Part shown: positions 1 through 64,000 of the stretch, piece after piece | Numbering within the stretch: position 1 is the stretch's first letter | Layout of the letters: every line of letters begins with the position of its first letter | Source: Polyangiales bacterium | GTDB taxonomy: Bacteria; Myxococcota_A; Polyangia; Polyangiales; Ga0077539 | DNA: 64,000 bases | Direction of reading: 5' to 3' | NCBI GenBank assembly: GCA_044229975.1 | Contig: JBGARZ010000023.1 | Location: 1 to 64,000 of the forward strand | Notes under the pieces: generated by a model | Database searches by the model: none | Told to the model about the DNA's origin: nothing | Seen by the model: the letters and a program-made list of their open reading frames with translations, nothing else | Program-made: the position numbers and the translations under genes

Positions 1-97
1 GTATCGCCGCCCTACGCTGCGTGGCAGCCGTTGCTCATCTCGCTTCTCGTCCATCGTCTCCTCCAGCGATTTGAGGAGGTCTCCGAAGTCCGGAGTT

Positions 98-754
98 TCA
101 GGTCCTCAAACCGATGGAAGTTGTGCGGCAAGAGCAGCTACGGAGCGTGCGGCTGCCCTCGATGGCGTGTCGGAGCACGGACTCCTGCAAGCGGGGGTGG
201 GTGCGAAGGTCGTCGATGCTGCGAATCCAGTCACCGGCCAGCGCGCCGCGGTGGGCGTAGGTCTCAAGGAGCAGCTCGCGGATCGCGTCGTCGTCCCCAA
301 GGGTGCGCATGCCCCATCGGCAGATGACGCGCGGCTTCAGCCGAAGGATCATGTCCTCGAGCTCGATGGAGACGCGCGCGGCACCGAGCATGCCGCAATT
401 GAAGGGCGAGTTTGCGACGACCGTGAGCCCGGTCGGGTGGACGTGCGCTTTGTCCTCGCTCTTGGTCTGGACCTCGCCGTGAGTTTGGATATGGACAAAG
501 TACCGAACGCGCTCGGATACGTCCGCCGCGCGCTCGCTGCTCTCGACGATACGGTGGAGGTCGTCCAACACGTCGGCGGTGACAAAACTACCGGGCGTCC
601 TGATTGCGTGAAACTCCACCGCAACGCCGCGCGCTCGATAGGCATCACGGACGGCGGCGACGGACTCCGCGAAGACCCCCCCGACGTCGCGCGCGTCCGA
701 ACAGCCGACAATGACGTGAACCTGCTTCTGGAAGAGATCGAAAGGGGCTCTCAT
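98..754 (-). CDS. Divergent beta-carbonic anhydrase-like protein, possibly 3'-truncated
   Basis: ATG at 754 (MRAPFDLF). It has VIVGCSDARD (beta-CA CxDxR-like), IQTHG and NCGM, but His-Cys spacing is non-canonical and the C-terminus looks abrupt. Confidence 0.45.
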   Translation of the reverse strand: MRAPFDLFQKQVHVIVGCSDARDVGGVFAESVAAVRDAYRARGVAVEFHAIRTPGSFVTADVLDDLHRIVESSERAADVSERVRYFVHIQTHGEVQTKSEDKAHVHPTGLTVVANSPFNCGMLGAARVSIELEDMILRLKPRVICRWGMRTLGDDDAIRELLLETYAHRGALAGDWIRSIDDLRTHPRLQESVLRHAIEGSRTLRSCSCRTTSIGLRT

Positions 755-1053
755 GGTGGCTCCGTGGTGAGGTGTACGGCGTGCGTTGTGGAGCCATGCC
801 GGTCCGCGCGGCTCAACCTCCCTCGGTGTGTCCATCGCCCCGAGCCCCCCAAGCAAGCGCCGTCTCGCTGTCCTGCGCTTCCGTGTTCCAAGCTCTCTCT
901 CCTACGTGTGCTTCCCGGTCCTTGTGATGGCTGCGGAAGGGACACTCGCGACCGCTGCCGGGCGTCGCTGTGAATGTCACGAGGGCCTGATGCTCGGCCC
1001 CGCGGGGAACCTTTCGTTGCAGCGGAGAGATCGCCCATCGCAGTCGGCACGGT

Positions 1054-1797
1054 TCACGGGCAGCGAAAGAGCGCCGTGAGGTGCCGCACGTCGTCGTCGG
1101 AGAGCACCTCGTTGGAGAACGGCGGCATGCTCCCCGCGTAGCCCAGGAAGCTCCCATGGCGGATCTTCTCGACCACCACCGTGCGCATGTACGTCGTCAC
1201 GTCGGGGTAGGTCGACGGAAACTCCGAGGCGCAGTGCTGCTCCTGGGTGGCACTAGGGATGATGGACACGTTCGGGCCGAGCCTGCCCGCGCCCGACCCG
1301 ATGGCGCCGTGGCAGTTCGCGCAGGCGCGGTCCCAGACGGGGCGCGCGAGGGCCGCGTCGCCGTCGCCGAGCGTGCGAACGCTGCGAGGCCAGGTGTGCG
1401 GCACCGGCTGCGTCCCGGCGGTGGAGCCCTCCGGGGCGAGGGAGTCGAGCCACGCCGAGAGCGCGTCGCCGGTGGGGCCGTCGAGGTCCGTCGAGGTTCC
1501 GCGCATGAAGAAGACCCAGCACCGCTCGACCGCCTCGCGCAGGTGCACCACGTCGCCGCCCCAGTAGGAAGACCGCCTCGCCGCGCCTTCGAGCGTGGCC
1601 CCCGGCAACACGCGCGTGCCGACGTCCGCGGGACGCAGCGCGTGGCAGGTGGTGCAGGCGAAGACGTTGTACCGAGACCGGCTCGACGAGGGGTCACTGG
1701 CGATCGCAGCGCCCTGTGCAGAGAGAGGTTCGCGGCGCTCCGTGTCACCGCACGCTACGAGGAGCGATACGAGCGCGATCAGGGCCGTGAGCCTCAC
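1054..1797 (-). CDS. Diheme cytochrome c lipoprotein, TsdA/SoxA-like
   Basis: GTG start overlaps the upstream stop (GTGA). Lipobox LVAC; two CxxCH motifs (CTTCH, CANCH); AVERCWVFFMRG resembles the TsdA heme-1 Cys segment; GSMPPF offers a Met ligand. Confidence 0.75.
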   Translation of the reverse strand: MRLTALIALVSLLVACGDTERREPLSAQGAAIASDPSSSRSRYNVFACTTCHALRPADVGTRVLPGATLEGAARRSSYWGGDVVHLREAVERCWVFFMRGTSTDLDGPTGDALSAWLDSLAPEGSTAGTQPVPHTWPRSVRTLGDGDAALARPVWDRACANCHGAIGSGAGRLGPNVSIIPSATQEQHCASEFPSTYPDVTTYMRTVVVEKIRHGSFLGYAGSMPPFSNEVLSDDDVRHLTALFRCP

Positions 1798-3044
1798 GGA
1801 CGTGGCCTCCCAAAGACGATCGCGTCGGGGAAGATGCCCACGGTGAACTGCCGCACCACCGAGAGGTCGTCGGGGTTGAGCGCGAGCACGGTACCGGGCT
1901 GGTTGAGGGTCGGGTCGCTCCCATGGCGACCCTCGCAGACGAGGTAGTAGAGGCCGTCGGGGCCGTGCGCGACCTGATGCGGCAGCACGCACTGGTCGGC
2001 CGTGAAGGAGACCTGCTGGAGCACGGTGATGGGTGCGCGGGTGGTGATGCGCGCAACCGAGTCACGGCCCTGAACGGGCACGATCAGGGTCGCGCCATCG
2101 GGGCTGAAGCCCGGGAAGTAGGGCTTGCCTCCGAGGCGTCGGGTCAAGCGGGCTTCGTCGAAGCGACCCGCGGCGATGTCGTAGGCGATGAGCAAGCCGG
2201 ACACGGTGCAGCCGACCCAGACGGTGGTTCCATCGGGCGAGAGGCCGAGGGCGTAGGGGCCATGCGTGGGGCTGACCGAGCTCGCCGGAGGCCCGGCGAT
2301 GTGAACCAGGCGCGCCGTCGGACGGGGCCCGTCGAGGGAGACCACGCCGAGGGCGTCGTCGCCGTAGCAGGCCATGAAGATCGAGCGGCCGTCGGCCGAG
2401 ACCGCCATCCCGTGGGCGGCGACGCAGACCGGCACCGTCGCGGTGCGGGTCATGGTGGCCGTGTCGATGACCAGGAGGTTGGATCGTTGCGCGTCGGCGT
2501 CGCCCAGGTTGGCGAGCGCGCGGCGCAGGTCGAAATGCGAGACGTACGCCGTGCGTCCGTCGGGGGAGAGCACGAGGTCGCCGGGGTTGGGGTCGAGGTC
2601 GATCTGCCCCAGGAGGCGGAAGTCGCAGAGCGAGCGCTTCACGAAGATCCCAGGGGAGACCGCGGAGCCGTGCTCGGCGTGGGGCCCCGCGGGAATCGCC
2701 GGTGCCGGGAACGACAGCGGCGAGTAGAGCACCCCCGCGGCGACGTCGAGCGCGAGGTGGTGCGGGCCGTTCTCGGCGAGCGGCCCGACGGGCACCGGGT
2801 GCGTGGTGAGGGTGCGCCCCGCGACGAGGTCGAGGACGGAGACGGAGTTCATCAGGCTGTTGGAGACGTAGGCGACGCTACCGAAGCCGCCGTCCGGGAG
2901 GTCGGGCTGCTCGCAGCGAGGACCCCACGCAGCGGCGTCGGGGCGATCGTAGACTACGCGCTCCTCCCCGCACGCGACGGCGCCGAGGGCGACGAGCAAC
3001 ACGCCGAGGAGATTGCTGGTGGGGGGCAGGGTCGAACGCATCAA
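1794..3044 (-). CDS. YncE/YVTN-family beta-propeller lipoprotein, His-rich
   Basis: Lipobox AVAC; AYVSNSLMNSVSVLDL, SPDGRTAYVS and VGIFPD blade motifs; several His clusters. Confidence 0.8.
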   Translation of the reverse strand: MMRSTLPPTSNLLGVLLVALGAVACGEERVVYDRPDAAAWGPRCEQPDLPDGGFGSVAYVSNSLMNSVSVLDLVAGRTLTTHPVPVGPLAENGPHHLALDVAAGVLYSPLSFPAPAIPAGPHAEHGSAVSPGIFVKRSLCDFRLLGQIDLDPNPGDLVLSPDGRTAYVSHFDLRRALANLGDADAQRSNLLVIDTATMTRTATVPVCVAAHGMAVSADGRSIFMACYGDDALGVVSLDGPRPTARLVHIAGPPASSVSPTHGPYALGLSPDGTTVWVGCTVSGLLIAYDIAAGRFDEARLTRRLGGKPYFPGFSPDGATLIVPVQGRDSVARITTRAPITVLQQVSFTADQCVLPHQVAHGPDGLYYLVCEGRHGSDPTLNQPGTVLALNPDDLSVVRQFTVGIFPDAIVFGRPRP

Positions 3045-4405
3045 TAGCCTCCTGGGTGTGCCCGCGTCGGGGTCGAGCGCTCTGGCCTCGGGCTTCGGCA
3101 GCGAGCGATCATCGCCAGAACGGCGAGCGCCAGACCGCGTGAGGACCCTGGTGCGCCCCGGCGGGAGAGGTCGCAGGCGCAGCCGTCCGGCGATGGCCTG
3201 GTGGTGATGGTTGCGTCCACACTCGCGGGGCCCGAGTCGCCGGAGGGAGCGTCGGGCACGCCGCCGTCGTCCTTCATGTCCGGGAAGAGGATCTGCGCCT
3301 GGGCGCCCTTCCAGCGCTCACCACAGACGCGCGCGGCGGGTGATCCGTCCATGCATGCGGGCGGTCCCGGTACGTCGGCCCAGCGCAGGGCGGATTCGAA
3401 GGACCGGCCGCCGTCCGTTGAGCGCCCGAGGGCATAGCCCGTGCGCACCCAGTCGCTACACGCCCAGAGCGCTCCCTGGTGCTGCTTCAAGCAGAAGATG
3501 GGGAGGTCGCTCACGGGCAGGAAGGTTCGGCCGCGGTCGTCGGAGCGATGGAGCCCCTCGGCGCTGCTGCCATACCAGACGGTGCGTCCGTCGTCGGAGA
3601 TCGCGAACCCCAGCATGAGGTCGCTCGTCCGGGCCACGGTCTCAAAGCGCACGCCGCCATCCTCGCTGCGGAGGAGGCTCGACCCGAGGCCGCGGGACGT
3701 GCGGACGTAGACGACCTGGGCGTCCGCCGGATCGACGCCGGCGACGAAGGTCTCGTCCCCGAGGTCGGCGGTGGGGGCGAGCGCGCGGACCGTCGCACCC
3801 CCGTCGTCGCTGCGCAGGAGCAACGGGCTGCCGAGGTTGTCGGCGCCCGAGAGGTAGAGCCGCCGGACGTCCGTCGGCGCGACGTCGATGGTGGTCAGCC
3901 GGACACCCTCCAGCGGGCTCCCGGTGGGGACGAAGCGCAGGGTATTGGCCGGCGCGCGAAGGATGCGCCCGGGCGAGCCCAGGGTGCCGTCGATCGCGAA
4001 CACGGTGCCGCCGTCGGGGGTCGAGGCGAGGTCGATGATGTTCCGGTCGCCGAGGTCCGCCTGACCGGTCGCCGAGCAGCCGTCGGTGAGCGCGTTGACG
4101 CCGTGGTTGAAGCCGTAGACCACGGTGCCGAAGCGGGTGATCTCCACCGCCGGATCGATGACCAGCGGGAGGGGGTAGGGGTCGTACATGAGCTCCTCGC
4201 AGTGCCACTGGAAGGTGCGCCCTTCATCGCGGCTCACCAGCAGCCCGAAGGTCACCCGCAGCACCACCATGCGCGACGAGGTGCCGGGCCCGAGGAGCAC
4301 CTGTTGCGCCGTTGGGAAGCGACCGTTGGCGTGCGCGCTCTCCCCGCGCGCGAGGAGCGCGCAGAGCGACAGGAGGGCGGCGGCGACGAGCGGTCGGACG
4401 GGCAT
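3041..4405 (-). CDS. BNR/Asp-box beta-propeller (NGRFP family) with MYXO-CTERM-like tail, paralog 1
   Basis: Signal peptide AHA-NGRFP; repeated SxDxGxTF Asp-boxes; C-terminal GCAC + hydrophobic + basic tail. Confidence 0.85.
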   Translation of the reverse strand: MPVRPLVAAALLSLCALLARGESAHANGRFPTAQQVLLGPGTSSRMVVLRVTFGLLVSRDEGRTFQWHCEELMYDPYPLPLVIDPAVEITRFGTVVYGFNHGVNALTDGCSATGQADLGDRNIIDLASTPDGGTVFAIDGTLGSPGRILRAPANTLRFVPTGSPLEGVRLTTIDVAPTDVRRLYLSGADNLGSPLLLRSDDGGATVRALAPTADLGDETFVAGVDPADAQVVYVRTSRGLGSSLLRSEDGGVRFETVARTSDLMLGFAISDDGRTVWYGSSAEGLHRSDDRGRTFLPVSDLPIFCLKQHQGALWACSDWVRTGYALGRSTDGGRSFESALRWADVPGPPACMDGSPAARVCGERWKGAQAQILFPDMKDDGGVPDAPSGDSGPASVDATITTRPSPDGCACDLSRRGAPGSSRGLALAVLAMIARCRSPRPERSTPTRAHPGGY

Positions 4406-4420
4406 GGCGCCTCGCGGGGC

Positions 4421-5065
4421 TCAGGGGCTGATGGTGAACCGCCGCGGCGCGCTCTGCACGAAGGGTCCGCTGCCGCTCGGGATCACATTGGCGTTGAAGG
4501 TCGCCGTCTGGATGGTGAGCGAGAGCGGGCCCCCGGCGGCGGCCGTGCGGAGTCGCGCCCACGACGCGGCGTCGGGCGTCCACGACGTGCCCGACTGCTG
4601 CCGACGGAAGACCACAGTGTCGCCGCTGCGAATGAAGACGTCGTAGCCGCGACCGCTGAACGGGGGACAGTGGGCCTGCGCTTCGGGGACGAGGGTCGTC
4701 CAGCGCTGCCACTCGTCGGCGAACGTCAGCGCACGCGTGGCAGGCGGCCGGAGACGGAAGGACGTCGGCGCGGTCCATCGGAAGGTGTACGGCGTGGCGC
4801 CCGGGAGGGCCTCCGCCTCGGTCGGCGCAACGATGGCGGGGGCCCGGGCGTCGTTCACCATCGACTGGCCGTTCGAGATGCGGTCGTCAAAGCCCTGACA
4901 CGTCTCGTCGCTGAAGCCGTCCTCCGTCGGGCAGGTCGGAAGGCTGATGACGTTGCGGTCGGCGCACGCTGCGCTGGTGACAGTGCTTTCATCGCAGGCC
5001 ACCGCAAACACCAACGGCAGGGCCAAGGCAGAGAGGGTGGTGAGGGCTGTGCGGATCTTCATCAT
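4421..5065 (-). CDS. Hypothetical Cys-containing lipoprotein with internal PEAQAHC motif
   Basis: AAGGAG RBS; lipobox AVAC; coherent 214-aa ORF within the operon. Confidence 0.75.
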   Translation of the reverse strand: MMKIRTALTTLSALALPLVFAVACDESTVTSAACADRNVISLPTCPTEDGFSDETCQGFDDRISNGQSMVNDARAPAIVAPTEAEALPGATPYTFRWTAPTSFRLRPPATRALTFADEWQRWTTLVPEAQAHCPPFSGRGYDVFIRSGDTVVFRRQQSGTSWTPDAASWARLRTAAAGGPLSLTIQTATFNANVIPSGSGPFVQSAPRRFTISP

Positions 5066-5170
5066 GGACGTTACTCCTTGGAGGTTCTGGCGGTCACGGG
5101 CGGGGCATACTGACAGCCGTTTCGCGCTCGAAGACGGGCCATGGGCCCTGGTGCGACGATCAGACGCACC

Positions 5171-6534
5171 TCACGGCCGCAGGCTGACTTCGTCCTGCGC
5201 TTCGAGCCTCCGCGAGCGCCGGCGAGACCACAGCGCCAGCAACCCGACGAGACCCCAACCGATCCGACCGGGCACCGCCCGGACGGCCCCCACCGAGCAC
5301 GCGCCGCCGCCGCCGCCGCCAGGCGACGCAACGCCCGCGTCGATGCGAAAGCCCGCGTCGATCGGGAGCGGCGGCGGGTTCTTCAGAACCTCACCGGCGT
5401 CCGCAGCGCGCCCGATCTGGTCCTGGATGCCGGGCCACTGCCAGCCGCACACGGTCGGACCCATCAGCGAGGGATCACAGCGGAACGCCCCGTCGACCCA
5501 CTCCCACCGCACGACGGGCTCGAAGGTCCGGCCGCCGTCGCGGGAGCGGCCCAGCGCGAAGGGTCGCTGCGTCCAGTCCGAACAGGCCCAGAGCACGCCG
5601 GCGTGTTGCCGCAGGCAGAGCGTCGGGAGGTCGTTCACCGGGGCGAACGAGCGACCGCGGTCGTCGGAGCGGAGGAGCCCTTCTTCACGGCTACCGATCC
5701 AGACGGTGCGACCGTCGTCGCTCAGCGCGAAGCCGAGCATCATTCCCCGGGTCGATGCGACGCGGGTGAAATGGGCCCCTCCGTCCTCGCTGCGCAGGAG
5801 GGCCGTGCTCACCGCGCCCACGAACGAGCGCACGTAGAGCACGTTGGCGTCCGTCGGATCGACGCCGCTCAGCCACGCGTCTTCGGCCGCCCCGAGGTCG
5901 GGCGTCAGGGGGACGAGGGTGGCGCCATCGTCGTCGCTGCGGAAGATCCGGGGGGTGCGGGTCATCGCGTCGAAGCCGCTGGCGTAGAGGCGCCCGGGGC
6001 GGCTCGTGGCCACGTCGAGGTTGGTGAAGGTGACGCCCGCGACGCCCGCACCGAGGCGCTCGAAGCGGAGGGTGCGGGAATCCGCCCGGAGTACGTGGTT
6101 GCTCATCCCCGGGTCGGACTCGATGGCGAAGAGGTTCTCTCCCGTGGCGTCCGAGGTGAGGTCTGCGATGTGGTGTTCGAGAGCCGTTGGGTCGCGGGCG
6201 ATCTGGCACCCGTCGGGCGATACGTGGATGCCTCGCGTGTAGCCGAACAGCATGCTCCTGTCGGCCGCGATCGCGATGGACGGGTCGACGTCTCCGGTCG
6301 GAAACAGTGGCCGATAGATCTGCGCCTCACACATCCAGTGGAAGGTCGCCCCGGCGTCGTGGCTGACCACGAGCCCGAAGGTCGTCCGTAGGACGATCAC
6401 GTCGCTCCGGGGGCCCGGCCCGATGACGACATCCTGAGCGGTCGGGAAGCGTCCGTTCGCGCTGGCGGGCAGCCCGCCGACCAGGAGCGCCGCGAGGAAC
6501 GCCACCCCTGAAGAGAGCCGAACGGGCGCATGAG

Positions 6535-6538
<4 letters not shown>
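5171..6538 (-). CDS. BNR/Asp-box beta-propeller (NGRFP family) with MYXO-CTERM-like tail, paralog 2
   Basis: ATG at 6538 overlaps the czcA stop (ATGA); ASA-NGRFP; Asp-boxes; GACSV...WGLVGLLALWSRRR tail. Confidence 0.85.
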
Positions 6539-9714
<3,176 letters not shown>

Positions 9715-9715
9715 G

Positions 9716-10855
9716 TCAGTCTGCCTCGCCGAGCTCGCCGCCCTGGAGCGCGCTCTTGAGCGTGAAGGCCCCGCTCACTGCGAGCGCTGCGCCCTCCGAG
9801 AGGCCCCCGCGCAGCTCGTGGAAGCCGCCGGCCCGCCGACCGAGCTCGACGGCCTGCGGGCGGAAGGTGTTGGCGCCGCTCGCGGGGACGAAGACCGTGG
9901 GCTGACCCTCCACCGTCGCGACGGCATCGACCGGAACCACCAGGACGCGCTCATCGGGCGCCCCACCCACCAGCTCGACGCTCCCGAACAGGCCGCTGCG
10001 CAGGCGCGCGTCGGGGGTCGTGAGCGAGACGCGGATGGGCAGCGACCGGGTTCGCTCGTCGAGAGCGGGCGCGACGTAGACGACGGTTCCGGCGAGCGCG
10101 AGGTCGGGGAAGGCGTGCAGGCGCACGATGACCGCGGTGCCCACCGCGACGCGGGCGATCTCCAGCTCCGGGACGTCGCCGCGCACCCACACGCGGGTCG
10201 GGTCGGTCACCACGAAGACCGCCCGCTCGGGGCTCGCGGTCTCGCCGAGGGCCGCCTGCACGGCCACCACGACGCCGTCGATGGGAGAGCGGAGCTGGAG
10301 CTCGCCCGCGGTACCGGAGCCGAAAAGCGCGAGCTGCCTTTGGGTGCCCTCGACCTCCGCGCGCAGCTCGCCCACCTGCGCCTCGGCGTCGATGACCGAG
10401 CGCTGGGCGCCGATGCCCTCGGTGGAGAGCGCGCGCTGGCGGCGGAGCGTGGCCTCAGCGGCGGAGAGCCGGGCGCGGGCCTGACCGAGGCGGGCGCGGG
10501 CCGCGGAGACGTCGCTGGACGCGACGACCCCAAGCACCTGGTTGCGGGTCACCCGCTCTCCGATCGCGACGGCGACGCGGGTGATGCGGCCCGACACCAG
10601 CGGGCCCACCTGCGCAGTGCTGCTCGGTTCGAACTGAATCTCCGCGGGCAGGGCTGCGCCACCTCCGAGGGCGCGCCGCTCGACGCGCCCGGTTCGGATG
10701 CCCGCGAGCTGCATGGCTTCCGCGGTCAGCCGCACCTCGTGGGGCGCGCCGGCCTCCGCGGCGGGTTCGGAGGCAGGGGCTGGAGGGGCTGCACCCTTGC
10801 AAGCGATGAAGACGACGGAGAGCGCGACGAGCACCCGCGGAACAAGTCTGATCAT
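9716..10855 (-). CDS. czcB: RND periplasmic adaptor (CzcB/CusB family)
   Basis: LRSPIDGVV and LRSGLFG membrane-fusion motifs; directly upstream of czcA. Confidence 0.9.
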   Translation of the reverse strand: MIRLVPRVLVALSVVFIACKGAAPPAPASEPAAEAGAPHEVRLTAEAMQLAGIRTGRVERRALGGGAALPAEIQFEPSSTAQVGPLVSGRITRVAVAIGERVTRNQVLGVVASSDVSAARARLGQARARLSAAEATLRRQRALSTEGIGAQRSVIDAEAQVGELRAEVEGTQRQLALFGSGTAGELQLRSPIDGVVVAVQAALGETASPERAVFVVTDPTRVWVRGDVPELEIARVAVGTAVIVRLHAFPDLALAGTVVYVAPALDERTRSLPIRVSLTTPDARLRSGLFGSVELVGGAPDERVLVVPVDAVATVEGQPTVFVPASGANTFRPQAVELGRRAGGFHELRGGLSEGAALAVSGAFTLKSALQGGELGEAD

Positions 10856-12309
10856 GGCAACACCTCGGGGCTGTGGTCGTCGGGCCAGAGATCGACGCCG
10901 ACGGTTCGCTCCAGGTTGGCGAGGGCGACGAAGTAGTCGAGCTGCGCGTCGAGCGCGTCGTTTTGGATGCGTAGGAAGCGCTCGCGCCCGATGGAGAGGG
11001 CGAGCACGTCGATCTCCCCGAGCTCGAACGATCGCCGCAGCAGCGCAAGGTTCTCCTCGAAGCGCGGGAGCACCTCGGTGCCGTAGCTGCGCAGGCGCTG
11101 CGCCGCGGAGGTCACCTCGCTGTGGGCGAGCGCCACCTGGCCTTCGAGGAGCGAGAGCGCGGCCGCGAGCTCGGCCTCGGCGACCCGCACGTCGGCGCGC
11201 GATCGGGCCCGCTCACCCTGGTTGCGCTGGAAGCTCGGGATGGACACCGACACCACGCCCTGCACCGTGTGGTACGGCCCCTCGGCGGTGGGGTTTCCTT
11301 CCCGCTGGTATTGCAGACCGACGGTAGGCTGGGGCCACGACCCGCGGTCGGCGACGGCCACTCGCGACTGTGCCTCGCGCAGCGCAGCGTCGCGCGTGCG
11401 CAGCGACGGGAGCTGCTGGCGCGCCGTGGTGAGGAGCACATCGAGCGCCGGTGGTTCGCGCGCGGCGTCGACCTCTCCGACGGGCGTCGGCGGTCGTGCG
11501 ACGGGCCAGCCGGAGAGCTGCGCGAGCTGGAGGCGGGCGCTGAGGTAGCCCTGCGTGGCGGCGACGGTGAGCTGCCGCGCCTGGGCCACCTCGGCCTGCG
11601 TGAGGCGCAGCGTGAGGCCGGCGGTCTCCCCGGCGCGAATCTGTCGCTCGACGATGCGCAGCAGGTCCTCCTGGAAGGCGAGGATGCGCGCCGCGAGGAG
11701 GGCCCGATCGCGCTGCACCAGGGCGCGGTGGAAGGCCGCGTGGACGTCGCAGTGGACGGCCCAGCGGAGCTGCTCGATCTCGGCGTCGGTGAGGTCGCGC
11801 TGGCGGTCGGCGGCCGTGAGCCGCAGGCCCCGTTCGCCGCCGATGAAGAACTGCTGGGTCACGCTGGCCTGCACGTCGACGCCGGTGCCCGTGAGGCCGA
11901 GGCGGGGGCCGACGGCGAGGCTCACCTCGGGGTTGGACGGCAGCCACGGGGCGGCGGCGACGCGGGCGGCCACGGCGCGCGAGCGGGTGCTGCGGGCGAC
12001 CTGCAACACCGGCGCACGGGCGTCGGCGTACGCGAGGAACGCCAGGAGCTCGACCTCCTGAGGGCCAGTCGGATCGGGGAGCGCCGTGCGGATACCGGCG
12101 CGCGTCGGCGCGTGGTCGTTTCCGCCGGAGGACGGGGACGAGCGGAGGTGGGGAGCGACGGACTCGGGACGCTCGACGGGGACGCTCGATGCGCACGCCT
12201 GCACCAGCATCGCGCCGCAGACGCCGGCCACGCGGGCGAGTCGCGCCAGGGAGTGAAGAGTCCGCCGCGTTTCCGGCGCCGTGGATCGGCCGAGAGCGAG
12301 CCGGCTCAT
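10852..12309 (-). CDS. czcC: TolC/CzcC family outer-membrane efflux protein
   Basis: PSNPEV, PSFQRNQG, SFELGEID; ATG at 12309 overlaps the upstream stop. Confidence 0.88.
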   Translation of the reverse strand: MSRLALGRSTAPETRRTLHSLARLARVAGVCGAMLVQACASSVPVERPESVAPHLRSSPSSGGNDHAPTRAGIRTALPDPTGPQEVELLAFLAYADARAPVLQVARSTRSRAVAARVAAAPWLPSNPEVSLAVGPRLGLTGTGVDVQASVTQQFFIGGERGLRLTAADRQRDLTDAEIEQLRWAVHCDVHAAFHRALVQRDRALLAARILAFQEDLLRIVERQIRAGETAGLTLRLTQAEVAQARQLTVAATQGYLSARLQLAQLSGWPVARPPTPVGEVDAAREPPALDVLLTTARQQLPSLRTRDAALREAQSRVAVADRGSWPQPTVGLQYQREGNPTAEGPYHTVQGVVSVSIPSFQRNQGERARSRADVRVAEAELAAALSLLEGQVALAHSEVTSAAQRLRSYGTEVLPRFEENLALLRRSFELGEIDVLALSIGRERFLRIQNDALDAQLDYFVALANLERTVGVDLWPDDHSPEVLP

Positions 12310-13010
12310 GGTGCTCCCGGAGACGATCCGAGCATTGATGGGTTCCACTGGATCGTGCGCCCCGGCTGCACCGTCGGTCGGCTCACCAGGCCGAGGGCCA
12401 CGGCCCCCGCGCCGAGCGCCACGCCGATTCCCACGGTGACCCAACCGGCGGTCACGAAGCCGGTACGCCCTCGCGCCTCGTCATCGCCGAAGCCAAGGAG
12501 CACGGGCCCAGTGATGAGTCCCGCAACGCCGAACATCCCCATCACGAGCGCGCCGATGATGCCACCCGCGGAGGTCGTGCTACGGCCGATGGCGTGGCGC
12601 GCCACGGAAGGTTCGGCGCCCACGCTGATGAAGCCCGCGCTGCTGCGCCACGGATCATCGAGCACGCTGAAGAGGATCTCGTGGTGGCCGAGGGAAAGAT
12701 TCACCGCGCAGGGCAGGAGACACAGTGGTCGCGTCACACGCTGTGGACCTATGAGGTAGGCCCCGCGATACCCCACGGCGCCTTGGGGGATGGCCGTGTT
12801 CTCCGAGCGCTGGACGACCTCGTCGGCGCGCGCAGGCCCCTCTGTCGCGTCCAGGACCACACGTCCCTCGCCGGCACCCGGCGGAGGGAGTTCGCTTGCG
12901 ACGGTCGGCACACTGCGCGGTGGAACCGCAGGAGGCGGAAGGCCGCGTGGAGCGCACGCCTGCACCAGCAGAAGCGCCGTCACGTCGATGCGTTGAAGGG
13001 TCACTCGCAT
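12306..13010 (-). CDS. Hypothetical lipoprotein/membrane protein with two C-terminal TM segments
   Basis: LVQAC lipobox-like segment; CLLPC motif; two Gly-rich hydrophobic helices; translationally coupled to czcC. Confidence 0.65.
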   Translation of the reverse strand: MRVTLQRIDVTALLLVQACAPRGLPPPAVPPRSVPTVASELPPPGAGEGRVVLDATEGPARADEVVQRSENTAIPQGAVGYRGAYLIGPQRVTRPLCLLPCAVNLSLGHHEILFSVLDDPWRSSAGFISVGAEPSVARHAIGRSTTSAGGIIGALVMGMFGVAGLITGPVLLGFGDDEARGRTGFVTAGWVTVGIGVALGAGAVALGLVSRPTVQPGRTIQWNPSMLGSSPGAP

Positions 13011-13163
13011 GTCACCACCCGTTCCGAAGCGTCTGGTCGCTCGATGGTCGAGCGACGACCAGGACGTCCGCGCCTCGCGCCGCCCGGCCCTGCTCGTAGA
13101 ACCTACTAGAAACAATCGTAGTTCGTCGCACCGGTTGATCGCGGTCGATCTGCGTCATGGCGG

Positions 13164-14201
13164 TCAGTTACCCGCGAGTAGCGCGACGGCGCGCTCGGAG
13201 GCCCGGTGGATGGTGTCGAGGGGGAGGGTGCCGGCGTGGTGGGGCAGGACGAGGACGAGGACGAGCCCCAGAAATGCGACCGCGGGGCGGAGCGACGAGG
13301 CCTGCGCGACCGTGCACGGGCGTCGATCGGCGTACGCGAGCAGGAGCCCCACGCGGAGCCTGATCGTGTCCGCGTGGGCGGCACCGAGGGCGGGCTGGGG
13401 GTCGCGGGGCGGTGGGCGGGCCGCGGAAACGAGCGCCTGCGCGAGGGCGGGCGCCGAAGCGCCGCAGACCACCGCCGCGCGGTCGCAGTGGAGCTCGCGG
13501 GCCAGCACCCACCGGGCGAGTTCGTCCCGGAGCAACACCCGCCCCAGAGGGTTCACGGCCAGAGCCCAGCGGGCCAGGAAGTACCGCAACGGGTCCTGAC
13601 CGCGGAGGTGCTCGAGCTCGTGGTGCAGCGCGGCGCAGAGCGCCTCGTCGTCGAGGACGCGTGCGAAGCCGGTGCGCAGGAGGACCCGAGGGGCGACTAC
13701 ACCTGCGGTCGCGATCGGGGTCGAAGACGCGTCGTCCACGGCCACCATGCCGCGGAGCGCGTGGAGCGCCGGGCGGTCGGCCAGCAGCGCGTCGATGCGC
13801 CGGAGCTGATGGACGGAGTCCGCGCTCGGCGCACAAACACGGGGACGGACCCATTCGCGGAGCAGGCCCGGGGCTGCCAGACCGACAATGAGAGCTGACA
13901 GCACCATCGAGAAGCCGATCGCTTCAAGGTTGATCTCGCCGGATGCGCCGTGAGTGGCGCAGCTGATAAGCCGCTCGCCCGACTCGGCCTGGTGCAGACC
14001 CGCGGAGAGGAACCACGCTAGCGGCACCGCGCTCGACGCCACGATCACCGCGTACCGGAGGGCGGACTGGCGCGGGAGCCCGGTGCGGGGTTCGAGCGAC
14101 GAGAGCGCGACCAGTAGGGCCTTGGCGGCCAGTGCGGAGACGGGGAGCGCCACCACCACGACCAGCAGGGGCCCCAGCAGCGGGAAGACCGCCTCGTTCA
14201 C
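13164..14201 (-). CDS. M56 family (BlaR1/MecR1-like) membrane metallopeptidase
   Basis: HHELEHLRGQD zinc motif, RELHCD, N-terminal TM helices; GTG start overlaps the BlaI stop. Confidence 0.85.
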   Translation of the reverse strand: MNEAVFPLLGPLLVVVVALPVSALAAKALLVALSSLEPRTGLPRQSALRYAVIVASSAVPLAWFLSAGLHQAESGERLISCATHGASGEINLEAIGFSMVLSALIVGLAAPGLLREWVRPRVCAPSADSVHQLRRIDALLADRPALHALRGMVAVDDASSTPIATAGVVAPRVLLRTGFARVLDDEALCAALHHELEHLRGQDPLRYFLARWALAVNPLGRVLLRDELARWVLARELHCDRAAVVCGASAPALAQALVSAARPPPRDPQPALGAAHADTIRLRVGLLLAYADRRPCTVAQASSLRPAVAFLGLVLVLVLPHHAGTLPLDTIHRASERAVALLAGN

Positions 14202-14620
14202 GAACCGAGCTCCTTGCGGCGCAACCGGATCAACCGCTCGAGTTCGTCGAGCGACGAGGTATCGGCCGACGAGACGGTCTCCACCAGGAGCGCGAGCGAC
14301 TCGCGGCCCGCCGGCGCGCCGAGGCTCTCGAACACCTCGCGCGCCGTCGCCTGGAGGAACTCCTCGCGGTCGCCGCACGGCGAGTAGAGGTAGCGCTTGC
14401 CGTCGCGCTCACGCGTGAGCAGCGCTTTGTCGTACAGCCGGGCGACCGTCGTCATCACGGTCGTGTAGGCGACCTCGCGGCGCTGCTCGAGCACGGTGAG
14501 CACGTCGCTCACCGCGAAGCGACGCAGCTTGCGCGACCAGACGATGTCCATGATTTCCGCCTCGAGTTCGTGGAGGCGGAGCGCGACGCCCCGCTGGCCC
14601 GATCGGAGACGGAAGGTCAT
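14198..14620 (-). CDS. BlaI/MecI/CopY family transcriptional repressor
   Basis: LEAEIMDIVW, AYTTVMTTVARLYDKALL, RDGKRYLY. Confidence 0.92.
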   Translation of the reverse strand: MTFRLRSGQRGVALRLHELEAEIMDIVWSRKLRRFAVSDVLTVLEQRREVAYTTVMTTVARLYDKALLTRERDGKRYLYSPCGDREEFLQATAREVFESLGAPAGRESLALLVETVSSADTSSLDELERLIRLRRKELGS

Positions 14621-14633
14621 GGTCGCGGCCTGA

Positions 14634-14652
14634 CCTACTATGGTAGGTAGTA
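14634..14652. promoter_or_regulatory. Putative BlaI-type operator CCTACTAT-N5-GTAGTA
   Basis: Quasi-palindrome between divergent blaI-like and ZIP genes; the same motif recurs at 43513-43531 and a variant at 13102-13123. Confidence 0.55.
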
Positions 14653-14665
14653 CCGCGCAACCCCC

Positions 14666-15412
14666 GTGCATCTACCCCCACTCCAATCTCTCCTCTACGC
14701 GCTCATCCCGGCGATCGTGATGGTGGCGAGCGGGGCCATCGCGACCCTGCGCACGCCTAGTCCCTGGCTGCGCACGGCGATCCTCCACTTCGCCGCCGGG
14801 GTGGTGTTCGCGGTCGTGACCGTCGAGATCGTTCCCGACGTCATGCGCGCCCACCGCGCGGGCGAGACGATCGTCGGCTTCGTGATCGGCGTAGCGGCGA
14901 TGCTCGGCATCCGGGCGCTCGGTCGCAAGAAAGAAGCGGAGGAGGGGCCGGCCGCCACGAGCGCGCCGACGGCGGGGCGTTTCCCCTCCGGCATGGTGGC
15001 GGGGGTCGCAGTGGATATCGGCGTTGACGGCTTGATGCTGGGCATCGGATTCGCGGCCGGCGGCAAGGCTGGCCGGCTCCTCGCGCTCGCCCTCACCATC
15101 GAACTCATCTCGTTGGGGCTCGCGACCTCGACCTCGCTGGGCAAGGCCGGCGTCGGTGCCGCGCGCCGCGTCGCGCTCACCTCGGGCCTTGCGCTGCTCT
15201 TCATGCTCAGCGCTGCACTCGGCCTGACGCTCCTGGGACACCTGCCGCCGCACGTCCTCGCGGGCGTGCTTTCGTTCGGCATCGCGGCGCTCCTCTTCCT
15301 GGTGACCGAGGAACTCCTGGTCGAAGCGCACGAGGAGCCGGAAACTCCGCTCCTCACGGCGACCTTCTTCGCGGGCTTCCTGCTCATCATCATCCTGGGC
15401 ATGTACGCGTGA
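14666..15412 (+). CDS. ZIP (ZupT-like) divalent metal transporter
   Basis: HFAAGVVFAVVTVEIVP, DIGVDGLMLG, LVTEELLVEAHE; about 8 TM segments. Confidence 0.85.
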   Translation: MHLPPLQSLLYALIPAIVMVASGAIATLRTPSPWLRTAILHFAAGVVFAVVTVEIVPDVMRAHRAGETIVGFVIGVAAMLGIRALGRKKEAEEGPAATSAPTAGRFPSGMVAGVAVDIGVDGLMLGIGFAAGGKAGRLLALALTIELISLGLATSTSLGKAGVGAARRVALTSGLALLFMLSAALGLTLLGHLPPHVLAGVLSFGIAALLFLVTEELLVEAHEEPETPLLTATFFAGFLLIIILGMYA

Positions 15413-17199
15413 GGTGGGCGGCGACAGCGCCCAGCAGTAGGGGGGGTCGCGCCGTCGCCGCGCGGGTGCGGACGGTGACCGCACTGAGCGCCGCGTGGGT
15501 GCTGTCGTTGCTGACGACGTCGTGGGCTCAGCCGGTCACCCACGGCACCGAACCTGGCCAGCTCCAGGCCCCACTGGAGCCTGCCGCCCGCTGCACCGAA
15601 TGCCATGCGGGCGACCCCACGCCCACGGGAGAGACGTACATGCCTGGCGACGCATGGGCTCCTTCGATGATGGCCAACGCGACGCGCGACCCCCTCTTCC
15701 TCGCGACCCTGACGGTGGCCGAGCAGCAGGTTACTGGCATCGGGACCTTCTGCCTCCGCTGTCACTCGCCTTCGGGCTTCACGGCGGGACGCGCGTCCGA
15801 TGGCTTCGGCAGGTCCCTCGACCCGGTCCTGGGCGACTCGGACGGCGTCCACTGTGACACCTGTCATCGCAGCGTGGTCCCGGACGACCACCCGGACGCA
15901 CCGCACCTTTCGAACGCGCGGCTCACCTTCGGCGACGCCCCGGAGGGCAGCGTCCCCGTGCGGTACGGGCCGCGCGACGACCCCGCCATGTCGCCCCGAC
16001 ATCCCGCGATGGGATCGCCGTTCCTGCGCGACCCCCGGTTCTGCGGGCAGTGTCACGACGTTGAGCACCCCGCCCTCCGGCGACTCACGCCGGAGGGGCG
16101 CGACACCGGGGTAGCTTTCCCATTGCAGAGCACCTGGTCGGAGTGGGCGCAGAGCGACTTTGCGCGGCGGGCGCTGCCGGAGACCTGCCAGGGTTGCCAC
16201 ATGCCCGAGGTCGGCGGCGACCCGTTGCCCTCGACACGCATACCCAACGCACCGCTGCGCGCGGGGCAGCGTCGGCACGACTTCCTGGGCGCCAACGCTT
16301 GGGGCCTGACGATGCTGCGGGCGGCGTTCCCCGGCGAGCTCGACGCGGAGTTCGACCGCGCGCGAGCGCGGACCCTGGACTCGCTGCATGGCGCGGCGCG
16401 GCTCGAGTTCGTGCAGGCCCCGACGGAGGGCCGCGCCGGATCAACGGTGCGGGTGACGGTGCGGGTCACCAACAACACCGGGCACAAGCTGCCGACCGGT
16501 TACGAGGACGCCCGCCTCATGTGGCTCCAGGTCCGGGTCGGGGCGCGCGTGGTCAGCGGCGCCTACGAGAACGACGAGCTGACGCGGGACGATCAGGCGC
16601 GCGTGTACGAGTTCGTCCCCGGTCGCATGGAGGGAGGGCGCGCGATACCGTCGGACTTCGTAGCCTTGCACTCGGTCGTCCTGGCCGACACGCGCATCCC
16701 GCCGCTCGGGATGCAACCGAACGAGCGAACGGCGCCGGTGGGGCGCGACTACGCGGGCGGCGAGGGGGGAGCGCTGCGACACTGGGATGACGCGAGCTTC
16801 GACCTGCCCCTCCCGGCGGGCGCAGACAGCGTCCCAATCACCGTGCGACTGCTCTACCGCTCGACGACGAAGCACTACGTCGAGGCGATCGCGGGCGCGA
16901 ACCGCACCGATGACCGTGGCCGGGAGCTGCTGCGGCTCTTCAACGCGACCGGGCGAGCCGCGCCCGTCGAGATGACCTCCGCCACCACGACCGTGCGTGT
17001 GACCGGCACCGTCGAGCAGGGAGAGGACGGCGCGTGTTCGGCGGGCCCCGGCCCCAGGAGTGGGCGCCGACCCGATGCGTGGTTCGTCGGGTTGGCTGTC
17101 GTGATGCTGTCGTGCGCGCGTCGGCGGCGTCGGCCGGGTAGGCCCGGCCTCTCGCCGATCATCGCGCCCGGCGCGCCACGCGGAGGATCGTCGCTGTGA
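15409..17199 (+). CDS. Pentaheme c-type cytochrome with Ig-like domain and MYXO-CTERM-like tail
   Basis: Five CxxCH motifs (CTECH, CLRCH, CDTCH, CGQCH, CQGCH); NNTGHKLPTG; GACSAG...VMLSCARRRRR tail. Exact start uncertain. Confidence 0.85.
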   Translation: MRWAATAPSSRGGRAVAARVRTVTALSAAWVLSLLTTSWAQPVTHGTEPGQLQAPLEPAARCTECHAGDPTPTGETYMPGDAWAPSMMANATRDPLFLATLTVAEQQVTGIGTFCLRCHSPSGFTAGRASDGFGRSLDPVLGDSDGVHCDTCHRSVVPDDHPDAPHLSNARLTFGDAPEGSVPVRYGPRDDPAMSPRHPAMGSPFLRDPRFCGQCHDVEHPALRRLTPEGRDTGVAFPLQSTWSEWAQSDFARRALPETCQGCHMPEVGGDPLPSTRIPNAPLRAGQRRHDFLGANAWGLTMLRAAFPGELDAEFDRARARTLDSLHGAARLEFVQAPTEGRAGSTVRVTVRVTNNTGHKLPTGYEDARLMWLQVRVGARVVSGAYENDELTRDDQARVYEFVPGRMEGGRAIPSDFVALHSVVLADTRIPPLGMQPNERTAPVGRDYAGGEGGALRHWDDASFDLPLPAGADSVPITVRLLYRSTTKHYVEAIAGANRTDDRGRELLRLFNATGRAAPVEMTSATTTVRVTGTVEQGEDGACSAGPGPRSGRRPDAWFVGLAVVMLSCARRRRRPGRPGLSPIIAPGAPRGGSSL

Positions 17200-18230
17200 G
17201 TACTGAAGCCCTGCGCCAGCCGGCCGAGTGGTCGCCCCACGACGCGGTCTGGCTCGCCTGGCCGAGTCACGAGGCGTTGTGGGGTGCGGCCCTCCCGGAG
17301 GTGCGCCGCTCATTCGCGGCGTTCGCGCGGGCCATCGCGCACGACGGCGGCGAGCGCCTGGAGGTGCTCTGCCCCGACCACGTCCAGGAGGCCCTGGCGC
17401 GCGCAGCGCTCGACGGCACCGTGGCCCGCTTCCACCGCATCCCCTTCGGCGACATCTGGCTCCGCGACACCGCGCCCGTGTTCATGCACGACGCTTCAGG
17501 CGCGGTGGTCGCCGCACGCTTCGGGTTCAACGGGTGGGGCGGCAAGTACGAGTTCGAGCACGACGCCGAGGTGAGCGCGCGAGTGGCCGCGGCCACAGCC
17601 TGCCGCGTGGTCACGCATGACTTCGCGATGGAGGGCGGGAGCGTCGAGGTAGACGGCGAGGGCACCTTGCTCAGCTCGCGGCAGTGCCTGCTCAACCCCA
17701 ACCGCAACCCGGCGATGGACGAGACCGCCGTTACCCGCGCGGTCCTGGAAGCCTTCGGCGGCGAGCGCCTTCTGTGGGTGACCGACGGGTTGCTCAACGA
17801 CCACACGGACGGCCACATCGACACCATCGCCCGCTTCGTCGCCCCCGGCGTTGTCGCCCTGATGGAGCCGTCGGGCACCGACGACCCCAACCGCGAGGTC
17901 CTGAGGGCGCTGCGGGACGAGCTCGCGGGGCAGCGGGACGCGCGCGGTCGGGACCTCGAGCTGGTCTTTGTACCGTCACCGGGCCGGGTGGAGGACGAGG
18001 ACGGTCGGGTGATGCCCGCGAGCCACCTCAACTTCTACATCGGCAATCGCGTGGTCGTCGTACCGACGTACCGGACCGCCTTCGACGACGCAGCGGGCAG
18101 GGCCATCGAGGGGATGTTCCCGGGCCGTCGGGTCGAGGTCGTGGACGCCCTGCCGATCCTGCGTGGCGGAGGGGCGTTTCACTGCATCAGCCAGCAGCAG
18201 CCTTCGCCGGGGCCGGACACCGGTCGATGA
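17196..18230 (+). CDS. aguA: Agmatine deiminase (peptidyl-arginine deiminase family)
   Basis: PAEW, DIWLRD, FNGWGGK, EGGSVEVDGEG, HTDGHID, GGGAFHCISQQQP. Confidence 0.93.
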   Translation: MSTEALRQPAEWSPHDAVWLAWPSHEALWGAALPEVRRSFAAFARAIAHDGGERLEVLCPDHVQEALARAALDGTVARFHRIPFGDIWLRDTAPVFMHDASGAVVAARFGFNGWGGKYEFEHDAEVSARVAAATACRVVTHDFAMEGGSVEVDGEGTLLSSRQCLLNPNRNPAMDETAVTRAVLEAFGGERLLWVTDGLLNDHTDGHIDTIARFVAPGVVALMEPSGTDDPNREVLRALRDELAGQRDARGRDLELVFVPSPGRVEDEDGRVMPASHLNFYIGNRVVVVPTYRTAFDDAAGRAIEGMFPGRRVEVVDALPILRGGGAFHCISQQQPSPGPDTGR

Positions 18231-18343
18231 TCGGAAACGCGGCAGCTCCGGCCCCCTCGAACGTCGGGGCGGGCGGGAGGTGCGACGATTGGCCGCAGCA
18301 TCTCCCGGGAGGATCTCGGCTAACCTCCGCGGAGGAGCCCACG

Positions 18344-18505
18344 ATGCCACGATCACTTCCCCTTCTCGTCGCTCTTCTGGTCGCGGCCATGTTCCTTGGC
18401 ACGGCGTGCGGCAGCAGCTGCCACGAGGGCGAGTGCTCCGTGCCGACGTCGACCGACGCCGGCATCAGCGCCGACGCCGACGCCGACGCCGCCACCGACC
18501 GGTGA
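18344..18505 (+). CDS. Small lipoprotein (53 aa) with CHEGEC motif
   Basis: GGAGG RBS; MPRSLPLLVALLVAAMFLGTAC lipobox; DA-rich tail. Confidence 0.6.
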   Translation: MPRSLPLLVALLVAAMFLGTACGSSCHEGECSVPTSTDAGISADADADAATDR

Positions 18506-18603
18506 TCACGGCGCCCTGGAGCGGCGCCGCACGACCAACCCCAGCAACAGAATCGACGCGACCCACCCGGCGTGCGCGGGCCCACCGGGTCGGCCCCTCC
18601 CCC

Positions 18604-18730
18604 CCACGGCGCACCCGTCGGCGACTTCCTCAGGAAGTGTGCGTGTTCACCATGTTCGCCGAGGACGCGGGCCTGCTCCCCAGGGGGCTCTTCTCCGCGC
18701 TCCTCGATCAGTGGATCGCCGACAGGGGCC
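18604..18730 (+). pseudogene. Remnant of an MmeI-like (type IIL) restriction-modification gene
   Basis: Frameshifted VGDFLRKC / VFTMFAEDAGLLPRGLFSALL, a motif typical of that family; no start or continuation. Confidence 0.55.
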
Positions 18731-18749
18731 TCGCGCACAACTTCGACAC
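18729..18749 (+). repeat. 21-bp direct repeat CCTCGCGCAYAACTTCGACAC, copy 1
   Basis: One mismatch to 33648-33668. Confidence 0.7.
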
Positions 18750-18875
18750 GAGACCGGTTCATGTGGCGGCGGTGAGCAGCGGCACTCTCTCTGGCGACAC
18801 GAGAGGTGTCAGGAGGTCAAGAGCCTATCACCCGACCGAACAGCGGTCATGGAACAGCGCCATTGGAGGCATCAC

Positions 18876-21875
18876 TCAGCGACGGCTTCGTCGATGTCGC
18901 CGCGAACGCGGCGCGCGAGGCGCATCGCTCGGCGCACCCACCATGGGAGATCCGACGCTCGCAGCACGCAACTCGACGCGGTGGTTGAGTTGGCGGGCAG
19001 CCGAAGACCGCTCGGCGCTCAGCGGCTGGCCATTGCCATATCCGACAGCGACCAACCGAGCCGGATCGACACCTCGCGTCAGAAGAAGATCACGTACCGT
19101 CTCTGCCTCCCGCTCGCTACGTCGGGTTGCCGAGCGACTGGCACGATGCCCATCGCCGTAAACCGCGACCTCGAAGGCCCGCCTGCGGTTGCCGCGGAAG
19201 CCGAGGTACTCGACCAGTTCCGTGACGATCGCATCGGTGTCGGGCGCGGGACGACGGCCACGCAAAGCCATGCGACACCGCACGCCACCCGGAATGGTCT
19301 CGATCCGGTTGAGCGTCGTGGGACACCCATCATCTCGGTCAGGACCCGCCGACACGGGACACCGATCGTCGGCGTCCGCGATCTCATCGCCGTCGTTGTC
19401 GAGATCGGGGCAGCCGTCCTGGTCGGCGAAACCGTCGCGATCCTCGGGAGTGTCTGGGCAACGATCCGACGCATCGCCGATGGTGTCGCCGTCGTTGTCT
19501 GGGTCCGGGCAACCATCCCCGTCGTCGTGGCCGTCGCGGTCCTCGGCGTCGTTCGGGCAGCGATCGTTGTCACTGATGATCCCATCCCCGTCAGGATCGG
19601 GGTCATCGGGGCACCCGTCGTCGTCCATGTAGCCGTTGGTGTTCTCTGCGCCGTCTGGGCAGCGGTCGCGGGTATCCGCGATCCCGTCGCCGTCGCGATC
19701 CCGTGGGGGGCTCCGCTCCCCCGAGACGACCGTGAAGCTCCCTTCCCAATCCCCGTACGCGAGGGCGGAGATCCCGTTCCTTTCTCCCGCCGGGTAACCG
19801 CTCTCCCCACCCTGAATCTGGATCACGACCCTCCCGCCGTCCGACAGCGTGATGAACCCGGCATGAACGCCGGCGGCACAGACGGAGGAGTCGTCGGTAT
19901 AGGGGCCGGTGCCCCAGACGGTCCCGGGCACGCCTGCGGGGTCGCAGTCGTAGACGAAACGGCGGAGATCGCCTCGATGCGTGCGTGCGTTGACCCCCCA
20001 TCCCCGCTCGTCCACGGGGACCGGTGGGCCCGCCGAGACACGCTGCTCAGACGCGCTGTCTGGGGGAGAAGGGCTCACGTAGGGCGCCCCGAACCAATCG
20101 AACGACTTGACGATGCTGATGAGCAGGTTGAGCCCGCTGCGTTCCACGGAAGCTCCGCTGTTGACGTCACCCGTGCCCGATGGCTCGCGGCGCCCCGCAC
20201 GGGGGTAGTCCCAGAACAGGTCACCCCGCACGATCCCGAGGTTGGTGGACCAGAGGGCCAGCCTCGCCCCCCAGACCTCGTCACCCTGGTAGAGGTCCGC
20301 TCCTTCGCGGATTGCCCAACCGTCTACGCCTGTCTCACACGCACCGCCATCCCCTCGGGAGAAGCAGAGCCGAACGCCAGCGCCCAGCCGGGAGTACCCG
20401 TAGCTCGCCTCCGCGCTGTCTCCGGATTCACCGTAGGAGGAGCTGTCGTACGACTCGACACTGCCCCCCGACTCGCTCCCATAGCGGTGTCCGACCATGT
20501 ATTCGCCGAGGAGCGCGATCCACGGCGTGCCGACGAGCAGCCTTCCGCCGACGGCGCCGGAGTAGGTCACCATCGTCGAGCCGGACGAGAGGCCGTACCA
20601 GCCCGCGGTTCCCTCGGCGACACCCGCTATGCCGAACCATGGACTGTGAATCGGCCAAAATTCGAGCGAGGAGAAGAGCAGGGGGCAGGTGATGCTCGTC
20701 GATGTCACCGAGGGAATCGGACTCGAACGCCCCCCTGAGACGGAGTCGGCGGTAAAGGTGCCTCGGCTGACGGCCGGGATGACGACCATGCCCAGGCCCG
20801 CGGTGAGATCGAAACGCCAGGAAGCCCCGCGATAGCGCGACGAGTCTCCGGAGACGGAGAGGCCTGCAAGGCTTCCCATCATGTTCGTCGCAGTGGACTC
20901 GAAGTTCCGGCCGGTGGCCTGGCTCTGGGCGACACGCTGGGCCTGGCGGTCCTCCGCTGCATGCCTTCGCGCCTCGAACTGCCGCTGCCGCTCTTCCTCC
21001 TCGCGGCGGAGTCGCTCTTCCTCCTCGCGTCGTCGGCGTTGTCCGTCAACTGGATCAGGCGCGGGCTGATGACCTGCTCCGCTATTCTGCGGGAGCCCCG
21101 TCGGACGGGCGCTGCCGCCAGAGCCACTCGCGACGGGCGGTGCCCCGGTCGGGGCACCGGGCTGCGGCGCCGTACCAGACGTCCCCACTGGCCCCGACGG
21201 CGCGGGGTCCGTACAGGTCTCGGTGGCCGCGTCGTACGACTGACCACCCTGACAGGTCAGGCACCGCTCCGCGCGAACCTGATAGTGGGCACCGGCCGGG
21301 CACGAGACGCAGCGACCGGTACGCGTCTGGTAGGTCGTCCCGGCGGCGCACTGCCCGTTCCCAGGCGATGTCGGCGGGACACCGCCGGCGCCCGGCCCAC
21401 CAGGATCTCCGCCGGAGGCCTGTCGTCCGTCAGGGCGCGACCGCTGGTTCGCGAAGCGGGCGGTGACCGTGTAGGGGGGCTCATCCTCCGGGCGAAACCC
21501 GAAGTGGCTCAGGTGGTCCGTCGCGCCAGGACGCACGGTGGTCGAGTAGGCGTCGCGCCGACCAGCGCTCGGAACGTCTAGCGTGACGGAGACGTCTTCG
21601 CGGCACGTGTTTTCGAACCAGATCTGGATCTTCTGACCGTAACGGGGGACCGACACGACTGCGAGCATGCGTCCAACGAGACACGCCTCGACGGAACCGG
21701 GTTCCTGCCGAGTAGTACCGTTGACGGGATAGTTGTCGCCGCGAACGTTGCATTGCTGCCCGTTGCTCCACGAACGACACCAGGACTCGGGTGTCTGCGC
21801 CATCGCATCGACCGACCGCAGGGCCAGAGCCAGGGTAGCGATCGCCAGCGATGCCGAACGGACTCTCTGCCTCAT
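18876..21875 (-). CDS. Large secreted mosaic protein: Cys-rich region, coiled coil, barrel-like region, LCCL domain, TSP3-like repeats, degenerate OmpA-like C-terminus
   Basis: Signal peptide; VWGTGPYTDDSSVCAAGVHAG (LCCL); DxDGDGIxDxxDRCP repeats; AVGYGNGQP...NHRVEL (OmpA-C). Confidence 0.8.
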   Translation of the reverse strand: MRQRVRSASLAIATLALALRSVDAMAQTPESWCRSWSNGQQCNVRGDNYPVNGTTRQEPGSVEACLVGRMLAVVSVPRYGQKIQIWFENTCREDVSVTLDVPSAGRRDAYSTTVRPGATDHLSHFGFRPEDEPPYTVTARFANQRSRPDGRQASGGDPGGPGAGGVPPTSPGNGQCAAGTTYQTRTGRCVSCPAGAHYQVRAERCLTCQGGQSYDAATETCTDPAPSGPVGTSGTAPQPGAPTGAPPVASGSGGSARPTGLPQNSGAGHQPAPDPVDGQRRRREEEERLRREEEERQRQFEARRHAAEDRQAQRVAQSQATGRNFESTATNMMGSLAGLSVSGDSSRYRGASWRFDLTAGLGMVVIPAVSRGTFTADSVSGGRSSPIPSVTSTSITCPLLFSSLEFWPIHSPWFGIAGVAEGTAGWYGLSSGSTMVTYSGAVGGRLLVGTPWIALLGEYMVGHRYGSESGGSVESYDSSSYGESGDSAEASYGYSRLGAGVRLCFSRGDGGACETGVDGWAIREGADLYQGDEVWGARLALWSTNLGIVRGDLFWDYPRAGRREPSGTGDVNSGASVERSGLNLLISIVKSFDWFGAPYVSPSPPDSASEQRVSAGPPVPVDERGWGVNARTHRGDLRRFVYDCDPAGVPGTVWGTGPYTDDSSVCAAGVHAGFITLSDGGRVVIQIQGGESGYPAGERNGISALAYGDWEGSFTVVSGERSPPRDRDGDGIADTRDRCPDGAENTNGYMDDDGCPDDPDPDGDGIISDNDRCPNDAEDRDGHDDGDGCPDPDNDGDTIGDASDRCPDTPEDRDGFADQDGCPDLDNDGDEIADADDRCPVSAGPDRDDGCPTTLNRIETIPGGVRCRMALRGRRPAPDTDAIVTELVEYLGFRGNRRRAFEVAVYGDGHRASRSATRRSEREAETVRDLLLTRGVDPARLVAVGYGNGQPLSAERSSAARQLNHRVELRAASVGSPMVGAPSDAPRAPRSRRHRRSRR

Positions 21876-21909
21876 GGGATGTTTCCACTGACGATCGAGG
21901 CGGGCGGCC

Positions 21910-22320
21910 TCACAGCAGGTACGGGAATCGTGGTTTCGCACCCAGCGTTGCGTTCAGGAGAGCGTTCGCGGCGAGCGCCGGGCCCAAGAATAGGCAGAAA
22001 ATCACGCTGCCCTCCCTGCCGCGATGCCGAGAGTGGCCGAGCGGTCGGATGAATGTCGGATACACAAAGAAAAGCAGCAGGAGACCCGCCACCATGCCGA
22101 AGACCGCCGCCCAACCGCGAAGCGTCGCCTGACGTCGGGAGTTCCTGGCCTCGTCGTCCTTGAGGAGGGCGATGACAACCTCCGTATCACGGAGGTCGAG
22201 CACGGGGCCCTCGCCACAATTCGCGCAGCTCCCGGGGCCGCCGCGCCACCCGCAATCGGCGCACGCGTGATCAATCCGTGCCTCCTGGGGCGACGCCGCG
22301 ATCGTGGGGACGGTGGTCAT
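21910..22320 (-). CDS. Small membrane protein with CxxC/CxxC zinc ribbon
   Basis: CADC...CANCG followed by two hydrophobic helices. Confidence 0.6.
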   Translation of the reverse strand: MTTVPTIAASPQEARIDHACADCGWRGGPGSCANCGEGPVLDLRDTEVVIALLKDDEARNSRRQATLRGWAAVFGMVAGLLLLFFVYPTFIRPLGHSRHRGREGSVIFCLFLGPALAANALLNATLGAKPRFPYLL

Positions 22321-22356
22321 GCTCTGTTGCCTTCGAAGTTCTGGAGGCGGTCGCCT

Positions 22357-23415
22357 TCACGCCTGCCCGGCGCATCGTCGGTTGAAGCATCCCAATGGGA
22401 AGGAGCAGTCCGAGTGGAACGCGCAAGTGCCGACGTTGGGCGCCCCGAAGCGGCGGCACACGCCAGGGCCCGATGACGACGGATCGACGGTCCGGCAGTC
22501 GCCGCCAACGCACGGGCGCCGCGAGTCGCAGGGGTCGAGGCAGTACGGCCGGGGCTGGCCGGGGTCCCGGAAAAGAACGCGATCGCCCCAGCAGCCCTCT
22601 GGACCAATCGGGGGCAGGCAGACCTTGTTGTCGTACCGGAGAGGCCGAGTGCAGGTGGTACCGGACGAGCAGTCCGAGTTCGAGACGCAGCGCACAAAGC
22701 ATCGGGGGCTGTCGACGGCACTGTCCAGGCATCTCCGGTCGAGACCGCAGCTACCGCCGCACTGGTCTGATGGCTCCGAGAAGCCGCAAACCTGCGTACG
22801 GTCGTCCAGGAGCAGCGAGCAGTTACCGTTGTCGCAGTCGCGATCGGAGCGACAGCGTGGTCGGCAGATCGCTGGTCCACCGAGGTAGCTCACGGGGAGC
22901 TCGTCGCAGGCACAGCGACCGCAGTCGCCCGTGGATGTCCCTGCGTCGGTTCCTGCATCCACAGGGGTTGTAGGCTGGCAGGCGCTCAGGTCGGGCGCAC
23001 AGACCCGCGACGCACCGACGCCCACGCAGCAACTCCCCGGGCAGTCGCCATCGCTCACACACGACGAGACGCAGGACCGTAGACCACCAGACGCGATGCA
23101 CACTTGCCCGCTGCCGCAGGCAGGGGAACACCCCCCCGAGGTTCCGCTACCAAGTCCAGTGGTCTCAGCCCAGGTACCATCCACGCAGACGCCGGTGCCG
23201 GGCGCATAGGTGAACTCCGCACAGACGGCTCCGCGACACTCGCTGTTCGACCGGCAAGGCAGGCCGCATCGACAATCTCCCGTGTCTCGGCAGATCCGCA
23301 TCTGCCCCGTAGGGCAGTCGGAACTCGAACCCCCAACGAGGAGACAACCTTGCAGAAGCAACGCAATGACCAGCAGCCAAGTGTGGACCGGCCGGTTGCG
23401 CTGACTCGTTTCCAT
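22357..23415 (-). CDS. Cys-rich lipoprotein with repeated CxSDxDC modules
   Basis: LLQGC lipobox; many CRSNSEC/CVSDGDC/CRSDRDC units; DAGTDAG linker. Confidence 0.75.
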   Translation of the reverse strand: METSQRNRPVHTWLLVIALLLQGCLLVGGSSSDCPTGQMRICRDTGDCRCGLPCRSNSECRGAVCAEFTYAPGTGVCVDGTWAETTGLGSGTSGGCSPACGSGQVCIASGGLRSCVSSCVSDGDCPGSCCVGVGASRVCAPDLSACQPTTPVDAGTDAGTSTGDCGRCACDELPVSYLGGPAICRPRCRSDRDCDNGNCSLLLDDRTQVCGFSEPSDQCGGSCGLDRRCLDSAVDSPRCFVRCVSNSDCSSGTTCTRPLRYDNKVCLPPIGPEGCWGDRVLFRDPGQPRPYCLDPCDSRRPCVGGDCRTVDPSSSGPGVCRRFGAPNVGTCAFHSDCSFPLGCFNRRCAGQA

Positions 23416-23556
23416 TGCTTCTCCCCGCAAGGTTACGGCAGCGGCGCGGCTCCCCGACCTCGATGCGTCCACACGTCAGAGCGTGGGTACTGTCGAAGTC
23501 GGGGTTCACCGTTCACCGGCGGCCTCCCCGCCAAAAGGCGGGCGCTCTATCGTTGA

Positions 23557-23862
23557 TCAGTGCTGATGACCGCACGGATCGTAGTGGCAGTCCTCGTGAT
23601 GATCGCCGCCACCGTGGTGCGCGCACGCGTCAGCAGTACGCCAGCAGGAGTGATCACCCTCGTCGTGGTACGGGGCATTGGCCGGGCAGCAGTGCTCGCC
23701 GCTCTGGAGGGGCGTCGTCCCGGTGTTGTCCGTCACGACAGCAGCCACAGTTCCCGCCGACCCCGTCGGCACGTCGGTTGAGGCCGTCGCGCGCCCCACC
23801 CCCGCGGCGGTCGAGAACACAATCGCACAGGCTGTCAGCACGAACTTGATCGAAATCTTCAT
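23557..23862 (-). CDS. Secreted His/Cys-rich peptide (TPLQ-leader type)
   Basis: AGGAG RBS; signal peptide; TTPLQ followed by a core with 6 Cys and 10 His. Confidence 0.75.
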   Translation of the reverse strand: MKISIKFVLTACAIVFSTAAGVGRATASTDVPTGSAGTVAAVVTDNTGTTPLQSGEHCCPANAPYHDEGDHSCWRTADACAHHGGGDHHEDCHYDPCGHQH

Positions 23863-24078
23863 GACGGTTCTCCTATGGGAGCCAGACTCGTGACGTTCAC
23901 GAGACGTTCCAGACGTCTGGCTTGGTCAGCCCTCTCCCGCTTTTCCCGATATCCGAGGGTGGGGGACTGTCAAGCCTCATTTTACCGGGAGTAACTTTTT
24001 TCTCGCCCCAATCCGGCACGGTGGCTGCGATGGGCCTACGACGCCGGATCACAGGTGCGGGATGACCCGTCCCCCAGA

Positions 24079-25434
24079 TCACGAACGTCGGGATCGATCG
24101 GTACAGCGTCGCCGCCTGACCACCCCGAGCACCAGAGCCGACCCGATGCTCCAGCCACCGGGCCCATGTCCGCCCAGTCTGCCCCGCGCCCCCACCGCGC
24201 AGCCGCTGTCCTCCATCGGTCCCACCGTGCCGTCGCGCGCTGTTCCTCCGTCCAGCCCCGCGCCTGCGTCGGGCAGGCTCCCGAACCCGCTCCTCACCGT
24301 CGACCAGGTCGGCGCGCACACGTCGCGCACCGCTGTCCCCGCGGGGCAGGCCGTCGGTGGCCCCAGCGTTCGGAAGTCCACCAGCGGGACCACGGTCCGC
24401 CCGTCGTCGTCCGAGCGCGCCAGGTTGAAGCCATCGATCACATGGTTGCCGCACACGTAGAGCGCCCCGGCGTGCCAGCGCAGGCACTGCACCTGCACCC
24501 CGGACACGCGCTCGAAGGGACCGCCCGCCACCGAGCGCAACAGCCCGTCCTCGGGACCGCCCACCCAGACCGTGCGTCCGTCACCCGACAGCGCGAACCC
24601 GCGCATCGCGCCGACCGTCCGCGTGAGCTCGGTGAAGTGCGCGCCCCCGTCCGATGAGCGCAGGAGCAGCGTCGCGCCCAGCTCCCCTGGGCGCCGGGGA
24701 TCGTCCACGAACGAGCGCAGGTACACCACGTCGGGGTCCGTCGGATCGACCGCGGAGAGCCACCCCTCGGCACCGCCCTGCAGATCGAGCGGCGACTCCA
24801 CGAGCGTCGACCCTCCGTCGTCCGAGCGGTAGAGGAGGTCGCGCGCAGGGTTCGCCGCGCGGGCCGTGAGGTACACCCGCCGCGGGTTCGAGGGCGCCGC
24901 CTCCAACGTGAGAAACAGCACCCCAGGGGCGCCGTCGTAGACCGTGCGAAAGCTCCGTCCGCCGTCAATAGAGGCGCGCACCCGGTTGACGAGGCCGGAC
25001 GTCAGGGGGTCGCGATACGAGCCGACCCAATGCACCGTGCGCCCGTCCTCCGTGGCGCTCACGTCGGCCGTGAAGTCGGTGCCGACCTCGGGCACCGCCG
25101 CCGAGGAGCAGACGTCCGCGGTGCGCCGAAGGCCCGTCGGAACCCCCAACATCAGGGGTGGGATACCGTCCTTGCCCGGCGCGCCGAAGGCCACCGGCGG
25201 GTCCCAGACGGCCGAGTTCGCATAGTCGAGGGCGCCCTCGCACATCCACGACCAGCGACGGCCCTCGTCCTCGCCGATCAGCACTCCGAAGGTCGTCCGC
25301 AGCACCATCCGGGCGGGGCGCGCGCCTGCGCTCACCTGCACCATCTGCGCGGTCGGGAAGCGACCGTTGGCCAGGGTTCCCGTCGCCGCAGTGAGCAAGG
25401 CGAGCCCGAGGGCGAGACTCCGGGGCGCGGTCAT
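24079..25434 (-). CDS. BNR/Asp-box beta-propeller (NGRFP family) with MYXO-CTERM-like tail, paralog 3
   Basis: TLA-NGRFP; WMCE; Asp-boxes; SGCAV...LVLGVVRRRR. Confidence 0.85.
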   Translation of the reverse strand: MTAPRSLALGLALLTAATGTLANGRFPTAQMVQVSAGARPARMVLRTTFGVLIGEDEGRRWSWMCEGALDYANSAVWDPPVAFGAPGKDGIPPLMLGVPTGLRRTADVCSSAAVPEVGTDFTADVSATEDGRTVHWVGSYRDPLTSGLVNRVRASIDGGRSFRTVYDGAPGVLFLTLEAAPSNPRRVYLTARAANPARDLLYRSDDGGSTLVESPLDLQGGAEGWLSAVDPTDPDVVYLRSFVDDPRRPGELGATLLLRSSDGGAHFTELTRTVGAMRGFALSGDGRTVWVGGPEDGLLRSVAGGPFERVSGVQVQCLRWHAGALYVCGNHVIDGFNLARSDDDGRTVVPLVDFRTLGPPTACPAGTAVRDVCAPTWSTVRSGFGSLPDAGAGLDGGTARDGTVGPMEDSGCAVGARGRLGGHGPGGWSIGSALVLGVVRRRRCTDRSRRS

Positions 25435-25827
25435 CGTCTCAGTGTAGCCCCAACGGCGGTTTCGCCGGGAAGGCGGCGAAGGCCACGCCTACGGCGGCGC
25501 GGGCTACCCTACGCCCTCCATCGGCGCCGATGGAACCCCTGGTTCTCGCCTCATACCTAGGTCTGACCGTGAGCCGACCTGGGTGCTCGGGCCGCACGCC
25601 GTGGCCGTCCCGTCCACGAGGCGGAATCGAGAGCAGCGGGTCGACGTGGCCACCACCCTTGTTTTCAGGGGAATAGGAACCGGACACCGAATTCCTCACC
25701 CTACCCTGCGCGAGGCCGGCCACGGCGGTGTTAGCGTCGGCCCCGGACGGACCTGGGCACCAAATCAAGGACGTCTGCTGGCGTGTTCCCGCGCCAGCGT
25801 CGCATGCCGCCCGGCACCTGGTGAACG

Positions 25828-27732
<1,905 letters not shown>

Positions 27733-28184
27733 TCGGCCGGTCCCACGAGATGGGCAACCAGCCTTACGCGGCGTGCTGAATGTCGCGTGGCGTCCAGAGC
27801 ATGGGTTCGAGCGCAGTCGGTATGCCGTGGATGCGCAGCAGGCATCCGTGGTCGGGTGAGCGTCGGTTGCGCTCGAAGCACGTCTGCCAGGTCCGTCGTC
27901 GGTGGGCGCGTTCGTCGCGGGAGTGGAAGAGAGCCGCGGGGTGCGGCGTGACCAGCGAAGAGGGCGCAACCTCTACCGCCTGACCGTGCAGGGCCTCGCG
28001 CAACCATCGTCGCGTGTGGCTCGCCGCGAGGTCCACCCACCACACGGCCTTCGGTCCCAACGGCCTCGCACTCGCGCCGGGCGGCATCGTCGTCGGTGAC
28101 GTCTGGGCGGGCACCACGCGCGCCGGGGCCGCGATGAAGCGCGGCGCGAGGGTGGGCCGCGACCCAAGCGGAGACGCGGGCGTA

Positions 28185-28578
28185 TTCGAACTCGACCCGG
28201 AGGACGCCGCCGAGCGGCGCACGCTCGTGCGGGTGCTCGCGATCAATCTGCCGCAGGTCGCGGTGGCCGGCGTCACAGGCGTCCAGCGCCGCGTCCTGGG
28301 CGGTCCTGGGCGCTCCTGGGCGCGGCGCTGGACAACCTCGGCAACGCTCTGTCTACGTCGTCGCCCTCTACGCGGTGGGCAGGTCGGTCGTCGCCAAGGC
28401 ACGAACCGCGCGGCTGTCGGGCATGCTCCTGATCGGGCTGGCCGCGGCGCTGCTGGTCGGGGTCGTCCGGCGCTTCATGACGGGGTCCGATCCGATCGGG
28501 TGGGCGATGATGGTGGCCATCGCCGGGGTCTCGCTCACGGGCGCTGGAAGATCCCGGGGGAGGCGCGCCAGACGCTGA
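28185..28578 (+). pseudogene. CDF-family cation transporter remnant
   Basis: Fragments ERRTLVRVLAINL, LLGAALDNLG, ALYAVGRS...VRRFMTGSDPIG lie in different frames and are truncated. Confidence 0.6.
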
Positions 28579-28867
28579 CCCTGGCAGCCGCGAAGGAGAC
28601 ATCCCGGCCCCGCTCGGAGCGGTGCGCGAACCGCTGATTCAGGGCGGGTGGCAAAGCGCCTGACCGGTCGCGATCCTCGGCGGATTCCGGCCCATCAGCG
28701 ACCACCGCTTCGGGCCCATGATCCTCCGGCGCGGGCTTGAGAGTCTCGTGACCGCGGCGACCGCCATCGCGGCACTGGAGTCGATCGTGACCCTCACGAA
28801 ACCTCCGCTTCTACGCGGCCAGCAACAACACCTGCGCTTCCAGGCGGATCATCGTCTGAAAACCCTC

Positions 28868-29884
28868 TCAGGGCCGAGGGACCGGCCGCACCTGCGGGGG
28901 CATCGTCTCGTGGTCGTGGCCGTGGCCGAACGAGAACGCATAGCCCGCGCTCACGCGGAACTGCTCGTTGTTCGAGACGCCCTGGAAGGACTGCCAGAGG
29001 GGCAGCGAGCCCGCGACGAAGAAGCTGTGCGCGCCGAAGGCGAGGCGCACGCCGGGCGTGATGAAGAGCGACGACACGCCACTGTTGGTCTTCACCGCGT
29101 CCTGCTCGATGTCCCGCTCCTGGAAGAAGGCGTTGAGCTCGACGGACGGCACGAGGAAGCGCCCGAGCGACACCCCGAAGGCGACGTCAGCCTGGAGCGA
29201 GTTCCCGCTGCGGAAGGAGCCCGCGCCCTCGGTGTTGACGCGGGCGAGGACGTCGGCGGACACCAGGAGGCGCCCGAGGAACCGGCCGCTGTACGCTGCC
29301 CCGAACTGGAAGTCCGCCGAGCCGCTCCCGGGCTGGTTGTGCGTGCCCACGAGGTCGCCCTGGTTGGTGCGCTGCCGGATGTCGCCCGTCGGCAGCTTCA
29401 ACCCCAGCAGGGCGGCGAGGTGGTGCTCCCCCACGTGCAGGAGCTGGTAGCGCCCGAAGAGGAGCAGGTCGCCCAGTCCCTGGGAGACGTCCGTCCGCGA
29501 CAGGGCATTGTTCGCCAGCGCGTACCGGTCGCCGTTGTCGAGGAAGTCCTCAAAACGGTTGGCCTGGAGCAGCACGCTCAGGTCCCAGCGCGGGGCGAGG
29601 GGGACGGTCACCCCGAGAAGGGCCGTGTGCTCACGCGCGTGCTGATGGACGTTCTCCCCCTGGCGCTGGAACGCGAGCAACTCCTGCTCCGTGAACAGGC
29701 CGTAGGAGCGAAGGTCGTAGCGAAGCGAGACCGCGACGCCCTCCGCGACCTCCCCGCCGATCGTGTTGACCCCGACGCCCCCGACCCCCCGAACCGACTC
29801 GCCGTGACCGAACGCGGGCCGAGTCCCGCCGGCCAACACCCCAAAGACTGCGACACCGCACGCCCAAACGACCCCTGGCTTCAT
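28868..29884 (-). CDS. Putative outer-membrane beta-barrel 'transporter' (MetA-pathway-like), His-decorated
   Basis: Signal AFG-HGE; GLGDLLL, GLKLPTG, QPGSGSADF; VHQHAREH loop and GHGHDHE tail. Confidence 0.7.
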   Translation of the reverse strand: MKPGVVWACGVAVFGVLAGGTRPAFGHGESVRGVGGVGVNTIGGEVAEGVAVSLRYDLRSYGLFTEQELLAFQRQGENVHQHAREHTALLGVTVPLAPRWDLSVLLQANRFEDFLDNGDRYALANNALSRTDVSQGLGDLLLFGRYQLLHVGEHHLAALLGLKLPTGDIRQRTNQGDLVGTHNQPGSGSADFQFGAAYSGRFLGRLLVSADVLARVNTEGAGSFRSGNSLQADVAFGVSLGRFLVPSVELNAFFQERDIEQDAVKTNSGVSSLFITPGVRLAFGAHSFFVAGSLPLWQSFQGVSNNEQFRVSAGYAFSFGHGHDHETMPPQVRPVPRP

Positions 29885-30410
29885 GAACTCTCCACCTCAA
29901 GATCCGTGCGATGCGGCGAACTCTGGATTGAGCGTCACCCCCGCCGGGTGCCCTGCTCCGCGACCGGAGACCGGAAGGTATTTTCAGGCACCGCGACCGC
30001 CCCACGGGCATCGATGAAAGGCGATGGCATGATTTAATAATTCGTGTCGCGAGCTTTCCTCCGGCGGTGAAGTGCGGTGACAGCGAGTCGAAACGCCCCG
30101 CGGGTCGACCACGTCCTTGGCTGAGCAGGGTGGAGATCGAGATTGTCGCGTGGCAGGTCGCGCGCAGCGCCGCCGGTGCGCGCATTCAGTGGATGTTCAC
30201 GCTCGCTTGAGCGGGCGCGCGAGAGGTTGGGGCGGGTCTACCGTCTACAGCCAGCTCATGACACCGCGTGATGCACCGGTTGATCTGGATGGCGGTAGTG
30301 CAACGCGGCCAGCTCTCACTGATGGGACTGGTCACCGCCCGGTGGCGGCGCGATCCCGTCCTCATCCACCATCACGCGATTGCGGTCGCGCCAATCGTCG
30401 TCGCGGATGC

Positions 30411-31307
30411 TCAGCCAGCGTGCTCCGGCGCCCCGACCCCTACCCGCCCCCACCGACGGGCGTTCTCGTCCCACTCCTCGAAGGTCCCCCGCTCGATGTC
30501 GTAGTACCAGCCGTGCAGATGCACGACTCCATCGGCGAGCCGGTCACGCACCGCCGGGTAGGTGCGCAAGTTCGCCAGCTGGATCCGCACGTTGGCGCGC
30601 GCGGCGTCGTCGTGCGAGCCCAGTGGCCTCAGTTCGGCGAGAGCCTGGCGCGGAGCGTCGAGCCAACGGTTCACGCTCGGTAGTTCAGCCGTCTCTGGCG
30701 CCAGCATGGCCTTGATGGCGCCGCACGCGGAGTGACCACACACCACCACGTCCTCGACGCCCAGTGCGCAGAGGGCGTACTCCACCGCAGCCCCCTCGGC
30801 GGGGGTCGCGTCGTCGCCGAAAGGCGGCACCAGGTTGCCCACGTTGCGCACGATGAAGAGTTCGCCGGGGTCGGTGGTAGTCACAAGATTGGGCACGATG
30901 CGGCTGTCGGCGCAGGTGATGAACAGCGTGTGCGGCGTCTGCGCAACGGCGAGCCGGAAGAAGAGCGCCGCGTAGCGGTCGAGCTGCTGGCGCCGGAAGA
31001 TCTCCAAGCCCCGCACCAGGCGCTCCTTCGGGCACGTGCGGCGCGAGAATTCGAGGAGGCGCATGGCGTCGTCATCGTCCACCGCGAAGCTCGCGGCGAC
31101 CCCGCGTGACGGGTCCGCCTCGGTCAGTCGGCGCGCCACGGCCCCGGAGAGCCCTACGAGGGCGGTGCGCCGATCCGCGGCGGTGCGCGCGCCCACCAGC
31201 GCCGCGAGCGCAGACGCCTCCGCGACGTCGAGGTCGTGCATGGAGGTCAGGTCGAGCACGACGCTATCGGCGAGCGTGTGGGAGGCCGTGCCCCCGCAGC
31301 GTCGCAA
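30411..31307 (-). CDS. Beta-carbonic anhydrase with degenerate STAS N-terminus (likely a truncated SulP-STAS-CA fusion)
   Basis: FITCADSR, GELFIVRNVGN, VCGHSACGA; upstream VVLDLTSMHDLD and an out-of-frame FHLSAPLT (STAS-like). Start uncertain. Confidence 0.8.
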   Translation of the reverse strand: MRRCGGTASHTLADSVVLDLTSMHDLDVAEASALAALVGARTAADRRTALVGLSGAVARRLTEADPSRGVAASFAVDDDDAMRLLEFSRRTCPKERLVRGLEIFRRQQLDRYAALFFRLAVAQTPHTLFITCADSRIVPNLVTTTDPGELFIVRNVGNLVPPFGDDATPAEGAAVEYALCALGVEDVVVCGHSACGAIKAMLAPETAELPSVNRWLDAPRQALAELRPLGSHDDAARANVRIQLANLRTYPAVRDRLADGVVHLHGWYYDIERGTFEEWDENARRWGRVGVGAPEHAG

Positions 31308-31523
31308 GGTCGTCGGACGTCAGGGGAGCGCTCAGGTGGAATCGGCTGACCGCGTGCAGCATCTGGGTCAAGGGCATCGGGAGACCTCCAGGCGACGGCG
31401 ATTCGTGAGAGGTTGCGGAGCATAGACGAGCGAGCGCGTGAACTGGTGCGCGCTGGCTTCGTGGTCGGCGCGCCGCGACGTGCGTCGCCTCTCACTCCGT
31501 CGGCATCGAGGAGACTGCGACCT

Positions 31524-32429
31524 GTGCTGCCCTACAAACCTCGCGACTGGCTGCGGCTGCTGCTCCGGATCCGAGGCTCGTTCGCGCGGGGCGTCCCGCT
31601 GCGCATCCTCGCGTTCGGGGCCATCGCGGCGGTCGTCACGGAGATCGACCGGCGGGGAGTGACCCTCCACCTGCCGGCGGGTGTTCACGAGGCGGGGGGG
31701 GCCGTCATCGCGCTGGTCCTCGCCTTTCGCGTCAACACTGGATACAACCGCTTCTGGGAGGGGCGCACGCTCTGGGGCGCCATCGTCAACGCGAGCCGCA
31801 ACCTCAACCGCATCGTGTACCGCCACGCCGCGCAGAGCCCGGATGACGCGCGGACGTTTGCTGTATGGGTTGTGACCTTCGCGCACGCCGCCCGGCGCCG
31901 GCTCCGGGGTGAGGCGCAATGTCCTGAGATCGAATACCTCCTGGGCCCCGAGCAGTACGCCTCCCTGACCGGGCTGGGGTCGCCACCGCTGGTGGCGGCT
32001 TCGGAACTCTCGCGGCGAATCCAGGCACTCCTCGCGCGCGGCGCCATCGACGCGAAGTTCGCGGTCCAGGCGGAGGCCGAAGTGAACGTGCTGGTCAACA
32101 GCCTGGGCGGCTGCGAGCGCATCCTGAAGACACCGACGCCGCTCGGGCTGGTGCTACTCATCGAGCGCCTTATCGCGCTCTACCTCTCGACGCTGCCCTT
32201 CAACCTCCTCGGCCGGGTCGAGGTCTTCACGCCCCTCATCACGATGCTGATCGCCTATCCGATCCTCATGATCGACGCTCTCGGGGCCGAGTTTGACGAG
32301 CCCTTCGGGCACGACGCCAACGACTTGCCACTGACCCGCATCTGCACCACGATTGAGCGCGACCTCCTGGGCAGCGAGCCACCAGCGGAGATGGTCTTCG
32401 CGGGGGCGGCAACCACCGCCGAGGATTGA
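31524..32429 (+). CDS. Bestrophin-family anion channel (YneE/UPF0187-like)
   Basis: GAGGAG RBS; LAFRVNTGYNRFWEGRTLWG, GGCERILKTP, DEPFGHDANDLP. Confidence 0.9.
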   Translation: MLPYKPRDWLRLLLRIRGSFARGVPLRILAFGAIAAVVTEIDRRGVTLHLPAGVHEAGGAVIALVLAFRVNTGYNRFWEGRTLWGAIVNASRNLNRIVYRHAAQSPDDARTFAVWVVTFAHAARRRLRGEAQCPEIEYLLGPEQYASLTGLGSPPLVAASELSRRIQALLARGAIDAKFAVQAEAEVNVLVNSLGGCERILKTPTPLGLVLLIERLIALYLSTLPFNLLGRVEVFTPLITMLIAYPILMIDALGAEFDEPFGHDANDLPLTRICTTIERDLLGSEPPAEMVFAGAATTAED

Positions 32430-32530
32430 GTTGGGGTGTCCATCGTACGCGCTGAACCGTTGGGGATGGGGCGACCCCGTGCCTACGCTGAGAGCACCCT
32501 GCGTCAGGCCGCCGATCGGCTCGACGAGCG

Positions 32531-32758
32531 TCAGTGCTGGACGTAGACCGTCTGGCCGTGTGTCGGCTGCCCGTAGACCGTCTGGCCGTGTGTCGGCTGC
32601 CCGTAGACCGTCTGGCCGTGTGTCGGCTGGACATACCCGTGCTGGTGGGTGGGTTGGCCGTAGGCAGGTGCGTGATGATCATGCATCAGACACCCACCCA
32701 ACAGCGCACTCATCATGACGACGACGGAGGAGGACAATGCGAGTTTCATGTAGACCAT
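32531..32758 (-). CDS. Small His-rich lipoprotein with (YGQPTHGQTV) repeats
   Basis: LLGGC lipobox; HDHH immediately after; decapeptide repeats. Confidence 0.65.
   Translation of the reverse strand: MVYMKLALSSSVVVMMSALLGGCLMHDHHAPAYGQPTHQHGYVQPTHGQTVYGQPTHGQTVYGQPTHGQTVYVQH
32542..32629. repeat. 30-bp tandem repeat x3 (coding)
   Basis: CGTAGACCGTCTGGCCGTGTGTCGGCTGCC repeated; the third unit diverges at its last two bases. Confidence 0.95.
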
Positions 32759-32934
32759 GTTGATGCTCTCTTGCTTGTGAGATGTAATCCCGTAGGTTCA
32801 TGTGGATAGGGTTTGTTGCAAGCCTTGACCTATACACAGGGTTCTGTCCGAGCACAATGCCCTGCGTTCGACGTGCCCCGACGCCCCCATGACGAAACCA
32901 CACCACTTTCGTCTTCAGGTCAGGACCTTTGGAG

Positions 32935-33204
32935 TCAGTGACCGTGGCCACGTCGGCCATTGCCAGTCCACACCGGCGTCCCGTGCGGGGTGTAGCCACC
33001 GTGGCCCTGGTAGGGCGTGGGGATGATTCGCGGGGCGTAGACCGGCGCCTGCTGAACTGGGGCGTAGACGGGCACGGTCCATTGCCCGTGGCCGCCGTGG
33101 TGCCCCGGACCGCCGTACTGGTTGCCCCCATGGTGTTGTGCCATCGCGGTACCACCAGCGAGGAGAAGTCCGAGCGACAGGCTGAGAGTGGAGATGAAGT
33201 TCAT
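32935..33204 (-). CDS. Small secreted His/Gly/Tyr-rich peptide
   Basis: GGAGG RBS; signal AMA-QHHGG; GHHGGHG, PVYAP x2, GHGH tail. Confidence 0.7.
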   Translation of the reverse strand: MNFISTLSLSLGLLLAGGTAMAQHHGGNQYGGPGHHGGHGQWTVPVYAPVQQAPVYAPRIIPTPYQGHGGYTPHGTPVWTGNGRRGHGH

Positions 33205-33647
33205 GATGTCCTCCGTGAGGTTTGGTTGTCGACGTCACGCATCCCCGACATCCGAGGTCAGGAAGGGCTTCGTTGGGGGTGTCGAGAGTCTACCGCTCCG
33301 CCGAAATCTGGGCGTCCTGGCGAACGGCATTTGCAGTCCTCGTGCCGCTCGTCGTCGCGGCGTCGGGCCCATGAGCAACGGTTGACGAACCACCTGCCAC
33401 GCTGGTGAAAATCGCACCTCTGGCGAGCGCTAACGGGATGCTGTTGGATTCTAGGAACGGGGGGACACCGCACCGTGTGAACCCGCGGCTTCAGCGTTGT
33501 GAGCCGCAGGTAACAGTCACGACTGTCCGCGCGCCCGGCGACCGATCAGCGCCTGGTCGTTGGTCTCCACCACGTCGACGCGCACGCGATTGTCGAGAGC
33601 GTCGATCACCGCACACGTCGTGCTTGCGGCATGCACATCCAATCCGT

Positions 33648-33668
33648 CCTCGCGCATAACTTCGACAC
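33648..33668 (+). repeat. 21-bp direct repeat, copy 2
   Basis: CCTCGCGCATAACTTCGACAC, matching 18729-18749. Confidence 0.7.
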
Positions 33669-33677
33669 ACCGGCGGG

Positions 33678-34170
33678 TCACGCGGCGACGAGGATCATGC
33701 TGAGCTTCCAGGTCTCGTCGAGGGCCACGGAGATCAGCCGCTCGATGCCCGCGCGCGGCATCGTCCGAGGCGCTCGCCGGTGGTGTCGCCCCAGAGGCCG
33801 ATCAGTCCACCATCGCGGTGAGGGTGCGGCGCAGGGTGCTGTCCGAGCAGGCGATCCAGGGCGACAGACCAGCCAGGACGAAGAAGGTGCGGAGCGTCGT
33901 GGCTCCAGCTCCGCCCATCACGCCGAAGACGAAGAGCGCGGCGAGGACGATGCAGACCGCGTGTGCCCTCCGGGCTGTCGAGGAAGGACGAGAGCGACGG
34001 GCGGTCGGGGTCGCGTCGATGTCGCGCGAACCAGCCGCCCAGGTGCGACGCGCCAAGCTGCGCCGTCGGGCGGCGGCGCGCAGGGTGGATGCGCCCGCGT
34101 GGGCCATGTCGGCGGCGCGCTCGAAGCGGGGGAAGTGCGCGAGGCACGAGGCCCTTGGGTCGCCGAAGAA
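33678..34170 (-). mobile_element. Degraded transposase remnant (DUF6399/ISNCY-like)
   Basis: Frameshifted pieces FLDSPEG, VLAALFVFGVMGGAG...FFVLAGLSPWIACS and ISVALDETW..MILVA resemble the N-terminal half of that family (from recall). Confidence 0.5.
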
Positions 34171-34444
34171 ACTTGGGCAGGGGTGAGGAGCACGGTCCGT
34201 CCTCGGGTGCGAGGGGTGGCGTAGAGAACCGCTCTCATGCCCCCGGTCGGGCCGTGCGTTCAACCCCTGGGGAGCTCCTGCCCGGGGCTATGCTCGTTCA
34301 GCATGGCGCAGATAGACGGGTAGCCCGGTCTTGCTTCGCCCGGTCGCTCAGGTATCTGTCCCCAGACGCGCGGTCGCCCGCGCCGCGTGAGGACGCCGTC
34401 GTCGGAGAGCCCGACGGACACCCCACCGGAAAGACCGCCCAGAC

Positions 34445-35908
34445 ATGACAGGCCACTTTGCAGCGCGGGTCGGAATGCTTCTCGCGGGCATGTTGCTGAC
34501 CCCCGCGCCAGTGAGCGCGAACGGTCGCTTCCCGACGGCGGGCTACTTCGTCGCAGGCCCCGGGGTCCGCAATGACGTGTTCGCGCTGCGTACCACCTTC
34601 GGCGTGCTCGCCTCGCGCGACGCCGGGCAGACGTGGACGTGGGTCTGCGAGGCCGCCTACAACCAGATCGGCGCGAGCGACCCCACGCTCTCCATCGGCG
34701 CCGACGGAACCCTGGTTCTCGCCTCGTACCTCGGGCTGATTGCGAGCGACGGCGACTACTGCTCCTGGCCCAGGCTGGCCGGAGTGCCGCAGCGGGATTT
34801 CGCCGACGTGACCAACACCGCCGACGGGCGCTCGCTGGTCGCGCTCGCGGGGCCCGATGGTGAGAACGCGCTCTACCTCTCCAGCGACGCCGGCCACACC
34901 TGGGAGTTGGGGGCTCGCCTCACCGGATACGCGACCGAGACCGTGGACGTCGCGCCCGGCGATCGCCTGCGCGTGTACGTCACCGGCTACGGCAGCGGCG
35001 GGCGACCGGTGCTGCTGCGGAGTGACGACGGTGGTCGTACCGTGCGCGAGGTCACGAGGGATTTCCTGGGAAACCAGAACATCTATATCGCCGGGGTCGA
35101 TGCGACGCGCCCCGACATGATCTACCTCCGCGCCATGAACGGCCTCGCGACCACGCTGCTGCGCAGCGAGGACGGCGGGGCGACGATGCGGGCCGTCGGA
35201 CGGACCGCGCGGGACATGCTGGGCTTCGCGCTCTCCGACGACGGGGAGACCGTCTGGATCGCGAGCGCCGACCGCGCGGAAGGCATCCTGCGGTCGGAGC
35301 GCGGAGGGCCCTGGGTTCGCATGGCGGCGGACGTGGGCGTGAAGTGTCTGCGCTTCCACGCGGGCACGCTGTTCGTGTGTGCGGACGAGGCGCGCGACGG
35401 CTTCGCGCTGGGCTATTCCCACGACGGTGGCGACCACGTCGACCCGCTGCTCTCGTTCCGCTTGGTGGACGGGACGACCACGACGTGCGGCTCGAGCACC
35501 CAGGTCGGCGCCACCTGTCCCGCCCTCTGGTCCTCGGAGACGATCCTGCTGCGGAGCGTTGACGCGAGCGTGCCGAACGCTCCGGTCTTCCACGACGCCA
35601 GCACCGATCATGGGGTCATCACCGACCGCCTTCCGCCGCTCGACACCTACGTCCCGCCGTCGGACGGGGCGACGGTGCGCGACGCGGGTCGTGGACTCGA
35701 CGCGGCGGTCGTGAGCGGGACTGACGCTGCGATGGACGCTCAGCGTCCTCTCGACGCGGCGGTAGGATCGACCGGCCCCGCAGGTGGTTGCGGCTGCTAC
35801 GTCGCCAGTCGCGATGCATCGAGCGATCGGGGTGGGGCGTGCGTCGCGCTGGCCGTGTGGGTCACGTTCGCGGGAACATCAAGGCGCGCGCGGCGTCGGC
35901 GGCGATGA
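34445..35908 (+). CDS. BNR/Asp-box beta-propeller (NGRFP family) with MYXO-CTERM-like tail, paralog 4
   Basis: VSA-NGRFP; Asp-boxes; GGCGC...RRARRRR. Confidence 0.88.
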   Translation: MTGHFAARVGMLLAGMLLTPAPVSANGRFPTAGYFVAGPGVRNDVFALRTTFGVLASRDAGQTWTWVCEAAYNQIGASDPTLSIGADGTLVLASYLGLIASDGDYCSWPRLAGVPQRDFADVTNTADGRSLVALAGPDGENALYLSSDAGHTWELGARLTGYATETVDVAPGDRLRVYVTGYGSGGRPVLLRSDDGGRTVREVTRDFLGNQNIYIAGVDATRPDMIYLRAMNGLATTLLRSEDGGATMRAVGRTARDMLGFALSDDGETVWIASADRAEGILRSERGGPWVRMAADVGVKCLRFHAGTLFVCADEARDGFALGYSHDGGDHVDPLLSFRLVDGTTTTCGSSTQVGATCPALWSSETILLRSVDASVPNAPVFHDASTDHGVITDRLPPLDTYVPPSDGATVRDAGRGLDAAVVSGTDAAMDAQRPLDAAVGSTGPAGGCGCYVASRDASSDRGGACVALAVWVTFAGTSRRARRRRR

Positions 35909-37377
35909 GTCCCTCGCCAGAACGTCCCCTGGGTGGCCGGAGGCGACAGGCGGTGCGGTTGGGGATGCTGTTGGTGGCGACGGCCCTGAGCTCTGCGGAG
36001 GCGCGGGCGAACGGGCGCTTCCCCGGGGCCAACTACTTCGTGGCGGGGCCGGGTTCGCGCAACGACGTGTTCGCGCTGCGTACGACCTTCGGACTGCTGC
36101 TCTCGCGCGACGGTGGTCGGGCGTGGAGCTGGGTCTGCGAGGGGGCCTACGGGGCCATCGCGGGCGACCCCGCGCTCTCGATCGGAGCGGACGGCACCCT
36201 CGTGCTCGCGTCGTACGTCGGCCTGAGCGGCAGCAGCGGCGGTGACTACTGCACCTGGGCGCCTCTGGGAGGAGTTCCTGTGCGGGACTTCATCGACGTC
36301 TCGCAGACCGCGGACGGCCGGTCGATGGTCGCCCTCGCGGGGCCCGGCGGGGAGAACGCGCTCTACCTCTCGTCCGACGGCGGGCGCACCTGGAACCCCG
36401 GCGCGCGCCTCGTCGGGTACACCACGGAGACCGTGGACGTCGCGCCCAGCGACCCGACGCGGGTCTACGTCACCGGGTACGCGACCACGGGCTCGGGCGG
36501 ACCGGTGCTGCTGCGAAGCGACGACGGCGGTCGCACCGTTCGAGAGGCCACGCGCGACTTCCTCGGCGGCGAGAGCGTCTTCCTGGCCGGGGTGGATCTG
36601 ACGCGCCCCGACGTGATCTACCTGCGCGCCGTGCGCGGCCTCCCGACGACCCTGTTGCGCAGCGACGACGGAGGAATGACCGTACGGCTCGTCGCGCAAA
36701 CCGCGCGGGAGATGCTGGGCTTCGCGCTCTCTGACGATGGTGACACGGTGTGGATCGCGAGCGCCGATCCCGCCGGGGGGATACTGCGATCGGAGCGTGG
36801 CGGCCCATGGACGCGCACCGCAGCGGACCTTGGCGTGAAGTGTCTGCGCTTCCACGCGGGCACCCTGTTCGTGTGCGCGGACGAGGCGCGCGACGGCTTC
36901 GCGCTGGGCTATTCCCGCGACGGCGGCGACCACGTCGATCCGTTGCTCTCGCTGCGTCTGGCGGAGGGCGCGTCCGGGGCTTGCGGTCCAGGCACCCAGG
37001 TGGGCGGCGCCTGCGCTTCCCGCTGGGCGACAGAGACGATGCTGCTCCGAGACATCGACGCGAGCGTGCCAACCGCGGCGGTGTTCCACGACGGGAGCAC
37101 CGATCACGGAGTCGCACTCGATCGGGCTTCGCCAATCGACGGGCCGACCGGTCGCCTCGACGCGGGTCAACCAACCGACATGATGGTCCTTCCCCCTGGT
37201 GGCTGCGGGTGTCGCGTAGCGGGGCGGGGCGGAGGGCCAGCACGGGGCGTGACGGTGAGCGCGTGGCTCACCGCGGCGGTGGTGCTCGTCGGGCGTTTGA
37301 GGCGACGAGCGCCGGCGAGGAGTGCCCATCTCCCGGCAGCCCGACTTGCTCCCGCGCAAACGGCGAGGCTCGGTTGA
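35905..37377 (+). CDS. BNR/Asp-box beta-propeller (NGRFP family) with MYXO-CTERM-like tail, paralog 5
   Basis: ATGA overlap with paralog 4 and high similarity to it; GGCGCRV...GRLRRR. Confidence 0.88.
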   Translation: MSPSPERPLGGRRRQAVRLGMLLVATALSSAEARANGRFPGANYFVAGPGSRNDVFALRTTFGLLLSRDGGRAWSWVCEGAYGAIAGDPALSIGADGTLVLASYVGLSGSSGGDYCTWAPLGGVPVRDFIDVSQTADGRSMVALAGPGGENALYLSSDGGRTWNPGARLVGYTTETVDVAPSDPTRVYVTGYATTGSGGPVLLRSDDGGRTVREATRDFLGGESVFLAGVDLTRPDVIYLRAVRGLPTTLLRSDDGGMTVRLVAQTAREMLGFALSDDGDTVWIASADPAGGILRSERGGPWTRTAADLGVKCLRFHAGTLFVCADEARDGFALGYSRDGGDHVDPLLSLRLAEGASGACGPGTQVGGACASRWATETMLLRDIDASVPTAAVFHDGSTDHGVALDRASPIDGPTGRLDAGQPTDMMVLPPGGCGCRVAGRGGGPARGVTVSAWLTAAVVLVGRLRRRAPARSAHLPAARLAPAQTARLG

Positions 37378-37443
37378 CGGAAATGCGAGTGCTTTGATAG
37401 GGCAGTCTCGGAGTGTGCTGGCGCACCTCATTGGGAGGACATC

Positions 37444-37749
37444 ATGGATATCCGAACTGTCGCTTTTGCCGTCGCTTCGTTGGCTTTGGGTTTGGCTGCC
37501 GGAGACATCAGGGCTGAAACACCGATCACCATGCAGGAGGACGTGCTCCAGACACCTCCCGCGACCCCCTTGCAGCACTGCTGGCAAGAGTGCCATCCCG
37601 AGTGCCATCCGGTTTGCGTCCCCGAGTGCCATCCGGTCTGCCACCCCATCTGTGATGCCGATGGGCACTGCCACCAGGACTGTCACCAGGAGTGCCACCA
37701 GGACTGTCACCAGGAGTGCCACCAGGAGTGCCACCAGGTTTGCCGCTGA
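37444..37749 (+). CDS. Secreted (CHxx)n Cys/His-repeat peptide (TPLQ-leader type)
   Basis: GGAGG RBS; signal peptide; ATPLQ followed by 14 Cys at 4-residue spacing in two arms and 12 His; 12-bp DNA periodicity. Confidence 0.85.
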   Translation: MDIRTVAFAVASLALGLAAGDIRAETPITMQEDVLQTPPATPLQHCWQECHPECHPVCVPECHPVCHPICDADGHCHQDCHQECHQDCHQECHQECHQVCR

Positions 37750-37932
37750 CGAAGAGGCGGACCTCCTCGTCGGAAGCCCGCATGTAGAGAGCGAGTGCGC
37801 GCGTTGGCGAGGTTTCTTCCGGGGGGTGTCGCCATCGAAATCCGTCGAGGTGCGACGGAGGCAACGTATCGGGGATCGTCCAAGCTGCGAAGGCCCGATC
37901 GCCGCGAGGCGTGCCGCACCTGCAACCGTTGG

Positions 37933-39258
37933 GTGTACCTTCCCGGCGTGCTTCGACGAGCTCTCCTCGCAACCGCGCTGAGCTTCCTTCCAGCCACGGC
38001 CTACGGCAACGGACGCTTCCCCCAGGCGCAGGAGTTTCACCAAGCCCCGGGCTCGAACAGCGAGCTCATGGTCGTGCGCGCCACCTTCGGACTCATCGTC
38101 AGCGTCGACCGGGGCCAGCGGTGGGAATACTGGTGCGAGGACGCTCTGCAGTACTCCGACGGCTACGATCCGCCGCTGACGTACACCGCCAACGGCACGC
38201 TGCTCGTCGCCCTCGACAACGGCCTCTTGAGCACCCGCGATGGGTGTTCAGTTCGCCGCCAACCCGACCTCGAGTCCCTCAGCGTCAAGGACATCGCCTC
38301 GTCGCCCGACGGCCGCGTGACATGGGCGATCGCGGTGACCCGCAGCATACGACCCGACTCGCGCGTCGCACGTTCGACCGACCAGGGCCTCACCTTCGAG
38401 TTCGTCGGCGACCGCTTCGAGGGGGTGATGCTGGAAACCATCGAGGTCGCGGGCTCCGATCCGCTGCGGCTCTACGCCACCGGCACGCTGACCTCCGACG
38501 GCACCGCGGTGCTCTTCCGCACCGTGGACGGCGGCGTGCGCTGGGTGCGCGCCAGCGCGGGCTTCGGCGAGGCTAGCGGGGTGTACGTCTCCGGCGTCGA
38601 TGGGCATCGCCCGGAGGTCGTCTACCTGCGCGCGACCGCGGCCGGGCGGGACATGGACGCCGGCCCCGCGGGCAGCGCTGATGTGCTCTTCCGCAGCGAC
38701 GATGGGGGTGAGACGCTGCGCGAGGTGCTTCGTACCCGCGGCCCGATGCGGGGGTTCGGACTCTCCGACGACGGTCGACGGGTGTGGGCTGGCGGGCCCG
38801 AAGACGGCGTGTGGCGCTCCATCGACGGGGCAGCGCCCACGCGCTTTTCGGACGAGCCTGTCGACTGCCTCCGGTGGAGTTCGGGTGCCCTGTGGGCCTG
38901 CCGCGTCTTCACCCTCGGCGGCCCCTTGTTGCTGCGGAGCGACGGCGACAGCGCCTTCGTCACAGCGCTTTCGGCGCCTGAGGTTGGCGGTCCTCCGGTC
39001 CGTTGCCCGACCGGAACCGTCGCGAGCGGGGTGTGTCCGTCGCGGTGGAGCGTGGTGCGGCGATCTCTCGTTCAGCCGGCGGCGATCGATGCCTCGACCG
39101 ACCAGGGCGCGGCGGTCACGCAGCCGTCCTCGGCGGGCCATGGATGCCACGCCGGACCTGGGGCGCAGGGGGCTTGGAGCGCCTTCGTCGGGTTCGCCGT
39201 TGCGGCGATCGGACGGCGGCGGCGCACTCGCACCCTCCGCTCCCGCCCTGACGGCTGA
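37933..39258 (+). CDS. BNR/Asp-box beta-propeller (NGRFP family) with MYXO-CTERM-like tail, paralog 6
   Basis: AYG-NGRFP; YWCE; Asp-boxes; GHGCH...AAIGRRRR. Start approximate. Confidence 0.85.
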   Translation: MYLPGVLRRALLATALSFLPATAYGNGRFPQAQEFHQAPGSNSELMVVRATFGLIVSVDRGQRWEYWCEDALQYSDGYDPPLTYTANGTLLVALDNGLLSTRDGCSVRRQPDLESLSVKDIASSPDGRVTWAIAVTRSIRPDSRVARSTDQGLTFEFVGDRFEGVMLETIEVAGSDPLRLYATGTLTSDGTAVLFRTVDGGVRWVRASAGFGEASGVYVSGVDGHRPEVVYLRATAAGRDMDAGPAGSADVLFRSDDGGETLREVLRTRGPMRGFGLSDDGRRVWAGGPEDGVWRSIDGAAPTRFSDEPVDCLRWSSGALWACRVFTLGGPLLLRSDGDSAFVTALSAPEVGGPPVRCPTGTVASGVCPSRWSVVRRSLVQPAAIDASTDQGAAVTQPSSAGHGCHAGPGAQGAWSAFVGFAVAAIGRRRRTRTLRSRPDG

Positions 39259-39348
39259 CGAGCCGTGGGAACTTCCGAGCTCTCCGAAAGAACTACTGCC
39301 TCCCACTGAGCCGTCCCTCCAGGTTGCGGCCAACGCTCTGCGCCTGCT

Positions 39349-39643
39349 GGCGTTCAGCGATACCCGACGTACGACGCAGTTGCCCGTTGGCTTGTGACGT
39401 CAATCCCTCTAGAAGGCGTTACTTCTTGCCATCATAAAGGCAAGATATCCTCCGTCTGGATCCCTCCTAATCCGGGGCCGAGGGGCGCGAAGCGGAACCG
39501 ACGGCCTGTAGAGCACCTCTACAGAATGCCTCAGGCCGACAAATTAGCTAACGATTATAGCAAGTTATCGGCATGGCTCCACCGGGGTCTGCCGGAATCT
39601 GGCCGCTCGTGCTTCCACCGGGGTCTGCCGGAATTTGGCCGAT
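39349..39643 (+). other. Putative replication origin copy 1 (palindromes, AT-rich tract, DnaA-box-like 9-mer, 2 iterons)
   Basis: Inverted homolog of 44138-44464; AT-rich at 39541-39570; TTATCGGCA at 39565; CCACCGGGGTCTGCCGGAATYTGGCCG at 39579 and 39615. Confidence 0.65.
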
Positions 39644-39665
39644 CGCTCGGCCGGGCCACCGTCTG

Positions 39666-41181
39666 CTACCGCCCACTCAGTCGGGCGACAGCTTCTTCGA
39701 GCGCGCGTCCCATCTCCGCCTCGGGGTCCGCTTCGGCCCGGATCACGCTCCGCGTCCCGACCCCAAGAGTTTGGGTCACCTGGACCTGAGTCCAGCCCTT
39801 GGACCTGCGCCATGCGCGCAGCTCGCTGCCCGTCGGGATCGAGGGCACTGGGGCGGCTCGACGGGCGGGAGGTGGTGGATCAGGCGGTCGCGGACCCACT
39901 GGGGGGGTAGAGGTGACAGCGGCCCCCGAGCGTCCGTTCGCCGCCCGCTTGACACCATCGCACCTCGCCCAGACCTTCGACGCGTTGGAGTTCGGCCAAG
40001 TCGCGCTCGAGGGACGTCCAGGCGCGACCCGGCTTGTTGGAGTCGAACTTGATGCCCGCGGTCTCGAGGAGTCCCTGGCCGGTGAGCGTGACGCACTCCC
40101 GGCCCTTCGCGAGGTCCCAGCGCCAGTGGATCGGGAGGATCAGTCCCAGGGCGAGGGCGCAGGGGTGGCGCACATGGTCGATGCGCGCGAGGTCGGCCGG
40201 GGCGGGTGCCCAGAGTGATCCCAGGGTGCCGTCGCGGTCCCGGACACCCTCGTAGAGCGCGGGGTGGATGGCCAGCACGAGCCCCTCCAGCGCCCACTCG
40301 GAGTCGTAGATCGCCTCGGCCCGCTGCGTGATGCTGAGCACGGGGCCGCGCATCCGCAGCTCCCCGCTGCGGTGGTAGATGGCCAGTTCGAGCCGCGTCA
40401 GCGCTTCGACCTCGTCGGCGACGACCTTACGCACGGAGTCGTCGCGGCGCGCGCGGTCGGAGTACCCGAGCGCGTCCATGTGCGCCTCGATTTTCCACCG
40501 CACGAACCCCGTTCGCCCCTCCGTGGTGAGCAGCCGGTGCCAGGCCGCCCAGTGCCGGAGCCCCTGCCACCCGCACCACGCCCTCACGGCGTGGATGATC
40601 CGCTCGGGGAGTTCTCGGACGTCCAGCTGCAAGCGCACCTGCCGGGTGGGGGCGAGGATCTCGGCCCACCCGTCCATGACCGGCGTCTTGTGCGGTTGCC
40701 TGTCTTTCGGGCGGTCGCGCCAGCCGTTGAGCAGCGCGTGGTGCGCGGGACCCGCGTCGAGTGCCATGAACGGCCGCTCGCGGTCGCGCTGGGCCGCGCG
40801 GACCGCGTGAGCCGAGAGCGCCGACAACGCCAGGACCCTCGCCAGCTCCCAGACCCTGGACAGGAAGTCCTGCTCGCCCGCGACCCCTTGCTCGGCGGCC
40901 ATGACCAGCGAGGCTGCACCCCACGTCCAGTCGAAGGCCGCCCCGCCGCGGATTCCGGGAAGGGTCGCCGGTCTGTCCGGTGTACCGGTTCCCCGATCGA
41001 CTGGGCGGTTCGCGCCGTTGGCTTGGAGCGCGAGGACGGTGCTGAACACCTCGCCGCGCGCTTCCAGATCGCTGCGAAGGTCGGCGAGGCCTTCCGGGCC
41101 GCTCGCCGTGGCCAGGAGCCGGTCGATCACCAGGCCGAGGTCCTTGTCCGACACCAGGGCTCGAAGCGCGTTCCGCAGCAC
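39666..41181 (-). pseudogene. Rep-like protein with C-terminal XRE HTH, frameshifted paralog of 44751..46397
   Basis: Shares WQGLRHWAA, EVEALTR and LALGLILPIxWRW. The C-terminus (LYPP/QWVRDRL/TGSELRAWR) is split over three frames near a G7 run at 39901. Confidence 0.7.
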
Positions 41182-41229
41182 CTGGGCGTCGGCTCGGCGT
41201 CACGGACACGCCGCGCGAGCACGCGAAGG

Positions 41230-41735
41230 AGGTGCTGAGGGAGCTGCTGGCGATGAGGGTCCAGAAGACGCTCATGCTGAGCGGAGACCACCAGGGGTCG
41301 CCGACGCGGTGGCCCGGCAGGTCGGCCTGACCGACGCGAAGGGCGACCTGCTCCCCGAGGACAAGGGCCGCGTCATCGACGAGCTCGCGAAGGCCGGCGT
41401 CGGCGTCGCCATGGTAGGCGACGGGTTCAACGACGCCCCAGCGCTCGCCTGATCGACCGTCGGGATCGCCATGCGGGCAAGCGGTTCGGACGTGGCGCTG
41501 AAGACAGCAGACATCGTGCCCATGGGTGACGACCTGCGGGCTTTGCCCTTCGCCGTGGGCCTCAGCCGCGCCTGCCGGCGGGTCATCCAACAGAACCTCT
41601 GGGCGAGTCTCGGCATGGTCGCGTTCCTCATCCCAGCAACTGTGTTCGGGATCGCCGGCATCGGCGTCGCGGTCGTGCTGCACGAAGGTTCGACACTCCT
41701 TGTCGTGACCAACGCCCTGCGCCTGCTGGCATTCA
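41230..41735 (+). pseudogene. C-terminal fragment of a P1B-4 heavy-metal ATPase
   Basis: [24 protein letters not shown], then an in-frame TGA, then VVLHEGSTLLVVTNALRLL. Confidence 0.85.
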
Positions 41736-41844
41736 TTGCCCCCATTTCACAGCGAAACCATAGTTGCTTCTCCGCCTTTCCTTCTGGACGTCATTCCTTC
41801 ATGCCGTCACGAAGGCAAGATGGTCGCGTCGTACCGTGCGTCCA

Positions 41845-41923
41845 CGCCGCGTGCTTCCACTGCGACCCTCTGCTGGAGGGGTGTGACCCCGATCCGGCGT
41901 GACATCAGTCGTCGAGCTGTTGA
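41845..41923 (+). repeat. ~80-bp direct repeat, copy 1
   Basis: CGCCGCGTGCTTCCACTGCGACCCTCTGCTGG...GTCGTCGAGCTGTTGA, near-identical to 43827-43910. Confidence 0.9.
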
Positions 41924-41924
41924 G

Positions 41925-43448
41925 TTAGGGGGGTCGAGTCGGCGACTGTGACCCTGACGGCCCATGCTTCCGCGGCGGGGACCGACGGCGAGCCGGGACG
42001 ATCAGTCCCAGGACTGCCAGCACGAGCGACGCGCCACCCCCACCGGGCGCGGCGTGCGCCCCCGCGCGGCAGTTGCACCCGTCGCGCGGCGCTGGTGCGC
42101 CAACGGCGTCGAGCACGGTGTCGGGGGCATCGAGCACCCGGCCCGCGTCGCGGGCGTCGGCCCCGCCGAGATCCTCAGACACGTCGGGCGCGGCGCCGAG
42201 GTCCGCGGGCAGCGTCCCGGCGTCGAGCGGCGCCTGCATCCCGCTCGCGTCGAAGACGGCGGCATCGTGGAAGACCGGCGCGCGCGGCGCGCTCGCGTCG
42301 ATGCTCCGAAGCGGCGCCGAGACCGCCGACCAGAAGTCGGCGCACGTCGCCCCGACGCTGGCGTCGCCGCACATCGGAGAGGTGCCGGTGAGCCGACGTA
42401 GCGAGAGCAGCGGGTCGATGTGCTCGCCGCCGTCGTGGGAGTAGCCCAGCGCGAATCCGTCAATCACCTCGTCGGCGCACACGAAGAGCAGCCCGGCGTG
42501 ATAGCGCAGGCACTTCACACCAACGTCGCCACCGACACGCGTCCACGGGCCACCGCGCACCGATCGGCGGATGCCCTCGGCGCGAGCGGAGCTCGCGGTC
42601 CAAACGGTCTCGCCGTCGTCGGAGAGCGCAAAGCCCACCATCTCCTCCGACGTCTCCCCGATGGGGCGTAGGGTCAACCCGCCGTCATCGCTGCGCAGCA
42701 ACACCGTCCCGAGACCACGGGTACCTCGCACGTACACCACGTCGGGCCGGCGCGGATCGACGGCAGCGAGGAATACCCCATGGGCGCCGGCAAAGTCCCG
42801 CGCGACCTCGCGCACCGAGCGCCCGCCGTCGTCACTGCGCAGAAGAACCGGGATGCCGCCGCGAACATAGGCCGTCACGTAGACTCGCCGCGGGTCGTTG
42901 GGCGCCACGTCCGCGGTCTCGCTGAAGTACCCCATCAGCCGCGCGCCAGCTTCCCAACTCCGCCCGCCGTCGGACGAGAGCACCAACACGTCGTCGCCGG
43001 TGGGCCCGGCCAACGCAACCATGGCGCGCCCGTCGGCGGTGTGGGTAATGTCGGCAAAGCCCCGCGTGGGCGCGCCCGCCGGACGCGTCCAGCGACAGTA
43101 CGCCCCGTTGCTGGATGCGAGCCCGGTGAAGGTTGCGATCACCACGGTGCCGTCGGCGCCGATGGAGAGCGACGGATCGGCAGCGCCAGGGGCATTGAAG
43201 CCCTCCTCACAAACCCAATCCCACTGCCGCCCGCCGTCTCGCGAGAGCAGCAGACCGAAGGTCGTGCGCAGCGCTAGGACGTCGTTGGTCGCGCCCGGGC
43301 CCGCGACGAAGTATCCCGCTGCGGGGAAGCGCCCGTTGGCCTGCGCCTCGCCCGCGAAACCGAGAGCCAGCGCCAGACCCAGTGCCCCCACCCTACCCCG
43401 CACCGCTCCCCCGCACATCCAATGCCCACCCGCCGTTGGTGCTGTCAT
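41925..43448 (-). CDS. BNR/Asp-box beta-propeller (NGRFP family) with MYXO-CTERM-like tail, paralog 7
   Basis: AQA-NGRFP; close to paralogs 4 and 5; DGCNCRA...LIVPARRR. Confidence 0.87.
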   Translation of the reverse strand: MTAPTAGGHWMCGGAVRGRVGALGLALALGFAGEAQANGRFPAAGYFVAGPGATNDVLALRTTFGLLLSRDGGRQWDWVCEEGFNAPGAADPSLSIGADGTVVIATFTGLASSNGAYCRWTRPAGAPTRGFADITHTADGRAMVALAGPTGDDVLVLSSDGGRSWEAGARLMGYFSETADVAPNDPRRVYVTAYVRGGIPVLLRSDDGGRSVREVARDFAGAHGVFLAAVDPRRPDVVYVRGTRGLGTVLLRSDDGGLTLRPIGETSEEMVGFALSDDGETVWTASSARAEGIRRSVRGGPWTRVGGDVGVKCLRYHAGLLFVCADEVIDGFALGYSHDGGEHIDPLLSLRRLTGTSPMCGDASVGATCADFWSAVSAPLRSIDASAPRAPVFHDAAVFDASGMQAPLDAGTLPADLGAAPDVSEDLGGADARDAGRVLDAPDTVLDAVGAPAPRDGCNCRAGAHAAPGGGGASLVLAVLGLIVPARRRSPPRKHGPSGSQSPTRPP

Positions 43449-43512
43449 CCCTACTCCCGCGATCCTGACACGGAATGCCCGGCTTCCGCCCCGGACAAGG
43501 GCTCGATGACTT

Positions 43513-43531
43513 CCTACTATCCGTCGTAGTA
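43513..43531. promoter_or_regulatory. Putative BlaI-type operator upstream of BNR paralog 7
   Basis: CCTACTATCCGTCGTAGTA has the same arms and spacing as 14634-14652. Confidence 0.5.
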
Positions 43532-43599
43532 TTTTCGCGACTCGCGCGGACGTTCCGCGCCAGGAGACGGACGGAACGTGACCAAACTGCAGTCTGACC

Positions 43600-43826
43600 T
43601 GCGGCGCGCTCACGCTCGTCGGCTGGGTGGCCGGGAAGCTGGGCGCCCCTCCCTCACCTGCAACGTGCCCTTCTGGCTCGCGTACGCGGCGGGCGGGTGG
43701 TTCGCGCTGCGTAAAGCGGTGCTCGTCATCCGCGCGAAGAAGTTCGAGATCGACTTCCTCATGCTGGTGGCCGCCGCGGGCGGGGGCGCTCGGGGAGTGG
43801 TTCGAGGGGGCGCTGCTGCTCTTCCC
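43600..43826 (+). pseudogene. N-terminal TM fragment of a P1B heavy-metal ATPase
   Basis: LAYAAGGWF...KFEIDFLMLVAAAG / ALGEWFEGALLLF in shifted frames, cut off by the 80-bp repeat. Confidence 0.75.
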
Positions 43827-43910
43827 CGCCGCGTGCTTCCACTGCGACCCTCTGCTGGTGGAGGGGTGTTGACCCCGATCCGGCGTGGCATCAGGTCGTC
43901 GAGCTGTTGA
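43827..43910 (+). repeat. ~80-bp direct repeat, copy 2
   Basis: Matches 41845-41923 with small indels. Confidence 0.9.
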
Positions 43911-44137
43911 ACTCCCCGTGATCCTGCGCGAGGTGACCAGTGGGTCCGCGACCGCAGCACGGCGCAGCCACGCCCGACGACACCACCGACCCGTAGCGGA
44001 TCGGCGAAACCTCTCCAGACAGCGACTCAGCAAGGGCGCCCGTACATGTGCGCGGCGGGCCTCGGACGCAGCTGCTCGGGGGCGACCTCGCGGCGCTCAC
44101 GCCATGGGTGCCGCCAAAGCACAGAGGCCCGGCCACA

Positions 44138-44464
44138 CGATCGGCCAAATTCCGGCAGACCCCGGTGGAGGATTCGGCCAGCTTCCGGCAGATCCTGGTG
44201 CCAGATCGGCCAAATTCCGGCAGACCCCGGTGGGGACATGTCGATAACTTGCTAGAATCGTTACCTAATTTTCTAAACCAAGGCCTTCTGTACAGGTACT
44301 CTACAGAGCCGTCGGTTCCGCTTCGCTCCTCTCGGCCCCGGATTAGGAGGGATACGGCCGAAGGATGTCTTGCCTTCATGACGGCAAGAGGCAACGCCTT
44401 CCAGATGGAGTGACGTCACGAGATAGCGGGCAGTGGCGTGGTACACCGGGTATCGTTGAACGCC
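44138..44464 (-). other. Putative replication origin copy 2 (3 iterons, DnaA-box-like 9-mer, AT-rich tract, palindromes)
   Basis: TCGGCCAAATTCCGGCAGACCCCGGTGG-type units at 44141, 44174 and 44206; TGTCGATAA at 44239; AT-rich at 44244-44282. Confidence 0.7.
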
Positions 44465-44683
44465 CCTCGTTTCGCAGCGAAACCGTAGGCGTCCACCCGC
44501 CTTTCCATGTAGACGTCATTCCTTCCTGACGTCACGAAGGCAAGCCTTCGTTCCGTCACCTTATGTGCCGGACCGTCCTCCAGACGGGCCGAGCACCAGA
44601 AGGTTCTCCTCAGAGGAGAACCTCAGAGAGGACGTCAGAAAGTTGATTTCTCCTGTACTTCCAATGACTTGCAACAGGGCCTT

Positions 44684-44837
44684 CCGCAGGATCTGCCGGA
44701 TTCCTGCCGGTTCACCCGCAGGATCTGCCGGATTCCTGCCGGTTCATCCGCTAGGTCTGCCGGATTCCTGCCGGTCCACCCCTCCTGGCCAGTTCATCCG
44801 CAGGGTCTGCCGGATTTCTGCCGGTCACCTGCCGGTC
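44684..44837 (+). repeat. Iteron-like tandem array, 32-bp period
   Basis: CAGGATCTGCCGGATTCCTGCCGGTTCAYCCG-type units at 44687, 44719, 44751 and a fourth at 44801; overlaps the 3' end of the rep-like gene. Confidence 0.85.
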
Positions 44838-46397
44838 GAGACCCGCCCGGATGGCTCGCCCGAGCGGCTCGTCAGGCGCCGCCTCGGCTCCCCGAATGGT
44901 CCTCTCCCCCACGCCCAGCATCTTCGCCGCTTGCGCCTGCGTCCAACCTTGCTGCAAACGCCAGGCGTGTAGTTCGCCACCTGTTAGCAACAAGGGCGTC
45001 GCGAGCTGCTCGGCCGGCTCGATTCCATGAACCAATCGGTCACGGACCCACTGCGGCGGGTAGAGGTGGCAACGCCCGGTACGGGACCGCGCCTCGTTCG
45101 GGTTCCACCGGGCGAGCCCGAGTCCCCCCACGCGCTGCAGCTCCGCGAGGTTGCGGTCGAGCGCCGTCCAGGCCCTCCCGGGGTCGTGCGAAGACACGGG
45201 GATCCCAGCCGTGTCGAGGAGGCGCTCTCCCGTGAGGGTCAGATGATCCAACCCGTCGGCGGTGTCCCATCTCCACCGGATCGGCAGGATCAGTCCGAGG
45301 GCGAGCGCGTACGGGAAGCGGGCGTGGTCGATCGTCGCCAGCTCGGTAGGAGCCGGGGCCCAGAGCCTCCCGATGGAGCCGTCGGCGCGGCGGACCCCCT
45401 CGTACAACGCCGGGTGGATGACGAGCTCGAGCCCCTGGAGCGCCCACTCGGACCCGCGCAGGGCCTCGCCGCGCTGGGTCACGGCGAGAACTGGGCCGCG
45501 CAGGCGGAGGGTGCCGTCTGAGTTGTAGACGGCGACCTCCATGCGCGTGAGGGCTTCGACCTCGGCGGCGACGGTCGCCCGCAGCTCGGGCGTTCGCCGC
45601 GAGCGGTCGGCGTAGCCGAGGGCGTCGAGGTGGTCTTCGAGCGACCAGCGGATGCGCCCCGTACGTCCGGCCTCGGTGAACAGGCACTGCAGCGCGGCCC
45701 AATGCCGGAGCCCCTGCCACGACCGCCACGCTTTGATGGCATGAACGATCCGCTCGGGCAGCTCCTGGACGTCGAGCCGTAGCCCGAGCTGTTTGCTGGG
45801 GTGGAGGATCTCGGCCCACCCTTCGCGCTGGGTCGTCGTGTAGGGACGCCGACGATTCTTCGGCAGGTCGCGCCACCGGTCGATCAGCGAGTGGTGAACG
45901 TTGCCGGCGTCCAGCGCTATGAAAGGCCGCGCTCGGTCGCGTTCGATCTCGCGCCACGCGAGGTAGGCGCGGGCCGCGAGTGCGACAGAGATGGGCGGTT
46001 CATCGTCCGCGTCGTCGCGGCCGCCCGAGGCGAAGAGGCCGCGGATGCGGTCGCAGCAGGCAGCCGCTGCGGCGGGGTCCGGCGCCCGGTCGCCGAGCCA
46101 GGCGACGACATCGGCGGGGGCGGCGGCCAGCGGCCAGAGCGGCAGGGCAGAGCCGCCCTCCACGCTGACCTCGATGGCCATCCAGACGGTCGGGTCGGCG
46201 CCGAGTTCGGCGCCCGCCGCCGTCAGCGCGGCGAGGTGCGGCTCGGTGTCGGAGAGGCCGGAGGCGCGCACCCGATCGACCACCGCCGCGCGCACGGCAT
46301 CAGCGACCAGCGTTCGGAGCGCGCCGTCGAGCGCGTCGAGGTCGGCTCGCACGAGCAGAGCACGGGCGTCGGAGCGGCGCACGACGAGAGGGGTCAT
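44751..46397 (-). CDS. Putative replication initiator (Rep-like) with C-terminal XRE-type HTH
   Basis: Downstream of parA and its partner, abutting iterons; GELHAWRLQQGWTQAQAAKMLGVGERTI HTH. Function inferred from context. Confidence 0.6.
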   Translation of the reverse strand: MTPLVVRRSDARALLVRADLDALDGALRTLVADAVRAAVVDRVRASGLSDTEPHLAALTAAGAELGADPTVWMAIEVSVEGGSALPLWPLAAAPADVVAWLGDRAPDPAAAAACCDRIRGLFASGGRDDADDEPPISVALAARAYLAWREIERDRARPFIALDAGNVHHSLIDRWRDLPKNRRRPYTTTQREGWAEILHPSKQLGLRLDVQELPERIVHAIKAWRSWQGLRHWAALQCLFTEAGRTGRIRWSLEDHLDALGYADRSRRTPELRATVAAEVEALTRMEVAVYNSDGTLRLRGPVLAVTQRGEALRGSEWALQGLELVIHPALYEGVRRADGSIGRLWAPAPTELATIDHARFPYALALGLILPIRWRWDTADGLDHLTLTGERLLDTAGIPVSSHDPGRAWTALDRNLAELQRVGGLGLARWNPNEARSRTGRCHLYPPQWVRDRLVHGIEPAEQLATPLLLTGGELHAWRLQQGWTQAQAAKMLGVGERTIRGAEAAPDEPLGRAIRAGLDRQVTGRNPADPADELARRGGPAGIRQT

Positions 46398-46447
46398 GGC
46401 GTTTCGAGAAGAGAGCCGTGCAGAGACATCGGAATGCGCTGTCTCAG

Positions 46448-46843
46448 TCAGGCCCGGAGTCGGGCGCGCAAGAGGGCCTTCAAGTCGGCCTCGGACTTCG
46501 CTTCGCTCAGGTCGAGACCCTCGCTCTCCAGCGCATCGACGAGCGCCCGTAGGATCTCCGCCCGCCGGATGGCGGCGCCGGTCTTGGCCCGGATGTCGTT
46601 TGCCAGGCGGTCGAGGAACACGATCTGTCTGTTGAAGAGGACCACGGTGACCTTGGTCCATTCCTCGTGGGTGGCAGGTCGCCCCAGGGCGGGTGCAGCC
46701 GCCTTCACGGCAGTTGGTTCGACCAGCATCGGTGGGGCCGGCTCAGCTGCCAGCGTCGCTGCCGTTTCGGGCTCGGCGGGCGCCGCCTCTGCTGCGGTGG
46801 CCGAGAAGATGTTCATCTTGCCCAGCCTGCTCGGCTTGTTCAT
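46448..46843 (-). CDS. Small ParA partner, ribbon-helix-helix-like centromere-binding protein
   Basis: Disordered Ala/Pro N-terminus, then KVTVVL...RAEILRALVD (strand-helix-helix pattern); immediately downstream of parA. Confidence 0.65.
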   Translation of the reverse strand: MNKPSRLGKMNIFSATAAEAAPAEPETAATLAAEPAPPMLVEPTAVKAAAPALGRPATHEEWTKVTVVLFNRQIVFLDRLANDIRAKTGAAIRRAEILRALVDALESEGLDLSEAKSEADLKALLRARLRA

Positions 46844-46878
46844 GCGTTCCTCACTTCCATTATGACGGCAGTCCGCCC

Positions 46879-47652
46879 TTACTTCTTGCCGTCTTGACGG
46901 CACCTTTGCAAGACCTCAGCAGCGAGCCGGCGATAGGCGTCGGCGCCGCTTGAGTTCGGGTCGTGCCCGAAGATCGTCTCGCCGAAGCTCGGGGCCTCCG
47001 AGAGGCGGACGTTGATCGGAATCTCTGTCTTGAAGACGCGCTCGCCGTAGTGCCCTCGGATGAGGTCGATGACCTCCCCGGTGACCTTCGGCCGACGGTC
47101 CACCTGGGTGAGCACCAGTCCCAACAAGGTGGCCTTTGCACCGGTGCCCCGGCGAAGCAGTTCCGTGGCCTCCATCAGGTTCACGAGTCCCTCGACGGCC
47201 AGGTACTGGGGTGTGACCGGCACCAGGAAGGCGTCCGCGGCCACCAGGGCGTTGATGGGCACCATCGAGAGCGAGGGAGGGCAGTCGAGGAGGATGAAGG
47301 CGTAGTCGCCTCTCACCGGCGCCAGGGCCTCCACCAGACGGCGCTCGCGTCCCTTCACGTCGGCGAGGGCGAGGTCGGCGTTGGCCAGGGCCATCGAGCC
47401 AGTGAGCAGGTCGAGGCCCTCGACGGCCGTCGGACGGATCGCGTCGCGAATCGGCAGCCCGTCGAGCAGGACCTCCGCCGACGAGGGGGCGAGCTTGTCG
47501 CGCGCGACCCCGAGCGAGAAGGACGCCGACCCCTGGCTGTCCAGATCGGCTAGCAGCACGCGCCGCGTCTTCGTGGCGAGCCCCGCCGCGAGGTTGACCG
47601 CCGTGGTCGTCTTGGCGACGCCACCCTTGTTGTTGACCAGCGCGATGATCAT
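46879..47652 (-). CDS. parA: ParA/Soj family partitioning ATPase
   Basis: NNKGGVAKTTT, LADLDSQG, ILLDCPPSL, LSEAPSFG. Confidence 0.95.
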   Translation of the reverse strand: MIIALVNNKGGVAKTTTAVNLAAGLATKTRRVLLADLDSQGSASFSLGVARDKLAPSSAEVLLDGLPIRDAIRPTAVEGLDLLTGSMALANADLALADVKGRERRLVEALAPVRGDYAFILLDCPPSLSMVPINALVAADAFLVPVTPQYLAVEGLVNLMEATELLRRGTGAKATLLGLVLTQVDRRPKVTGEVIDLIRGHYGERVFKTEIPINVRLSEAPSFGETIFGHDPNSSGADAYRRLAAEVLQRCRQDGKK

Positions 47653-47921
47653 GCCATCCGTCCTTCCGCCTAGACGGCTGGGTAGCATGACGCCCTGACT
47701 TCTTTCCATCCCAAAGTGGACCGGCATACTGTGGTCGTCGAAGGGGACCTTCCCCACCTTCGCCATGCCCACAACTACCCCTGCGAGGTCGGCGTAGAGC
47801 TCTGCGCGTGCCAGGCTCCGCCGATTCACATGCAGCTCCATGCGGGTAGACCAGGCGCACAAGCCGTTGCCACAACCGTCCCCTGCGCTTGCGGCGCCGA
47901 CCAGATCACGGGGGTGGTGCG

Positions 47922-50201
47922 ATGAGCCTCCCCGTCCAGGAACGTCGCGGGGTGTCCCCCGTCGCGCGATCGGGGTTCGCGCGGGACACGCGTATCGAAC
48001 CCAATGCCCTCACCGCAATCAAGCAGGAGGCGGCGTTTGGTTGGCTCTGCTGCCAGCTGTTGCCCGGGATGTCGAGCATTCGCGTGCTCCCCGGCGAGGT
48101 GGGCACCGAGAGGGACTGGGTCAGGCCCGCGATCCAATCGAACGTGGACCCTCGGGACGCCGTCGCCGCACACCTCCTCGCGGGCGACAGAAGGAACTCG
48201 GTGTCGTTGCCGGGGTACACGCGAGAGCCCGTGCGGTCGGTCGCGTTTGCGTACTCGAAAAGGGCGCGCACCTCGCGCCTGACAATCCACCTGTCTGGCC
48301 GCGTTCCAGGCTACGAGGTCGGCACGTTCGTCCAGCGCCTCGGCGACCGAGTGGGCCACAGCCGCCTGTTGGTCACCTCGGTCAGCGCCATGGTCGGCGG
48401 TCGCAGGGAGCACCGATGCCACGTCCGCGTGCCGGAGATGGAGGTGTTATGCGCGGTGACCGCGGTCTCTCAACTGCTCGAAGACTGCGGCTTCGCGCAG
48501 CGTAGCGGGGTGGTCGAGGTGTTCCCGGACAGCCGGTTTGCCGGCCTGCCCTTCGGGCTGCTCGAGAACGAGTTGCTGCGCTACGGCGACGGCGGTCTGG
48601 AGTCCGAGCCCGAGTGCGGGTGGCGGCGGCTGGTCGCGGAGTTTCAGGCGTTGGAGACCCTCGACTTCGAGCGTCTTCTTCCGCCCTCCTCCTCCGACCC
48701 AGAAGTCACCACATCTCGCGCCGCCGACCCGCTCGCTCCGGCGACTGTCGCCCCTCGTGCTGCCGACCCACCGATCTCCTCGACGGCGCCGTCCGTGGCT
48801 CCCGGGAGCGTTGATGCCTACTTCGAGCTGGTCTGTCACGGGGTCGCCCTCGTGTCCGTGCAGCCAGAGTCCTGCCCATGGACCCCGGAGGGGGGCTGGA
48901 AGTGGTTGAAGACGCGAATCGACGTGAAGCGTTCGGTTGTCGCGCACCTGCTGGCCTCCCAGACGGGGCAGCCCTCGCGGCTCGGGCGACGCGGCATCCG
49001 CGCGTCCGGGCTCTCGTACCGGCCCGATGCGACGACGTCCCGCATCACGATCGACCTGGACGGCAAGCACGGGTACGAGCCCGCCAAGGTCGTCGCTGCT
49101 CTCGCCGCCATCGTGGGACGCGACCGCCTGATGGTGACCGCGAGCAGCGGCTCCCCCGGGCACTACCATTGTCACGCCCGGGTCCCACCGATGCGCGTGG
49201 ATGAGACGGTCGCGGCGTCGCGCGCGCTGCTCGACAGGGCCGGGTTCAAGTGGAAGCTGGGTGGCGCGGAGACCTACCCGAGCACTGGCAACTGTCGCCT
49301 GCCGTTCGGCCTGGGCGGGTGCGAGCTGTTCGAGGACGAGCAACTCCAGGTCGGCCATCAGGAGACGTGGCAGGAGCTCACGAAGCGGCTCTGTGGGATG
49401 CCGACGCTGGTGTTCCAATCGGGGTCGCCGCCTGGTAGCCGAGCGCGTCGGCACGTCCGCTCGCGCGCCCGGGCCCGTAACGCCGAGACGGCTGCCCGCA
49501 TCGAGAGGTGGCGCGCGAACGGGGTCGAACGCCACGAGCGAAACCAAGCGCTGTTCGACCTCGTGGTGAACGGTCGTTGTCGGGGCCTCGCGGAAGATGA
49601 GGTCCTTCGCGAGCTCCAGGGATGGATCGACGGAGGCGGCCTGGCGCGGAGCGCCGTGGCGCGGAAACCCGGCGGCATCGCCAAGCAGCGTAACCAGGTT
49701 CTCCCGGATGTTGTGGAGCGGGTGTATGGCTACCCTCCCCCCGCGAAGCAGAAGGCCAACCTCACGGAGACAGAGATCGCCTGGGTCGTCGAGATCGCCA
49801 AAGAGCGATGCCCCAAACGGCGCGCGCACGCGGTGGTGCTCCTGCTCGACGTGCTGCCATGGTTCAAGGCCGCGTGGCTCGAGGGCAGGACGGACGTCAC
49901 GCTCGGGCAGAAGGAGTGGGCCCGAACCCTCGGGCGACGGGGGGATGGCTACGCGTTGCTCCGGCGACAACTGCACCTGTTCAGGCAGACGTCCCACTAC
50001 GTGATTGGCGAGCGCTCGACCACCTGGTGCCTGACCGAGCCCGTCCCCTTCGAGTCTCGCCATCCGACCGAGCGTCTGGTTTCGACGAACCCGCGTCCCG
50101 CGACGAAGCGCACTGGTTCGAAGCCCTCCCGCCTCCAAAAGACGGCGTGGGTTCTGGCGGCCGCTGAGCGGGTAGCTCGCGGCGTCGTCCGGGATGGGTG
50201 A
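47922..50201 (+). CDS. AEP-superfamily primase/replicase-like protein with duplicated catalytic domain and PriCT-like helix
   Basis: Second repeat has ITIDLDG, SSGSPGHYH and CRLPFG, followed by HERNQALF; first repeat is alignable but degenerate. Confidence 0.6.
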   Translation: MSLPVQERRGVSPVARSGFARDTRIEPNALTAIKQEAAFGWLCCQLLPGMSSIRVLPGEVGTERDWVRPAIQSNVDPRDAVAAHLLAGDRRNSVSLPGYTREPVRSVAFAYSKRARTSRLTIHLSGRVPGYEVGTFVQRLGDRVGHSRLLVTSVSAMVGGRREHRCHVRVPEMEVLCAVTAVSQLLEDCGFAQRSGVVEVFPDSRFAGLPFGLLENELLRYGDGGLESEPECGWRRLVAEFQALETLDFERLLPPSSSDPEVTTSRAADPLAPATVAPRAADPPISSTAPSVAPGSVDAYFELVCHGVALVSVQPESCPWTPEGGWKWLKTRIDVKRSVVAHLLASQTGQPSRLGRRGIRASGLSYRPDATTSRITIDLDGKHGYEPAKVVAALAAIVGRDRLMVTASSGSPGHYHCHARVPPMRVDETVAASRALLDRAGFKWKLGGAETYPSTGNCRLPFGLGGCELFEDEQLQVGHQETWQELTKRLCGMPTLVFQSGSPPGSRARRHVRSRARARNAETAARIERWRANGVERHERNQALFDLVVNGRCRGLAEDEVLRELQGWIDGGGLARSAVARKPGGIAKQRNQVLPDVVERVYGYPPPAKQKANLTETEIAWVVEIAKERCPKRRAHAVVLLLDVLPWFKAAWLEGRTDVTLGQKEWARTLGRRGDGYALLRRQLHLFRQTSHYVIGERSTTWCLTEPVPFESRHPTERLVSTNPRPATKRTGSKPSRLQKTAWVLAAAERVARGVVRDG

Positions 50202-50491
50202 AAGTTCCCCGTCGAAAAAGCTGTGAGTTACCAGCCACTTCCGGTCAAACAAGACGCACTCTGTCTGCTCCTACCCGTTGGGACGCACTGTGTCGGTGAG
50301 GGCGGCGGCGGACCAAGACCACGGAGTGCTGATCGGAGAGCAGACGGTCGGACGCAAGTCGAGGAGGAGAGGGAAGCCGTCGCCCCCGCTGCCGCCGTCG
50401 TCGATGCCGCGTGAGACCACGGAGTGCTGGTCGGATGCCGGTCGCTGGGCCGGTTCGCGGGCCCCACCGTACGCACCCCAGCGGGGCGCAG

Positions 50492-50985
50492 CTACTGGCG
50501 CGATCGGGGAGGGCGAGGGGGCGGCTGGAAGAGCTCGGGCTGGTCGTCCGCTGCCTCCGCGCGCCGCTTCGGGCGGTGGGGGCGCGCCTCCGCGCGCTCG
50601 GGAGGCGGGAGACGGACGGGCGGCCAGGGAGGCGGCACGGCGGCCTCTTCCTCTTCGGCGTCGGGCGCGCGGACGCGCTCGTCGCGCGGGCGCAGGAACA
50701 CCACTCCCGCCGGCGGGGCGAACGCGTCGGGCGCCTCGTCGAGCAGCGCCCGCCCGGCGAGCCGCTCAAGCTCCGCGGCTGCGGCGAGCTCACGGGCGAC
50801 GTGGTCCAGGTAGGAGCGCGCGCGGCGTAGCCGCGTGACGAGGTCGGCGAGCTCGGGGCGGAGCTCGACGAGGCGGGCCACACGGGGATGGGCGCAGTCC
50901 GCCGCGAGCACCGCGGGCTCGGTCGAGCCGCAGCGGAGGCACAGCTCCACCGTCGTCGTGATGGGGCGGACGCGCTGGTCGGTCA
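50492..50985 (-). CDS. Hypothetical protein with CxxC motif and coiled coil
   Basis: CLRCG...CAH, helical middle section, QPELF tail; start uncertain. Confidence 0.4.
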
Positions 50986-51159
50986 CGACACGAGCGTAGC
51001 CCCGCGCGGAACGGCCCGTCACCTTTCGGCGCGGCGCCGCGCCGACGTCATCCGGCTGGGCGGCGCCCTTGCCATGACGGCCCAGGGCGGGCGAAGACGC
51101 GCCACCGTGGCGCCCCCGCACACGCCTCGGCCCGCACCTCACGTCCGCGCGCCCTGTGG

Positions 51160-51706
51160 CGCGCGCTACGCCTTGGCTGCCCTCCTCGCGAGCCTGCCGC
51201 GCCGGCCCGACCTCGCGGGCGCCCTCCTCGTCGTCCGCGCCGCCCAGGCCGACGCGCGCCTCCAGGGCCGCCTCGGCGTGCCGCTGCCCAGCTTCTCCTT
51301 CCAGGGCGGGCGCGAGAACGAATACTTCGCCCAGGGCGGCCTCGAAGTGCCCCTGCCGATCTACCAGCGCAACCAGACGGGCCGGGCCGTCGCCACCGCC
51401 CGGGTCGCGACGCGCCAGGCCGAGCGCGTCGCGGGGCTGGCGCGGGCCGAGGCGGAGCTGCGGTCCGCCTACGCCGGGTACGAGGGCACGCGCGCGGCGC
51501 TGGCCACGCTGCGCGCTGCGGACGATGCGGTGGGCCTCACCGAGCGCCTCGCGACGCGCGCCTACGAGCTGGGTCAGCGCGACCTGGCGAGCGTCCTGGT
51601 GGCCCGCCGCTCAGCCGCCGAGGCCCGGCAGCGGCGCCTGGAAACCCTCGTCGCCCTCGCCCGGGCACGCGTTGCGGTCGATCAAGCGGCGGGGCGGGGT
51701 CGATAG
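51160..51706 (+). pseudogene. C-terminal fragment of a TolC/CzcC-family gene
   Basis: RRPDL, VPLPIYQRNQ, RAYELGQRDL; no signal peptide or N-terminal half. Confidence 0.75.
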
Positions 51707-52064
51707 GCTTCCTTCCGTTAGGAAGGCCTTCCGTCTTGCCGTCTTGCCGTCCTCGCACCCTATCCGTAGAGGAGGGCGCGTCGCTCCGCCTGGGCGTGGA
51801 CGCGACCGGCTGGCTGTGTGACCAACGGGATGTGGCCGCACGGCACCGCCCAGGCGACCGAAGGCTCGGGAGGGACAAGCTCCCGGGCCTTCAAGTTTTC
51901 TCCAGCCAGACCCCGGGACTCCACCGCAGTCCGGCCGCGGTGTCAGGTCCCCTCGGGACCCTCACGAAAACCGCGCTTGAACGAAGCCATCAACAGTCAA
52001 AAGCCAGGCCGGCAAGCAGCGCCACGCCAAACAGCAGCGGCGGAGGGACGGCTTCACTCCTGCG

Positions 52065-52634
52065 TCAACCCACGTTGCTGATCAGGCGCGCGCCCAGATC
52101 GTAGATCACCCACCCATAGGCGCCGAGGCTCGGCAGCGCTGTCGTGACCATCCCGAACGCCCGGCCACCCGCGCCGCGCGGATAGCCGCGCAGGAAGGTC
52201 ACGCGCCCAACTGTGAAGAGCACCACCGCTCCGGCGACGTAGGTCATCGGCGCCTCGCCGGCGACGGTGGCGAGCGCCAGGTGACCAACCACCGCGATGA
52301 ACGCCTGCTCCAAGGTGTTCTGGAGAAACGCCGCGCGCACAGCCAGCCGCGGGCTCGGCGGGCCATAGGCCGATCCGGCATTGTCTTCGGCGGAGATGAA
52401 CCGGATGCGGGAGACGAGGCGGACAGCGACGAGCACCCAGATCGCCACGAAGAGATCAGCGCGCAGGACGAACGCCAGCCGATCCGGCATTTCGTCGGAC
52501 AACTCGAGTTGCCGGGGAAGCCAGAACACCGCCGCGCCCAGAATGATCGCGCAAACCGGAACCGCAACAGCGGCCTGTCGCCGCACCCGCCGCTGCTCGG
52601 CTGCAAGATCAACCGGAGGGGGAGTCGCGTTCAT
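52065..52634 (-). CDS. MAPEG family membrane protein
   Basis: FLQNTLEQ, GRVTFLRGY, RAFG. Confidence 0.8.
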   Translation of the reverse strand: MNATPPPVDLAAEQRRVRRQAAVAVPVCAIILGAAVFWLPRQLELSDEMPDRLAFVLRADLFVAIWVLVAVRLVSRIRFISAEDNAGSAYGPPSPRLAVRAAFLQNTLEQAFIAVVGHLALATVAGEAPMTYVAGAVVLFTVGRVTFLRGYPRGAGGRAFGMVTTALPSLGAYGWVIYDLGARLISNVG

Positions 52635-52806
52635 CCTCGGCTTCCTTCGCGGATTTCCCGTCTGGCGCCTCTGGCGGCAGGGTTGTCACCGGGACCTCGT
52701 CTCCCCCTTCTCGCGGTGCCTACCGGCGGCCTCTGGCCTGTCGGGCCGGGCTGCGGGCGCGCGGGCGCCGCCCGGGTCCCCGCGGAATCGGCCCCGGGCT
52801 CCATCG

Positions 52807-54708
52807 CTACTTCGTCCACTCGGTGGTCTCGACCACGGGGAGGTGGAGGGCGCGCTCGCGCTCGAGGTCGAGGTTGCCGACGTGGAGCGACAGGGGCGCC
52901 TGGACCCACTTGTAGATCGACTGCACGAACAGCCGGACGAACTTCTCGACCCACCCGCGGATCGCGGCGGGCGCCTCCCCCGGGAACATCACCAGGAGGG
53001 CCTCGACGACCTCGCCCGGCGAGAGCTTCTCGGCGGCGTAGAGGTGGAAGCAGGCGTCGAGCATGCGGAAGGGCATGAGCTCGTCTTCGCCTCGCTGGTC
53101 GGGCGCGAGCTCGGGGCCCGCCGGGGCCGAGAGCGTGAGCCGGATGCCCTCGAATCCGTGCCGCTCGAGGAGGTATTCGAGGAGGTAGACGACGACGGTC
53201 TTGGGCACGTTGGCGAGCACCGCGAGGGCGCCCTCCAGGTCGCCGCCGATGGTGGTGTAGCCCATCGCCTTCTCGCTCATGTTCCCCGTCTGGAGGAAGA
53301 GCATCCCGCTCGTGTTCGACCAGTTCCACATCCGCTGCGCGCGGATGCGGGCCTGGACATTCTGCTCGGTGACCGGGGTGAGCGCGCCGCCCACCATGGC
53401 GCGCGCGGCCTCCGCCTCGCGCAGGAACGCCTCCTCGATGGGCACGACCCGGAAGGGCACCCCGAGCTCCTCGCAGATGGTGCGGGCGCAGGTGCTCGTG
53501 TGGTCCGAGGAGTAGCGCGAGGGCATGTAGAAGGCCCGCAAGAGCTCGCCCGCCTTCGAGCGCCGCGCCCCCTCGTCGAGGCCGGCGAAGCGCCTTTGCA
53601 CGTAGCGCCAGGCGACCAGCAGCGTGAGGAGCGAGTCGCGCCCCCCCGAGAGCGCGATGCCGAGGCCCGTGAACGCCCGGGTCTTCTCGAAGTAGTCGCC
53701 CACGCCGAGCGCGAGGGCGTCGAGCAGGTCGTCGCAGAACTCGTCGCGCGCCGGACGGGGCGCGCCCACCGGCGGCAGGAAGAAGCTCCCGTGGGCGGGC
53801 GCGGGGTAGGCGAGGCCCGAGCGGTCGGCCGTGCGCCCGGCGACCTCCAGGACCGTGGGGCGCGCCGCGGCGGCGCGGGCGTCGAGGCAGTCGCCGCGCC
53901 AGGTGGTGTTCTCGGTGCGCAGTCGCCGCGTGCGGTCCAGGTCCACCGTCGCCGCGGCCCACGACTCGCGCCAGCGCGGCGCCTCGAGCACCGGGCGGCC
54001 GTTCTGGAAGACGAAGCCCCCGCCGTCGAAGATGAGCCCGTCGTTGGCGCCCACGCTGGTCACGTAGGCGAGGGCGCACTGGTTGTCGGCCGAGCGCGTC
54101 GCGAGCATCTCCCGGCGCGTGCCGAGGACCCCCGCGCGGTAGGGCGAGCCGGAGATGTTCACGACGAGCTCGGCGCCCGCGTACGCGCGGCGGCGCATCG
54201 GGCCGTCGGGCGACCACACGTCCTCGCAGAGCTCGACCGCGAGCGCGCCGAAGTCGAACGCGAACACGAGGTCGCCGAGGGGCACGCCCCCGAGGTCGTC
54301 GAGCTGGCCGGGGGCGCCGCGGGAGAAGGTGCGCGCCTCGTGGAAGACGTTGTAGGTGGGGAGCTTCTCCTTCGGGACCACCCCGACGATGCGGCCGCGG
54401 TGGACGACGGCGGCGGCGTTGTAGAGGTGGCCGCCGCGCGCGACGACGAGGCCGAGGACCCACACGGTGCCGGCCCCGGCGGTCCCGGCCGCGAAGCGCT
54501 GGAGCTGCTCCCACTGGGCCGCGACGAAGCCGCGCCACTGCACGAGGTCCTCGGCGGGGTAGCCGCCGATCACCTGCTCGGGGAAGGCGCCGACGGTCGC
54601 GCCCGCGGCGGCCATCTCGCCCGCCATGCGGAGGCAGCGGTCGGTGTTCGAGCGGACCGAGCCCACGGTGGCGTTCACGCTGCCGAGGGCGATCTTGATG
54701 AGCCTCAT
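52807..54708 (-). CDS. nadE: Glutamine-dependent NAD+ synthetase
   Basis: Nitrilase domain (FPEQ, PKEKLPTY, LCEDVW); SGGRDS, NVQARIR, TGNMSE, GYTTIGGD. Confidence 0.93.
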   Translation of the reverse strand: MRLIKIALGSVNATVGSVRSNTDRCLRMAGEMAAAGATVGAFPEQVIGGYPAEDLVQWRGFVAAQWEQLQRFAAGTAGAGTVWVLGLVVARGGHLYNAAAVVHRGRIVGVVPKEKLPTYNVFHEARTFSRGAPGQLDDLGGVPLGDLVFAFDFGALAVELCEDVWSPDGPMRRRAYAGAELVVNISGSPYRAGVLGTRREMLATRSADNQCALAYVTSVGANDGLIFDGGGFVFQNGRPVLEAPRWRESWAAATVDLDRTRRLRTENTTWRGDCLDARAAAARPTVLEVAGRTADRSGLAYPAPAHGSFFLPPVGAPRPARDEFCDDLLDALALGVGDYFEKTRAFTGLGIALSGGRDSLLTLLVAWRYVQRRFAGLDEGARRSKAGELLRAFYMPSRYSSDHTSTCARTICEELGVPFRVVPIEEAFLREAEAARAMVGGALTPVTEQNVQARIRAQRMWNWSNTSGMLFLQTGNMSEKAMGYTTIGGDLEGALAVLANVPKTVVVYLLEYLLERHGFEGIRLTLSAPAGPELAPDQRGEDELMPFRMLDACFHLYAAEKLSPGEVVEALLVMFPGEAPAAIRGWVEKFVRLFVQSIYKWVQAPLSLHVGNLDLERERALHLPVVETTEWTK

Positions 54709-54915
54709 CACGCGCCGGTTTCGGCGGCGGCGGGGAACTCGCTGGAGGGCGAGCGGAGGATCAGGGCGCGGGCGTCGCGGCGCGCGGGGCGGGGGCCTCG
54801 TGTCGATCCCCGCAGGCACAGGCGGGGCACCCGAGCATGACCAGAAGCGCGAGGCGAACCAATCCGATCGAACCCTTCATGTCCTTGTCCTTCCGGCGTC
54901 ATAACGCGACGCGAC

Positions 54916-56868
54916 CTACGACCGTAGCATTCGGAGGCCGTTCGCGATCACCAGGAACTCGCTCACCTCGTGCGCGAGCACCGCGACGGGGAGGGCGAAG
55001 ACGCCGCCCACGGCCCCCACCGCGAGCACCGCGATGACGACGATGGAGAGCACGACGTTCTGCCGGATGACCCCCCAGGTGCGCCGACTGAATCCGACGA
55101 GGTACGGGAGGCGCATGAGGTCGTCGGTCATCAGGGCGACGTCGGCCGTCTCGAGCGCGACGTCGGTGCCGGCCGCGCCCATCGCGATGCCGACCGCGGC
55201 GGCGGCGAGCGCGGGCGCGTCGTTCACGCCGTCGCCGACCATCGCGACCTCCCCGTAGCGCGCGCGGAGCTCGGCCACGCGCCGGGTCTTGTCCTCGGGG
55301 CTCAGGTCCGCGAACACCTCATCGACGCCCGCCTTCGCGCCGATCGCGCGGGCGGCGCGGGCGTTGTCGCCCGTGAGCATGACGACGCGGGTGATGCCGG
55401 CGCGCTTGAGCGCGGCGACGGCCTCCGCGGCCTCGGGCCGCAGCGGGTCCGCGATCGCGACGAGCCCGTGGAGAGCCTCCTTCGTGCCGAAGAGGACCAC
55501 GGTGTTGCCGGCCTCCTGGAGGCGCTCGACGTGCGCCTCGGCGCCCGCCAGGGGGGTGCCCAGTTCGGCGAAGAGCTTGGGGCTGCCGACGTAGAGCCGG
55601 CGCCCCCCGACCGTCCCCTGGGCGCCGAGCCCGGTCATCGACTGGAAGTCCTCGGCCGGCGCGGCCTCGACGCCCGCGGCCTTGGCGCGCGCGAGGATCG
55701 CCCGGGCGAGCGGGTGCTGTGAGCGGGCCTCGAGCGCGGCCGCCTCCGCGAGGAGGCTCCGCTCGTCGTGGCCCTCGAAGGGCACCACCTCGGTCACCTC
55801 TGGCCGACCCACGGTGAGGGTCCCGGTCTTGTCGAGCGCGACGACCCGGATCTTGGCGAGCTCCTCCAGGTGGACGCCGCCCTTGATGAGGATGCCACGC
55901 CGCCCCGCGGTCCCGATCGCCGCGACGAGCGTGATCGGGACCGAGATCACGAGGGCGCAGGGCGCCGCCGCGACGAGGAAGACGACCGCCCGGTGGAGCC
56001 ACGCCGAGGCCCCGAGCCCGAGGGCGATGGGGACGACCGCGAGGAGCGCCGCGGCCCCGAGCACGGCGGGGCTGTAGCGCCGACCGAAGCGCTCGATGAA
56101 GCGCTGGCTCTTGCCCTTCTTCGCCTGCGCCGCCTCGACGAGTTGGATGATGCGCGAGATCGTGTTCTCCGCGAAGGCCTTGGTCGCCCTCACGGCGAGC
56201 ACGCCCTCGCCGTTGATCGACGCGGCGAACACGGCGTCCGCGGGCGCCTTGTCCACCGGCACCGACTCGCCCGTCACGGGCGCCTGGTTGACGGCCGAGC
56301 GGCCCTCGATCACCTCGCCGTCGGTCGGGACGGCCTCGCCGGGCCGGACGATGAACACGTCGCCGGGCCGGAGCTGCTCGACCGGGACGCGCTCCTCCTT
56401 GTCTCCGCGGCGCAGGAGGGCGGTCTTCGGCGCGAGGTCCATGAGCGCGCGGATGGCGTCGCGCGTGCGCGCCGCGGTGTACCCCTCGGAGGCCTCGCTG
56501 ATCGCGTAGAGGAAGACGAGCGCCGCGGCCTCGGCCCACTCGCCGAGGAGCCCCGACGCCACGGCCGCGACGGTCATCAGGAGCTCGATCCCGACCTCCC
56601 GCTCCTTCACGAGCTCCTCGAGGGCCTCGCGGGCGAAGAAGTACCCGCCCACCGCGACGGCGGCGACGTAGAGCCCCGTGGCGACGCCGGCCGGAAGGCC
56701 GATCTTCCCGCCCACGTAGCCCACGGCGAGGAGGACCCCCGCGGCGGCCGCCGAGAGCACCTTCGGGTTCCGCCATGGCTTCGGCATGGGGCCCTTCGGC
56801 TTCGCGTGGCAGCCGTCGCTGCACGCCTCGTCCTGGTCTTCCTCGCGGTCGCTGGTCGTGTCGGTCAT
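54916..56868 (-). CDS. Heavy-metal translocating P1B-type ATPase
   Basis: ATG overlaps the czcA stop; TGES, APC, DKTGT, HP, TGDN, GDGVNDAP, HEVSE; short N-terminal CxxxCH. Confidence 0.93.
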   Translation of the reverse strand: MTDTTSDREEDQDEACSDGCHAKPKGPMPKPWRNPKVLSAAAAGVLLAVGYVGGKIGLPAGVATGLYVAAVAVGGYFFAREALEELVKEREVGIELLMTVAAVASGLLGEWAEAAALVFLYAISEASEGYTAARTRDAIRALMDLAPKTALLRRGDKEERVPVEQLRPGDVFIVRPGEAVPTDGEVIEGRSAVNQAPVTGESVPVDKAPADAVFAASINGEGVLAVRATKAFAENTISRIIQLVEAAQAKKGKSQRFIERFGRRYSPAVLGAAALLAVVPIALGLGASAWLHRAVVFLVAAAPCALVISVPITLVAAIGTAGRRGILIKGGVHLEELAKIRVVALDKTGTLTVGRPEVTEVVPFEGHDERSLLAEAAALEARSQHPLARAILARAKAAGVEAAPAEDFQSMTGLGAQGTVGGRRLYVGSPKLFAELGTPLAGAEAHVERLQEAGNTVVLFGTKEALHGLVAIADPLRPEAAEAVAALKRAGITRVVMLTGDNARAARAIGAKAGVDEVFADLSPEDKTRRVAELRARYGEVAMVGDGVNDAPALAAAAVGIAMGAAGTDVALETADVALMTDDLMRLPYLVGFSRRTWGVIRQNVVLSIVVIAVLAVGAVGGVFALPVAVLAHEVSEFLVIANGLRMLRS

Positions 56869-59800
56869 GGCGCCTGGTCCTGCGGTGGGGTGGGTCGGGG
56901 GTCCGTGGCTCGGCGGCCGCCGAGCCAGGCGTAGAGCGCGGGAAGCACGAGGAGGGTGAGGAGCGTCGAGGAGACGATCCCGCCGATCACGACCGTCGCG
57001 AGGGGGCGTTGCACCTCCGCGCCGGCGCCGTCGGAGAGGGCCATCGGCACGAACCCGAGCGAGGCGACGAGGGCCGTCGTCAGCACGGGGCGCATCCGCA
57101 CGAGCGCCGCCTCGCGAACCGCGCGGGCCGGGTCGTCGCCCGCCTCCTCGCGGTGGCGCGCCGTCGAGACGAGCACCAGGCCGTTCAGGACGGCGACGCC
57201 GAAGAGGGCGATGAAGCCCACCGCCGCCGAGATCGAGAAGGGCATCCCGCGCGCGGCGAGCGCGAGCACCCCGCCCGTCGCGGCGAAGGGCACGTTCAGG
57301 AAGATGATCGCGGCCGGGCGGGCCGCGTTGAAGCTCGTGTAGAGCAGCACGAAGATGAGCCCGAGCGCGAGCGGGATCACGACCGCGAGCCGGCGCGTCG
57401 CGGCCTCGAGCTGCTCGAACTGCCCGCCCCACTCCACGCGGTAGCCGGGCGGGAGGCGCACCTCGCGCCCGACCCGCGCGCGGGCCTCGGCCACGAAGGA
57501 GGCGAGGTCGCGCCCGCGGACGTTGGCCTGGATCGCCACGCGCCGCGACACGTCCTCGTGGCTCACCTGGGCCGGGCCGGGGTCGTCCGTGATCGTCGCG
57601 ACCTGCGCGAGCGGCACCGTGCGCCCGTCGAGGGTCGCGACGGGCAGGTCGCTCAGGGCGTCGGGGGCGGCGCGCGTCGCGGGGTCGAAGCGCACCTGGA
57701 TCGCGTACGCGAGCGCCCCCTCGCGGACCTCGCCCACCGTGATCCCGCCGAGCGCGCTCACGGTGTCGAGCACGTCGCCGACGCGCACGCCGTAGCGCGC
57801 GGCCGCCCGGCGGTCGATGGCGACCCGCCGCATGGGGAGCCCGCTCACCTGCTCGGCGCGCACGTCCTGGGCGCCCGGGACGCGGCGCAGGCTGCGCGCG
57901 ATCTCGTCGGCCGACCCGCGCAGGAGGTCCAGGTCGTCGCCGAAAAGCTTGACGACGACGTCGCCGCGCGCGCCGGCGATGAGCTCCGCCATCCGCTGCT
58001 TGATGGGCTGCGAGAAGCCGAAGACGATGCCGGGAACGGCGCTCCGCACGCGCCGCTCCATGGCCTCGACCAGGTCCTCGCGGCGGCGGAAGCGCCAGCG
58101 CTCGCGCGGACGGAGCATGACGAGCACGTCGGTCATCTCGACGCCCATGGGGTCCATCGCGATCTCGCCCCGCCCGGTGCGGCAGACCACGGTCTCGACC
58201 TCGGGGAAGGACCGCAGGGCGCGCTCGAGGTCGGTCGTCTGGCGCGCGGCCTCGGGGAGCGAGGTGCTCGGCAGGCGGTAGACCTCGAGCGCCATGGCGC
58301 CCTCGTCGAGCTCCGGGATGAACTCCCCGCCGCGCGTCGCGGCGACGCCCGCGGCGAGGGCGAGCGCGGCGAGGGCGACCCCGACGGTCACCCAGCGGCG
58401 GCGGAGCGCCGCGTCGAGGAGCGGGCGGTAGGCGCGGCGCGCGGCCGCGACGAGCCAGCTCTCCTTCTCCTCGAGCCGCAGGGGCAGCAGGAGCGAGGCG
58501 AGCACGGGGGTGAGCGTGAGCGACAGCACGAAGGCCGTCGCGAGGGCGAAGATCACCGTGAGCGCCATCGGCCGGAACATCTTCCCCTCGACGCCTTCGA
58601 GGGTCAGGATCGGCAGGTAGACCAGGGCGATGATGAGCTCGCCGAAGGCCGTCGCCGAGCGCACCTCGAGCGAGGAGGCCAGCACGACCTCGTCGCGCTC
58701 CGCCGGGGTGAGCGCGCGCCCTTCCCGGGCGTGCCGCTCGGAGAGGTGCCGGACGGCGTTCTCGACGATGATGATGGCGCCATCGACGACGAGGCCGAAG
58801 TCGATCGCGCCGAGCGACATGAGGTTGCCCGAGAGGCCGGCCGCGCGCATGCCGACGAAGGCCCCGAGCATCGCGAGCGGGATCATGGCGGCGACGACGA
58901 GACCCGCGCGCACGTTTCTCAGCATGAGGAAGAGGACGAAGACGACGAGGAAACCGCCCTCGACGAGGTTCCTCGCCACCGTCGCGACGGTGCGGCGGAT
59001 GAGGTCGGTGCGGTCGTAGTAGGGCTCGATCCGCACGCCCGGCGGGAGCGTCGGCTGGATCGCCGCGACCCGCGCGCGCACCCGATCGACGACCGCGCGG
59101 GCGTTCTCGCCGAGGAGGAGGAGGGTGACCCCCGCGACGATCTCGCCCCGGCCGTCGCGCGTGACGACGCCCTGGCGCACCGCCGGCACGAAGGCGACCC
59201 GGCCGAGCTGCCGGAGGTAGACCGGCGTGCCGCCCTCGCCCAGCGCGACCACCGTGTCGCCCAGGTCGTCGAGCGAGCGGATGAGGCCGTCGCCGCGCAC
59301 GAGCACCTGCTCGCGGTGGCGCTCGAGGTACGCGCCCCCGGCGCTCCCGTTGGCGTGCTCTACCGCTTCGATGACCTCGCGGAGCGTCAGGCGGTGGGCG
59401 ACGAGGCGCGCGGGGTCGAGCTCGAGCTGGTAGGTCCTGAGCTCGCCGCCGAAGGTGTTGACCTCGATGACGCCCGGCACCGTGCGGAGCTGCGTCGCGA
59501 TGGGGCCCTCGAGGAGCGCGCGCAGCTCCATGGCCGAGCGGCCGGGGCCGCGGACCTCGAACTGGTAGATCTCGCCGAGGCCCGTGGTGATGGGCGCGAG
59601 CACGGGCTCGCCGTAGCCCGCGGGGATGGCCGCGCGGGCCTCCTGGAGCCGCTCGGAGACGAGCTGGCGCGCGCGGTAGATGTCCGCGCCGTCGGCGAAG
59701 ACGATCGTCACCTGAGAGAGGCCGAACTTCGAGACCGAGCGCACGTCCACGACCTCCGGGATGCCCGTCATCGCCCGCTCGACGGGGGTCGTGACGAAGC

Positions 59801-59993
59801 GCTCGACCTCGAGCGGTCCGAGGGCCGGTGCGGTGGTGAGGACCTGCACCTGGACGTTGCTGATGTCGGGCACCGCGTCGATCGGGAGGCGGGACGCGGC
59901 GTGGACGCCCGCGACCGCGAGGACGGCGGTGAAGGCGAGCACGAGGAAGCGGTTCTGGAGCGACCACTCGACGAGACGCTGGATGACGATCAC
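56865..59993 (-). CDS. czcA: CusA/CzcA family heavy-metal efflux RND transporter (second copy)
   Basis: LPIDAVPDISNVQVQV, SLGAIDFGLVVDG, EVQRPLATVVIGG. Confidence 0.95.
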   Translation of the reverse strand: MIVIQRLVEWSLQNRFLVLAFTAVLAVAGVHAASRLPIDAVPDISNVQVQVLTTAPALGPLEVERFVTTPVERAMTGIPEVVDVRSVSKFGLSQVTIVFADGADIYRARQLVSERLQEARAAIPAGYGEPVLAPITTGLGEIYQFEVRGPGRSAMELRALLEGPIATQLRTVPGVIEVNTFGGELRTYQLELDPARLVAHRLTLREVIEAVEHANGSAGGAYLERHREQVLVRGDGLIRSLDDLGDTVVALGEGGTPVYLRQLGRVAFVPAVRQGVVTRDGRGEIVAGVTLLLLGENARAVVDRVRARVAAIQPTLPPGVRIEPYYDRTDLIRRTVATVARNLVEGGFLVVFVLFLMLRNVRAGLVVAAMIPLAMLGAFVGMRAAGLSGNLMSLGAIDFGLVVDGAIIIVENAVRHLSERHAREGRALTPAERDEVVLASSLEVRSATAFGELIIALVYLPILTLEGVEGKMFRPMALTVIFALATAFVLSLTLTPVLASLLLPLRLEEKESWLVAAARRAYRPLLDAALRRRWVTVGVALAALALAAGVAATRGGEFIPELDEGAMALEVYRLPSTSLPEAARQTTDLERALRSFPEVETVVCRTGRGEIAMDPMGVEMTDVLVMLRPRERWRFRRREDLVEAMERRVRSAVPGIVFGFSQPIKQRMAELIAGARGDVVVKLFGDDLDLLRGSADEIARSLRRVPGAQDVRAEQVSGLPMRRVAIDRRAAARYGVRVGDVLDTVSALGGITVGEVREGALAYAIQVRFDPATRAAPDALSDLPVATLDGRTVPLAQVATITDDPGPAQVSHEDVSRRVAIQANVRGRDLASFVAEARARVGREVRLPPGYRVEWGGQFEQLEAATRRLAVVIPLALGLIFVLLYTSFNAARPAAIIFLNVPFAATGGVLALAARGMPFSISAAVGFIALFGVAVLNGLVLVSTARHREEAGDDPARAVREAALVRMRPVLTTALVASLGFVPMALSDGAGAEVQRPLATVVIGGIVSSTLLTLLVLPALYAWLGGRRATDPRPTPPQDQAP

Positions 59994-59997
59994 GGCC

Positions 59998-61311
59998 TCA
60001 CTCCCCCTCTTCCTCGCCCTCGCCGAGGTTGGCGCGGTCGAGCTCAGCCTTGAGCGTCACGCTCCCCTCGGTCGCCACCTCGTCGCCCTCGCGGAGCCCC
60101 CGGCGGACCTCGACCCGGTCGCCCGACCGTTCGCCGAGCTCGACCCGGCGCGCGGCGAAGCGCCGCGGCGCGACCTGGACGAAGACCACGTCGTCGTCGC
60201 CCACCTGATGGACGGCCGAGACGGGCACCACGAGCGCCTCGCGCGCTTCACTCGCCTCCTCACGTCCCCCCGGGCCCGCGTCCTGCCTTTCCTCCTCCCC
60301 CTCCCGCTCCGGCGCGGCGGCAGCGCGCCCCGCGTCCGCCGAGGGGGTGGGCGCGTCGGTCATCGCGAGCTCGGCCCGGACGAACATGCCGGGCCGGAGG
60401 GCGCCGTCGGGGTTCGGGACCTCGACCCGCACCGGTACGGTGCGCGTGCGTTCGTCGAGCGTGGCCCCCACGTACGTCGCGCGTCCGGGGAAGGTCCGAT
60501 CCCGGAAGGCCGTCGTCGTCAGGGTGACGGGGGCGCCGACGGCGATCCGCCCGAGGTCGCGCTCGTAGGCGCGCAGGAGGACCCAGACCTCGGTCGGGTC
60601 CGCGACCGTGAAGAGCGTCGCCGTCGCCTCGACCGGCTGCCCGACGATGGCGTCACGCGCGACCACGACCCCCGCGATGGGGCTCCGCAGCACGACCGTC
60701 GCGCCGGACGCGCCCGCCCCGAGCCGGAGGGCCGCGAGCGCCCCCTCGGCCGCCGCGAGCTCGGCCTCCGCCGCCCGCAGGCTCGCCCGGGCCTCATCGA
60801 CCTCGCGCATCGCGTTGATCCCCTCGGCGCGCAGCCGCTCCTGGCGGGTGAGGATGACCTGGGCGGCATCCCGACGCGCCCGGGCCACCGTGTTGGCGCC
60901 GCGGGCGGCGGCGGACGCGGTGCTGTCGAGAGTCGCGAGGATCTGCCCGCGGGCGACGCGGTCGCCGACCCCGACGTGGAGGCGCACGACGCGCGCGGCG
61001 ACCTGGGGTCCGACCGCGGCGACGCGGTCCGGGTGGAAGACGACCTCCCCCGTGAACGAGAGAGCCCGCACGAGGGGCTCGCGCCGGGCCCGCGCCGTCT
61101 CGATCCGCGCGTTGCGGAAGCCCTCCTCCGAGAGCGTGACCTCGCGGCGGCCCTCGCCCTCTTCGCCGTGCTCGTCCGCCTCCGCTACGCCCTCGCGCGG
61201 GGCGTGCGTCGGGGAGGGCGACGCGTGGTGCCGGACCCACTCCTCGACCCCGAGGGCGACCCCCGCGACGAGGACGACGGAGACGAGCAGCCAGCCTCTC
61301 CGCGGGGTCAT
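59998..61311 (-). CDS. czcB: RND periplasmic adaptor (CzcB family)
   Basis: LRSPIAGVV, LRPGMFV; His/Glu-rich N-terminal region. Confidence 0.9.
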   Translation of the reverse strand: MTPRRGWLLVSVVLVAGVALGVEEWVRHHASPSPTHAPREGVAEADEHGEEGEGRREVTLSEEGFRNARIETARARREPLVRALSFTGEVVFHPDRVAAVGPQVAARVVRLHVGVGDRVARGQILATLDSTASAAARGANTVARARRDAAQVILTRQERLRAEGINAMREVDEARASLRAAEAELAAAEGALAALRLGAGASGATVVLRSPIAGVVVARDAIVGQPVEATATLFTVADPTEVWVLLRAYERDLGRIAVGAPVTLTTTAFRDRTFPGRATYVGATLDERTRTVPVRVEVPNPDGALRPGMFVRAELAMTDAPTPSADAGRAAAAPEREGEEERQDAGPGGREEASEAREALVVPVSAVHQVGDDDVVFVQVAPRRFAARRVELGERSGDRVEVRRGLREGDEVATEGSVTLKAELDRANLGEGEEEGE

Positions 61312-62552
61312 CGGAACACCCCCCGGGCGGCGTCGAGCGCGGTCCCCGCGAGCGCGACCTCGAGGAGTGCGTCGAGGTGCTCCCGGCGCGTCTCCGCGGC
61401 CTGCTGGCGGACGACCAGCACGCGCGTGAGGTCGGCCTGCCCGAGCTCGTAGGCGCGCTGCACGAGCCGCACGGTCTCCCCAAGGTTCGGCAGCGCGTCG
61501 GCTTCGAGGAGGCGCAGGCCCTCGTGGGCGGCGTCGAGCCGGGCGCGCGCCGCGGCGACCTCGGTGGCGGCGCGCTGCCGCAGGAAGTGCTGCTCGGCCC
61601 CGAGGAGGCCCAGGCGGGCGCGCGCCTCGGCGACCGGACCCTGGTTGCGCTGAAAGAACGGCAGGGGCAGCGCGAGCCCCGCGAGGTAGACGTCGGCTCC
61701 CTCCTCGCGCTGGTAGCTGAGCTGGAGCGTCGGGACGGGCAGCCGTCGGCGCTCCTCGAGCGCGACCTCCGCCTGGGTGACCGCGAGGGAGAGCTCGGCG
61801 GCGTGCAGGTCGGGGCGCACCCCGGCGGCCGCGGGGACGTCCGCCGCGGCGTAGCGCGAGCGCACCTCGTCGAGCGCACCGGCGAGGGAGAGCGCCTGGC
61901 CCGCGTCGAGCCCGAGGGCGAACCGGAGCGCCGCGTCCGCCGCGGCCACGCCCACGTCCGCCGCGGCAACCGCCCGCCCGGCGCGCGCTTGCTCGACCCG
62001 CGCCGCGAGCAGGTCCAGATCCCCGGCCTCGCCCGCGCTCCGGCGGGCCTCGGCGACGCGCACGATGTCCGCGGCGAGCGTGCGCTGTGCCTCGGCGGCG
62101 TCGCGCAGCGCGGCCGCGTGGAGCGCCCGGTGGTAGGCGTCGAGGGCGACCACGGCGGCGCGCCGGGCTGCGTCGTCGCGGAGCGCCTGGTCGCGCGCGA
62201 CCGCCCCCTCGGCTGCGCCGAGCCGCAGGCCGCGCACGCCGTAGACCTCGAGCGGGACGCCGAGCGTGACGTACACGTCGGTGACCCGGTCGGTCGTGCG
62301 GAAGCGCGGCCCGGCGACGAAGCCCACGGAGGGGTTCTCCTGGAACCACGGGCGCGCCGCCGCGACCCCACTTCGCGTCACCTCGATGCGCCGCTCGGCG
62401 GCGACTGCCTCGGGGCTCCGGCTGCGTGCGAGCGAAAGCACCTCCGCGTACCCGACGCGCAGGGCGACCCCCTGGGCCGCGACGGCTGGCGTCGCGACCG
62501 CGATCACGGCAGCCAGCAGCGCGGGCACCGCGTGACGAACGAATCTCTTCAC
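61308..62552 (-). CDS. czcC: TolC/CzcC family outer-membrane protein
   Basis: GAGGAG RBS; signal peptide; ENP, LPFFQRNQG, AYELGQAD. Confidence 0.9.
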   Translation of the reverse strand: MKRFVRHAVPALLAAVIAVATPAVAAQGVALRVGYAEVLSLARSRSPEAVAAERRIEVTRSGVAAARPWFQENPSVGFVAGPRFRTTDRVTDVYVTLGVPLEVYGVRGLRLGAAEGAVARDQALRDDAARRAAVVALDAYHRALHAAALRDAAEAQRTLAADIVRVAEARRSAGEAGDLDLLAARVEQARAGRAVAAADVGVAAADAALRFALGLDAGQALSLAGALDEVRSRYAAADVPAAAGVRPDLHAAELSLAVTQAEVALEERRRLPVPTLQLSYQREEGADVYLAGLALPLPFFQRNQGPVAEARARLGLLGAEQHFLRQRAATEVAAARARLDAAHEGLRLLEADALPNLGETVRLVQRAYELGQADLTRVLVVRQQAAETRREHLDALLEVALAGTALDAARGVFR

Positions 62553-62648
62553 GGTCTCCTCCTCCTCGAGCGTCACGCGCCGGGCGAAAGGCGCAGGACG
62601 ACGTGCTTGCCGCGGGGTCGCGGCGACGTGCCGGAACGAGCGAGGCGC

Positions 62649-62990
62649 TCAGGCGCGCGGGGGGTGGAACACGTCGCCGGGATGCCAGCGAGAGAGGAGC
62701 CTGGGGGGTGGGGACGGCACGGGAAGGAGCGCCGGGGCGGGCACGACGAGCGGCGGGATGACGGCATCCGGCAGCGGCGCCAGATGAATCTTGGCGCAGT
62801 CCCCGTGCGTGCAGTTCGGCGGGCAGTGGCCCGCGTCGTCCGACGACGGGCAGTCCATGTCGCAGGCCGGCTCCTCGAACCCGAGCACGGGCGCGGCGAG
62901 CGCGGGTACGCCGGAGAGGAAGGTCGCGAGGAGGAGCGCGAGCACCAGCCGCACGACGAAGGCAAGCGTTCGCGGCCGACGGAGCCTCAC
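62649..62990 (-). CDS. Small exported Cys/His protein (CzcI/DUF2946-like)
   Basis: Signal-like N-terminus; CDMDC...HCPPNCTHGDC; C-terminal FHPPRA; lies between arsR and czcC. Confidence 0.65.
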   Translation of the reverse strand: MRLRRPRTLAFVVRLVLALLLATFLSGVPALAAPVLGFEEPACDMDCPSSDDAGHCPPNCTHGDCAKIHLAPLPDAVIPPLVVPAPALLPVPSPPPRLLSRWHPGDVFHPPRA

Positions 62991-63418
62991 GACGCTGGAC
63001 CGCCTTCGACGCGTCGGCGAGCGTCGGCGAGGAGCGCGCGCACCCAGCCGCTGGTGAGGGTGTAGTAAGCGAGCTTGCCCTCCATCCGGTAAGCCACGAG
63101 GCCCATCCGGCGGAGCGTCTGGAGCTGGTGGGAGGTCGCCCCCATCGACCGCCCGAGGACGCGCGCGATGTCGCATACGCAGAGCTCGGTGTCGGCCAGG
63201 GCGTAGAGGAGGCGCAGGCGCGTGGGGTCGGCGAGGGCGCCGAAGTCGTCCGCGGCGCGCGCGATTACCTCCGGCGCTGGCAGGGACGCCTCGGCGGCCG
63301 CGACTCGGGCCTCATCGACGTAGCGCGTCTGGCACACGCCCTCGGCAGGCGCCCCGGCGCAGCCGTCCGAGACGACGGGCGGCCGGATGCGAGCTGGGCG
63401 GCGCGCAGTCGATTGCAT
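62987..63418 (-). CDS. ArsR/SmtB (CadC-like) metalloregulator
   Basis: FGALADPTRLRLL, ELCVCD, SHQLQTLR, GKLAYY; N-terminal Cys pair. Confidence 0.92.
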   Translation of the reverse strand: MQSTARRPARIRPPVVSDGCAGAPAEGVCQTRYVDEARVAAAEASLPAPEVIARAADDFGALADPTRLRLLYALADTELCVCDIARVLGRSMGATSHQLQTLRRMGLVAYRMEGKLAYYTLTSGWVRALLADARRRVEGGPAS

Positions 63419-63449
63419 GGTTGCGCAAGCGTCGCTAGATGGAGGCGTG

Positions 63450-64000
63450 ATGTCAAGGGTCACTGTCCGCCGTTTCGAGAGGCGGCGGGAGCGAGCTCCC
63501 CGCTGGACGGGGTGTGCGTTGCTCGCGGGGATGCTCTGCGCCTGCGAGGGGACTCCGCCCGTCCACGATGACCCCCGCGTGTCGTTCCGCGCGGCGATCA
63601 TGGGCGCGCCCGGTGGTTCGTTCCTCAGCGTCTGGGGGGACGCACGCACGCGGCGCGCGTACCTGACGGGCGGCTTCGTCGGGGTCGATCCCGCGGTTGT
63701 GCCGCGCGGCGCTGCGGGGCGTCTCGTCGAGTACCGCTGGCCCGGGCGGTTCATCACGCGCTGCACCACGGACCGCGCGCTCTGGTGGGTGTCTGGCGTC
63801 GAGGGCGCGACGGGCGCGATCGAGCTCTGGGCGGTGGGCGACGGCGGGCGCGTGGTGCGGGTGCGCGACGACCGGTGCGAGCCCGTGGCGACGGGGCTCC
63901 CCACGCCCGACGGGGAGCCGACGTACTGGGGCGTCCTCGCGCGGGCGCCGGACGACGTGTGGATCGTGGGGGGCTCCGCCCGACCGGACGGCCCGCGCGG
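63450..64000 (+). CDS. Beta-propeller-type lipoprotein (partial, runs off window)
   Basis: GGAGG RBS; LCAC lipobox; LSVWG, LWWVSG, LWAVG, DDVWIVGG blade motifs; open to the window end. Confidence 0.7.
   Translation, partial: MSRVTVRRFERRRERAPRWTGCALLAGMLCACEGTPPVHDDPRVSFRAAIMGAPGGSFLSVWGDARTRRAYLTGGFVGVDPAVVPRGAAGRLVEYRWPGRFITRCTTDRALWWVSGVEGATGAIELWAVGDGGRVVRVRDDRCEPVATGLPTPDGEPTYWGVLARAPDDVWIVGGSARPDGPR

Follow-up and report, generated by a model that had tools for sequence, protein, structure and literature searches.

NGRFP-type Asp-box propellers in a metal-exporter-rich region of a Polyangiales genome: a large protein family with a possible role in envelope docking

The window analyzed here, a stretch of 64,000 nucleotides from a Polyangiales bacterium (GCA_044229975.1, JBGARZ010000023.1:1-64000), carries a czcCBA heavy-metal RND efflux operon on the minus strand (6535..12444). 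It is composed of czcC (10852-12444; Pfam OEP), czcB (9716-10855; Pfam HlyD_D23) and czcA (6535-9714; Pfam ACR_tran), and runs on into W2 (5171..6538, minus strand, 455 aa), a propeller gene whose ATG overlaps the czcA stop codon (ATGA). Between W2 and a second propeller gene, W1 (3041..4405, minus strand, 454 aa), lies the gene of a predicted lipoprotein of 214 aa (4421..5065, minus strand), which has a lipobox-like signal-peptide end (LVFAVAC), matches nothing in Pfam or NCBIfam and is kept in syntenic position in relatives of the same genus. The stop codon of W1 overlaps the start (TTGATG) of a gene for a YncE-like YVTN propeller lipoprotein (1794..3044, minus strand), the stop of which is in turn overlapped by the GTG start (GTGA) of a c-type cytochrome gene (1054..1797, minus strand). 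Five further propeller genes follow: W3 (24079..25434, minus strand, 451 aa), divergent from a Ser/Thr kinase gene (25828-27732); W4 (34445..35908, plus strand, 487 aa) and W5 (35905..37377, plus strand, 490 aa from the ATG at 35905), a tandem pair with an ATGA overlap and 70% identity; W6 (37933..39258, plus strand, 441 aa); and W7 (41925..43448, minus strand, 507 aa from the ATG at 43448). All seven ORFs named in an initial sequence-only reading are thus present. Its description of the region as a heavy-metal island also holds, as the window contains two CusA/CzcA-type RND systems (TIGR00914, 1211 bits for the czcA above and 1195 bits) and one P1B ATPase (TIGR01525, 605 bits).

The seven paralogs share 33-70% identity in pairwise comparison, and 34-45% with W1 in a seven-way alignment. 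Every motif that had been listed for them falls in its invariant columns, namely NGRFP, R-x-T-F-G, W-x-C-E, G-F-x-x-S-x-D-G and C-L...C; also common to all are three conserved Cys pairs, one of which follows the propeller, an acidic, disordered linker rich in Asp, Ala and Gly, and a tail made of a Cys motif, a hydrophobic helix and an Arg-rich end. Each copy has four to seven Asp-box-like S-x-D-x-G motifs. NGRFP begins 22-37 residues from the N-terminus, downstream of a signal peptide and directly after an AXA-type site (AHA, ASA, TLA, VSA, ARA, AYG or AQA). The same start, NGR[F/Y/L]P, was found after AXA in 234 of 256 relatives at a median offset of 25, with N as the usual mature +1 residue and H or D as occasional ones. 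At E<=1e-30 the family numbers 3,619 cluster representatives, of which most come from Myxococcota, and apparent fusions of 850-900 aa proved to be read-through of two complete genes. The proposed seven-member expansion is correct for the window; genome-wide there are 13 full-length copies and one fragment, eight of the 13 on a single 152-kb contig rich in metal exporters. We found no curated model and no paper for these proteins, and the NGRFP propeller family is a large, uncharacterised and undescribed variant of a known fold.

The tripartite tail, present in seven of seven window copies, resembles that of MYXO-CTERM proteins, the clients of the myxosortase MrtX, such as TraA of Myxococcus xanthus, which likewise combine a signal peptide, a Cys motif (GCGC, GxC), a hydrophobic helix and an Arg-rich end, with a disordered linker before the tag. 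When the seven tails were scanned directly against TIGR03901, none reached the cut-off of 20 bits (W5 15.9, W6 18.4 and W7 17.9 bits; W1 to W4 no match), and several family tails thus lie below the curated threshold. In a scan of the whole genome W6 and W7 scored 21.0 and 21.4 bits and three copies outside the window 22.8-27.8 bits, so that five family copies are among the 58 MYXO-CTERM tails over the cut-off. A myxosortase core (NF040914, 110.6 bits against a cut-off of 100) is encoded elsewhere in the genome (C11:216968). The claim of secreted Asp-box propellers with a MYXO-CTERM-type tail is supported. As far as the available part of the source goes, TraA and MXAN_4924 are the only proteins for which lipidation of the Cys, cleavage and type II secretion-dependent surface display are established, and disordered regions beside the tag are described for MYXO-CTERM proteins (PMC11980579). 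An Asp-box propeller is not among the domains given in the legend of Table S1 for 35 M. xanthus proteins.

An AlphaFold2 model of W2 (pLDDT 84.8) shows seven four-stranded blades (residues 34-343) followed by a helix (359-380), a disordered region (383-423) and a transmembrane helix (426-446), that is, a single propeller of about 310 residues in a protein of about 455. By profile, the closest solved relatives are the blades of GH74 xyloglucanases (E 1.6e-19), of DAIP (175 residues, E 6.6e-11), of sortilin and of HCF136. GH74 enzymes, including OXG-RCBH, are the best match in both sequence and structure (Foldseek E 9e-12; VIA Z 24.5) and share the seven-bladed Asp-box architecture with its 'vDP.dp..vY' and 'SxDxGxTW' patterns, although seven-bladed propellers all tie at Z 21-24. 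GH74 enzymes, however, span about 700-790 residues, both halves of which match the profile, and their catalytic cleft lies between two tandem seven-bladed propellers; with one propeller here, membership was rejected. GH33 sialidases are six-bladed, and the sialidase-type Pfam BNR_2 gave E 0.18 in one window copy only, so we agree with the sequence-only reading that these are not sialidases. Its statement that no RIP motif is seen needs correcting in that NGRFP itself holds an R-hydrophobic-P string (R-F/Y/L-P, directly before the first strand) which resembles the RIP motif of sialidases. Besides RIP, the sialidase site comprises an Arg triad and a Tyr/Glu nucleophile pair; in the PDB profile search sialidase chains gave E 0.02-0.7. 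The comparison with sortilin was overstated: the Vps10 domain has ten blades and two Cys-rich (10CC) modules, whereas here seven blades are followed, in place of the supposed Cys-rich cap, by one helix and one Cys pair, and PF15902 scores 11-21 bits against a gathering score of 33. Ycf48/HCF136, a photosystem II factor, was rejected as well, with PF14870 at most 18.6 bits against 27 (PDB profile E 2e-4 to 0.03) and no photosynthetic gene among the window neighbours of the propeller genes. Matches to the NCBIfam model 'F510_1955 family glycosylhydrolase' (NF045728; E 1e-5 to 1e-14, 100-160 residues covered) reach 24-51 bits against a cut-off of 175, and membership was not accepted; in the part of the source available, the protein behind the name has no known function (PMC3948429). 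Given the single propeller and the kind of its closest solved relatives, among them Ycf48/HCF136 and sortilin as non-catalytic binding or assembly propellers, the family is best read as having a binding role without catalysis. Conserved Arg, Glu and Asp residues, assigned to the top face from strand order and general propeller topology, would count against such a reading.

In a phylogenetic tree the 13 copies of the genome fall into four clades, with W1 and W2 in clade IV (11 rows, SH-aLRT 96), W3 in clade II, W6 in clade III, and W4, W5 and W7 in clade I. The link to metals differs between them. In 13 of 30 best-per-genome loci, clade IV propeller genes are followed by genes for a Fur-like regulator and then a Cu/Zn-efflux-like permease (SO_0444 Cu/Zn efflux family, 183 bits), an association spanning at least five genera; the third Fur-like paralog has a P1B ATPase gene about 0.7 kb away. 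The coupling of W2 to czcA, which had been pointed out before, is confirmed by its ATGA overlap and by its conservation in three relatives of the genus (G043, G117 and G145, about 84% nucleotide identity), four genomes in all. Relatives of W3 to W7, in contrast, adjoin cell-division, kinase, OmpA-like, NHL or esterase genes. Neighbourhood statistics are likewise divided: for eight of the 13 genome copies an HME-RND or P1B gene is no more than 20 kb away, a zone that makes up 5.2% of the genome, these copies not being independent of one another, whereas four of the 13 have no metal link, and in 60 loci of other genera the genes called by our script include no czcA-like or P1B gene. Two czcCBA copies in the same genome (contigs C31 and C32; CzcA 95% identical) have no family gene nearby. 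The suggested role in metal homeostasis can thus be kept for the clade to which W1 and W2 belong and not for the family as a whole; clade IV, two of the seven copies, likely serves metal handling, because only that branch is regularly encoded beside metal regulators and exporters. Clade IV has no conserved His, Cys or Met of its own, and its His and Met contents are about those of the other clades, so that direct binding of soft metals has no support in its sequence. CusF, CzcE and CzcI exemplify accessory genes of heavy-metal RND operons, and W2 resembles them as an additional extracytoplasmic protein co-transcribed with a CBA pump; unlike them it lacks a metal-binding motif, is unrelated in sequence and fold, and is coupled to the pump within one genus only.

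The gene beside W1 offers a candidate partner. The YncE-like lipoprotein has seven invariant His residues, and the cytochrome gene is directly downstream of it in 29 of 30 loci. Complex prediction of W1 with this lipoprotein gave ipSAE values of 0.87, 0.86 and 0.84 in three runs, with a partner pLDDT of at least 84 and at least 70% of contacts shared between runs; the best of three controls, which were unrelated proteins and not other propellers, gave 0.00. Among 157 solved complexes 116 attain this mark, as do 2 of 215 mismatched pairs, counts that apply here only roughly because the analysis used its own alignments. The predicted interface takes in residues 28-32 of W1 and loops on the top face of every blade; W1 is predicted by modelling to dock on its neighbour through its top face and NGRFP end. 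Among the YncE-like places listed, at least 9 of 49 lie within 1.5 kb of a family gene, and one metagenomic ORF runs from a family gene on into a YncE-like one. Such a partner cannot be general, since a family gene is found within 1.5 kb in only 5 of 30 best-per-genome YncE-like loci and the host genome has 2 YncE-like genes for 13 family copies. A lipoprotein lipidated at its N-terminus may occupy a different compartment from a surface protein of the MYXO-CTERM type.

The explanation we tentatively prefer, at somewhat short of even confidence, is that the family consists of secreted, likely lipid-anchored, non-catalytic docking propellers of the envelope, and that the two copies in the czcCBA operon likely act in metal homeostasis. 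It builds on the observed architecture, the 13-copy, four-clade family, the operon junctions and the conserved clade IV operon. After Sec export, the signal peptide would be cleaved at the AXA site, leaving a free N/H-G-R-hydrophobic-P end on the top face, next to the first inner strand; together with the conserved residues of that face (R-x-T-F-G, W-x-C-E, D-P), it would make up the docking surface. The tail would probably be lipidated and cut by the myxosortase of the genome, as for TraA in M. xanthus. W1 would then sit face to face with the seven-histidine YncE-like lipoprotein, itself paired with cytochrome c. Clade IV may be an accessory of metal export or of metal-linked redox chemistry and not a metal binder itself, while W3 to W7 would dock on other partners, with no metal role required.

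It is less probable, if still worth serious weight, that the copies share no metal function and were gathered by tandem and segmental duplication in a plastic, duplication-rich accessory contig, the 152-kb one, without selection for handling metals. That contig has also amassed five HME-RND-like and six P1B genes, and every window paralog has an equally close or closer relative elsewhere (W3 70% identical to a copy on contig C2, W6 67% to one on C32, and W4, W5 and W7, which are lineage-specific duplicates, 54-62% to copies on C26 and C20). In relatives of the genus the region is more compact and has fewer copies on the contigs compared, and clades I to III occur in non-metal contexts. Duplication alone, however, would have to bring members of four clades into 1.5% of the genome, and it does not account for the tie of clade IV to regulator and permease across genera or for the tight czcA junction kept in four genomes.

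We consider it unlikely that the proteins are glycan-directed, as lectins or unusual glycoside hydrolases or lyases whose targets at the cell surface would be exopolysaccharide or glycans of prey, with the R-hydrophobic-P string and acidic top-face residues as sugar site. The GH74 and F510_1955 matches, the invariant Arg, Glu and Asp near the predicted top face and the likeness to RIP are in its favour; against it are the single seven-bladed propeller, the tie among all such propellers, the low F510_1955 and BNR_2 scores, and the absence of a recurrent carbohydrate-active neighbour across 66 family loci.

A direct metal sink, in which the anchored propeller binds exported metal ions at the surface through its acidic linker and N-terminal Asn or His and so stops their re-entry, seems improbable. 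The place of the propeller gene, fourth in czcCBA and first in the Fur-like/permease operon, the +1 residue and the Asp-rich linkers would suit it, but the metal-linked clade has no conserved His/Cys/Met motif, and the linker may not be specific to this family, since disorder beside the tag is described for MYXO-CTERM proteins in the available part of PMC11980579. Very improbable is capture or inactivation of secreted metalloproteases, as by the Streptomyces dispase autolysis-inducing protein (DAIP; PDB 5fzp/6fhp): this secreted single seven-bladed propeller of similar size, which acts by binding another protein, gives the longest unbroken profile match among solved proteins of one domain (query 84-258; Foldseek TM 0.58 on the target), but the similarity stays at the level of shared Asp-box blades (18% identity), DAIP is actinobacterial and lacks the anchor tail, the NGRFP end and the conserved Cys pattern, and no protease gene recurs beside family loci.

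A bolder and improbable reading is that the propellers are anchored cap subunits, each of which would use its free NGRFP end and its top face to close off the histidine-lined face of a partner propeller; in the czc operon, W1, the seven-His YncE-like protein and its cytochrome c would form a new two-propeller envelope metalloenzyme. The layout would resemble that of nitrous-oxide reductase, in which the seven-His copper cluster lies under another domain. If this were true, a metalloenzyme co-transcribed with the CzcCBA pump would act at the cell surface on a metal or a small molecule, transforming or detoxifying it.

Seven open reading frames of the window, at 3041, 5171, 24079, 34445, 35905, 37933, and 41925 (W1 through W7), lie where the sequence-only reading had placed them and encode products which can be aligned over their whole length. 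In this seven-way alignment identity to W1 ranges from 34 to 45%, and an identity matrix puts the pairwise values among the copies at 33–70%. All of the motifs listed in that reading were recovered as invariant or near-invariant columns: NGRFP, 22–37 residues from the start and behind AXA-type sites; R-x-T-F-G; W-x-C-E; G-F-x-x-S-x-D-G; a C-L...C segment and then a later Cys pair; and D/A/G-rich linkers followed by a Cys, a hydrophobic stretch, and an Arg-rich end. Each copy has four to seven Asp-box-like motifs. The G+C content of the window is about 70%; a coding measure based on third-position GC gave scores of 14–21 for W5 (35953–37377), W6 (37933–39258), and W7 (41925–43145), far below W1–W4 (40–58) and the adjoining genes, and such low scores were also seen in family genes of several other genomes.

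An AlphaFold2 model of W2 (5171–6538, minus strand), built from a 70-sequence alignment (mean pLDDT 84.8, pTM 0.79), is composed of seven four-stranded blades (residues 34–343), a single helix bearing the second Cys of the last pair (359–380), a disordered stretch (383–423), and a transmembrane helix (426–446). NGRFP is the start of the ordered chain in this model and immediately precedes the first inner strand which, given general propeller topology, would bring the mature N-terminus to the top face, close to the central channel. The other family-wide invariants (R51, T53-F54-G55, C70-E71, D85-P86, G103, C111, and D126 in W2 numbering) are loop positions of blades 1–3 and should face the top in the model.

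A profile search of the family against solved structures gave blade-level matches to GH74 xyloglucanases (E 1.6e-19) and DAIP (6.6e-11), followed by sortilin (4e-5), HCF136 (2e-4), and sialidases (0.02 or worse). The structural comparison that had been proposed does rank GH74 first for the family model, both in Foldseek and in VIA-align, but seven-bladed propellers all scored Z 21–24.5 in VIA-align, and since unrelated WD40 proteins fall in this range too the fold is that of a generic seven-bladed propeller from which no function can be derived. GH33 sialidases have six blades, GH74 enzymes two propellers, and sortilins ten blades plus Cys-rich modules; the single seven-bladed propeller thus excludes membership in each of the three. 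The earlier view that these are not sialidases is upheld by blade number and profile matches alike, while the proposed likeness to sortilin-like receptors goes too far, as W2 is modeled as one propeller of seven blades and its sortilin match is at blade level. Membership in Ycf48 was tested and rejected. The family also scores far under the cut-off of the NCBIfam model "F510_1955 family glycosylhydrolase," the founding protein of which is of unknown function according to the available text of PMC3948429. No Pfam or NCBIfam model reached its cut-off when the family was scanned.

The genome to which the window belongs (10.0 Mb in 39 contigs) contains 13 full-length family copies and one fragment, with ten further weak matches restricted to the tail region. 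A word-indexed search identified 192 relatives; where the source names an organism it is always a member of the Myxococcota or a "Deltaproteobacteria" MAG, and the products are named hypothetical, MYXO-CTERM, BNR/Asp-box, or "photosystem II stability/assembly factor-like." A full profile search returned 60,220 proteins at E ≤ 0.001, a set which also takes in other Asp-box proteins, and 3,619 cluster representatives at E ≤ 1e-30. The motif NGR[F/Y/L]P is present in 234 of 256 relatives (198 F, 30 Y, and 6 L), mostly behind A-x-A and with a median offset of 25, the remainder being truncated or carrying variants such as HGRFP, HGRPP, DGAFP, NSRFP, or NGKFP. Of the genomes sampled, 102 of 151 in the order have the family, the window's own genome and an unpublished one (G123) being counted in, and so do 46 of 251 across the phylum (E ≤ 1e-40); the copy number goes up to 13 per genome. 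A tblastn search of the PLSDB plasmids with W2 gave no match, and the ESM Atlas held only generic BNR/Sortilin/PSII_BNR clusters.

In a tree built from 74 family proteins (67 loci), and by the identity matrix, the 13 copies fall into four clades: clade I (W4, W5, W7, and the copies on contigs C26 and C20), clade II (W3 and the copy on C2), clade III (W6 and the copy on C32), and clade IV (W1, W2, the copy on C11, and a copy at 148 kb of C29, the contig whose positions 1–64000 are the window). All four clades are therefore represented a second time in the window. W4 and W5 are arranged in tandem, the stop codon of the one overlapping the start codon of the other. Four ORFs of 853–903 aa which resemble fused two-propeller forms were rejected as read-through calls and provide no Rosetta-stone evidence; in three of them a MYXO-CTERM tail still ends the first copy and a signal peptide still begins the second. 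In the public metagenome ORFs P0126, P0134, and P0147 tandem family genes were called as one ORF of 850–900 aa because there is no in-frame stop between them, and the N-terminal variants in these are HGRPP/HGRPT, DGAFP, and NGRPP/NGRAP.

In the window's genome a single match to the myxosortase core exceeds its cut-off, and 58 MYXO-CTERM tails exceed theirs, five of which belong to family copies; in the other family tails the three parts are visible by eye at scores under 20 bits. We infer that family members follow the MYXO-CTERM pathway, which the available text of PMC11980579 describes as Sec export, Cys lipidation, cleavage by MrtX, and surface display by the type II system.

The metal-resistance surroundings noted earlier are confirmed, with two czcCBA-type systems, one P1B ATPase, and a BlaR1/BlaI-like pair adjoining czcC in the window. 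Eight minus-strand genes follow one another with no space for a promoter between them: czcC, czcB, and czcA (6535–12444), W2, a 214-aa lipoprotein, W1, and the genes of a YncE-like lipoprotein and a cytochrome c (together 1054–3044). The junctions are ATGA (czcC/czcB), a 1-nt gap (czcB/czcA), ATGA (czcA/W2), 105 nt (W2/lipoprotein gene), 15 nt (lipoprotein gene/W1), TTGATG (W1/YncE-like gene), and GTGA (YncE-like gene/cytochrome gene). Three genus relatives retain the gene block czcC through cytochrome c at about 84% nucleotide identity, with W1 at a different place, and have fewer family copies than the window's genome on the contigs compared. The coupling of W2 to czcA thus stands for the ATGA overlap and within the genus, but neither czcA-like nor P1B genes were found at any of 60 loci from other genera, where genes were called by our own composition-based (GC3) script, which can miss genes. 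On contig C29 (152 kb) there are two Fur-like regulators besides five HME-RND-like genes and six of P1B type. A distance of at most 20 kb separates eight of the 13 family copies from an HME-RND or P1B gene, a zone which makes up 5.2% of the genome; the binomial tail of 5e-8 assumes independent copies, which family copies are not. The neighborhood statistics that had been suggested point to proximity, but two czcCBA copies on C31 (~88 kb) and C32 (~402 kb), with CzcA 95% identical, have no family gene nearby, which speaks against an obligate link between propeller and czcCBA.

Directly upstream of czcC, at 13164–14671 on the minus strand, are a BlaR1-like M56 peptidase and a BlaI/Penicillinase_R-family repressor, a pair kept in the genus relatives which may regulate the efflux operon; CopY repressors are members of the same Pfam family. 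A 1021-aa LCCL-domain ORF (18876–21941, minus strand), whose C-terminal half is a TraB-like OmpA (NF033763, E 6e-23), is located in a 6-kb stretch of lower GC (66–68%, 18–24 kb) which the composition-based caller left blank and which may be foreign DNA. Genes for a beta-carbonic anhydrase and a bestrophin (30411–32429) form a pair 2 kb upstream of W4; another bestrophin gene (L030 17871–19313, equal to C29:150058–151500) is found just upstream of the clade IV copy at 148 kb of C29, with a 138-residue family-gene fragment between the two.

Clustering of the neighbors at the 60 loci, with clusters named by Pfam, showed that the family divides into orthogroups each with its own conserved neighbors: a giant Ser/Thr kinase with PP2C and FtsQ, FtsA, and FtsZ; two OmpA-like proteins, an FHA protein, and ribosomal proteins L35 and L20; cytochrome P460 and two NHL-repeat proteins; or TPR, M74 peptidase, and esterase genes. 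At seven loci from at least three genera (L055, L060, L062, L063, L066, L069, and L070) a Ser/Thr kinase gene of 1750–1770 aa is divergent from the family gene, often with PP2C and FtsQAZ on the opposite side, and W3 is likewise divergent from a 634-aa kinase gene. A metal context is seen in clade IV only: there the propeller gene is followed at once, in the same orientation, by genes for a Fur-family regulator and for a permease of 600 aa, which has a ZupT-like N-terminal part and scores 183 bits against the SO_0444 Cu/Zn efflux family (cut-off 300). The three genes occur together in 13 of 30 genomes (best-scoring locus of each, one taxonomic family), and these 13 span at least five genera; several of the best loci lacking the trio end at contig ends or are not clade IV. 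Two of the three Fur-like paralogs in the window's genome are behind clade IV copies and the third is about 0.7 kb from a P1B ATPase gene. The role in metal homeostasis suggested earlier accordingly narrows to a likely one for W1 and W2, and W3–W7 need not share it.

The gene after W1 (1794–3044) encodes a YVTN-type propeller lipoprotein, "YncE family" in the sources, with seven His and four Cys invariant in 42 homologs, and is followed by the cytochrome c gene in 29 of 30 genomes. Its model (pLDDT 87.2) matches YVTN proteins, lactonases, NirN/NirF, and nitrous-oxide reductase about equally; although NosZ structures are among these fold matches, the protein is not a member of L-NosZ (25.6 bits, cut-off 700). 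It may be a metal-cluster enzyme. Prediction of a complex between W1 (27–380) and this protein (26–416) scored 0.87, 0.86, and 0.84 in three runs, with a partner pLDDT of at least 84 and contact agreement between runs of at least 70%, against 0.00 for the best of three controls; 116 of 157 solved complexes attain the complex-score mark, as do 2 of 215 mismatched pairs, counts which are rough with our own alignments. On W1 the predicted interface draws on GRFPT at the N-terminus, on loops that each of the seven blades contributes at the top face, and on the C-terminal helix; on the partner it flanks three of the invariant histidines. Independent support for docking comes from recurrent adjacency, a family gene lying within 1.5 kb at at least 9 of 49 listed YncE-like places and within 3.5 kb at two more, in four taxonomic families; in the fourth long ORF, from a metagenome, a family gene reads through into a YncE-like gene. 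Against the pairing count the presence of a family gene within 1.5 kb at only 5 of 30 best-per-genome YncE-like loci, the two YncE-like genes compared to 13 family copies in the window's genome, the use of non-propellers as controls, and the fact that the two proteins need not share a compartment.

The family is likely a non-catalytic, anchored docking propeller whose conserved top face and free N-terminus would bind partner proteins, clade IV having probably come to serve in modules of metal export and metal-linked redox chemistry. A glycan-directed role, to which conserved Arg, Glu, and Asp residues on the predicted top face could point, seems to us unlikely. Direct metal binding by the clade IV propeller is rated low because the clade comparison found no clade IV-specific conserved His, Cys, or Met. 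Fold and sorting tag of the docking propeller are already known, their combination is without a curated family, and searches of the literature on F510_1955, on MYXO-CTERM/myxosortase, and on BNR, czcA, and propeller in Myxococcota found no paper describing it; new are the constancy of NGRFP at the mature end, the division into clades, the operon with Fur-like regulator and permease, and the prediction that the propeller pairs with a lipoprotein of seven invariant histidines. The MYXO-CTERM proteins on display in myxobacteria number in the dozens, and to our knowledge very few have a known role. A family that is large, has no curated model, and keeps so strikingly fixed a mature N-terminus matters in this setting. 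If wrong, the docking model would still leave a clean target for structure determination and knockout, given that the conserved operon of one clade, three genes long, includes a regulator of its own. If true, it would give a testable rule for how partner proteins are attached to the myxobacterial envelope and would add to heavy-metal efflux operons a new accessory module made up of propeller, seven-histidine lipoprotein, and cytochrome c.

Follow-up and report, generated by a model that had tools for sequence, protein, structure and literature searches.

Two unrelated, rare genes for likely exported His/Cys-rich miniproteins in a heavy-metal resistance region, likely from a myxobacterium

A genome that is likely myxobacterial contains a large region of heavy-metal resistance, in which two small genes, here called peptide 1 and peptide 2, look like real genes of two rare, uncatalogued families, judging from their sequences. 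We hold with moderate confidence that they are unrelated accessory genes of the island, that their products are likely exported, disulfide-stapled metal binders, and that their adjacency to NGRFP propeller genes is likely a by-product. Features of the window, by which we mean the whole 64,000-nucleotide stretch of DNA analysed, are collected in Table 1.

Table 1. Peptide genes, motif codons, promoter-like site and NGRFP propeller genes in the window
Feature	Position	Strand	Remarks
Peptide 1 gene	23557..23862	-	101 aa; predicted signal peptide 1-27, spacer, TPLQ, 47-aa core
TPLQ codons, peptide 1 (residues 50-53)	23704..23715	-	TPLQ kept in P0002; CVAQ in P0003
Promoter-like site TTGACA-N16-TAT	23949..23973	-	lies between propeller and peptide 1 (216-nt gap)
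NGRFP BNR/Asp-box propeller	24079..25434	-	MYXO-CTERM-like tail; upstream neighbour of peptide 1
NGRFP propeller	34445..35908	+	first of tandem three; 75% identical to next propeller
NGRFP propeller	35965..37377	+	precedes peptide 2; NGRFP at 36010, start codon uncertain
Peptide 2 gene	37444..37749	+	101 aa; predicted signal peptide, spacer, TPLQ, (CHxx)n core
TPLQ codons, peptide 2 (residues 41-44)	37564..37575	+	VPLQ (AVPLQ) in G074 relative
NGRFP propeller	37795..39258	+	next gene after peptide 2; NGRFP at 38008, start codon uncertain

Both open reading frames reported in the first-pass annotation were confirmed, with ribosome-binding sites (AGGAG, 6 nt before the ATG of peptide 1; GGAGG, 5 nt before that of peptide 2), TPLQ, His/Cys cores and signal-like N-termini, the signal peptides being called by sequence pattern (basic N-terminus, hydrophobic stretch, AxA-like site). 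The spacer length of about 20-25 aa given there holds for peptide 1 (~22 aa), while that of peptide 2 is slightly shorter (16-21 aa). Peptide 1 has 7 Cys and 10 His in total, with 6 Cys and all 10 His in the core, and ends in PCGHQH; peptide 2 has 14 Cys and 12 His and ends in CHQVCR. The cores are indeed unrelated: their 28% identity comes from a composition-driven BLASTP alignment, and the DNA local score of 28 lies within the shuffled range (mean 23.6, maximum 37). No Pfam family matches either peptide, and among 1201 small signal- and SD-bearing open reading frames in this genome only these two combine TPLQ with a His/Cys tail.

Five sequences are known in total, three in the peptide 1 family and two in the peptide 2 family. 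The relatives of peptide 1 are P0002 (78% identical; core 44/47) and P0003 (53% identical), the latter sharing 41/47 core positions with peptide 1 but only 7/27 and 6/27 in the two parts of the leader. P0002 is encoded on a 1.4-kb contig, P0003 on six contigs with a maximum length of 14 kb. Peptide 2 has a single true relative, in genome G074, from another family of the same order (G074:C22; L015:420-662, minus strand; also L030). Its core matches at 35/56 positions and its leader parts at 5/24 and, for the spacer, 6/21. The two genes have diverged in the manner of coding sequence: over 47 core codons there are 13 synonymous changes, and third codon positions account for 24 of the 42 differences. 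Thus, it is the core that each family conserves while the leader varies, which is the reverse of the conserved-leader, variable-core logic first proposed.

Searches for further members yielded little. For peptide 1, a search of 201 genomes gave one weak match only, an alignment-based search of 400 other genomes found none (12 candidates scored per genome), two loci from a JGI metagenome scan were both spurious, and the ESM Atlas held only sub-0.9 unnamed clusters. Three sequencing runs contained short contig pieces near-identical to peptide 1, none of which reaches the propeller, so they are uninformative on adjacency. Among the sequencing runs listed as containing the sequence there was no RNA run. 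For peptide 2, a GTDB scan reduced 239 pattern matches to seven loci, of which one is true (L030, that is, G074:C22) and six were read as off-frame repeats. At E 0.001, the 201 genomes gave matches in nine other genomes, one of them true; five loci were weak, and L003-L005 and L009 were rejected on inspection. Six weak matches in 401 genomes of the phylum lie in frames of 114-982 aa, and the search within the family of G074 returned G074 itself and a G159 locus that had already been rejected. In a set of 5.8 billion sequences no homologue was found with the single sequence (6 candidates) or a two-row alignment (73 candidates), and the one match among 1.84 billion representatives, P0004, is a different protein with a long leader and Cxxx repeats. 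The ESM Atlas gave no usable match to peptide 2. A literature search of listings and abstract openings, mostly of open-access papers, found none on either peptide or on the NGRFP family, though the peptides could appear in supplementary tables of precursors such as those of PMC12452194.

The window and contig C29 (152 kb) hold several CzcCBA-type pumps and genes for P-type ATPases, ArsR, BlaI/M56, ZIP-like and ParA/recombinase proteins. In G074 the peptide 2 relative is likewise part of a metal island, and 167 nt downstream of it come a CruR-like leader and czcCBA; judged from this gene order, the peptide 2 family occurs independently beside czcCBA. Among 60 regions of relatives centred on czcA (1.10 Mb), none yielded either peptide, so such islands do not regularly include them.

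We infer that the Sec pathway would export both small proteins and that disulfides would staple their cores, given the even Cys counts (6, 14 and 12) and a left-right symmetry that survives a change in repeat number. The ligands for divalent metal ions (Zn, Cu, Ni, Co) would be the side chains of His and Asp/Glu, and both peptides would act as envelope metal buffers. The Cys residues of peptide 2 recur every four positions from 46 to 70 and again from 76 to 100, seven on each side of a CDADGHC turn, and its relative has six on each side. This symmetry suggests a disulfide-laddered hairpin, the fold that peptide 2 would adopt. A beta-hairpin was not borne out: the AlphaFold model of peptide 2 is helical (42-69 and 78-100), with low confidence (mean pLDDT 55.9). 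A fold search with this low-confidence two-helix model returned nothing at Z 8 or more and generic helical hairpins only (best Z 5.9, rmsd 6.1, 59 aligned). The model of peptide 1 (pLDDT 48.8) was likewise of low confidence and was set aside.

What the reading as independent metal binders leaves unexplained is the recurrence of PLQ in both families. The expectation that TPLQ would be conserved in homologues holds for its last three residues more than for the whole: TPLQ occurs in 3/5 sequences, PLQ in 4/5 and Q in 5/5, always 1-5 residues before the first core Cys. PLQ may be a trimming or maturation site, or merely the end of the spacer. It is possible, though doubtful, that the peptides belong to an undescribed, modular class of exported metal-binding miniproteins (signal, spacer, PLQ, variable His/Cys core) matured by one common envelope protease acting at PLQ. 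The peptide 2 hairpin would then be a new type of extracytoplasmic analogue of metallothionein, a length-tunable, disulfide-laddered (CHxx)n hairpin displaying a row of His/Glu sites. The related proposal that these are modular precursors, from which an envelope protease other than the propeller cuts a disposable spacer at PLQ to release variable cores, is unlikely. The position of the motif is consistent with it, as are the different codons used for TPLQ in the two genes and the rarity of PLQ, both in the proteome (9.4e-5 per residue) and in residues 20-60 of the signal-bearing genes of the genome (12/1593). However, P0003 keeps the core yet has CVAQ, no protease gene adjoins either peptide, and no third PLQ family was found in 1.13 Mb around propellers or in 1.10 Mb around czcA. 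Furthermore, in composition-preserving shuffles a shared 4-mer arises in 14.6% of cases anywhere, 3.1% within 10 positions and 1.3% within spacers; since the motif was judged post hoc, the 1-3% makes a shared TPLQ beyond chance suggestive only.

Slightly less likely is a non-metal role, in which secreted, disulfide-rich miniproteins hitch-hike on a mobile island and serve as signal, inhibitor, antimicrobial or matrix component. The 18-28 kb region around peptide 1 does carry non-metal cargo (an OmpA/LCCL protein, a Cys-rich lipoprotein and a Ser/Thr kinase), and the peptides are absent from most czcA regions, but each core has 10-12 His, conserved in the relatives, and the place of the G074 gene next to czcCBA also argues for metal.

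The first-pass annotation had further suggested that the surface-anchored propeller could be a receptor, chaperone or processing partner; in this model each peptide would be cargo or substrate of its neighbouring propeller, which would read TPLQ. Each gene is directly behind an NGRFP propeller gene, as reported (gaps of 216 nt for peptide 1 and 66 nt for peptide 2), against 12/1500 random genes under the same filter; peptide 2 lies inside a run of three propellers, the third of which, next downstream, goes unmentioned in that annotation, and the G074 island holds a propeller too. The NGRFP family resembles sortilin, a peptide receptor, at the level of BNR repeats (E ~1e-7), though GH74 xyloglucanases more strongly (1e-18). 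However, co-localisation did not recur across genomes: such a neighbour, be it one of these peptides or any PLQ peptide, adjoins 2/13 propellers in this genome and 0/123 in related genomes, while the same filter recovers both peptides here. NGRFP propellers are present in 31/31 genomes of the family, and neither peptide was found in the other 30. The G074 peptide lies 23.8 kb from the nearest propeller. Adjacency was compared for peptide 1, peptide 2 and the G074 relative, with P0002 and P0003 outside the comparison. The two peptide-adjoining propellers are only 42% identical and belong to different clades (joint clade rejected, AU p 4e-52), that beside peptide 1 grouping with a G000:C2 paralogue and 79-82% identical relatives from the genus; relatives 77-82% identical to the two have other gene neighbours. 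Co-folding residues 25-101 of peptide 2 with a propeller (350 aa, 77-row alignment) scored 0.00 and is neutral on partnership.

None of the other genomes examined repeats the position behind propellers, which makes a dedicated peptide-propeller system unlikely and the specific cargo proposal very unlikely. Of the metal-handling system first envisaged, the likely secreted His/Cys miniproteins and their metal-resistance setting stand; the partnership with propellers is not supported. The location of both genes probably just reflects how many propeller copies the island contains. Of 13 NGRFP propellers in the genome, eight are on C29; seven are among ~47 genes of the window and five among ~15 genes in 23-44 kb. 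Given this local density, two island genes would both fall behind a propeller by chance with a probability of ~2-11%.

As peptide 2 follows one propeller closely and precedes another, with no match in promoter and terminator scans, it is likely co-transcribed with its neighbours here. Peptide 1 comes with its own promoter-like site, the sole TTGACA-N16-TAT match in the window (0.03 expected in shuffles, for a pattern picked after seeing the site); it did not pass a stricter promoter scan. An RNA structure before peptide 1 was rejected (z -0.13).

The propellers themselves have a signal peptide, BNR repeats and, by eye, a Cys-Gly-Cys, hydrophobic and Arg-rich C-terminus, and the near-invariant residues of the family include four Cys and no His. 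For five propellers, TIGR03901, the model of the tripartite MYXO-CTERM tag, gave 15.7-18.2 bits for three (cut-off 20) and nothing for those at 24079 and 34445; BNR, Sortilin-Vps10 and MYXO-CTERM matches to the propeller upstream of peptide 2 are all under cut-offs. The signal peptide, the repeats and, as a pattern seen by eye, the tail resemble those of MYXO-CTERM surface proteins bearing BNR/Asp-box propellers, as described in PMC11980579, but the NGRFP family, unlike those, has no curated model above cut-off or known ligand.

It is highly improbable that either peptide is the precursor of a RiPP, with an MNIO (as for bufferins) or a radical SAM enzyme (with Cxxx-repeat targets) modifying it in trans: a Sec signal with a Cys core is the bufferin layout in PMC12452194, the genome has four MNIO-like genes, and peptide 2 is weakly like TIGR04117 and P0004, but the TIGR04117 score is 12.7 bits against a cut-off of 50, the nearest MNIO gene is ~65 kb from peptide 2 (C29:102517) with its own Cys-bearing precursor, no radical SAM maturase motif (CxxxCx[FYH]C) occurs among the called genes of C29, and no MNIO or radical SAM gene was recognised by inspection among those around the G074 relative.

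Peptide 2, but not peptide 1, shares a Cys at every fourth residue with the Cxxx-repeat targets of radical SAM enzymes (TIGR04117 and kin), and differs in having a signal peptide instead of a leader, a central turn and mirrored halves. Bacterial metallothioneins of the SmtA/BmtA type are small, Cys/His-rich, cytoplasmic thiolate-cluster proteins; both peptides are likewise small, Cys/His-rich and predicted to bind several metal ions, but have a signal-like N-terminus and no Pfam match. CruR/DUF2946 proteins are copper-sensing upstream ORFs with a C-terminal RAPP-like arrest motif ~45 residues after CXXC, as outlined in PMC9426467. Our peptides are also small, predicted to be exported and Cys/His-bearing in a metal setting, but both end in the His/Cys core, with no CXXC-to-RAPP layout and no DUF2946 match at E 0.01. 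Bufferins/oxazolins, MNIO-modified, Sec-exported copper-binding peptides whose Cys residues become thiooxazole/oxazolone (PMC12452194, PMC11626156), share the (predicted) Sec signal, Cys-containing core and metal-stress setting; the peptides differ in lacking adjacent MNIO/DUF2063 genes and any DUF2282 or EGKCG match. Rarity (five sequences found) and the failed propeller link limit the importance of the peptides. Small exported metal buffers, such as Csp proteins and bufferins, came to light only recently. Csp1/Csp2 (DUF326; e.g. NGO1701) have a Tat signal and a four-helix bundle lined with metal-binding Cys, according to bioRxiv 10.1101/2025.05.01.651437. The peptides resemble them in predicted export, Cys-richness, the helices of the low-confidence peptide 2 model, CX3C spacing (peptide 2) and proposed envelope metal buffering. 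They have no DUF326 match, and neither they nor their three relatives contain a twin-arginine motif; in contrast to Csp1/Csp2, they have Sec-like signals, ~50-aa cores, many His and likely disulfides. If the preferred reading as metal binders is true, unmodified, disulfide-stapled, His-rich buffers would extend the set of exported buffers to myxobacteria, and the mirrored (CHxx)n core of peptide 2, easily made and testable, would be a simple multi-site metal scaffold.

The source genome (10.0 Mb, 71% G+C) carries a long metal-resistance region on contig C29 (152 kb, the window being its first 64 kb), with CzcA-type pumps, P-type ATPases, ArsR, BlaI/M56 and ZIP-like genes, and with ParA and recombinase-like genes. 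Thirteen full-length NGRFP genes are present in this genome, eight of them on C29 and seven in the window. They encode BNR/Asp-box propellers with a signal peptide and a MYXO-CTERM-like tail (for MYXO-CTERM biology, see PMC11980579). Such tails, and membership of one order with a Sandaracinaceae record, make the genome probably myxobacterial. The propellers occur in all 31 genomes of the source family and in 30 of 32 in the family to which G074, the genome with a relative of peptide 2, belongs (one of the 32 is unpublished, and no conclusion depends on it), at 2-13 copies per genome, and are covered by no curated family. Genus-level copies are grouped in metal islands, and Sandaracinaceae propellers can start with HGR in place of NGR. 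In about 13 loci, members of one subclade have a permease and a Fur/Zur-like regulator beside them.

Features of the metal island and of related loci (G000, the source genome; L numbers, loci in other genomes)
Feature	Location	Strand	Remarks
Peptide 1	window 23557..23862	minus	start 216 nt behind propeller gene 24079..25434
Peptide 2	window 37444..37749	plus	start 66 nt behind propeller ending at 37377
89-aa ORF	window 32935-33204	minus	signal-like N-terminus; Gly/His/Tyr/Pro-rich repeats; no Cys; no family match
Mobile-element traces	window 39880-41154, 41309-41900, 44751-50201		broken P-type ATPase remnant; ParA and small partner; HTH proteins; long unannotated ORF
CruR/DUF2946-like ORFs	window 62649-62954	minus	before czcCBA operons; end in HPPRA or RPP[AS]A
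	L223, L229, L240, L242, L243, L245, L246, L248		
60-aa secreted peptide	G000:C29:82688-82870; L017:14825-15007		three C-C-x-P-G-S-P-type units
Bufferin-like cluster	G000:C29:102034-104081		lipoprotein-type Cys-bearing precursor; MNIO (DUF692-like); partner gene
C-x3-[ED]RCH lipoproteins	G000:C11:467183-467671 (L165/L174); L022:10894-11223; L093; L107:2441-2740		alignment A4
G074 island His/Cys ORFs	L014:19534-19854 (G074:C22); L015:6464-6751		no Pfam match
NGRFP subclades	G000 C29, C11; L016-L021, L105-L107, L111-L118		fixed neighbourhoods

Both peptide genes are present where the first-pass annotation had placed them, each behind an NGRFP propeller gene and preceded by a good ribosome-binding site. 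The gene caller missed both, and both score low under the host codon model. Despite these scores, the divergence among their relatives is of coding type: over 47 core codons, peptide 2 and its relative show 13 synonymous changes, and of their 42 differences 24 fall on third positions, and relatives of peptide 1 retain 44 and 41 of 47 core residues. Neither peptide has a Pfam match, an NCBIfam scan gave only scores far below cut-off, and a literature search, for most papers at the level of titles and the openings of abstracts, found no published description. Among 1201 small ORFs of the genome with a signal peptide and Shine-Dalgarno sequence, only these two combine TPLQ with a His/Cys tail. 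Peptides 1 and 2 are real, rare and uncatalogued miniproteins inside a metal island.

The core of peptide 2 has Cys at every fourth residue, in two arms flanking a C-D-x-x-G-H-C turn. The arms hold 7+7 Cys here and 6+6 in the G074 relative, and we infer that a cross-arm disulfide ladder would need just such arms, equal in spite of a changed repeat number. AlphaFold predicts a two-helix hairpin with low confidence, and a fold search was uninformative. Peptide 1 has six invariant Cys and ten His in its core, and its structure model is without confidence. Both peptides would be exported by the Sec pathway, and because Sec export delivers proteins into an oxidising compartment, disulfides would likely form within them, stapling them and leaving His and Asp/Glu as metal ligands. 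This favours exported, disulfide-stapled, His-rich metal binders that would serve as envelope buffers, a reading we hold to be on balance the probable one.

The first-pass annotation had also proposed TPLQ as a processing or recognition site. Two of seven candidates are relatives of peptide 1: P0002 retains TPLQ, and P0003 has CVAQ there, though its core is 87% identical. The one true relative of peptide 2, in G074 (L002/L015/L030), has VPLQ, preceded by a short spacer (about 4 residues). The full motif is therefore kept in just 3/5 sequences, while PLQ is kept in 4/5 and Q in 5/5. PLQ may matter, because it is kept amid a spacer otherwise identical at 6 of 21 positions and occurs seldom in this proteome, but within each family the core is conserved and the leader drifts, the reverse of the conserved-leader, variable-core logic, as in RiPPs, that had been suggested. 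The two window peptides would have a 4-mer in common by chance in 1-3% of cases if this is defined more narrowly, and in 15% by the widest definition. PLQ may thus be taken as a lead, and that it is a shared maturation signal in which the propeller takes no part is unlikely. A non-metal role for the secreted miniproteins we think improbable and place behind it.

Very unlikely is a dedicated peptide-propeller system, which had been proposed from the adjacency in the window. At the BNR level the propellers resemble sortilin, a peptide receptor, though less than they resemble GH74 xyloglucanases. In favour of a tie between peptide and propeller there remain the position of both peptides behind propellers (chance about 2-11% at local propeller density) and the probable co-transcription of peptide 2 with its neighbouring propellers, another of which lies directly downstream. 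However, the system fails the cross-genome test. From 204 propeller matches in other published genomes we took 135 distinct ORFs, and after 12 with less than 880 nt downstream were left out, none of the remaining 123 was followed by peptide 1, peptide 2 or any ORF with PLQ and a His/Cys tail; two were followed by a different His/Cys lipoprotein gene. The same filter recovers both peptides here (2/13 propellers); applied to 1500 random genes, it lets 12 through. No further member was found on either strand of 132 propeller loci (1.13 Mb) or in 60 czcA-centred regions (1.10 Mb), scans that gave one weak HMM match (L259). Moreover, the two propellers concerned are only 42% identical and, in a tree of 30 rows (the 13 of this genome and 17 chosen relatives), fall in separate starred clades whose union is rejected (p-AU 4e-52); behind their closest relatives (77-82%) the next gene encodes BlaI, a deiminase or an ion-channel-like protein. 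The G074 peptide, the one of three relatives whose gene neighbourhood was read, has its nearest propeller 23.8 kb away; a CruR-like leader and czcCBA follow it after 167 nt. Peptide 1, finally, is preceded by the window's sole TTGACA-N16-TAT (0.03 expected, for a pattern picked post hoc). Least probable of all is a RiPP modified in trans.

Several other ORFs were observed. One lipoprotein family has a C-x3-[ED]RCH ... CHE ... C..C...C domain, repeated in some members, and no Pfam match. It occurs in 17/31 genomes of the source family and 17/32 of that of G074 (including the unpublished genome), near metal genes, with a propeller within 1.5 kb in only 3/51 loci, and is a stronger candidate for a metal-binding lipoprotein that is widespread and unnamed. 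The CruR/DUF2946-like ORFs, without a Pfam match among those scanned, probably encode metal-sensing leader peptides that have escaped annotation and would serve efflux, not uptake. One of the ORFs in the G074 island encodes a twin-arginine peptide in which the unit C-S-D-S-D-P-H-D-P recurs; the other encodes a lipoprotein that has the unit W-C-x-E-H twice. The 60-aa peptide precedes genes for an ECF sigma factor and an anti-sigma factor and is common to several genomes of the genus, and three more MNIO-like genes lie elsewhere in the source genome. P0004, the sole representative-library match of peptide 2, is 229 aa in length, has a long leader and ends in a (CHxA)n repeat region; it probably belongs to the targets of Cxxx-repeat modification.

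Turning to known systems, the two peptides failed the membership tests for metallothioneins and for the Cxxx-type targets of radical SAM enzymes. They also fall outside CruR/DUF2946, as defined in PMC9426467. Although they fail the corresponding tests for Csp1-type storage proteins and bufferins as well, both peptides may work like the former, as described in bioRxiv 10.1101/2025.05.01.651437, and like the latter, as described in PMC12452194.

Follow-up and report, generated by a model that had tools for sequence, protein, structure and literature searches.

The peptide gene and its neighbourhood

The window analysed here is the whole stretch of 64,000 nucleotides from a Polyangiales bacterium (contig JBGARZ010000023.1), and it carries at 37444-37749 (+) an open reading frame for a peptide of 101 aa. 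Translation of this frame gives a core exactly as first described, and residue counts bear out the symmetric 7+7 Cys and the 12 His reported in the initial annotation. The 14 Cys (residues 46, 50, 54, 58, 62, 66, 70, 76, 80, 84, 88, 92, 96 and 100) are spaced 4,4,4,4,4,4,6,4,4,4,4,4,4, with seven on each side of a loop, and together with the 12 His they lie within a 57-residue core that is net anionic (10 Asp/Glu vs 1 Arg). At the DNA level, the core consists of two tandem arrays with 12/24-nt units. The N-terminus has a hydrophobic stretch (mean hydropathy 2.25) followed by a cleavage-like site, xRA before E, and export of the peptide through Sec is thus likely, as judged from these signals. 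The features of the locus, with the nearest metal-efflux genes, are as follows.

6535..12444, - strand: CzcCBA-type efflux operon (context)
35788..37377, + strand: NGRFP BNR-repeat propeller gene on the upstream side (context; partnership not conserved)
37374..37401, + strand: candidate promoter-like element, TTGACG-N16-GATAGG, of a spacing enriched in the genome
37433..37438, + strand: Shine-Dalgarno sequence GGGAGG, 5 nt 5' of the ATG
37444..37515, + strand: predicted Sec signal peptide, residues 1-24, putative cleavage between IRA and E (hydropathy maximum 2.25; 2.53 in the homologue described below)
37516..37575, + strand: variable spacer ending in PLQ (20 residues; some 6 in the homologue)
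37576..37653, + strand: arm 1, H45-C70, with seven Cys at i+4 and five Pro, all at i+2
37654..37668, + strand: five-residue loop DADGH (family pattern D-x-x-G-H; DNWGH in the homologue)
37669..37749, + strand: arm 2, C76-R101 and stop, with seven Cys at i+4 in Pro-free CHQ[DE] units
37795..39258, + strand: downstream NGRFP propeller gene with a MYXO-CTERM-like tail (context)
56865..59993, - strand: nearest CusA/CzcA heavy-metal RND pump gene (TIGR00914 over cut-off), 19.2 kb from the peptide gene

The spacer had been described as short, acidic, and ending in TPLQ; the PLQ is kept in the homologue, but the T is not, and the spacer is mildly acidic (3 of 20 residues). Upstream of the gene, a scan with the sigma-70 consensus gave no match. 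Across the genome, TTGAC-N17-GATA is found at 20 sites vs 3-7 at each of five other spacings, and ATA reaches its maximum at offset 19 after TTGAC. No RNA record is listed for the gene's sequence. The 13-mer GGAGGACATCATG is present in two copies in 10 Mb, each of which precedes a small secreted His-rich ORF of the window.

The second of these ORFs, at 32935-33204 (-), shares the 13-nt start context of the main peptide and, like its neighbour at 32531-32758 (-), is small and His-rich with a signal-like start; one of the two contains exact 30-nt repeats (YGQPTHGQTV), and both are singletons in the protein collection. A further small secreted His/Cys peptide (23557-23862, -; 101 aa, 10 His, 7 Cys) has TPLQ before its core, lies downstream of an NGRFP propeller gene with TTGACA-N17-ATCGGG upstream, and has no convincing relative in 60 other genomes. 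Its paralogy with the main peptide was considered and judged weak (E 0.018, with the leader score reached in 195 of 5000 shuffles). In a genome scan for small secreted His/Cys ORFs, three of the six matches fell in the window, and the other three were tails of longer frames.

It had been noted that the peptide gene lies between propeller genes in a metal-efflux island, and this description holds: there are propellers on both sides, and CzcCBA, P1B-ATPase, and ArsR genes are in the window. The metal genes comprise two CzcCBA-type systems, one P1B-ATPase and pieces of a second, and repressors of the ArsR and BlaI/CopY types; plasmid-like, other mobile, and unrelated genes are present as well. 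In the plasmid-like block (39880-50201), there are ParA and two paralogous Rep-like ORFs, a propeller gene is flanked by the pieces of a P1B-ATPase gene, and repeats of 32 nt lie at 44139-44233 and 44684-44781.

The propeller expansion extends through the whole family (31/31 genomes), and no family model names these proteins. There are 14 NGRFP BNR-repeat propellers with MYXO-CTERM-like tails in this genome, eight of them on this contig and seven in the window at 3041-44033. Congener islands have one copy behind a P1B-ATPase and another behind CzcA, and the downstream propeller of our locus (37795..39258) looks like a duplicate of the core gene that follows iscA in congeners. Elsewhere in this genome (G000:C29, 145529-147891), two genes beside an NGRFP propeller resemble MbnP and MbnH.

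A homologue in a second genome

Where the initial annotation had proposed looking for homologues and their neighbourhoods, a six-frame search across the order (401 genomes) yielded six matches besides the window, and one of these was far ahead of the rest. This match (E 2.8e-15), in genome G097 from another family of the same order, is the single true homologue, and it too lies in a metal-efflux locus. The homologue is 80 aa long and consists of a signal-like start, VPLQ, six Cys at i+4, DNWGH, and again six Cys at i+4; its first arm also has two Pro, which like those of the peptide are at i+2, and its second arm ends the chain with CH. Identity to the peptide is 58% overall. The symmetric Cys count about the turn, on which the initial annotation had staked its reading, is therefore kept at another length (6+6), such that both genes have equal arms, 7+7 and 6+6, around the same five-residue loop. 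By chance, this would be expected in about 1 in 64 cases, if arm lengths are assumed to be independent and uniform over 3-10, which is an assumed prior. The pattern C-x3-C-[DN]-x-x-G-[HKR]-C matches only these two genes in this genome and 147 loci.

The coding status of the peptide needed a test, because 12/24-nt arrays yield off-frame (CHPE)n in unrelated DNA. Among 31 metagenome matches to the repeat, 27 were off-frame or leaderless in the frame read, and the remaining four had no peptide there; nine of ten genome-contig loci with the repeat were of the same chance off-frame kind, as were the viral matches. Given the frequency of such frames, and given that the peptide was not found in the eight congeners searched, it could be argued that the locus is a non-functional 12-nt repeat whose frame is read by chance. 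We find this hardly credible. When 49 loop-anchored codons of the two genes were compared, 20 were identical, 13 synonymous, and 16 changed, so that the residue was kept in 33 of 49, and 25 of the 43 base differences fell at codon position 3. The homologue has kept the signal and the loop, and part of its divergence is synonymous. Furthermore, a Shine-Dalgarno sequence is present, and the antisense frame that shares the wobble position contains two stops in the peptide gene and is also interrupted by stops in the homologue. The pattern of codon changes indicates that the reading frame is under purifying selection.

Does the neighbourhood of the homologue resemble that of the peptide? In G097, a CzcA gene lies on either side of the homologue, one at 1.4 kb and the next at 3.2 kb. 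A TolC/CzcC gene and a P1B-ATPase gene of the Zn/Cd/Pb type are downstream of the homologue, and two Tat-type His/Cys peptides are encoded upstream of it. G097 has three CzcA genes that score over the cut-off, and all of them (3/3) are on the homologue's contig. Only 0.18% of the G097 genome is as near such a pump as the homologue is, and 3.8% of the present genome lies within 19 kb of one, as the peptide does; both figures are post hoc and concern two cases. The propellers were considered as the peptide's partner and rejected: congener island propellers have no such peptide beside them, and the only propeller match of G097 at E<=1e-20 is on a different contig. Consequently, it is the link to metal efflux that is conserved between the two genomes, and the link to propellers is not.

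Other small peptides were seen in these islands. In the czc locus of G097, CSDSDPxDPxGHG repeats are found in two Tat-type peptides and WCxEHxVPESxCxxC repeats in a small lipoprotein (L131 1812-2114; L135 11034-11354 and 15964-16251, -), the repeats of the lipoprotein recur at the start of CzcB, and none of the three has an NCBIfam match. A congener's metal island encodes a 60-aa secreted peptide with CCxPGSPCC repeats (L067:8825-9007, -).

Searches for further relatives were extensive. Six-frame samples, which overlap and count the peptide's own genome where it was included, covered 61 relatives, 401 genomes of the order, 401 of the phylum, 32 of G097's family, 381 of the class, and 186 of another family; apart from the homologue, they returned off-frame repeats, (CHSA)n tails, long proteins with CxxxC repeats, and a single lipoprotein. 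A possible third member, which is partial, is a 184-nt contig of run X1 that matches 37675-37720 with seven other letters and whose unaligned ends, translated manually in that frame, read VRAENDAVQL ahead of the match and CRPVCHQE behind it. Full-length members thus number two. At the protein level, a word-indexed search gave no true member among six candidates or in the single candidate among longer proteins, phmmer against 1.84 billion representatives gave one match, from a different family and not a member, and two tries of the ESM Atlas gave no usable match. Pfam and NCBIfam had no match to the peptide at E 0.01, PHROGs had one weak match (E 0.005), and plasmid sequences had none for either peptide. 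In addition, the exact peptide is absent from a collection of 15 billion proteins that includes its same-contig neighbours, and the same is true of the G097 homologue, two neighbours of which are present. Since both are missing where adjacent genes are found, only six-frame searches will find this family, and it may be widespread yet unseen.

Proposed fold and function

As each arm of the peptide has an odd number of Cys (seven), its Cys could be fully oxidised only with one or more bonds between arms or between chains. It had been proposed that the peptide is a beta-hairpin with up to seven cross-strand disulfides, a claim on which the evidence is divided: all seven are feasible in backbone geometry and the Cys symmetry is kept, but AlphaFold returned helices twice. 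Structure prediction, which had been suggested at the outset, was run on the single sequence and gave a helix-loop-helix rather than a beta-hairpin; in two runs without an alignment there were two long helices (pLDDT 68 and 77, pTM 0.41 and 0.46), which run through the five Pro. With the helical model, Foldseek found no match at E<=0.001, and the best Z of 5.6 in another fold search was uninformative. The sole PDB sequence match was Ole e 6 (E 0.04 and 0.22), in which 3+3 Cys align around the loop.

These predictions favour an alternative in which the peptide is an alpha-helical hairpin of the alpha-hairpinin/Ole e 6 type, with the three to four rungs near the loop laddered, the outer Cys in local or interchain bonds, and His at i+4 forming metal ridges. 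The alpha-hairpinin motif, CX3C-Xn-CX3C mirrored around a loop, is indeed present at C66-C70 / C76-C80 and extended to 7+7, and arm 2 is rich in Gln/Glu. Furthermore, in alpha-hairpinins the CXXXC motifs lie on two antiparallel helices joined by nested disulfides (PMC7191063). However, alpha-hairpinins and Ole e 6 (PDB 1ss3) are helical plant proteins with 2+2 or 3+3 Cys, as compared with 6+6 or 7+7 in the present His- and acid-rich family, which has Pro in arm 1. The fold of Ole e 6 has three disulfides. In arm 1 of the peptide there is a Pro at every fourth residue; i+4 positions drift by 40 degrees per unit on a helix, or by 240 over seven Cys; and rigid helices fit at most three to four rungs, leaving the equal outer counts unexplained. 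We therefore consider the helical hairpin quite unlikely.

The geometry was compared using ideal backbones, without side chains and from few starts. Rigid ideal helices satisfied 3/3, 3/4, 2/5, and 1/7 nested pairs, uniformly twisted rigid beta strands 2/7, polyproline II 3/7, and flat beta strands 7/7. A four-residue-periodic ribbon with Pro phi of -80 to -55 at i+2 met all seven Cb-Cb distances (4.1 A) together with the cross-strand H-bonds; this flexible model is 68 A long, and several of its torsions ended at their allowed limits. In such models, then, a beta-ribbon would be able to carry all seven cross-strand disulfides, and a helical hairpin only three to four. In the register of the ribbon, the Pro of both peptides (7/7) fall at i+2, a non-H-bonded site, and Cys pairs and Pro:Gln pairs share the same non-H-bonded face, where Pro costs no H-bond. 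The opposite face had been described as a His array. His would indeed lie opposite the disulfides, but in a checkerboard with Glu or Asp rather than alone, with His facing Glu/Asp at 7/12 positions in the peptide and 9/12 in the homologue. The D-x-D-G loop is readable as a 3:5 turn. On the other hand, His, Gln, Glu, and Pro have a low beta propensity, which tells against the ribbon. A title in the reference list of PMC4354306 places cross-strand disulfides at non-H-bonded sites, in line with the ribbon, but the paper itself describes them as strained and easily reduced, which is a further point against it.

Taken together, these results have led to a model, to which we give about an even chance, of a Sec-exported hairpin that is stapled by nested disulfides and binds several divalent metals as a buffer beside Czc pumps. 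Export, oxidation, fold, and metal binding are what we infer from the sequences. The model is weakened by the number of full-length members, which is two, by the post hoc nature of the distances to pumps, and by the presence of unrelated and other mobile genes in the window. In this model, the peptide would be exported by Sec, and the chain would fold back at the D-x-x-G-H loop into a long hairpin. Oxidation would then yield nested disulfides, C70-C76, C66-C80, and so on to C46-C100, seven here and six in the homologue. For residues 25-101, the calculated mass is 8896.9 Da in the reduced form and 8882.8 Da with seven disulfides. The product would be a two-stranded beta-ribbon of about 7 nm, one face of which would present Cys and Pro/Gln, and the other His paired across the strands with Glu/Asp. 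Adjacent cross-strand pairs, such as H51/E95 with E53/H93, would together supply two His and two carboxylates to each metal site, with water or a second chain possibly providing further ligands, and one extra CHxE unit per arm would add one rung and one site. Bound divalent ions might thus be buffered beside the Czc pumps, as PcoE reportedly does for copper. A broader proposal, that these peptides represent a new family of metal rails that are exported and adjustable in length (a 6-7 nm ribbon with a staple at every fourth residue, an uninterrupted His/Glu checkerboard, a linear row of metals, and growth by matched duplication in the arms), is offered tentatively, as one about which we are more doubtful.

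The ligands could be others. If the Cys remained reduced, the peptide would be an exported metallothionein-like sponge in which Cys and His ligate Zn, Cd, or Cu, the symmetry pairing Cys and His into a row of S/N sites. The 14 Cys and 12 His in 57 residues and the metal-efflux context in both genomes speak for such a sponge, and bacterial metallothioneins do use Cys plus His (PMC12193353). SmtA and PmtA are, like the peptide, small and rich in Cys and His, and found in a metal-resistance context. In PMC12193353, however, such metallothioneins are described as cytoplasmic, with irregular Cys spacing and thiolate clusters, whereas both peptides have signal-like N-termini and the peptide has strict i+4 spacing, mirror symmetry, and about as many His as Cys. 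Furthermore, there is no metallothionein family match, and even Cys totals with exact mirror counts are what disulfides need. On balance, a metallothionein-like sponge seems unlikely, although the case for it is not a trivial one. It should be noted that this sponge and the helical hairpin would, like the disulfide-stapled ribbon, make the peptide an exported metal binder.

Another possibility is a miniature multiheme c-type protein with CX3CH motifs. The peptide has overlapping CxxxCH patterns, His to spare, and an export signal, and cytochromes c are encoded elsewhere in the window. However, there is no cytochrome family match, all patterns are CX3CH with no CXXCH among them, the mirror symmetry would be unexplained, and one heme per eight residues exceeds any packing of which we know. 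This idea is thus very improbable.

How does the stapled ribbon compare with known systems? In function, the peptide would resemble known periplasmic metal scavengers, and its architecture is likely to be new, being in no family library, PDB sequence, or paper found; no paper naming the family was found in the literature searched, which lay largely outside subscription journals. PcoE, CzcE, and SilE, periplasmic scavengers beside efflux systems, are likewise small, exported, and tied to metal-resistance clusters. Proteins of this type are rich in His and Met and are not known to have a Cys ladder, and family-profile searches gave no sequence match between them and the peptide. Theta-defensins and protegrin are cystine-ladder beta-hairpins, which are short and cationic with 2-3 rungs; the likeness is in the proposed cross-strand disulfide ladder on a two-stranded ribbon, and the difference is in the anionic core, the 6-7 rungs at i+4, and the His lattice. 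PcoE scavenges free periplasmic copper (PMC12193353). The peptide is likely to add a metal-buffering component of undescribed architecture to Czc-type resistance loci. If the ribbon is real, a natural ladder of 6-7 rungs with a His/carboxylate lattice would be useful as a compact scaffold in protein design, in biosorption, and for the binding of several metals.

Possible enzymatic modification and other Cxxx-repeat peptides

It had been suggested that the peptide might instead be a RiPP precursor or a Cxxx-repeat modification substrate, and also that no radical SAM enzyme is visible in the window. The second statement is correct for the whole 152-kb contig, which has 0/71 of the genome's PF04055 matches, and the first is weakened, as there is no adjacent or cognate maturase and family scores are below cut-off. 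The peptide scores 12.7 bits with TIGR04117 (cut-off 50) and 9.8 with TIGR04118 (cut-off 35). For the cognate maturase, TIGR04115, the best score in this genome, which is 93% complete, is 129.5 vs a cut-off of 350 bits, on another contig. In G097, the nearest radical SAM gene is 37 kb from the homologue.

Nonetheless, a radical SAM or MNIO maturase encoded elsewhere could modify the peptide in trans, in which case the peptide would be an orphan substrate comparable to other proteins with CHxx/Cxxx repeat tails. The best protein-level match is a (CHxx)n-GSRGWR precursor (E 1.8e-4), a plasmid relative of which sits among six radical SAM/SPASM genes; (CHSA)n-tailed proteins have an adjacent CxxxCxxC enzyme in 9/10 loci; and Tat-type Cxxx peptides of locus L016 precede an enzyme of the CxxxCxxC type. 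Radical SAM enzymes are responsible for the maturation of HxsA, an exported protein with His repeats (PMC13128918), and the present genome has four MNIOs in addition to its 71 radical SAM matches. The C-terminal CHxx repeat is common to the peptide and to the TIGR04117/TIGR04118 targets (whose maturase is TIGR04115), GSRGWR precursors, (CHSA)n tails, and HxsA, and a signal-like leader is shared with the GSRGWR family and HxsA.

Several findings argue against such a maturase. The tails known so far are loop-free, monotone Ala/Ser repeats, whereas the peptide has two arms and a loop, an acidic fourth position, and no adjacent enzyme. The GSRGWR-type end, present in 13/13 members of that family (in one as ASRSWR), is absent from both peptides. 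An orthologue of the CHSA maturase is in neither genome, the best matches being 36% and 35% over part of the length vs 62% between orthologues, and the hosts of (CHSA)n tails, proteins of 500+ aa with an adjacent maturase, are unlike the free peptides of 80-101 aa seen here. Nor does this genome have an orthologue of the plasmid-cluster enzymes: with eight proteins of that cluster as queries the best E was 0.002, and the positive control worked. A TIGR04115-like gene is present in 21/30 family genomes where the peptide was not found. Finally, no MNIO gene (PF05114) is adjacent to the peptide gene, the nearest on this contig being 65 kb away with its own precursor; of the four MNIO genes, three are each immediately preceded by an SCG-repeat precursor of their own, and for the fourth none was recognised. 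Modification in trans is thus improbable, and CHxx repeats are not necessarily substrates of radical SAM enzymes, the peptide being a putative exception.

The searches also brought to light candidate substrates of such enzymes. The MNIO precursors upstream of genes on contigs C19, C29, and C31 of this genome (G000) are lipoprotein-like, with AASCG/MSCG repeats and His-rich ends. In Pseudomonas plasmids (128 of 144 matching records), the (CHxx)n-GSRGWR precursor is encoded with six radical SAM/SPASM genes and a PEP-utilising enzyme (L026:2931-13679), and no paper with the GSRGWR-type motif was found in the literature searched. A Woesearchaeota MAG (L016:5111-8230, +) has three tandem Tat-type peptides with Cxxx/Pro-rich tails and weak TIGR04117 scores, followed by a radical SAM/SPASM gene. 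In the present genome, a 428-aa protein ending in (CSSD)n is encoded directly upstream of a radical SAM/SPASM gene (G000:C32, 205923-208682, -), and a similar tail is found in L010. Contig C30 of this genome (150 kb) contains about 29 of the 71 radical SAM matches and, at 124642-125418, an HxsA-like protein with HGS repeats; we read this group as a greatly enlarged Hxs-like cluster.

Follow-up and report, generated by a model that had tools for sequence, protein, structure and literature searches.

What is the function of a non-coding element of about 300 nucleotides that is present twice, in inverted orientation, in the genome of a Polyangiales bacterium? The window that we have analyzed is a stretch of 64,000 nucleotides of contig JBGARZ010000023.1 (assembly GCA_044229975.1), and a reading made from the sequence alone had proposed that the element is a replication origin. 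The repeat pair is real. Copy 1 occupies 39349–39662 on the + strand and copy 2 occupies 44464–44126 on the – strand, with 81% identity over 308 nt. Self-BLASTN of window positions 30001–54000 aligns 39349–39655 with 44464–44161 (80.8% identity, 308 columns, E 4e-78), and a repeat search of the window recovers the same inverted match independently. Across the entire 10.0-Mb assembly, a search reveals these two copies only, both within the window. Both repeat search and self-BLASTN also reveal partial extra copies of the left end of the element, at 41691–41821 and 44464–44544. There is no tRNA or tmRNA gene in the window.

Every block that had been named as shared is found in both copies. These are TGACGTCA (39395–39402 in copy 1, 44418–44411 in copy 2), a CTTGCC-N8-GGCAAG hairpin (39425–39444 and 44388–44369), a GCGAAGCGGAACCGACGGC block, the palindrome CTGTAGAG-N3-CTCTACAG (39506–39524 in copy 1; 44306–44288 in copy 2, where one arm contains a mismatch, CTGTACAG), an A/T-rich tract, TTATCG(G/A)CA and the iterons. 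Copy 1 has two iterons spaced by 36 nt, and copy 2 has three with spacings of 33 and 32 nt. Exact matches to TCTGCCGG number 11 in the 64-kb window, and 10 of these lie inside three origin-like arrays.

Alignment of orthologous elements defines a conserved core of copy 1 at 39474–39524 (+), comprising a GC hairpin with a near-invariant GCGAAGCGGAACCGACGG block (39474–39506) and the palindrome, which here has CAC between its arms. The core is followed by an A/T-rich spacer at 39525–39579 (+), a candidate unwinding element in which the minimum GC content in a 40-nt window falls to 0.38, compared with 0.70 for the locus. Its sequence varies among the orthologs, and the TTATCGGCA that it contains is not conserved. 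Two A-type iterons, CACCGGGGTCTGCCGGAATyTGGCCGmTCG, complete the copy at 39580–39647 (+), one unit of the spacer-proximal triad being absent. The same components are found on the – strand in copy 2, where the segment 44234–44339 consists of the hairpin block (44339–44307), the palindrome and an A/T-rich spacer (44287–44234). Three A-type iterons then fill 44126–44233 (units 44233–44204, 44201–44172 and 44168–44139). These are collinear with the spacer-proximal triad of intact modules, and there is no rep gene on the iteron side.

The left third of the element has a different character. This section of ~100 nt, including GTGACGTCA, CTTGCC-N8-GGCAAG and ATCCCTCCTAATCC, is not conserved in the elements of other genomes. 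The left part of copy 1 (39349–39473, +), comprising spacer, TGACGTCA and hairpin, is unconserved in orthologous elements and matches the sequence downstream of a heavy-metal P-type ATPase gene; a remnant of the 3′ end of such a gene (39312–39356, +; 80% identical to 41691–41735) abuts its left end. In copy 2 the corresponding spacer (44340–44464, –), with the same hairpin and TGACGTCA, abuts a second copy of itself head-to-head at 44464. This second, partial copy of the ATPase-downstream spacer (44464–44544, +) is part of the B module described below, and is 82% identical to 41739–41819. The rearranged joints are seen in contigs from related organisms, that between 41730 and 44461 in sequencing runs X4 and X5, and one joining 44515 to 41820 in record 1 of run X1. 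The suggestion that all the shared blocks are footprints of functional sites is not supported for the left third, which is a spacer shared with the 3′ flank of the P-type ATPase gene.

The genes around the two copies form a nested arrangement. Only 4 nt separate the end of copy 1 from the stop of a short open reading frame (39666–39899, –) that is the detached and frameshifted C-terminal XRE helix-turn-helix (HTH) of gene A (39880–41199, –). Gene A is a pseudogene of the A type, with 93% amino acid identity to L018, L019 and L020 over 354 aa; its start and the upstream operon are gone, ~72 aa have been deleted in frame, and a frameshift precedes the HTH. Upstream lies a segment of ~5.2 kb (41198–46447) placed between orf151 and gene A of a canonical A-type module. 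The breakpoints are defined by comparison with L020, of which 4212–5473 corresponds to 47715–46448 of the window and 5622–7471 to 41197–39578, and the uninterrupted form is found in record 6 of run X4, a contig from a related organism. Beyond the segment are orf151 (46448–46903, –) and the ParA-type partition ATPase that precedes it (46879–47862, –; AAA_31, E 1e-48; 81–95% identical in canonical loci). The small orf151 protein has 58–86% amino acid identity in L007, L018–L020 and L034–L037 and no match in Pfam; we infer that it is a candidate partition adaptor.

Within the nested segment there is a C-terminal fragment of a heavy-metal P-type ATPase (41471–41728, +; the last ~86 aa), with a partial copy of the left-end spacer behind it (41739–41821), and then BNR4 (41925–44033, –), a BNR/Asp-box (sortilin-like) gene that is a paralog of three + strand genes at 34445–39258. 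BNR4 is cargo, outside the replicon proper. These are followed by copy 2 and by an intact paralog of gene A, gene B (44751–46376, –), with an origin-like array of its own. The product of gene B is 541 aa as analyzed, although its start is uncertain in a frame that stays open to 46742. It comprises an N-terminal domain, a double winged-helix core (aa 149–446) and an XRE HTH (aa 464–518), and is 54% identical to A in a MAFFT alignment and 64% identical over 249 aa by tblastx. The origin-like region of B (44568–44837, –) has 4–5 B-type iterons with a 32-nt period (44837–44674), overlapping the last ~29 codons of the gene, and beyond these a spacer, a palindrome with 10-bp arms (44622–44602) and a GC hairpin (44590–44568).

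Thus two related replicon modules are indeed nested, as had been suspected, with the B module inside the A-type module. The sequence-only reading had also placed each copy near the 3′ end of a Rep-like paralog. The positions hold, but copy 2 is not the origin of its neighbor. Between its start and the gene B stop there are 287 nt, and it is inverted relative to B, with the different array of B itself (44674–44837) standing between them; moreover the iterons of copy 2 are of the A type, and no rep gene lies on their side. Copy 2 is an inverted, orphan origin of the A type, and copy 1 has only the pseudogene A beside it, so that in this genome the two are probably relics; more speculatively, such relics could still titrate Rep.

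How general is this arrangement? The core of the element adjoins an A-type gene in all four loci of the genome collection that contain it (L007, L018, L019 and L020), and the four metagenome matches to a 41-nt core pattern (L034–L037) adjoin one too. The element therefore travels with a rep-family gene in 8/8 external occurrences, and there the A-type iterons always abut the stop codon. The canonical module of other genomes runs ParA, orf151, Rep, iterons, A/T-rich spacer, palindrome and GC hairpin, with ParA and orf151 directly upstream of Rep in seven canonical loci. Across the homologs, a tandem array with a 30–37-nt period is found ~0–450 nt after the gene in 23 of 26 loci. The iterons begin at or inside the last codons of the gene with a spacing of 32–37 nt, and their orientation relative to the gene is uniform at all loci. 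At least three same-sense tandem iterons in helical phase beside rep are the rule across the family, copy 1 of the window having just two. The proposed periodicity of about three helical turns agrees with the observed 32–36 nt. Each iteron is bipartite, with a clade-specific 5′ arm and, ~11 nt further on, a family-wide core CCGGCAGAC.

The last iteron is directly followed by a low-GC stretch in all 28 regions scanned, the minimum in a 40-nt window being 0.25–0.50 compared with 0.66–0.72 for the loci. The tract originally likened to an unwinding element thus has a counterpart throughout, by a test that is one of composition only. Beyond it lie the palindrome and then the GC hairpin. On a Rep tree of 30 rows, in which the A clade has support of 96/96, the type of iteron changes six times where the minimum is five; shuffling of the types gives a mean of 17.3 changes and none of 200 shuffles reaches six, an association that is inflated by the relatedness of the sequences. 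In these data iteron type follows the phylogeny of Rep, consistent with cognate pairing. The putative DnaA box did not fare so well. TTATCG(G/A)CA, which is TTATCGGCA in copy 1, is replaced by TTACGAGCA or TTACAGAAG in the orthologs, and a box within one mismatch of the consensus TTATCCACA occurs in just one of 28 regions, namely copy 2, in a scan that skipped five loci lacking iterons detectable by regular expression.

The protein encoded beside the arrays can be related to known initiators through its predicted structure. The AlphaFold model of B superposes on π, on domains 2–3 of RctB and on RepE, with the tandem WH1–WH2 fold of an initiator, in agreement with the original description of the neighboring paralogs as Rep-like. 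The assignment rests on predicted structure, without a link at the level of sequence. Outside the HTH, no match was found in Pfam, NCBIfam or PHROG for A, B, L020 or L010, and the core has none in Pfam for 40/40 divergent members; a profile of the family compared with PDB sequences finds HTH proteins only, with no match to RctB. At E≤1e-30 the family comprises 183 clusters annotated merely as ‘hypothetical’ or ‘XRE regulator’, and in the ESM Atlas the nearest cluster is unnamed, the commonest phylum there being Myxococcota. No description of this Rep family was found in the limited collection of literature searched. In the portion available of a preprint on winged-helix initiators (10.1101/2024.09.03.610885) a search for terms did not find the stem Myxococc, RctB or XRE.

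Because the element follows a gene whose predicted fold matches the initiators of plasmid replication, it is likely to be a plasmid-type replication origin. We consider it rather probable that the element, the 3′ flank of this family of Rep-fold genes, serves or once served as its oriV, and the copies of the window would be best read as the relic oriV of a new Rep family of the Myxococcota that is detectable only through structure. In such an origin, the two winged-helix domains of each Rep monomer would bind two half-sites one helical turn apart, in the manner of RepE and π. Three to seven monomers bound along the array might then bend the DNA, with opening of the low-GC spacer beside it. A second recognition site could be provided by the palindrome and hairpin, and read by the dimer-type XRE HTH of Rep itself or by a host factor.

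The architecture may be compared with that of the iteron-type theta replicons. The R6K γ-ori with π, the ori2 of mini-F with RepE, and pPS10 with RepA likewise have same-sense tandem iterons beside rep, phased by whole helical turns, and such replicons share the A/T-rich stretch flanking the array and the specificity of the iterons for the clade of Rep. However, the present family has no sequence similarity to Rep_3 or other Pfam initiators, and the protein, of 540–600 aa, has in addition an N-terminal domain and, at its C-terminus, an XRE HTH. The iterons of the theta replicons are ~19–22 bp in length, whereas those found here are bipartite units of ~27–34 nt at 32–37-nt spacing. Furthermore the array is 3′ of rep and overlaps its last codons, a conserved DnaA box is lacking, and the spacer is followed by a conserved palindrome and a GC hairpin. 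It is unusual for an origin to lie 3′ of rep and for its iterons to extend into the end of the coding sequence, and this counts against the origin reading.

With RctB and ori2 of chromosome 2 of Vibrio cholerae there is only the fold of domains 2–3 in common, without sequence similarity, and the C-terminal domain is an XRE HTH rather than RctB domain 4. RctB binds 12-mers and 39-mers, according to the accessible part of PMC5395669, unlike the ~27–34-nt bipartite sites found here, and the present family is patchy and multi-copy (0–17 per genome) rather than a fixed chromosomal initiator. The only characterized autonomously replicating plasmid of myxobacteria is pMF1 of Myxococcus fulvus, with replication gene pMF1.14 and the partition system parCAB, as given in the accessible parts of PMC8538405 and PMC3235114. 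As described there, it belongs to the same phylum and has a large Rep-associated ORF without database homologs, a type Ib-like par and dispersed iterons; its ParB iterons are of the AGATGTCT motif (PMC3235114), unlike those of the present arrays. We rejected pMF1 as a relative: the hhalign probability for pMF1.14 is 0.5%, and tblastn with B finds nothing in PLSDB, a collection that includes pMF1. pMF1.14 has no match in Pfam beyond an HTH.

Might the arrays have another function? They could be partition centromeres, or copy-control or operator sites, with the HTH protein a centromere-binding or regulatory partner of ParA and replication starting elsewhere. In the A-type module parA-orf151 precedes the gene on its own strand and the array comes after it, an order resembling sopA-sopB-sopC of the F plasmid. 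The array-adjacent protein has an XRE HTH, and 13 of 26 loci have a ParA-like gene no more than 6 kb away. P1 and F have copy-control loci in the form of arrays that lie downstream of rep. Yet the conserved core is predicted to have the fold of π, RctB and RepE and not that of ParB or a ribbon-helix-helix protein, so that the array-adjacent protein differs from that of F sopABC and P1 parABS. In addition the A-type clade alone has parA-orf151 immediately upstream (in four of the 26 genome loci and in three from metagenomes); the pair is absent from that position in the B-type relatives L004 and L006 and in C-type loci, and most members of the family lack an adjacent parA in that arrangement. 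Moreover orf151 is a separate candidate for the adaptor, the parA region is marked by a different motif, TGACG(G/T)CA, and the A/T-rich spacer beside the array in all clades is a feature of origins. We therefore regard a role in partition or regulation as unlikely.

It is much less probable again that the hairpin and palindrome are a small structured RNA, or terminators of convergent genes, that the iterons merely regulate. RNAalifold applied to eight sequences does return two hairpins, and one pair of the palindrome changes on both sides (GC in four, UA in four), but the covariation term amounts to only −0.22 kcal/mol, the remaining pairs being invariant or broken, and Rfam yields nothing at E≤1 for window positions 33000–52000. 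The covariation check that had been suggested thus leaves a single compensatory pair, for which a symmetric DNA site would account equally well. In hairpin 1 the loop varies no more than the stem, pointing to recognition of sequence and not just of structure. While a run of A and a run of T flank the C-type palindrome, as in a bidirectional terminator, that of the A type has no T-run. The least credible explanation, to which we give almost no weight, is that the inverted copies are terminal repeats of a transposon or recombination sites around a segment of 4.5 kb. The copies do enclose a cargo-like segment (A, the ATPase fragment and BNR4) in a heavily rearranged region, and multiple internal repeats near the ends are reminiscent of Tn7 or Mu. 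But the iterons are 230–300 nt from the outer ends, which run into homologous ATPase-flank sequence with no target-site duplication at 39349 or 44464, and no transposase adjoins either copy in the window. Furthermore, seven of seven external loci with both flanks have a single copy beside rep and no inverted partner within 4–6 kb.

Returning to the origin reading, is the replicon a plasmid or an integrated element? The cargo around the module is variable, including AbiEii, a serine recombinase, IS and Mu transposases, ArsR and a heavy-metal ATPase. Relatives carry the family patchily: 12 of 41 genomes are positive, and the number of matches per genome ranges from 0 to 17. Together with ParA and orf151 upstream this is plasmid-like behavior. 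No sequenced plasmid is known to use the family: tblastn of B found no match among 72,556 PLSDB plasmids or 50,697 phage records, and a scan of IMG/VR revealed no relative. None of the four complete small contigs has the overlapping ends indicative of circularity. The core gene NadE lies 6 kb away on the right side of the contig of the window and is 78–82% identical in 5/5 congeners, so an integrated element fits better than a free plasmid. There is no signal of an origin in the GC skew of contig C29. On contig C30 there is a minimum of cumulative skew near the rep locus, to which we attach no weight. The window illustrates the nesting, inversion and decay of such modules in a chromosome-like context.

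A 2021 review (PMC8538405, in the part accessible) describes myxobacteria as having single chromosomes and gives pMF1 as the one autonomously replicating plasmid found until then. Genetics in most of them therefore relies on integrating vectors. If the modules are working replicons, the metagenome-assembled genomes of Myxococcota would contain plasmids or integrated plasmids that have stayed hidden, the double winged-helix initiator superfamily would extend to a lineage missed by sequence methods and plasmid databases, and defined rep-ori cassettes would become available to try as vectors. Tentatively, and with slightly more doubt than confidence, we suggest that this family, with its RctB/π fold, C-terminal XRE HTH and 3′ origin of bipartite iterons, spacer and palindrome, may be the main plasmid or chromid replicon system of the Myxococcota, modular, nested and often present several times in a genome. 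If so, an intact rep-plus-flank cassette would provide a long-sought replicating vector for myxobacteria.

The window holds a repeated element of about 300 nt. The sequence-only reading described it as non-coding, origin-like and present twice in inverted orientation, and a sensitive self-comparison of positions 30001–54000 bears this out: 39349–39655 matches the reverse complement of 44161–44464 with 80.8% identity over 308 columns (E 4e-78). A repeat search recovered the same inverted match as three ungapped pieces (I3, I5 and I7), and a search of the whole assembly (10.0 Mb, 39 contigs) found these two copies only. All the sequence blocks of that reading are present both in copy 1 (39349–39662, + strand) and in copy 2 (44464–44126, – strand). 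Copy 1 has two iterons with a spacing of 36 nt, and copy 2 has three with spacings of 33 and 32 nt; 10 of the 11 exact matches to TCTGCCGG in the 64-kb window lie inside copy 1, copy 2 and the array of gene B, one of two neighbouring Rep-like genes. The extent of the element requires revision. Its right ~200 nt stands as a conserved unit of the A type, one of five iteron and Rep classes (A to E) defined below, while the left ~100 nt is a spacer also found immediately 3′ of a P-type ATPase gene, as shown by alternative contig joints and by partial copies at 41691–41821 and 44464–44544. The ATPase gene is convergent with these modules.

How closely is the element tied to a Rep-like gene? The link that had been proposed is found in 8/8 external occurrences, each of them single-copy. 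BLASTN of both copies against 26 homolog loci from a species-representative genome collection (nine from a single MAG) located the right two-thirds in L007, L018, L019 and L020, directly 3′ of the gene and with iterons abutting the stop codon. A 41-nt degenerate core pattern gave four matches in a metagenome collection, 4/4 immediately downstream of a gene of this kind. Copy 1 stands in this canonical position relative to gene A, the second Rep-like gene. The protein family is large: 90 relatives of B are present in a 90%-clustered protein collection, those with names being called "hypothetical" or "XRE-family regulator" and coming mostly from Polyangiales, Myxococcota or "Deltaproteobacteria" MAGs, and an exhaustive profile search yielded 840 representatives at E ≤ 1e-3, 326 at ≤ 1e-10 and 183 at ≤ 1e-30. 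The window's own genome has three copies, namely A, B and one on contig C30.

Since the region is ~70% G+C, reading frames were chosen by third-position G+C, and they were annotated with Pfam, NCBIfam and PHROGs. Copy 1 is preceded by three BNR/Asp-box (sortilin-like) paralogs (34445–39258, +) and followed by a small XRE-HTH ORF (39666–39899, –) that aligns with the C-terminus of B, and then by gene A (39880–41199, –). Beyond A are the C-terminal fragment of a heavy-metal P-type ATPase (41471–41728, +), a fourth BNR paralog, BNR4 (41925–44033, –), and copy 2. The B array of four or five 32-nt repeats, unlike those of the two copies (44674–44837, –), overlaps gene B with its C-terminal HTH (44751–46376, –), and orf151 (46448–46903, –) and ParA (46879–47862, –) complete the series. 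A and B are paralogs, with 54% identity in a MAFFT alignment and 64% over 249 aa by tblastx. BLASTP with composition-based statistics reports no match between A (39880–41181) and B (44751–46661), though they are 54–64% identical over ~300 aa; this is a pitfall of the tool on high-GC, Ala/Arg-rich sequences. Two of the four clustered BNR paralogs have weak, sub-threshold matches to the MYXO-CTERM sorting signal, and one contains a coding repeat of 12-nt period (ACTGCCACCAGG-like, 8 units, 37577–37750). An 88-nt direct repeat of 92% identity, at 41841–41923 just past the BNR4 stop and at 43823–43910 within the 5′ portion of its coding sequence, probably represents what is left of another tandem BNR paralog. 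Further away, a ~390-nt stretch at ~27743–28132 is 88–91% identical to several contigs of the congener G001, some near contig ends, and is suggestive of a dispersed repeat or a piece of an IS.

Comparison with other genomes reveals the canonical module and what has become of it here. A shares 93% identity (354 aa) with its counterparts in L018, L019 and L020, as against ~52–54% with B. In L007, L018–L020, L034, L035 and L037 the gene follows ParA (81–95% identical to that of the window) and orf151 (58–86%), all three on one strand. At the DNA level L020 4212–5473 corresponds to window 47715–46448 (88%), 5622–5870 to 41197–40949 (83%) and 6088–7471 to 40953–39578 (88%). Thus ~5.2 kb (41198–46447) is nested between orf151 and A. 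The uninterrupted form of the module exists in a contig of a related organism (sequencing run X4, record 6). Two contigs (runs X4 and X5) have a copy-2-like left end fused to the ATPase 3′ end (joint 41730/44461), and in another (run X1, record 1) the B origin-like region is joined to ATPase-downstream sequence, 44515 to 41820, skipping BNR4 and copy 2. Relative to its ~590-aa orthologs gene A is decayed: its start is missing and it is severed from the operon, and it has both a ~72-aa in-frame deletion and a frameshift with ~12 aa lost ahead of the HTH. Copy 1 is one unit short of the spacer-proximal iteron triad. Copy 2 retains the triad, spacer, hairpin and palindrome (with one mismatch), and has the 5′ end of BNR4 on its iteron side in place of any rep gene. 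No intact A-type gene was found in the window's assembly, which is 93% complete. B retains its full length and is accompanied by an array, spacer, palindrome and hairpin of its own. A related MAG, G002 (source of L004–L006, L009, L016, L018, L025, L026 and L029), has 17 family matches; some are fragments at the ends of contigs, and a single 53-kb contig bears three modules that differ in type. Modules are therefore commonly nested and clustered, and the window is not peculiar in this.

The arrays share a common architecture. Tandem Repeats Finder reports an array of 30–37-nt period shortly 3′ of the gene in 23/26 loci, and none in L005, L026 and L025, the last of which stops at a contig edge. 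A regular-expression scan shows that the repeats are in phase with one another and, at every locus, face one way with respect to the gene; the arrays often start within its last codons. Each iteron has two parts, a variable 5′ arm and, ~11 nt further on, the core CCGGCAGAC. The arm is TCGGCCAAAT in the A type (copies 1 and 2, L007, L018–L020, L029 and L034–L036), GACCGGCAGGAAT in the B type (window B, L004 and L006), ATGTTGCAGAT in the C type (the C30 copy and 11 loci), ACCCGCCAGAT in the D type (L011 and L015) and AACCGGACAAAAA in the E type (L022, L024 and L027). On a maximum-likelihood tree of 30 Rep cores, from which L029 and L036 were left out because their matched segments were too short, iteron type changes 6 times against a minimum of 5 and a shuffled mean of 17.3 (0/200 shuffles as low), a match of clade and iteron that is descriptive rather than a formal test, as relatives share labels; the A clade has support of 96/96. 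Past the last iteron there is a low-G+C stretch in 28/28 regions scanned (minimum 40-nt GC 0.25–0.50, versus 0.66–0.72 for the loci), and beyond it come a strong palindrome and a GC-rich hairpin, in that order. The A-type block GCGAAGCG.A.CCG.CGG is invariant in two alignments, of six and eight sequences, and the A-type palindrome exhibits a compensatory change, being CTGTAGAG/CTCTACAG in four sequences and CTTTAGAG/CTCTAAAG in four. The C-type member on C30 (G000:C30:133500–136000) has 6 iterons and the palindrome AAAAGGTTCCTTA-TAAGGAACCTTTT, and the cumulative GC-skew minimum of C30 (~140 kb) is near this locus. About 570 nt downstream of the C-type module lies a conserved gene; its 5′ DNA shows close similarity among L010, L014 and C30, so that, unlike the A type, the C type keeps a neighbour in at least three loci.

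No Pfam, NCBIfam or PHROG model matches the Rep-family protein outside its C-terminal HTH, and 40/40 divergent members lack matches beyond the HTH (31 match HTH families only, 9 nothing). The family profile finds only HipB/Cro-type HTH proteins among all PDB sequences. An AlphaFold2 model of B (pLDDT 76.6, pTM 0.74; 20-sequence alignment) was compared with the PDB using Foldseek, and ranks 1–21 are all iteron-plasmid initiators or RctB (E 1.3e-3 to ~0.1, probability 0.87–1.00). The structural matches include pi with iteron DNA (2nra; score 11.2, 213 of 252 aligned), RctB domains 2–3 (5tbf, 10.8, 216; 5ubf, 10.2, 220), RepE with ssDNA (8ac8; 8.7, 205 of 216) and many entries of RepE54 (~8, ~200–210). 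Those to pi, RctB and RepE all span residues 149–446 of the model, and residues 464–518 match Cro, SinR and HipB.

We consider it very probable that the protein encoded beside each array binds it as its cognate site, and that element and array together form a vegetative replication origin is the reading we favour, with rather less assurance. In the complexes of RepE54 and pi, WH1 and WH2 occupy two half-sites one helical turn apart. A Rep monomer might sit on each iteron in the same manner and with the same spacing, using WH1 for one half-site and WH2 for the other; with three to seven of them lined up along one helix face, the DNA would be distorted and the neighbouring spacer opened. The palindrome together with the hairpin may provide a further recognition site, read by a host factor or by the XRE HTH of Rep itself, a candidate because such domains usually bind symmetric sites as dimers.

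The arrays might instead be a centromere or control locus. The A-type clade has parA, orf151, gene and array in an order reminiscent of sopABC, but this order is absent from most clades, the protein adjoining the array has a predicted Rep fold, and the parA region is marked by a different motif, TGACG(G/T)CA; we regard this explanation as unlikely. That motif is palindromic, and its 13 matches at 9 distinct window sites compare with 4.7 expected (0/100 shuffles reach 13). Seven of the nine sites (39395, 41802, 44379, 44411, 44527, 46863 and 46895; the others are 20162 and 62759) are within 39.3–46.9 kb, in the left parts of both copies, the partial copies and the parA/orf151 junction. It recurs at that junction in L018 (5438), L020 (5025) and L034 (1366 and 1398), just before parA in L007 (3850), and just beyond the origin core in L019 (8097) and L020 (7745). 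The motif links the left part of the element to parA, and perhaps serves as a partition or operator site, bound by a protein such as orf151. A structured RNA or terminators in the element core would be a surprise: Rfam has no match to the element region, there is one covarying pair only (covariation term –0.22 kcal/mol), and the hairpin loop is invariant to the same degree as the stem. Hardly any weight attaches to the copies being transposon ends, given that the external loci are single-copy, no target duplication was seen and no transposase adjoins the copies.

The nearest counterparts, by function and by fold, are the iteron replicons whose initiators are of the double winged-helix kind, together with RctB/ori2. 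The Rep family differs from these in its own domain make-up, iteron size and spacing, in an array placed 3′ of rep and overlapping the gene end, and in having a conserved palindrome and hairpin and no conserved DnaA box. No sequence membership in any known initiator family was found. It is also unrelated to pMF1, the one myxobacterial plasmid to have been characterised (PMC3235114, PMC8538405). The literature searched contained no description of the family, and a recent preprint, in which plasmid databases are used to define a superfamily of winged-helix initiators, mentions neither Myxococcota nor RctB nor XRE in its main text.

Are these modules plasmid or chromosome? What flanks the canonical module varies by locus: an AbiEii toxin, a serine recombinase, IS and Mu transposases, ArsR, a heavy-metal ATPase and flagellar genes all occur there. 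The flagellar genes belong to the metagenome contig L036 (1084–4455), where an A-type module adjoins flagellin, FliD, FliS and FlaG, neighbours unexpected for Myxococcota that hint at a mobile context or at a broader range of hosts. Carriers comprise 12 of 41 related genomes, all in the window's own family-level group, with 0 to 17 matches per genome. Such variable flanks and patchy distribution are the behaviour of accessory replicons. Other results speak against free plasmids. The family was not found in PLSDB, phage records or IMG/VR, and none of the four complete small contigs examined was circular. C29, the contig that holds the window, has a G+C content equal to that of the genome, with no overlapping ends and no skew signal, and 6 kb to the right it carries NadE, which belongs to the core genes of 5/5 congeners. 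The simplest reading is that these are plasmid-derived modules integrated in, or decaying within, a chromosome-like contig.

Follow-up and report, generated by a model that had tools for sequence, protein, structure and literature searches.

Passages of two reviews treat myxobacteria as single-replicon bacteria with very few plasmids, and give pMF1 as the basis of the sole type of shuttle vector described for them (PMC8538405, PMC11610982). That such plasmids are rarely reported, with pMF1 as the classic case, was also the view of the initial annotation of the DNA studied here; few have indeed been found, but at least four are in print (pMF1, pSa001, pYRE and the MxC21-1 plasmid). The plasmid described below has ParA-based partition and, probably, its phylum in common with these four, and is similar in size to pSa001 (209.7 kb); no initiator is named in the examined part of the pSa001 CDS table. 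Of the four, our sequence comparison covered pMF1, and pMF1.14 differs from the proteins of our locus in having no detectable homology to them (hhalign probability 0.35% for the rep and 0.1% for the primase).

Iteron origins, as outlined in parts of a review, consist of helically phased direct repeats adjoining an AT-rich stretch (PMC4980987), and the same arrangement is found here. What sets our replicon family apart from iteron replicons is that the origin is located at the 3' end of rep, that DnaA boxes appear to be mostly absent, and that a cognate dnaB often stands directly upstream. The iteron initiators (R6K pi, 2NRA; F RepE, 1REP; pPS10 RepA; RK2 TrfA; Rep3_N) have a tandem winged-helix core, which is also predicted for our Rep, but our Rep has no sequence match to pi, RepE, RepA or TrfA, is about twice as long, and adds an N-terminal domain and a C-terminal XRE helix-turn-helix (HTH). 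Like our Rep, RctB of Vibrio chromosome 2 is a multi-domain initiator, and it gives the best Foldseek match (5tbf, domains 2-3, E 1.3e-4); some relatives of our Rep are also found on large replicons with conserved gene order. The match is, however, limited to the core at 12-13% identity, and no sign of methylation or cell-cycle control was seen here. Replicons of the IncQ type (RSF1010) combine a primase, a helicase and an initiator, and an 8.5-kb circle with a relative of our Rep has a primase-like protein, a helicase and the initiator in a row before three repeats. In contrast to IncQ, to whose proteins PLSDB searches found no homology, the plasmid of our window has a primase and no helicase.

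Results

A predicted initiator of an unnamed family

The window is a stretch of 64,000 nucleotides from an uncultured Polyangiales bacterium, probably a myxobacterium (contig JBGARZ010000023.1 of GCA_044229975.1, here C29). Its replication and partition genes are:

44751..46397, minus strand: Rep subtype A, 548 aa, HTH_3 at residues 476-511 (E 1e-5); N-terminal domain ~1-155, predicted tandem winged-helix core ~157-455, XRE HTH ~470-525
46448..46843, minus strand: small protein, 131 aa, with a low-complexity N-terminal tail and a strand-helix-helix C-terminal part
46879..47652, minus strand: ParA Walker-type ATPase, 257 aa, AAA_31 from residue 2 (E 8e-49)
47922..50201, plus strand: AEP primase-like protein, 759 aa, divergent from the par-rep genes

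The first three are co-oriented, as the initial annotation had read them. Our results make it likely that this region serves a free circular plasmid of ~156 kb as its replication and partition module, with the 548-aa protein as the predicted initiator of an unnamed family.

The AF2 model of Rep A (pLDDT 89) agrees with the earlier expectation of a Rep-like fold, as RctB, pi (2nra) and RepE are its top Foldseek matches. Structural comparison by VIA gave Z 11.5 with R6K pi 2nra (214 residues, rmsd 4.4) and Z 11.0 with RctB 5ubf, the next entry being at 7.1. The likeness is distant (identity 8-13%, rmsd 4.4-6, TM ~0.5 on the target). These models predict that the Rep A core is the tandem winged-helix core of iteron initiators, and suggest that Rep A is likely the active initiator, which would bind the iterons. 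No match to the core was found in Pfam, NCBIfam or PLSDB, in line with the proposal of an uncharacterised replicon family. The window Rep had no Rep3_N, RepA, TrfA or RctB profile match in NCBIfam, and the same four are absent from the best 25 of 50 matched Pfam families (72 members, E up to 1); Rep3_N is present in 11% of the members of one Atlas neighbour cluster. A PDB profile search returned XRE domains as the sole matches, and when the proteins of three Rep subtypes and the primase were compared with PLSDB, weak HTH matches were all that appeared. Ahead of rep A, no clear ribosome-binding site was seen. Its multiple copies prompted a reading of rep as a transposase, which we rejected because its fold matches are with initiators and repeats are confined to one side.

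Matching contig ends and a probable circle

The two features at the left end of the window bear on closure of the contig:

1..142, plus strand: right end of a 3,647-bp IS (1-136) and a 6-bp target duplication (137-142)
143..754, minus strand: N-terminal half of a gene of ~380 aa, the C-terminal half of which is at the far end of C29

The left end of the IS, with the matching duplication (GCTACG), is found at the other end of C29. Each of three intact IS copies is flanked by a matching 6-mer of its own, and all 51 longer homologs of the ~380-aa gene match both contig ends. C29 thus closes, via one IS copy, into a circle of 155,558 bp. IS copies that are 99-100% identical on the tRNA-bearing contigs C11, C31 and C38 link the circle to the host. 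A scan of 104 C29 proteins found no core protein of ribosomes, replication or transcription, no tRNA was found on C29, and its nadE and agmatine deiminase genes are second copies. C29 carries heavy-metal efflux and anti-phage genes. No integrase had been seen in the window; this is amended by a serine recombinase elsewhere on C29 (121644-122432).

Of the two forms proposed earlier, a plasmid or secondary replicon and an integrated element, closure as a circle favours the plasmid. We consider it unlikely that this plasmid-derived circle has recombined through its IS with a chromosomal IS copy (C24-IS-C29-IS-C1) and now sits in the chromosome with a silent or decaying replicon. The IS does have loose ends in the assembly, two left and two right; those on C24 and C1, in addition to the two of C29, would let the assembly graph be traced as a cointegrate. 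One rep is broken, and the surroundings of the origins hold pieces of ATPase genes. However, a simple cointegrate at one chromosomal IS needs matching flanks, and those of C24 and C1 (CGTAAC and GCTAGT) differ, whereas the two C29 flanks match each other. Moreover, Rep A, parA and origin A are intact.

Two opposed origins and a mosaic cassette

Two origins lie behind rep A, and a second, broken rep with its own array spans 39573-41197; this paralog and the array at 44139-44233 had been overlooked. The features are:

44692..44825, minus strand: origin A, four iteron-like repeats of ~20 bp at 44806, 44756, 44724 and 44692
44565..44691, minus strand: AT-richer stretch and palindrome of origin A, GC 0.48 over 44600-44683
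44360..44553, no strand: cluster of 16-bp palindromes at 44371, 44519 and 44527; inverted repeat I2
44141..44360, plus strand: origin B', three repeats at 44141, 44174 and 44206, then an AT-rich stretch (GC 0.43 over 44234-44310) and a palindrome
39681..41197, minus strand: Rep subtype B, broken; 88-89% identical at the DNA level to the intact reps of L018-L020, L066 and L067
39349..39655, minus strand: origin B of the broken rep, two repeats, an AT-rich stretch, a palindrome and one candidate parS site

The 32-bp-period array reported after rep is real (44684-44781, TRF score 166). The repeats of origin A are spaced by 50, 32 and 32 bp, two of the four sit within the last codons of rep A, and the AT-richer stretch is likely the unwinding element. 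The same repeat type is found 3' of the closest Rep relatives (L008, L047, L049), and the block 44565-46398 is 85-86% identical in L026, L029, L047 and L050. What had been taken for one origin-like segment is two opposed origins of different subtype. Origin B' has no cognate rep adjoining, is 82% identical to 39349-39655, and is of the subtype of the displaced Rep, subtype B. Clusters of the repeat core occur at four places in the 10.0-Mb genome, three on C29 and one on another contig, C30. GC skew on C29 has no switch at the origin, and an Rfam scan of 39000-52000 gave no match.

In rep B, the first codons are replaced by a fragment of a P-type ATPase gene, and a frameshift near 39,900 is located in a homopolymer run. 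In contigs that come from three runs, each of a different study, 46448 is joined straight to 41197, which places rep B directly behind the small gene. The join of the small gene to rep A is absent from 13 related loci, and was not among the matches listed for eight sequencing runs, none of which contains this strain and whose best share with this DNA is 0.21. Judged from these sequences, the broken rep B is the native partner of the par cassette, and the cassette is a mosaic in which a subtype-A rep and its origin displaced the native subtype-B rep behind the par genes. The replicon module as first read is therefore supported as a module, but its par cassette natively belongs with a paralogous Rep subtype. 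Replacement of rep B by rep A would amount to a change of incompatibility type.

Even less probable than integration is a real family combined with a chimeric assembly, in which the order par-rep A-origin A-origin B'-rep B would have been put together from two co-resident plasmids, a rep A plasmid and one that carries the par-rep B cassette. In relatives, the partner of this par cassette is always rep B, and rep A goes with another par pair, which is convergent; one genome of the same genus has several members of the Rep family on different contigs; and the homopolymer frameshift is missing from the relatives' contigs. On the other hand, no shared repeat that could mislead an assembler is present at the junctions, and the contig closes cleanly as one circle.

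Partition genes and palindromes

Type Ib partition systems include ParFG of TP228 and delta-omega of pSM19035. Our cassette resembles them in that its ParA has no N-terminal HTH and is followed by a small, flexibly tailed protein, with repeated sites close by. It differs in its small protein, which matches no ribbon-helix-helix (RHH) profile, and in its sites, 16-bp palindromes that are scattered across the plasmid. NCBIfam ParA matches of the ATPase are below cut-off. The 131-aa gene is directly behind a parA of the same type in 8/8 loci, and the protein is likely a type Ib centromere-binding protein; it has no Pfam family above cut-off, and its putative RHH label comes from the strand-helix-helix sequence pattern. 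Weak RHH matches (E 0.003-0.025) were obtained for the partner type found in other loci.

The 16-bp motif, which was derived from these very sites, occurs five times on C29 and not at all in the other 38 contigs (at most one mismatch). The cluster at 44360..44553 is a candidate parS centromere or resolution site, and these contig-specific palindromes could be sites for a resolvase. A further pair lies at the junction of parA and the small gene:

46857..46902, no strand: two palindromic sites, candidate parS or operator

A palindromic site at the 3' end of parA is found in six of the eight loci with this small gene, and in none of 74 other loci.

The Rep family in other loci and genomes

Rep A belongs to a so far unnamed protein family (208 clusters at 50% identity, E up to 1e-30) that is also found on other circular DNAs. 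Direct repeats are found 3' of rep in 63/67 homologous loci, which include near-duplicates, and in 0/67 in-gene controls, which are coding DNA. In 48/56 origins, 32 bp separate the last two repeats, and an AT-rich stretch and a palindrome come next; the median GC after the last repeat is 0.45 versus 0.68. DnaA-box-like sites were found in only 9/56 origins and in four controls. The repeat type follows the Rep clades (tree of 34 selected rows). parA or dnaB is linked to rep in 51 of the 59 loci of at least 8 kb, with dnaB directly upstream in about half of the relatives. These links of homologs to iteron-like arrays and to parA or dnaB speak for the earlier reading.

One homolog resides on a circle of 8,488 bp that was assembled two times, each with its own start point (L090/L097), with a primase-like gene, dnaB, rep, three repeats, RelB/YafQ, parA, a small partner and a tyrosine recombinase. 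Exact terminal repeats are present in 2/41 whole-contig loci, namely these two, and in 0/6 genome contigs. Two contigs (G018:C34 and G023:C13) have both ends inside one gene; two others (G024:C10 and G023:C175) have no sign of closure. A truncated homolog, L111, adjoins a Lon-protease-like gene, and its locus looks chromosomal.

The divergent primase-like gene

The primase noted earlier as part of the replicon is present and has an AEP prim-pol fold, but it is not a core part of the Rep family, to which it is accessory: it was found at 2/82 rep loci and in 2/31 family genomes. The protein has two tandem AEP domains that are 34% identical, pointing to an internal duplication; the first lacks the DxD motif, and the conserved D378, D380, H416 and H418 (DxD and His motifs) are in the second only. 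A helical PriX/PriCT-like domain and a winged helix make up further parts. Foldseek matched it to CAPP prim-pol (E 1e-4), and comparison with prim-pol by VIA gave Z 13.4 (rmsd 3.4, 179 residues).

The intact catalytic motifs, the helical primase C-terminal domain and the winged helix would suit a true initiator as on primase-type replicons, with the 548-aa protein as a regulator. We regard this as very improbable, given the rarity of the primase at rep loci, the repeats that adjoin rep rather than the primase and change with the Rep clade, and the 8.5-kb circle, which has no AEP primase. Pairs of initiator and DnaB are typical of some temperate phages, but that the module is part of a prophage or phage-plasmid can be practically dismissed, as no relative was found in IMG/VR or in 50,697 phage records and no virion gene was named by NCBIfam among the 104 C29 proteins.

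Discussion

By analogy with pi, RepE and TrfA, each Rep monomer would contact a repeat through its two winged helices, of which one would sit on the subtype-specific 5' half and the other on the conserved 3' half. Since the last three repeats are 32 bp apart, or three helical turns, all bound Reps would be on the same face of the helix and could open the adjoining AT-rich stretch. DnaB helicase would be loaded next; in about half of the relatives it would be the cognate one encoded just upstream of rep, and for this plasmid that of the host or of C30. A part in copy control for the XRE domain and for the palindrome next to the AT-rich stretch is speculative. ParA, the small protein and the plasmid-specific palindromes would segregate the copies as a type Ib system, and the AEP primase would be an optional helper.

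Our study defines an initiator family missed by profile libraries, together with an easily recognised origin signature, which could therefore serve as a marker for hidden plasmids in Myxococcota assemblies. It also provides concrete 3-kb candidates for mini-replicon tests and compatible vectors, and assigns gene sets of these bacteria for metal resistance, anti-phage functions and possibly flagella to replicons of their own.

With somewhat less than even confidence, we propose that the genomes of this uncultured lineage are multipartite and depend on a single unnamed Rep family, with several compatible circles per cell that are separated by the variable iteron half. Among these would be a conserved replicon of ~90-150 kb that combines dnaB-rep with radical-SAM and heptose genes, another with a flagellar cluster, and metal-resistance plasmids that swap rep-origin modules. 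If replicons of the C30 type were chromids, they would carry essential genes and be fixed in the lineage; their gmhA, hldE and hldD copies are the only ones found in this genome, but a full-length rep of any subtype was found in just 13/30 draft genomes of the family. In our genome, the second member of the Rep family is coupled to dnaB on the 150-kb contig C30, which probably forms another circle.

The replication locus and its initiator

The locus is laid out as the initial annotation described, with parA, a small gene and the gene of the 548-aa protein (Rep) on one strand and a primase-like gene diverging from them:

44751-46397, minus strand, rep A, 548 aa
46448-46843, minus strand, small gene, 131 aa
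46879-47652, minus strand, parA
47922-50201, divergent from these three, primase-like gene, 759 aa

Pfam matched nothing in these genes beyond ParA and the C-terminal HTH_3 of Rep. Our results support a real replicon of plasmid type that would work like an iteron system, and Rep lies outside the named families by sequence. No Rep profile matched it by sequence, and no relative was found in PLSDB or the phage collections. A Rep-like fold is predicted by its AlphaFold model (pLDDT 89), for which the top-ranking Foldseek hits were RctB domains 2-3 (E 1.3e-4), R6K pi and RepE. In a wide structure search, model residues 157-453 aligned with pi over 214 residues (Z 11.5, rmsd 4.4); RctB followed at Z 11.0 and the next row at Z 7.1. 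A word search found 119 homologs of Rep, and a profile built from 72 gave a family of 208 clusters at 50% identity (E up to 1e-30).

The primase has two AEP domains, with motifs intact in the second; only 8 homologs of it were found, and it is present in 2 of 82 rep loci. The small protein has a strand-helix-helix pattern as judged from its sequence and no profile match. A 16-bp palindrome (≤1 mismatch) occurs five times on C29, the contig whose positions 1-64000 are the window, and nowhere else in the genome; three of these sites (41802, 122422, 133971) were not used in defining the motif. Candidate roles for it are parS and a resolvase site.

In the available portions of the sources, pMF1 is described as the first or only replicon and its pMF1.14 as lacking known motifs (PMC8538405, PMC11610982), the replication mechanism of pSa001 (209.7 kb) is left open (10.1101/2020.10.06.323741), and the MxC21-1 plasmid (PMC11705834) and pYRE (PMC11237760) are reported; those of PMC13445942 and PMC12772301 held nothing relevant, and those of PMC13342612 and PMC12456017 do not mention myxobacteria. 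pMF1.14 has no detectable relatedness to Rep. Searches of openly accessible literature brought up no description of the Rep family, and pSa001 may carry a homolog.

Origin repeats

The 32-bp-period array 3' of rep is present, and there are in fact two such arrays in opposite orientations. We compared 82 loci (the window, contig C30 of the same genome, 26 genome loci and 54 metagenome loci, near-duplicates included). After leaving out 7 loci without a gene end and 8 with <450 nt downstream, at least three copies of a 14-mer lay ≤650 nt from the rep end in 63 of 67 loci, against 0 of 67 in-gene windows, as expected if homologs are linked to repeats. The final pair of copies was spaced by 32 bp in 48 of 56 distinct origins, by 31 bp in 2, by 64 bp in 3 and otherwise in 3. 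Past the repeats GC falls (median 0.45 vs 0.68 in controls), and a palindrome with arms of at least 8 bp comes next in 40 of the 56, vs 0 in controls. This matches the layout of iteron origins reviewed in the available part of PMC4980987, from which the family differs in that DnaA boxes are mostly absent. The 3' half of the repeat is conserved, and its 5' half varies with Rep clade (34-row tree); kinship alone would produce the same pattern. Locus L075 has its strongest repeats 3' of rep in reverse orientation, unlike other loci.

C29 as a probable circle

Circularity of the contig, raised in the initial annotation, is supported by an insertion sequence (IS) of 3,647 bp split across its ends:

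C29, last 140 and first 136 bases, two ends of the IS
C11 434891-438537, C31 80116-83762 and C38, intact IS copies, each with its own 6-bp target duplication

Both C29 flanks of the split IS read GCTACG. In the gene cut by the IS, 51 of 51 longer homologs match both ends of C29, with residues to ~210 matching the start and those from ~200 the end. Closed in this way, the circle would measure 155,558 bp. A cointegrate through the unjoined IS ends of C24 and C1 is disfavoured, because their flanks match neither each other nor those of C29. The IS copies on tRNA-bearing contigs link the circle to this host, a genome of 10.0 Mb in 39 contigs (completeness 93%). Together with the predicted pi/RctB-like fold and the repeat-linked homologs, the closure supports a plasmid-type replicon of an uncharacterised family. 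The IS carries two ORFs, and its target duplications surround a CTAC/GTAG-like core.

A probable local mosaic

One of the two arrays is a further subtype-B origin, of the subtype of the broken gene rep B:

44141-44232, repeat array, subtype-B origin

The par pair of the window (parA and the small gene) stands before a subtype-B rep in 7 related loci, and contigs from runs X1, X4 and X7 join 46448 directly to 41197, skipping 5.25 kb; therefore rep A, with origin A, came to separate the par genes from rep B. Rep B has lost its first codons and carries a frameshift absent from relatives, and the closest rep A relatives have a different, convergent par pair. The new junction was seen in none of the other sequences searched, so the local order may instead stem from a chimera. 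Fragments of a P-type ATPase gene at 41181-41734 and 43587-43910, which share 84-85% identity with C29 142546-144756, border the origins as scars of rearrangement.

Other circles, complete or probable, and family distribution

One 8,488-bp circle is represented by two loci that break it at different positions, L090 (8,615 nt, with a terminal repeat of 127 nt) and L097 (8,503 nt, with one of 15 nt). The circle carries primase-like, DnaB, Rep, RelB/YafQ, ParA, small-partner and tyrosine recombinase genes with three repeats, and is a natural minimal replicon. In another genome, a single protein is split over the ends of contig G018:C34 (87.6 kb), with residues 7-249 encoded at the contig's end and residues 254-429 at its start. 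C30 holds a second rep-family member (loci L100-L105, L006, L007):

C30 134040-134261, repeats
C30 134301-135995, rep
C30 135992-137257, dnaB

C30 (150 kb) and G023:C13 (137 kb) both begin and end within one giant cysteine-repeat gene; among the 39 contigs of the window genome only C30 has such ends, and it probably closes inside this gene. Radical SAM genes are numerous on C30, which also has a His-Xaa-Ser system as well as gmhA, hldE and hldD, the last three found nowhere else in the genome; the gene order round its rep is conserved in many relatives. The genome has four repeat-core clusters, each adjoining a rep-family gene or on the same contig.

Over the 82 loci, dnaB is present in 44 and parA in 39. 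A full-length rep was detected in 13 of 30 other genomes of the same family. Scoring of no more than 3-4 candidates per genome revealed a full-length rep in 0 of 270 sampled genomes of the order's other families and in two of 400 in a phylum sample, both of another family. Related loci are mostly labelled Polyangiales, Myxococcota, Myxococcaceae or Deltaproteobacteria, with six others, and the host is probably a myxobacterium. Rep members with their own repeat type lie inside flagellar gene clusters (L022, L027, L068, L070, L072, L075); flagellin is found in 14 of the 30 family genomes, on the same contig as rep in only one (G002:C649). A truncated, core-only homolog beside a Lon-protease-like gene in a same-family genome (L111) is apparently chromosomal.

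Gene content of C29

Among 104 C29 proteins scanned, none was a ribosomal or replication core gene product, and those named were mostly CzcA/CusA efflux, P1B ATPases, copper proteins, regulators, and CBASS and IetAS-like defence. No conjugation genes were recognised on C29. Its nadE and agmatine deiminase have copies elsewhere in the genome (76-78% identical). An anti-phage block (108216-115341, L003) combines an IetAS-like ATPase and S8 peptidase with a CBASS cyclase and 4TM effector, and an MNIO (bufferin-like) maturase pair (102517-104081) and an MbnP/MbnH pair (145586-147891) lie among copper genes. At least seven secreted BNR-repeat paralogs share an N-terminal motif (window 3041-6505, 24079-25434, 34475-39258, 41925-43391), with more elsewhere in the genome. 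Short ORFs at 32531-33204 and 37445-37750 have His/Cys-rich or Gln/His-rich tandem repeats and are possible metal-binding peptides.
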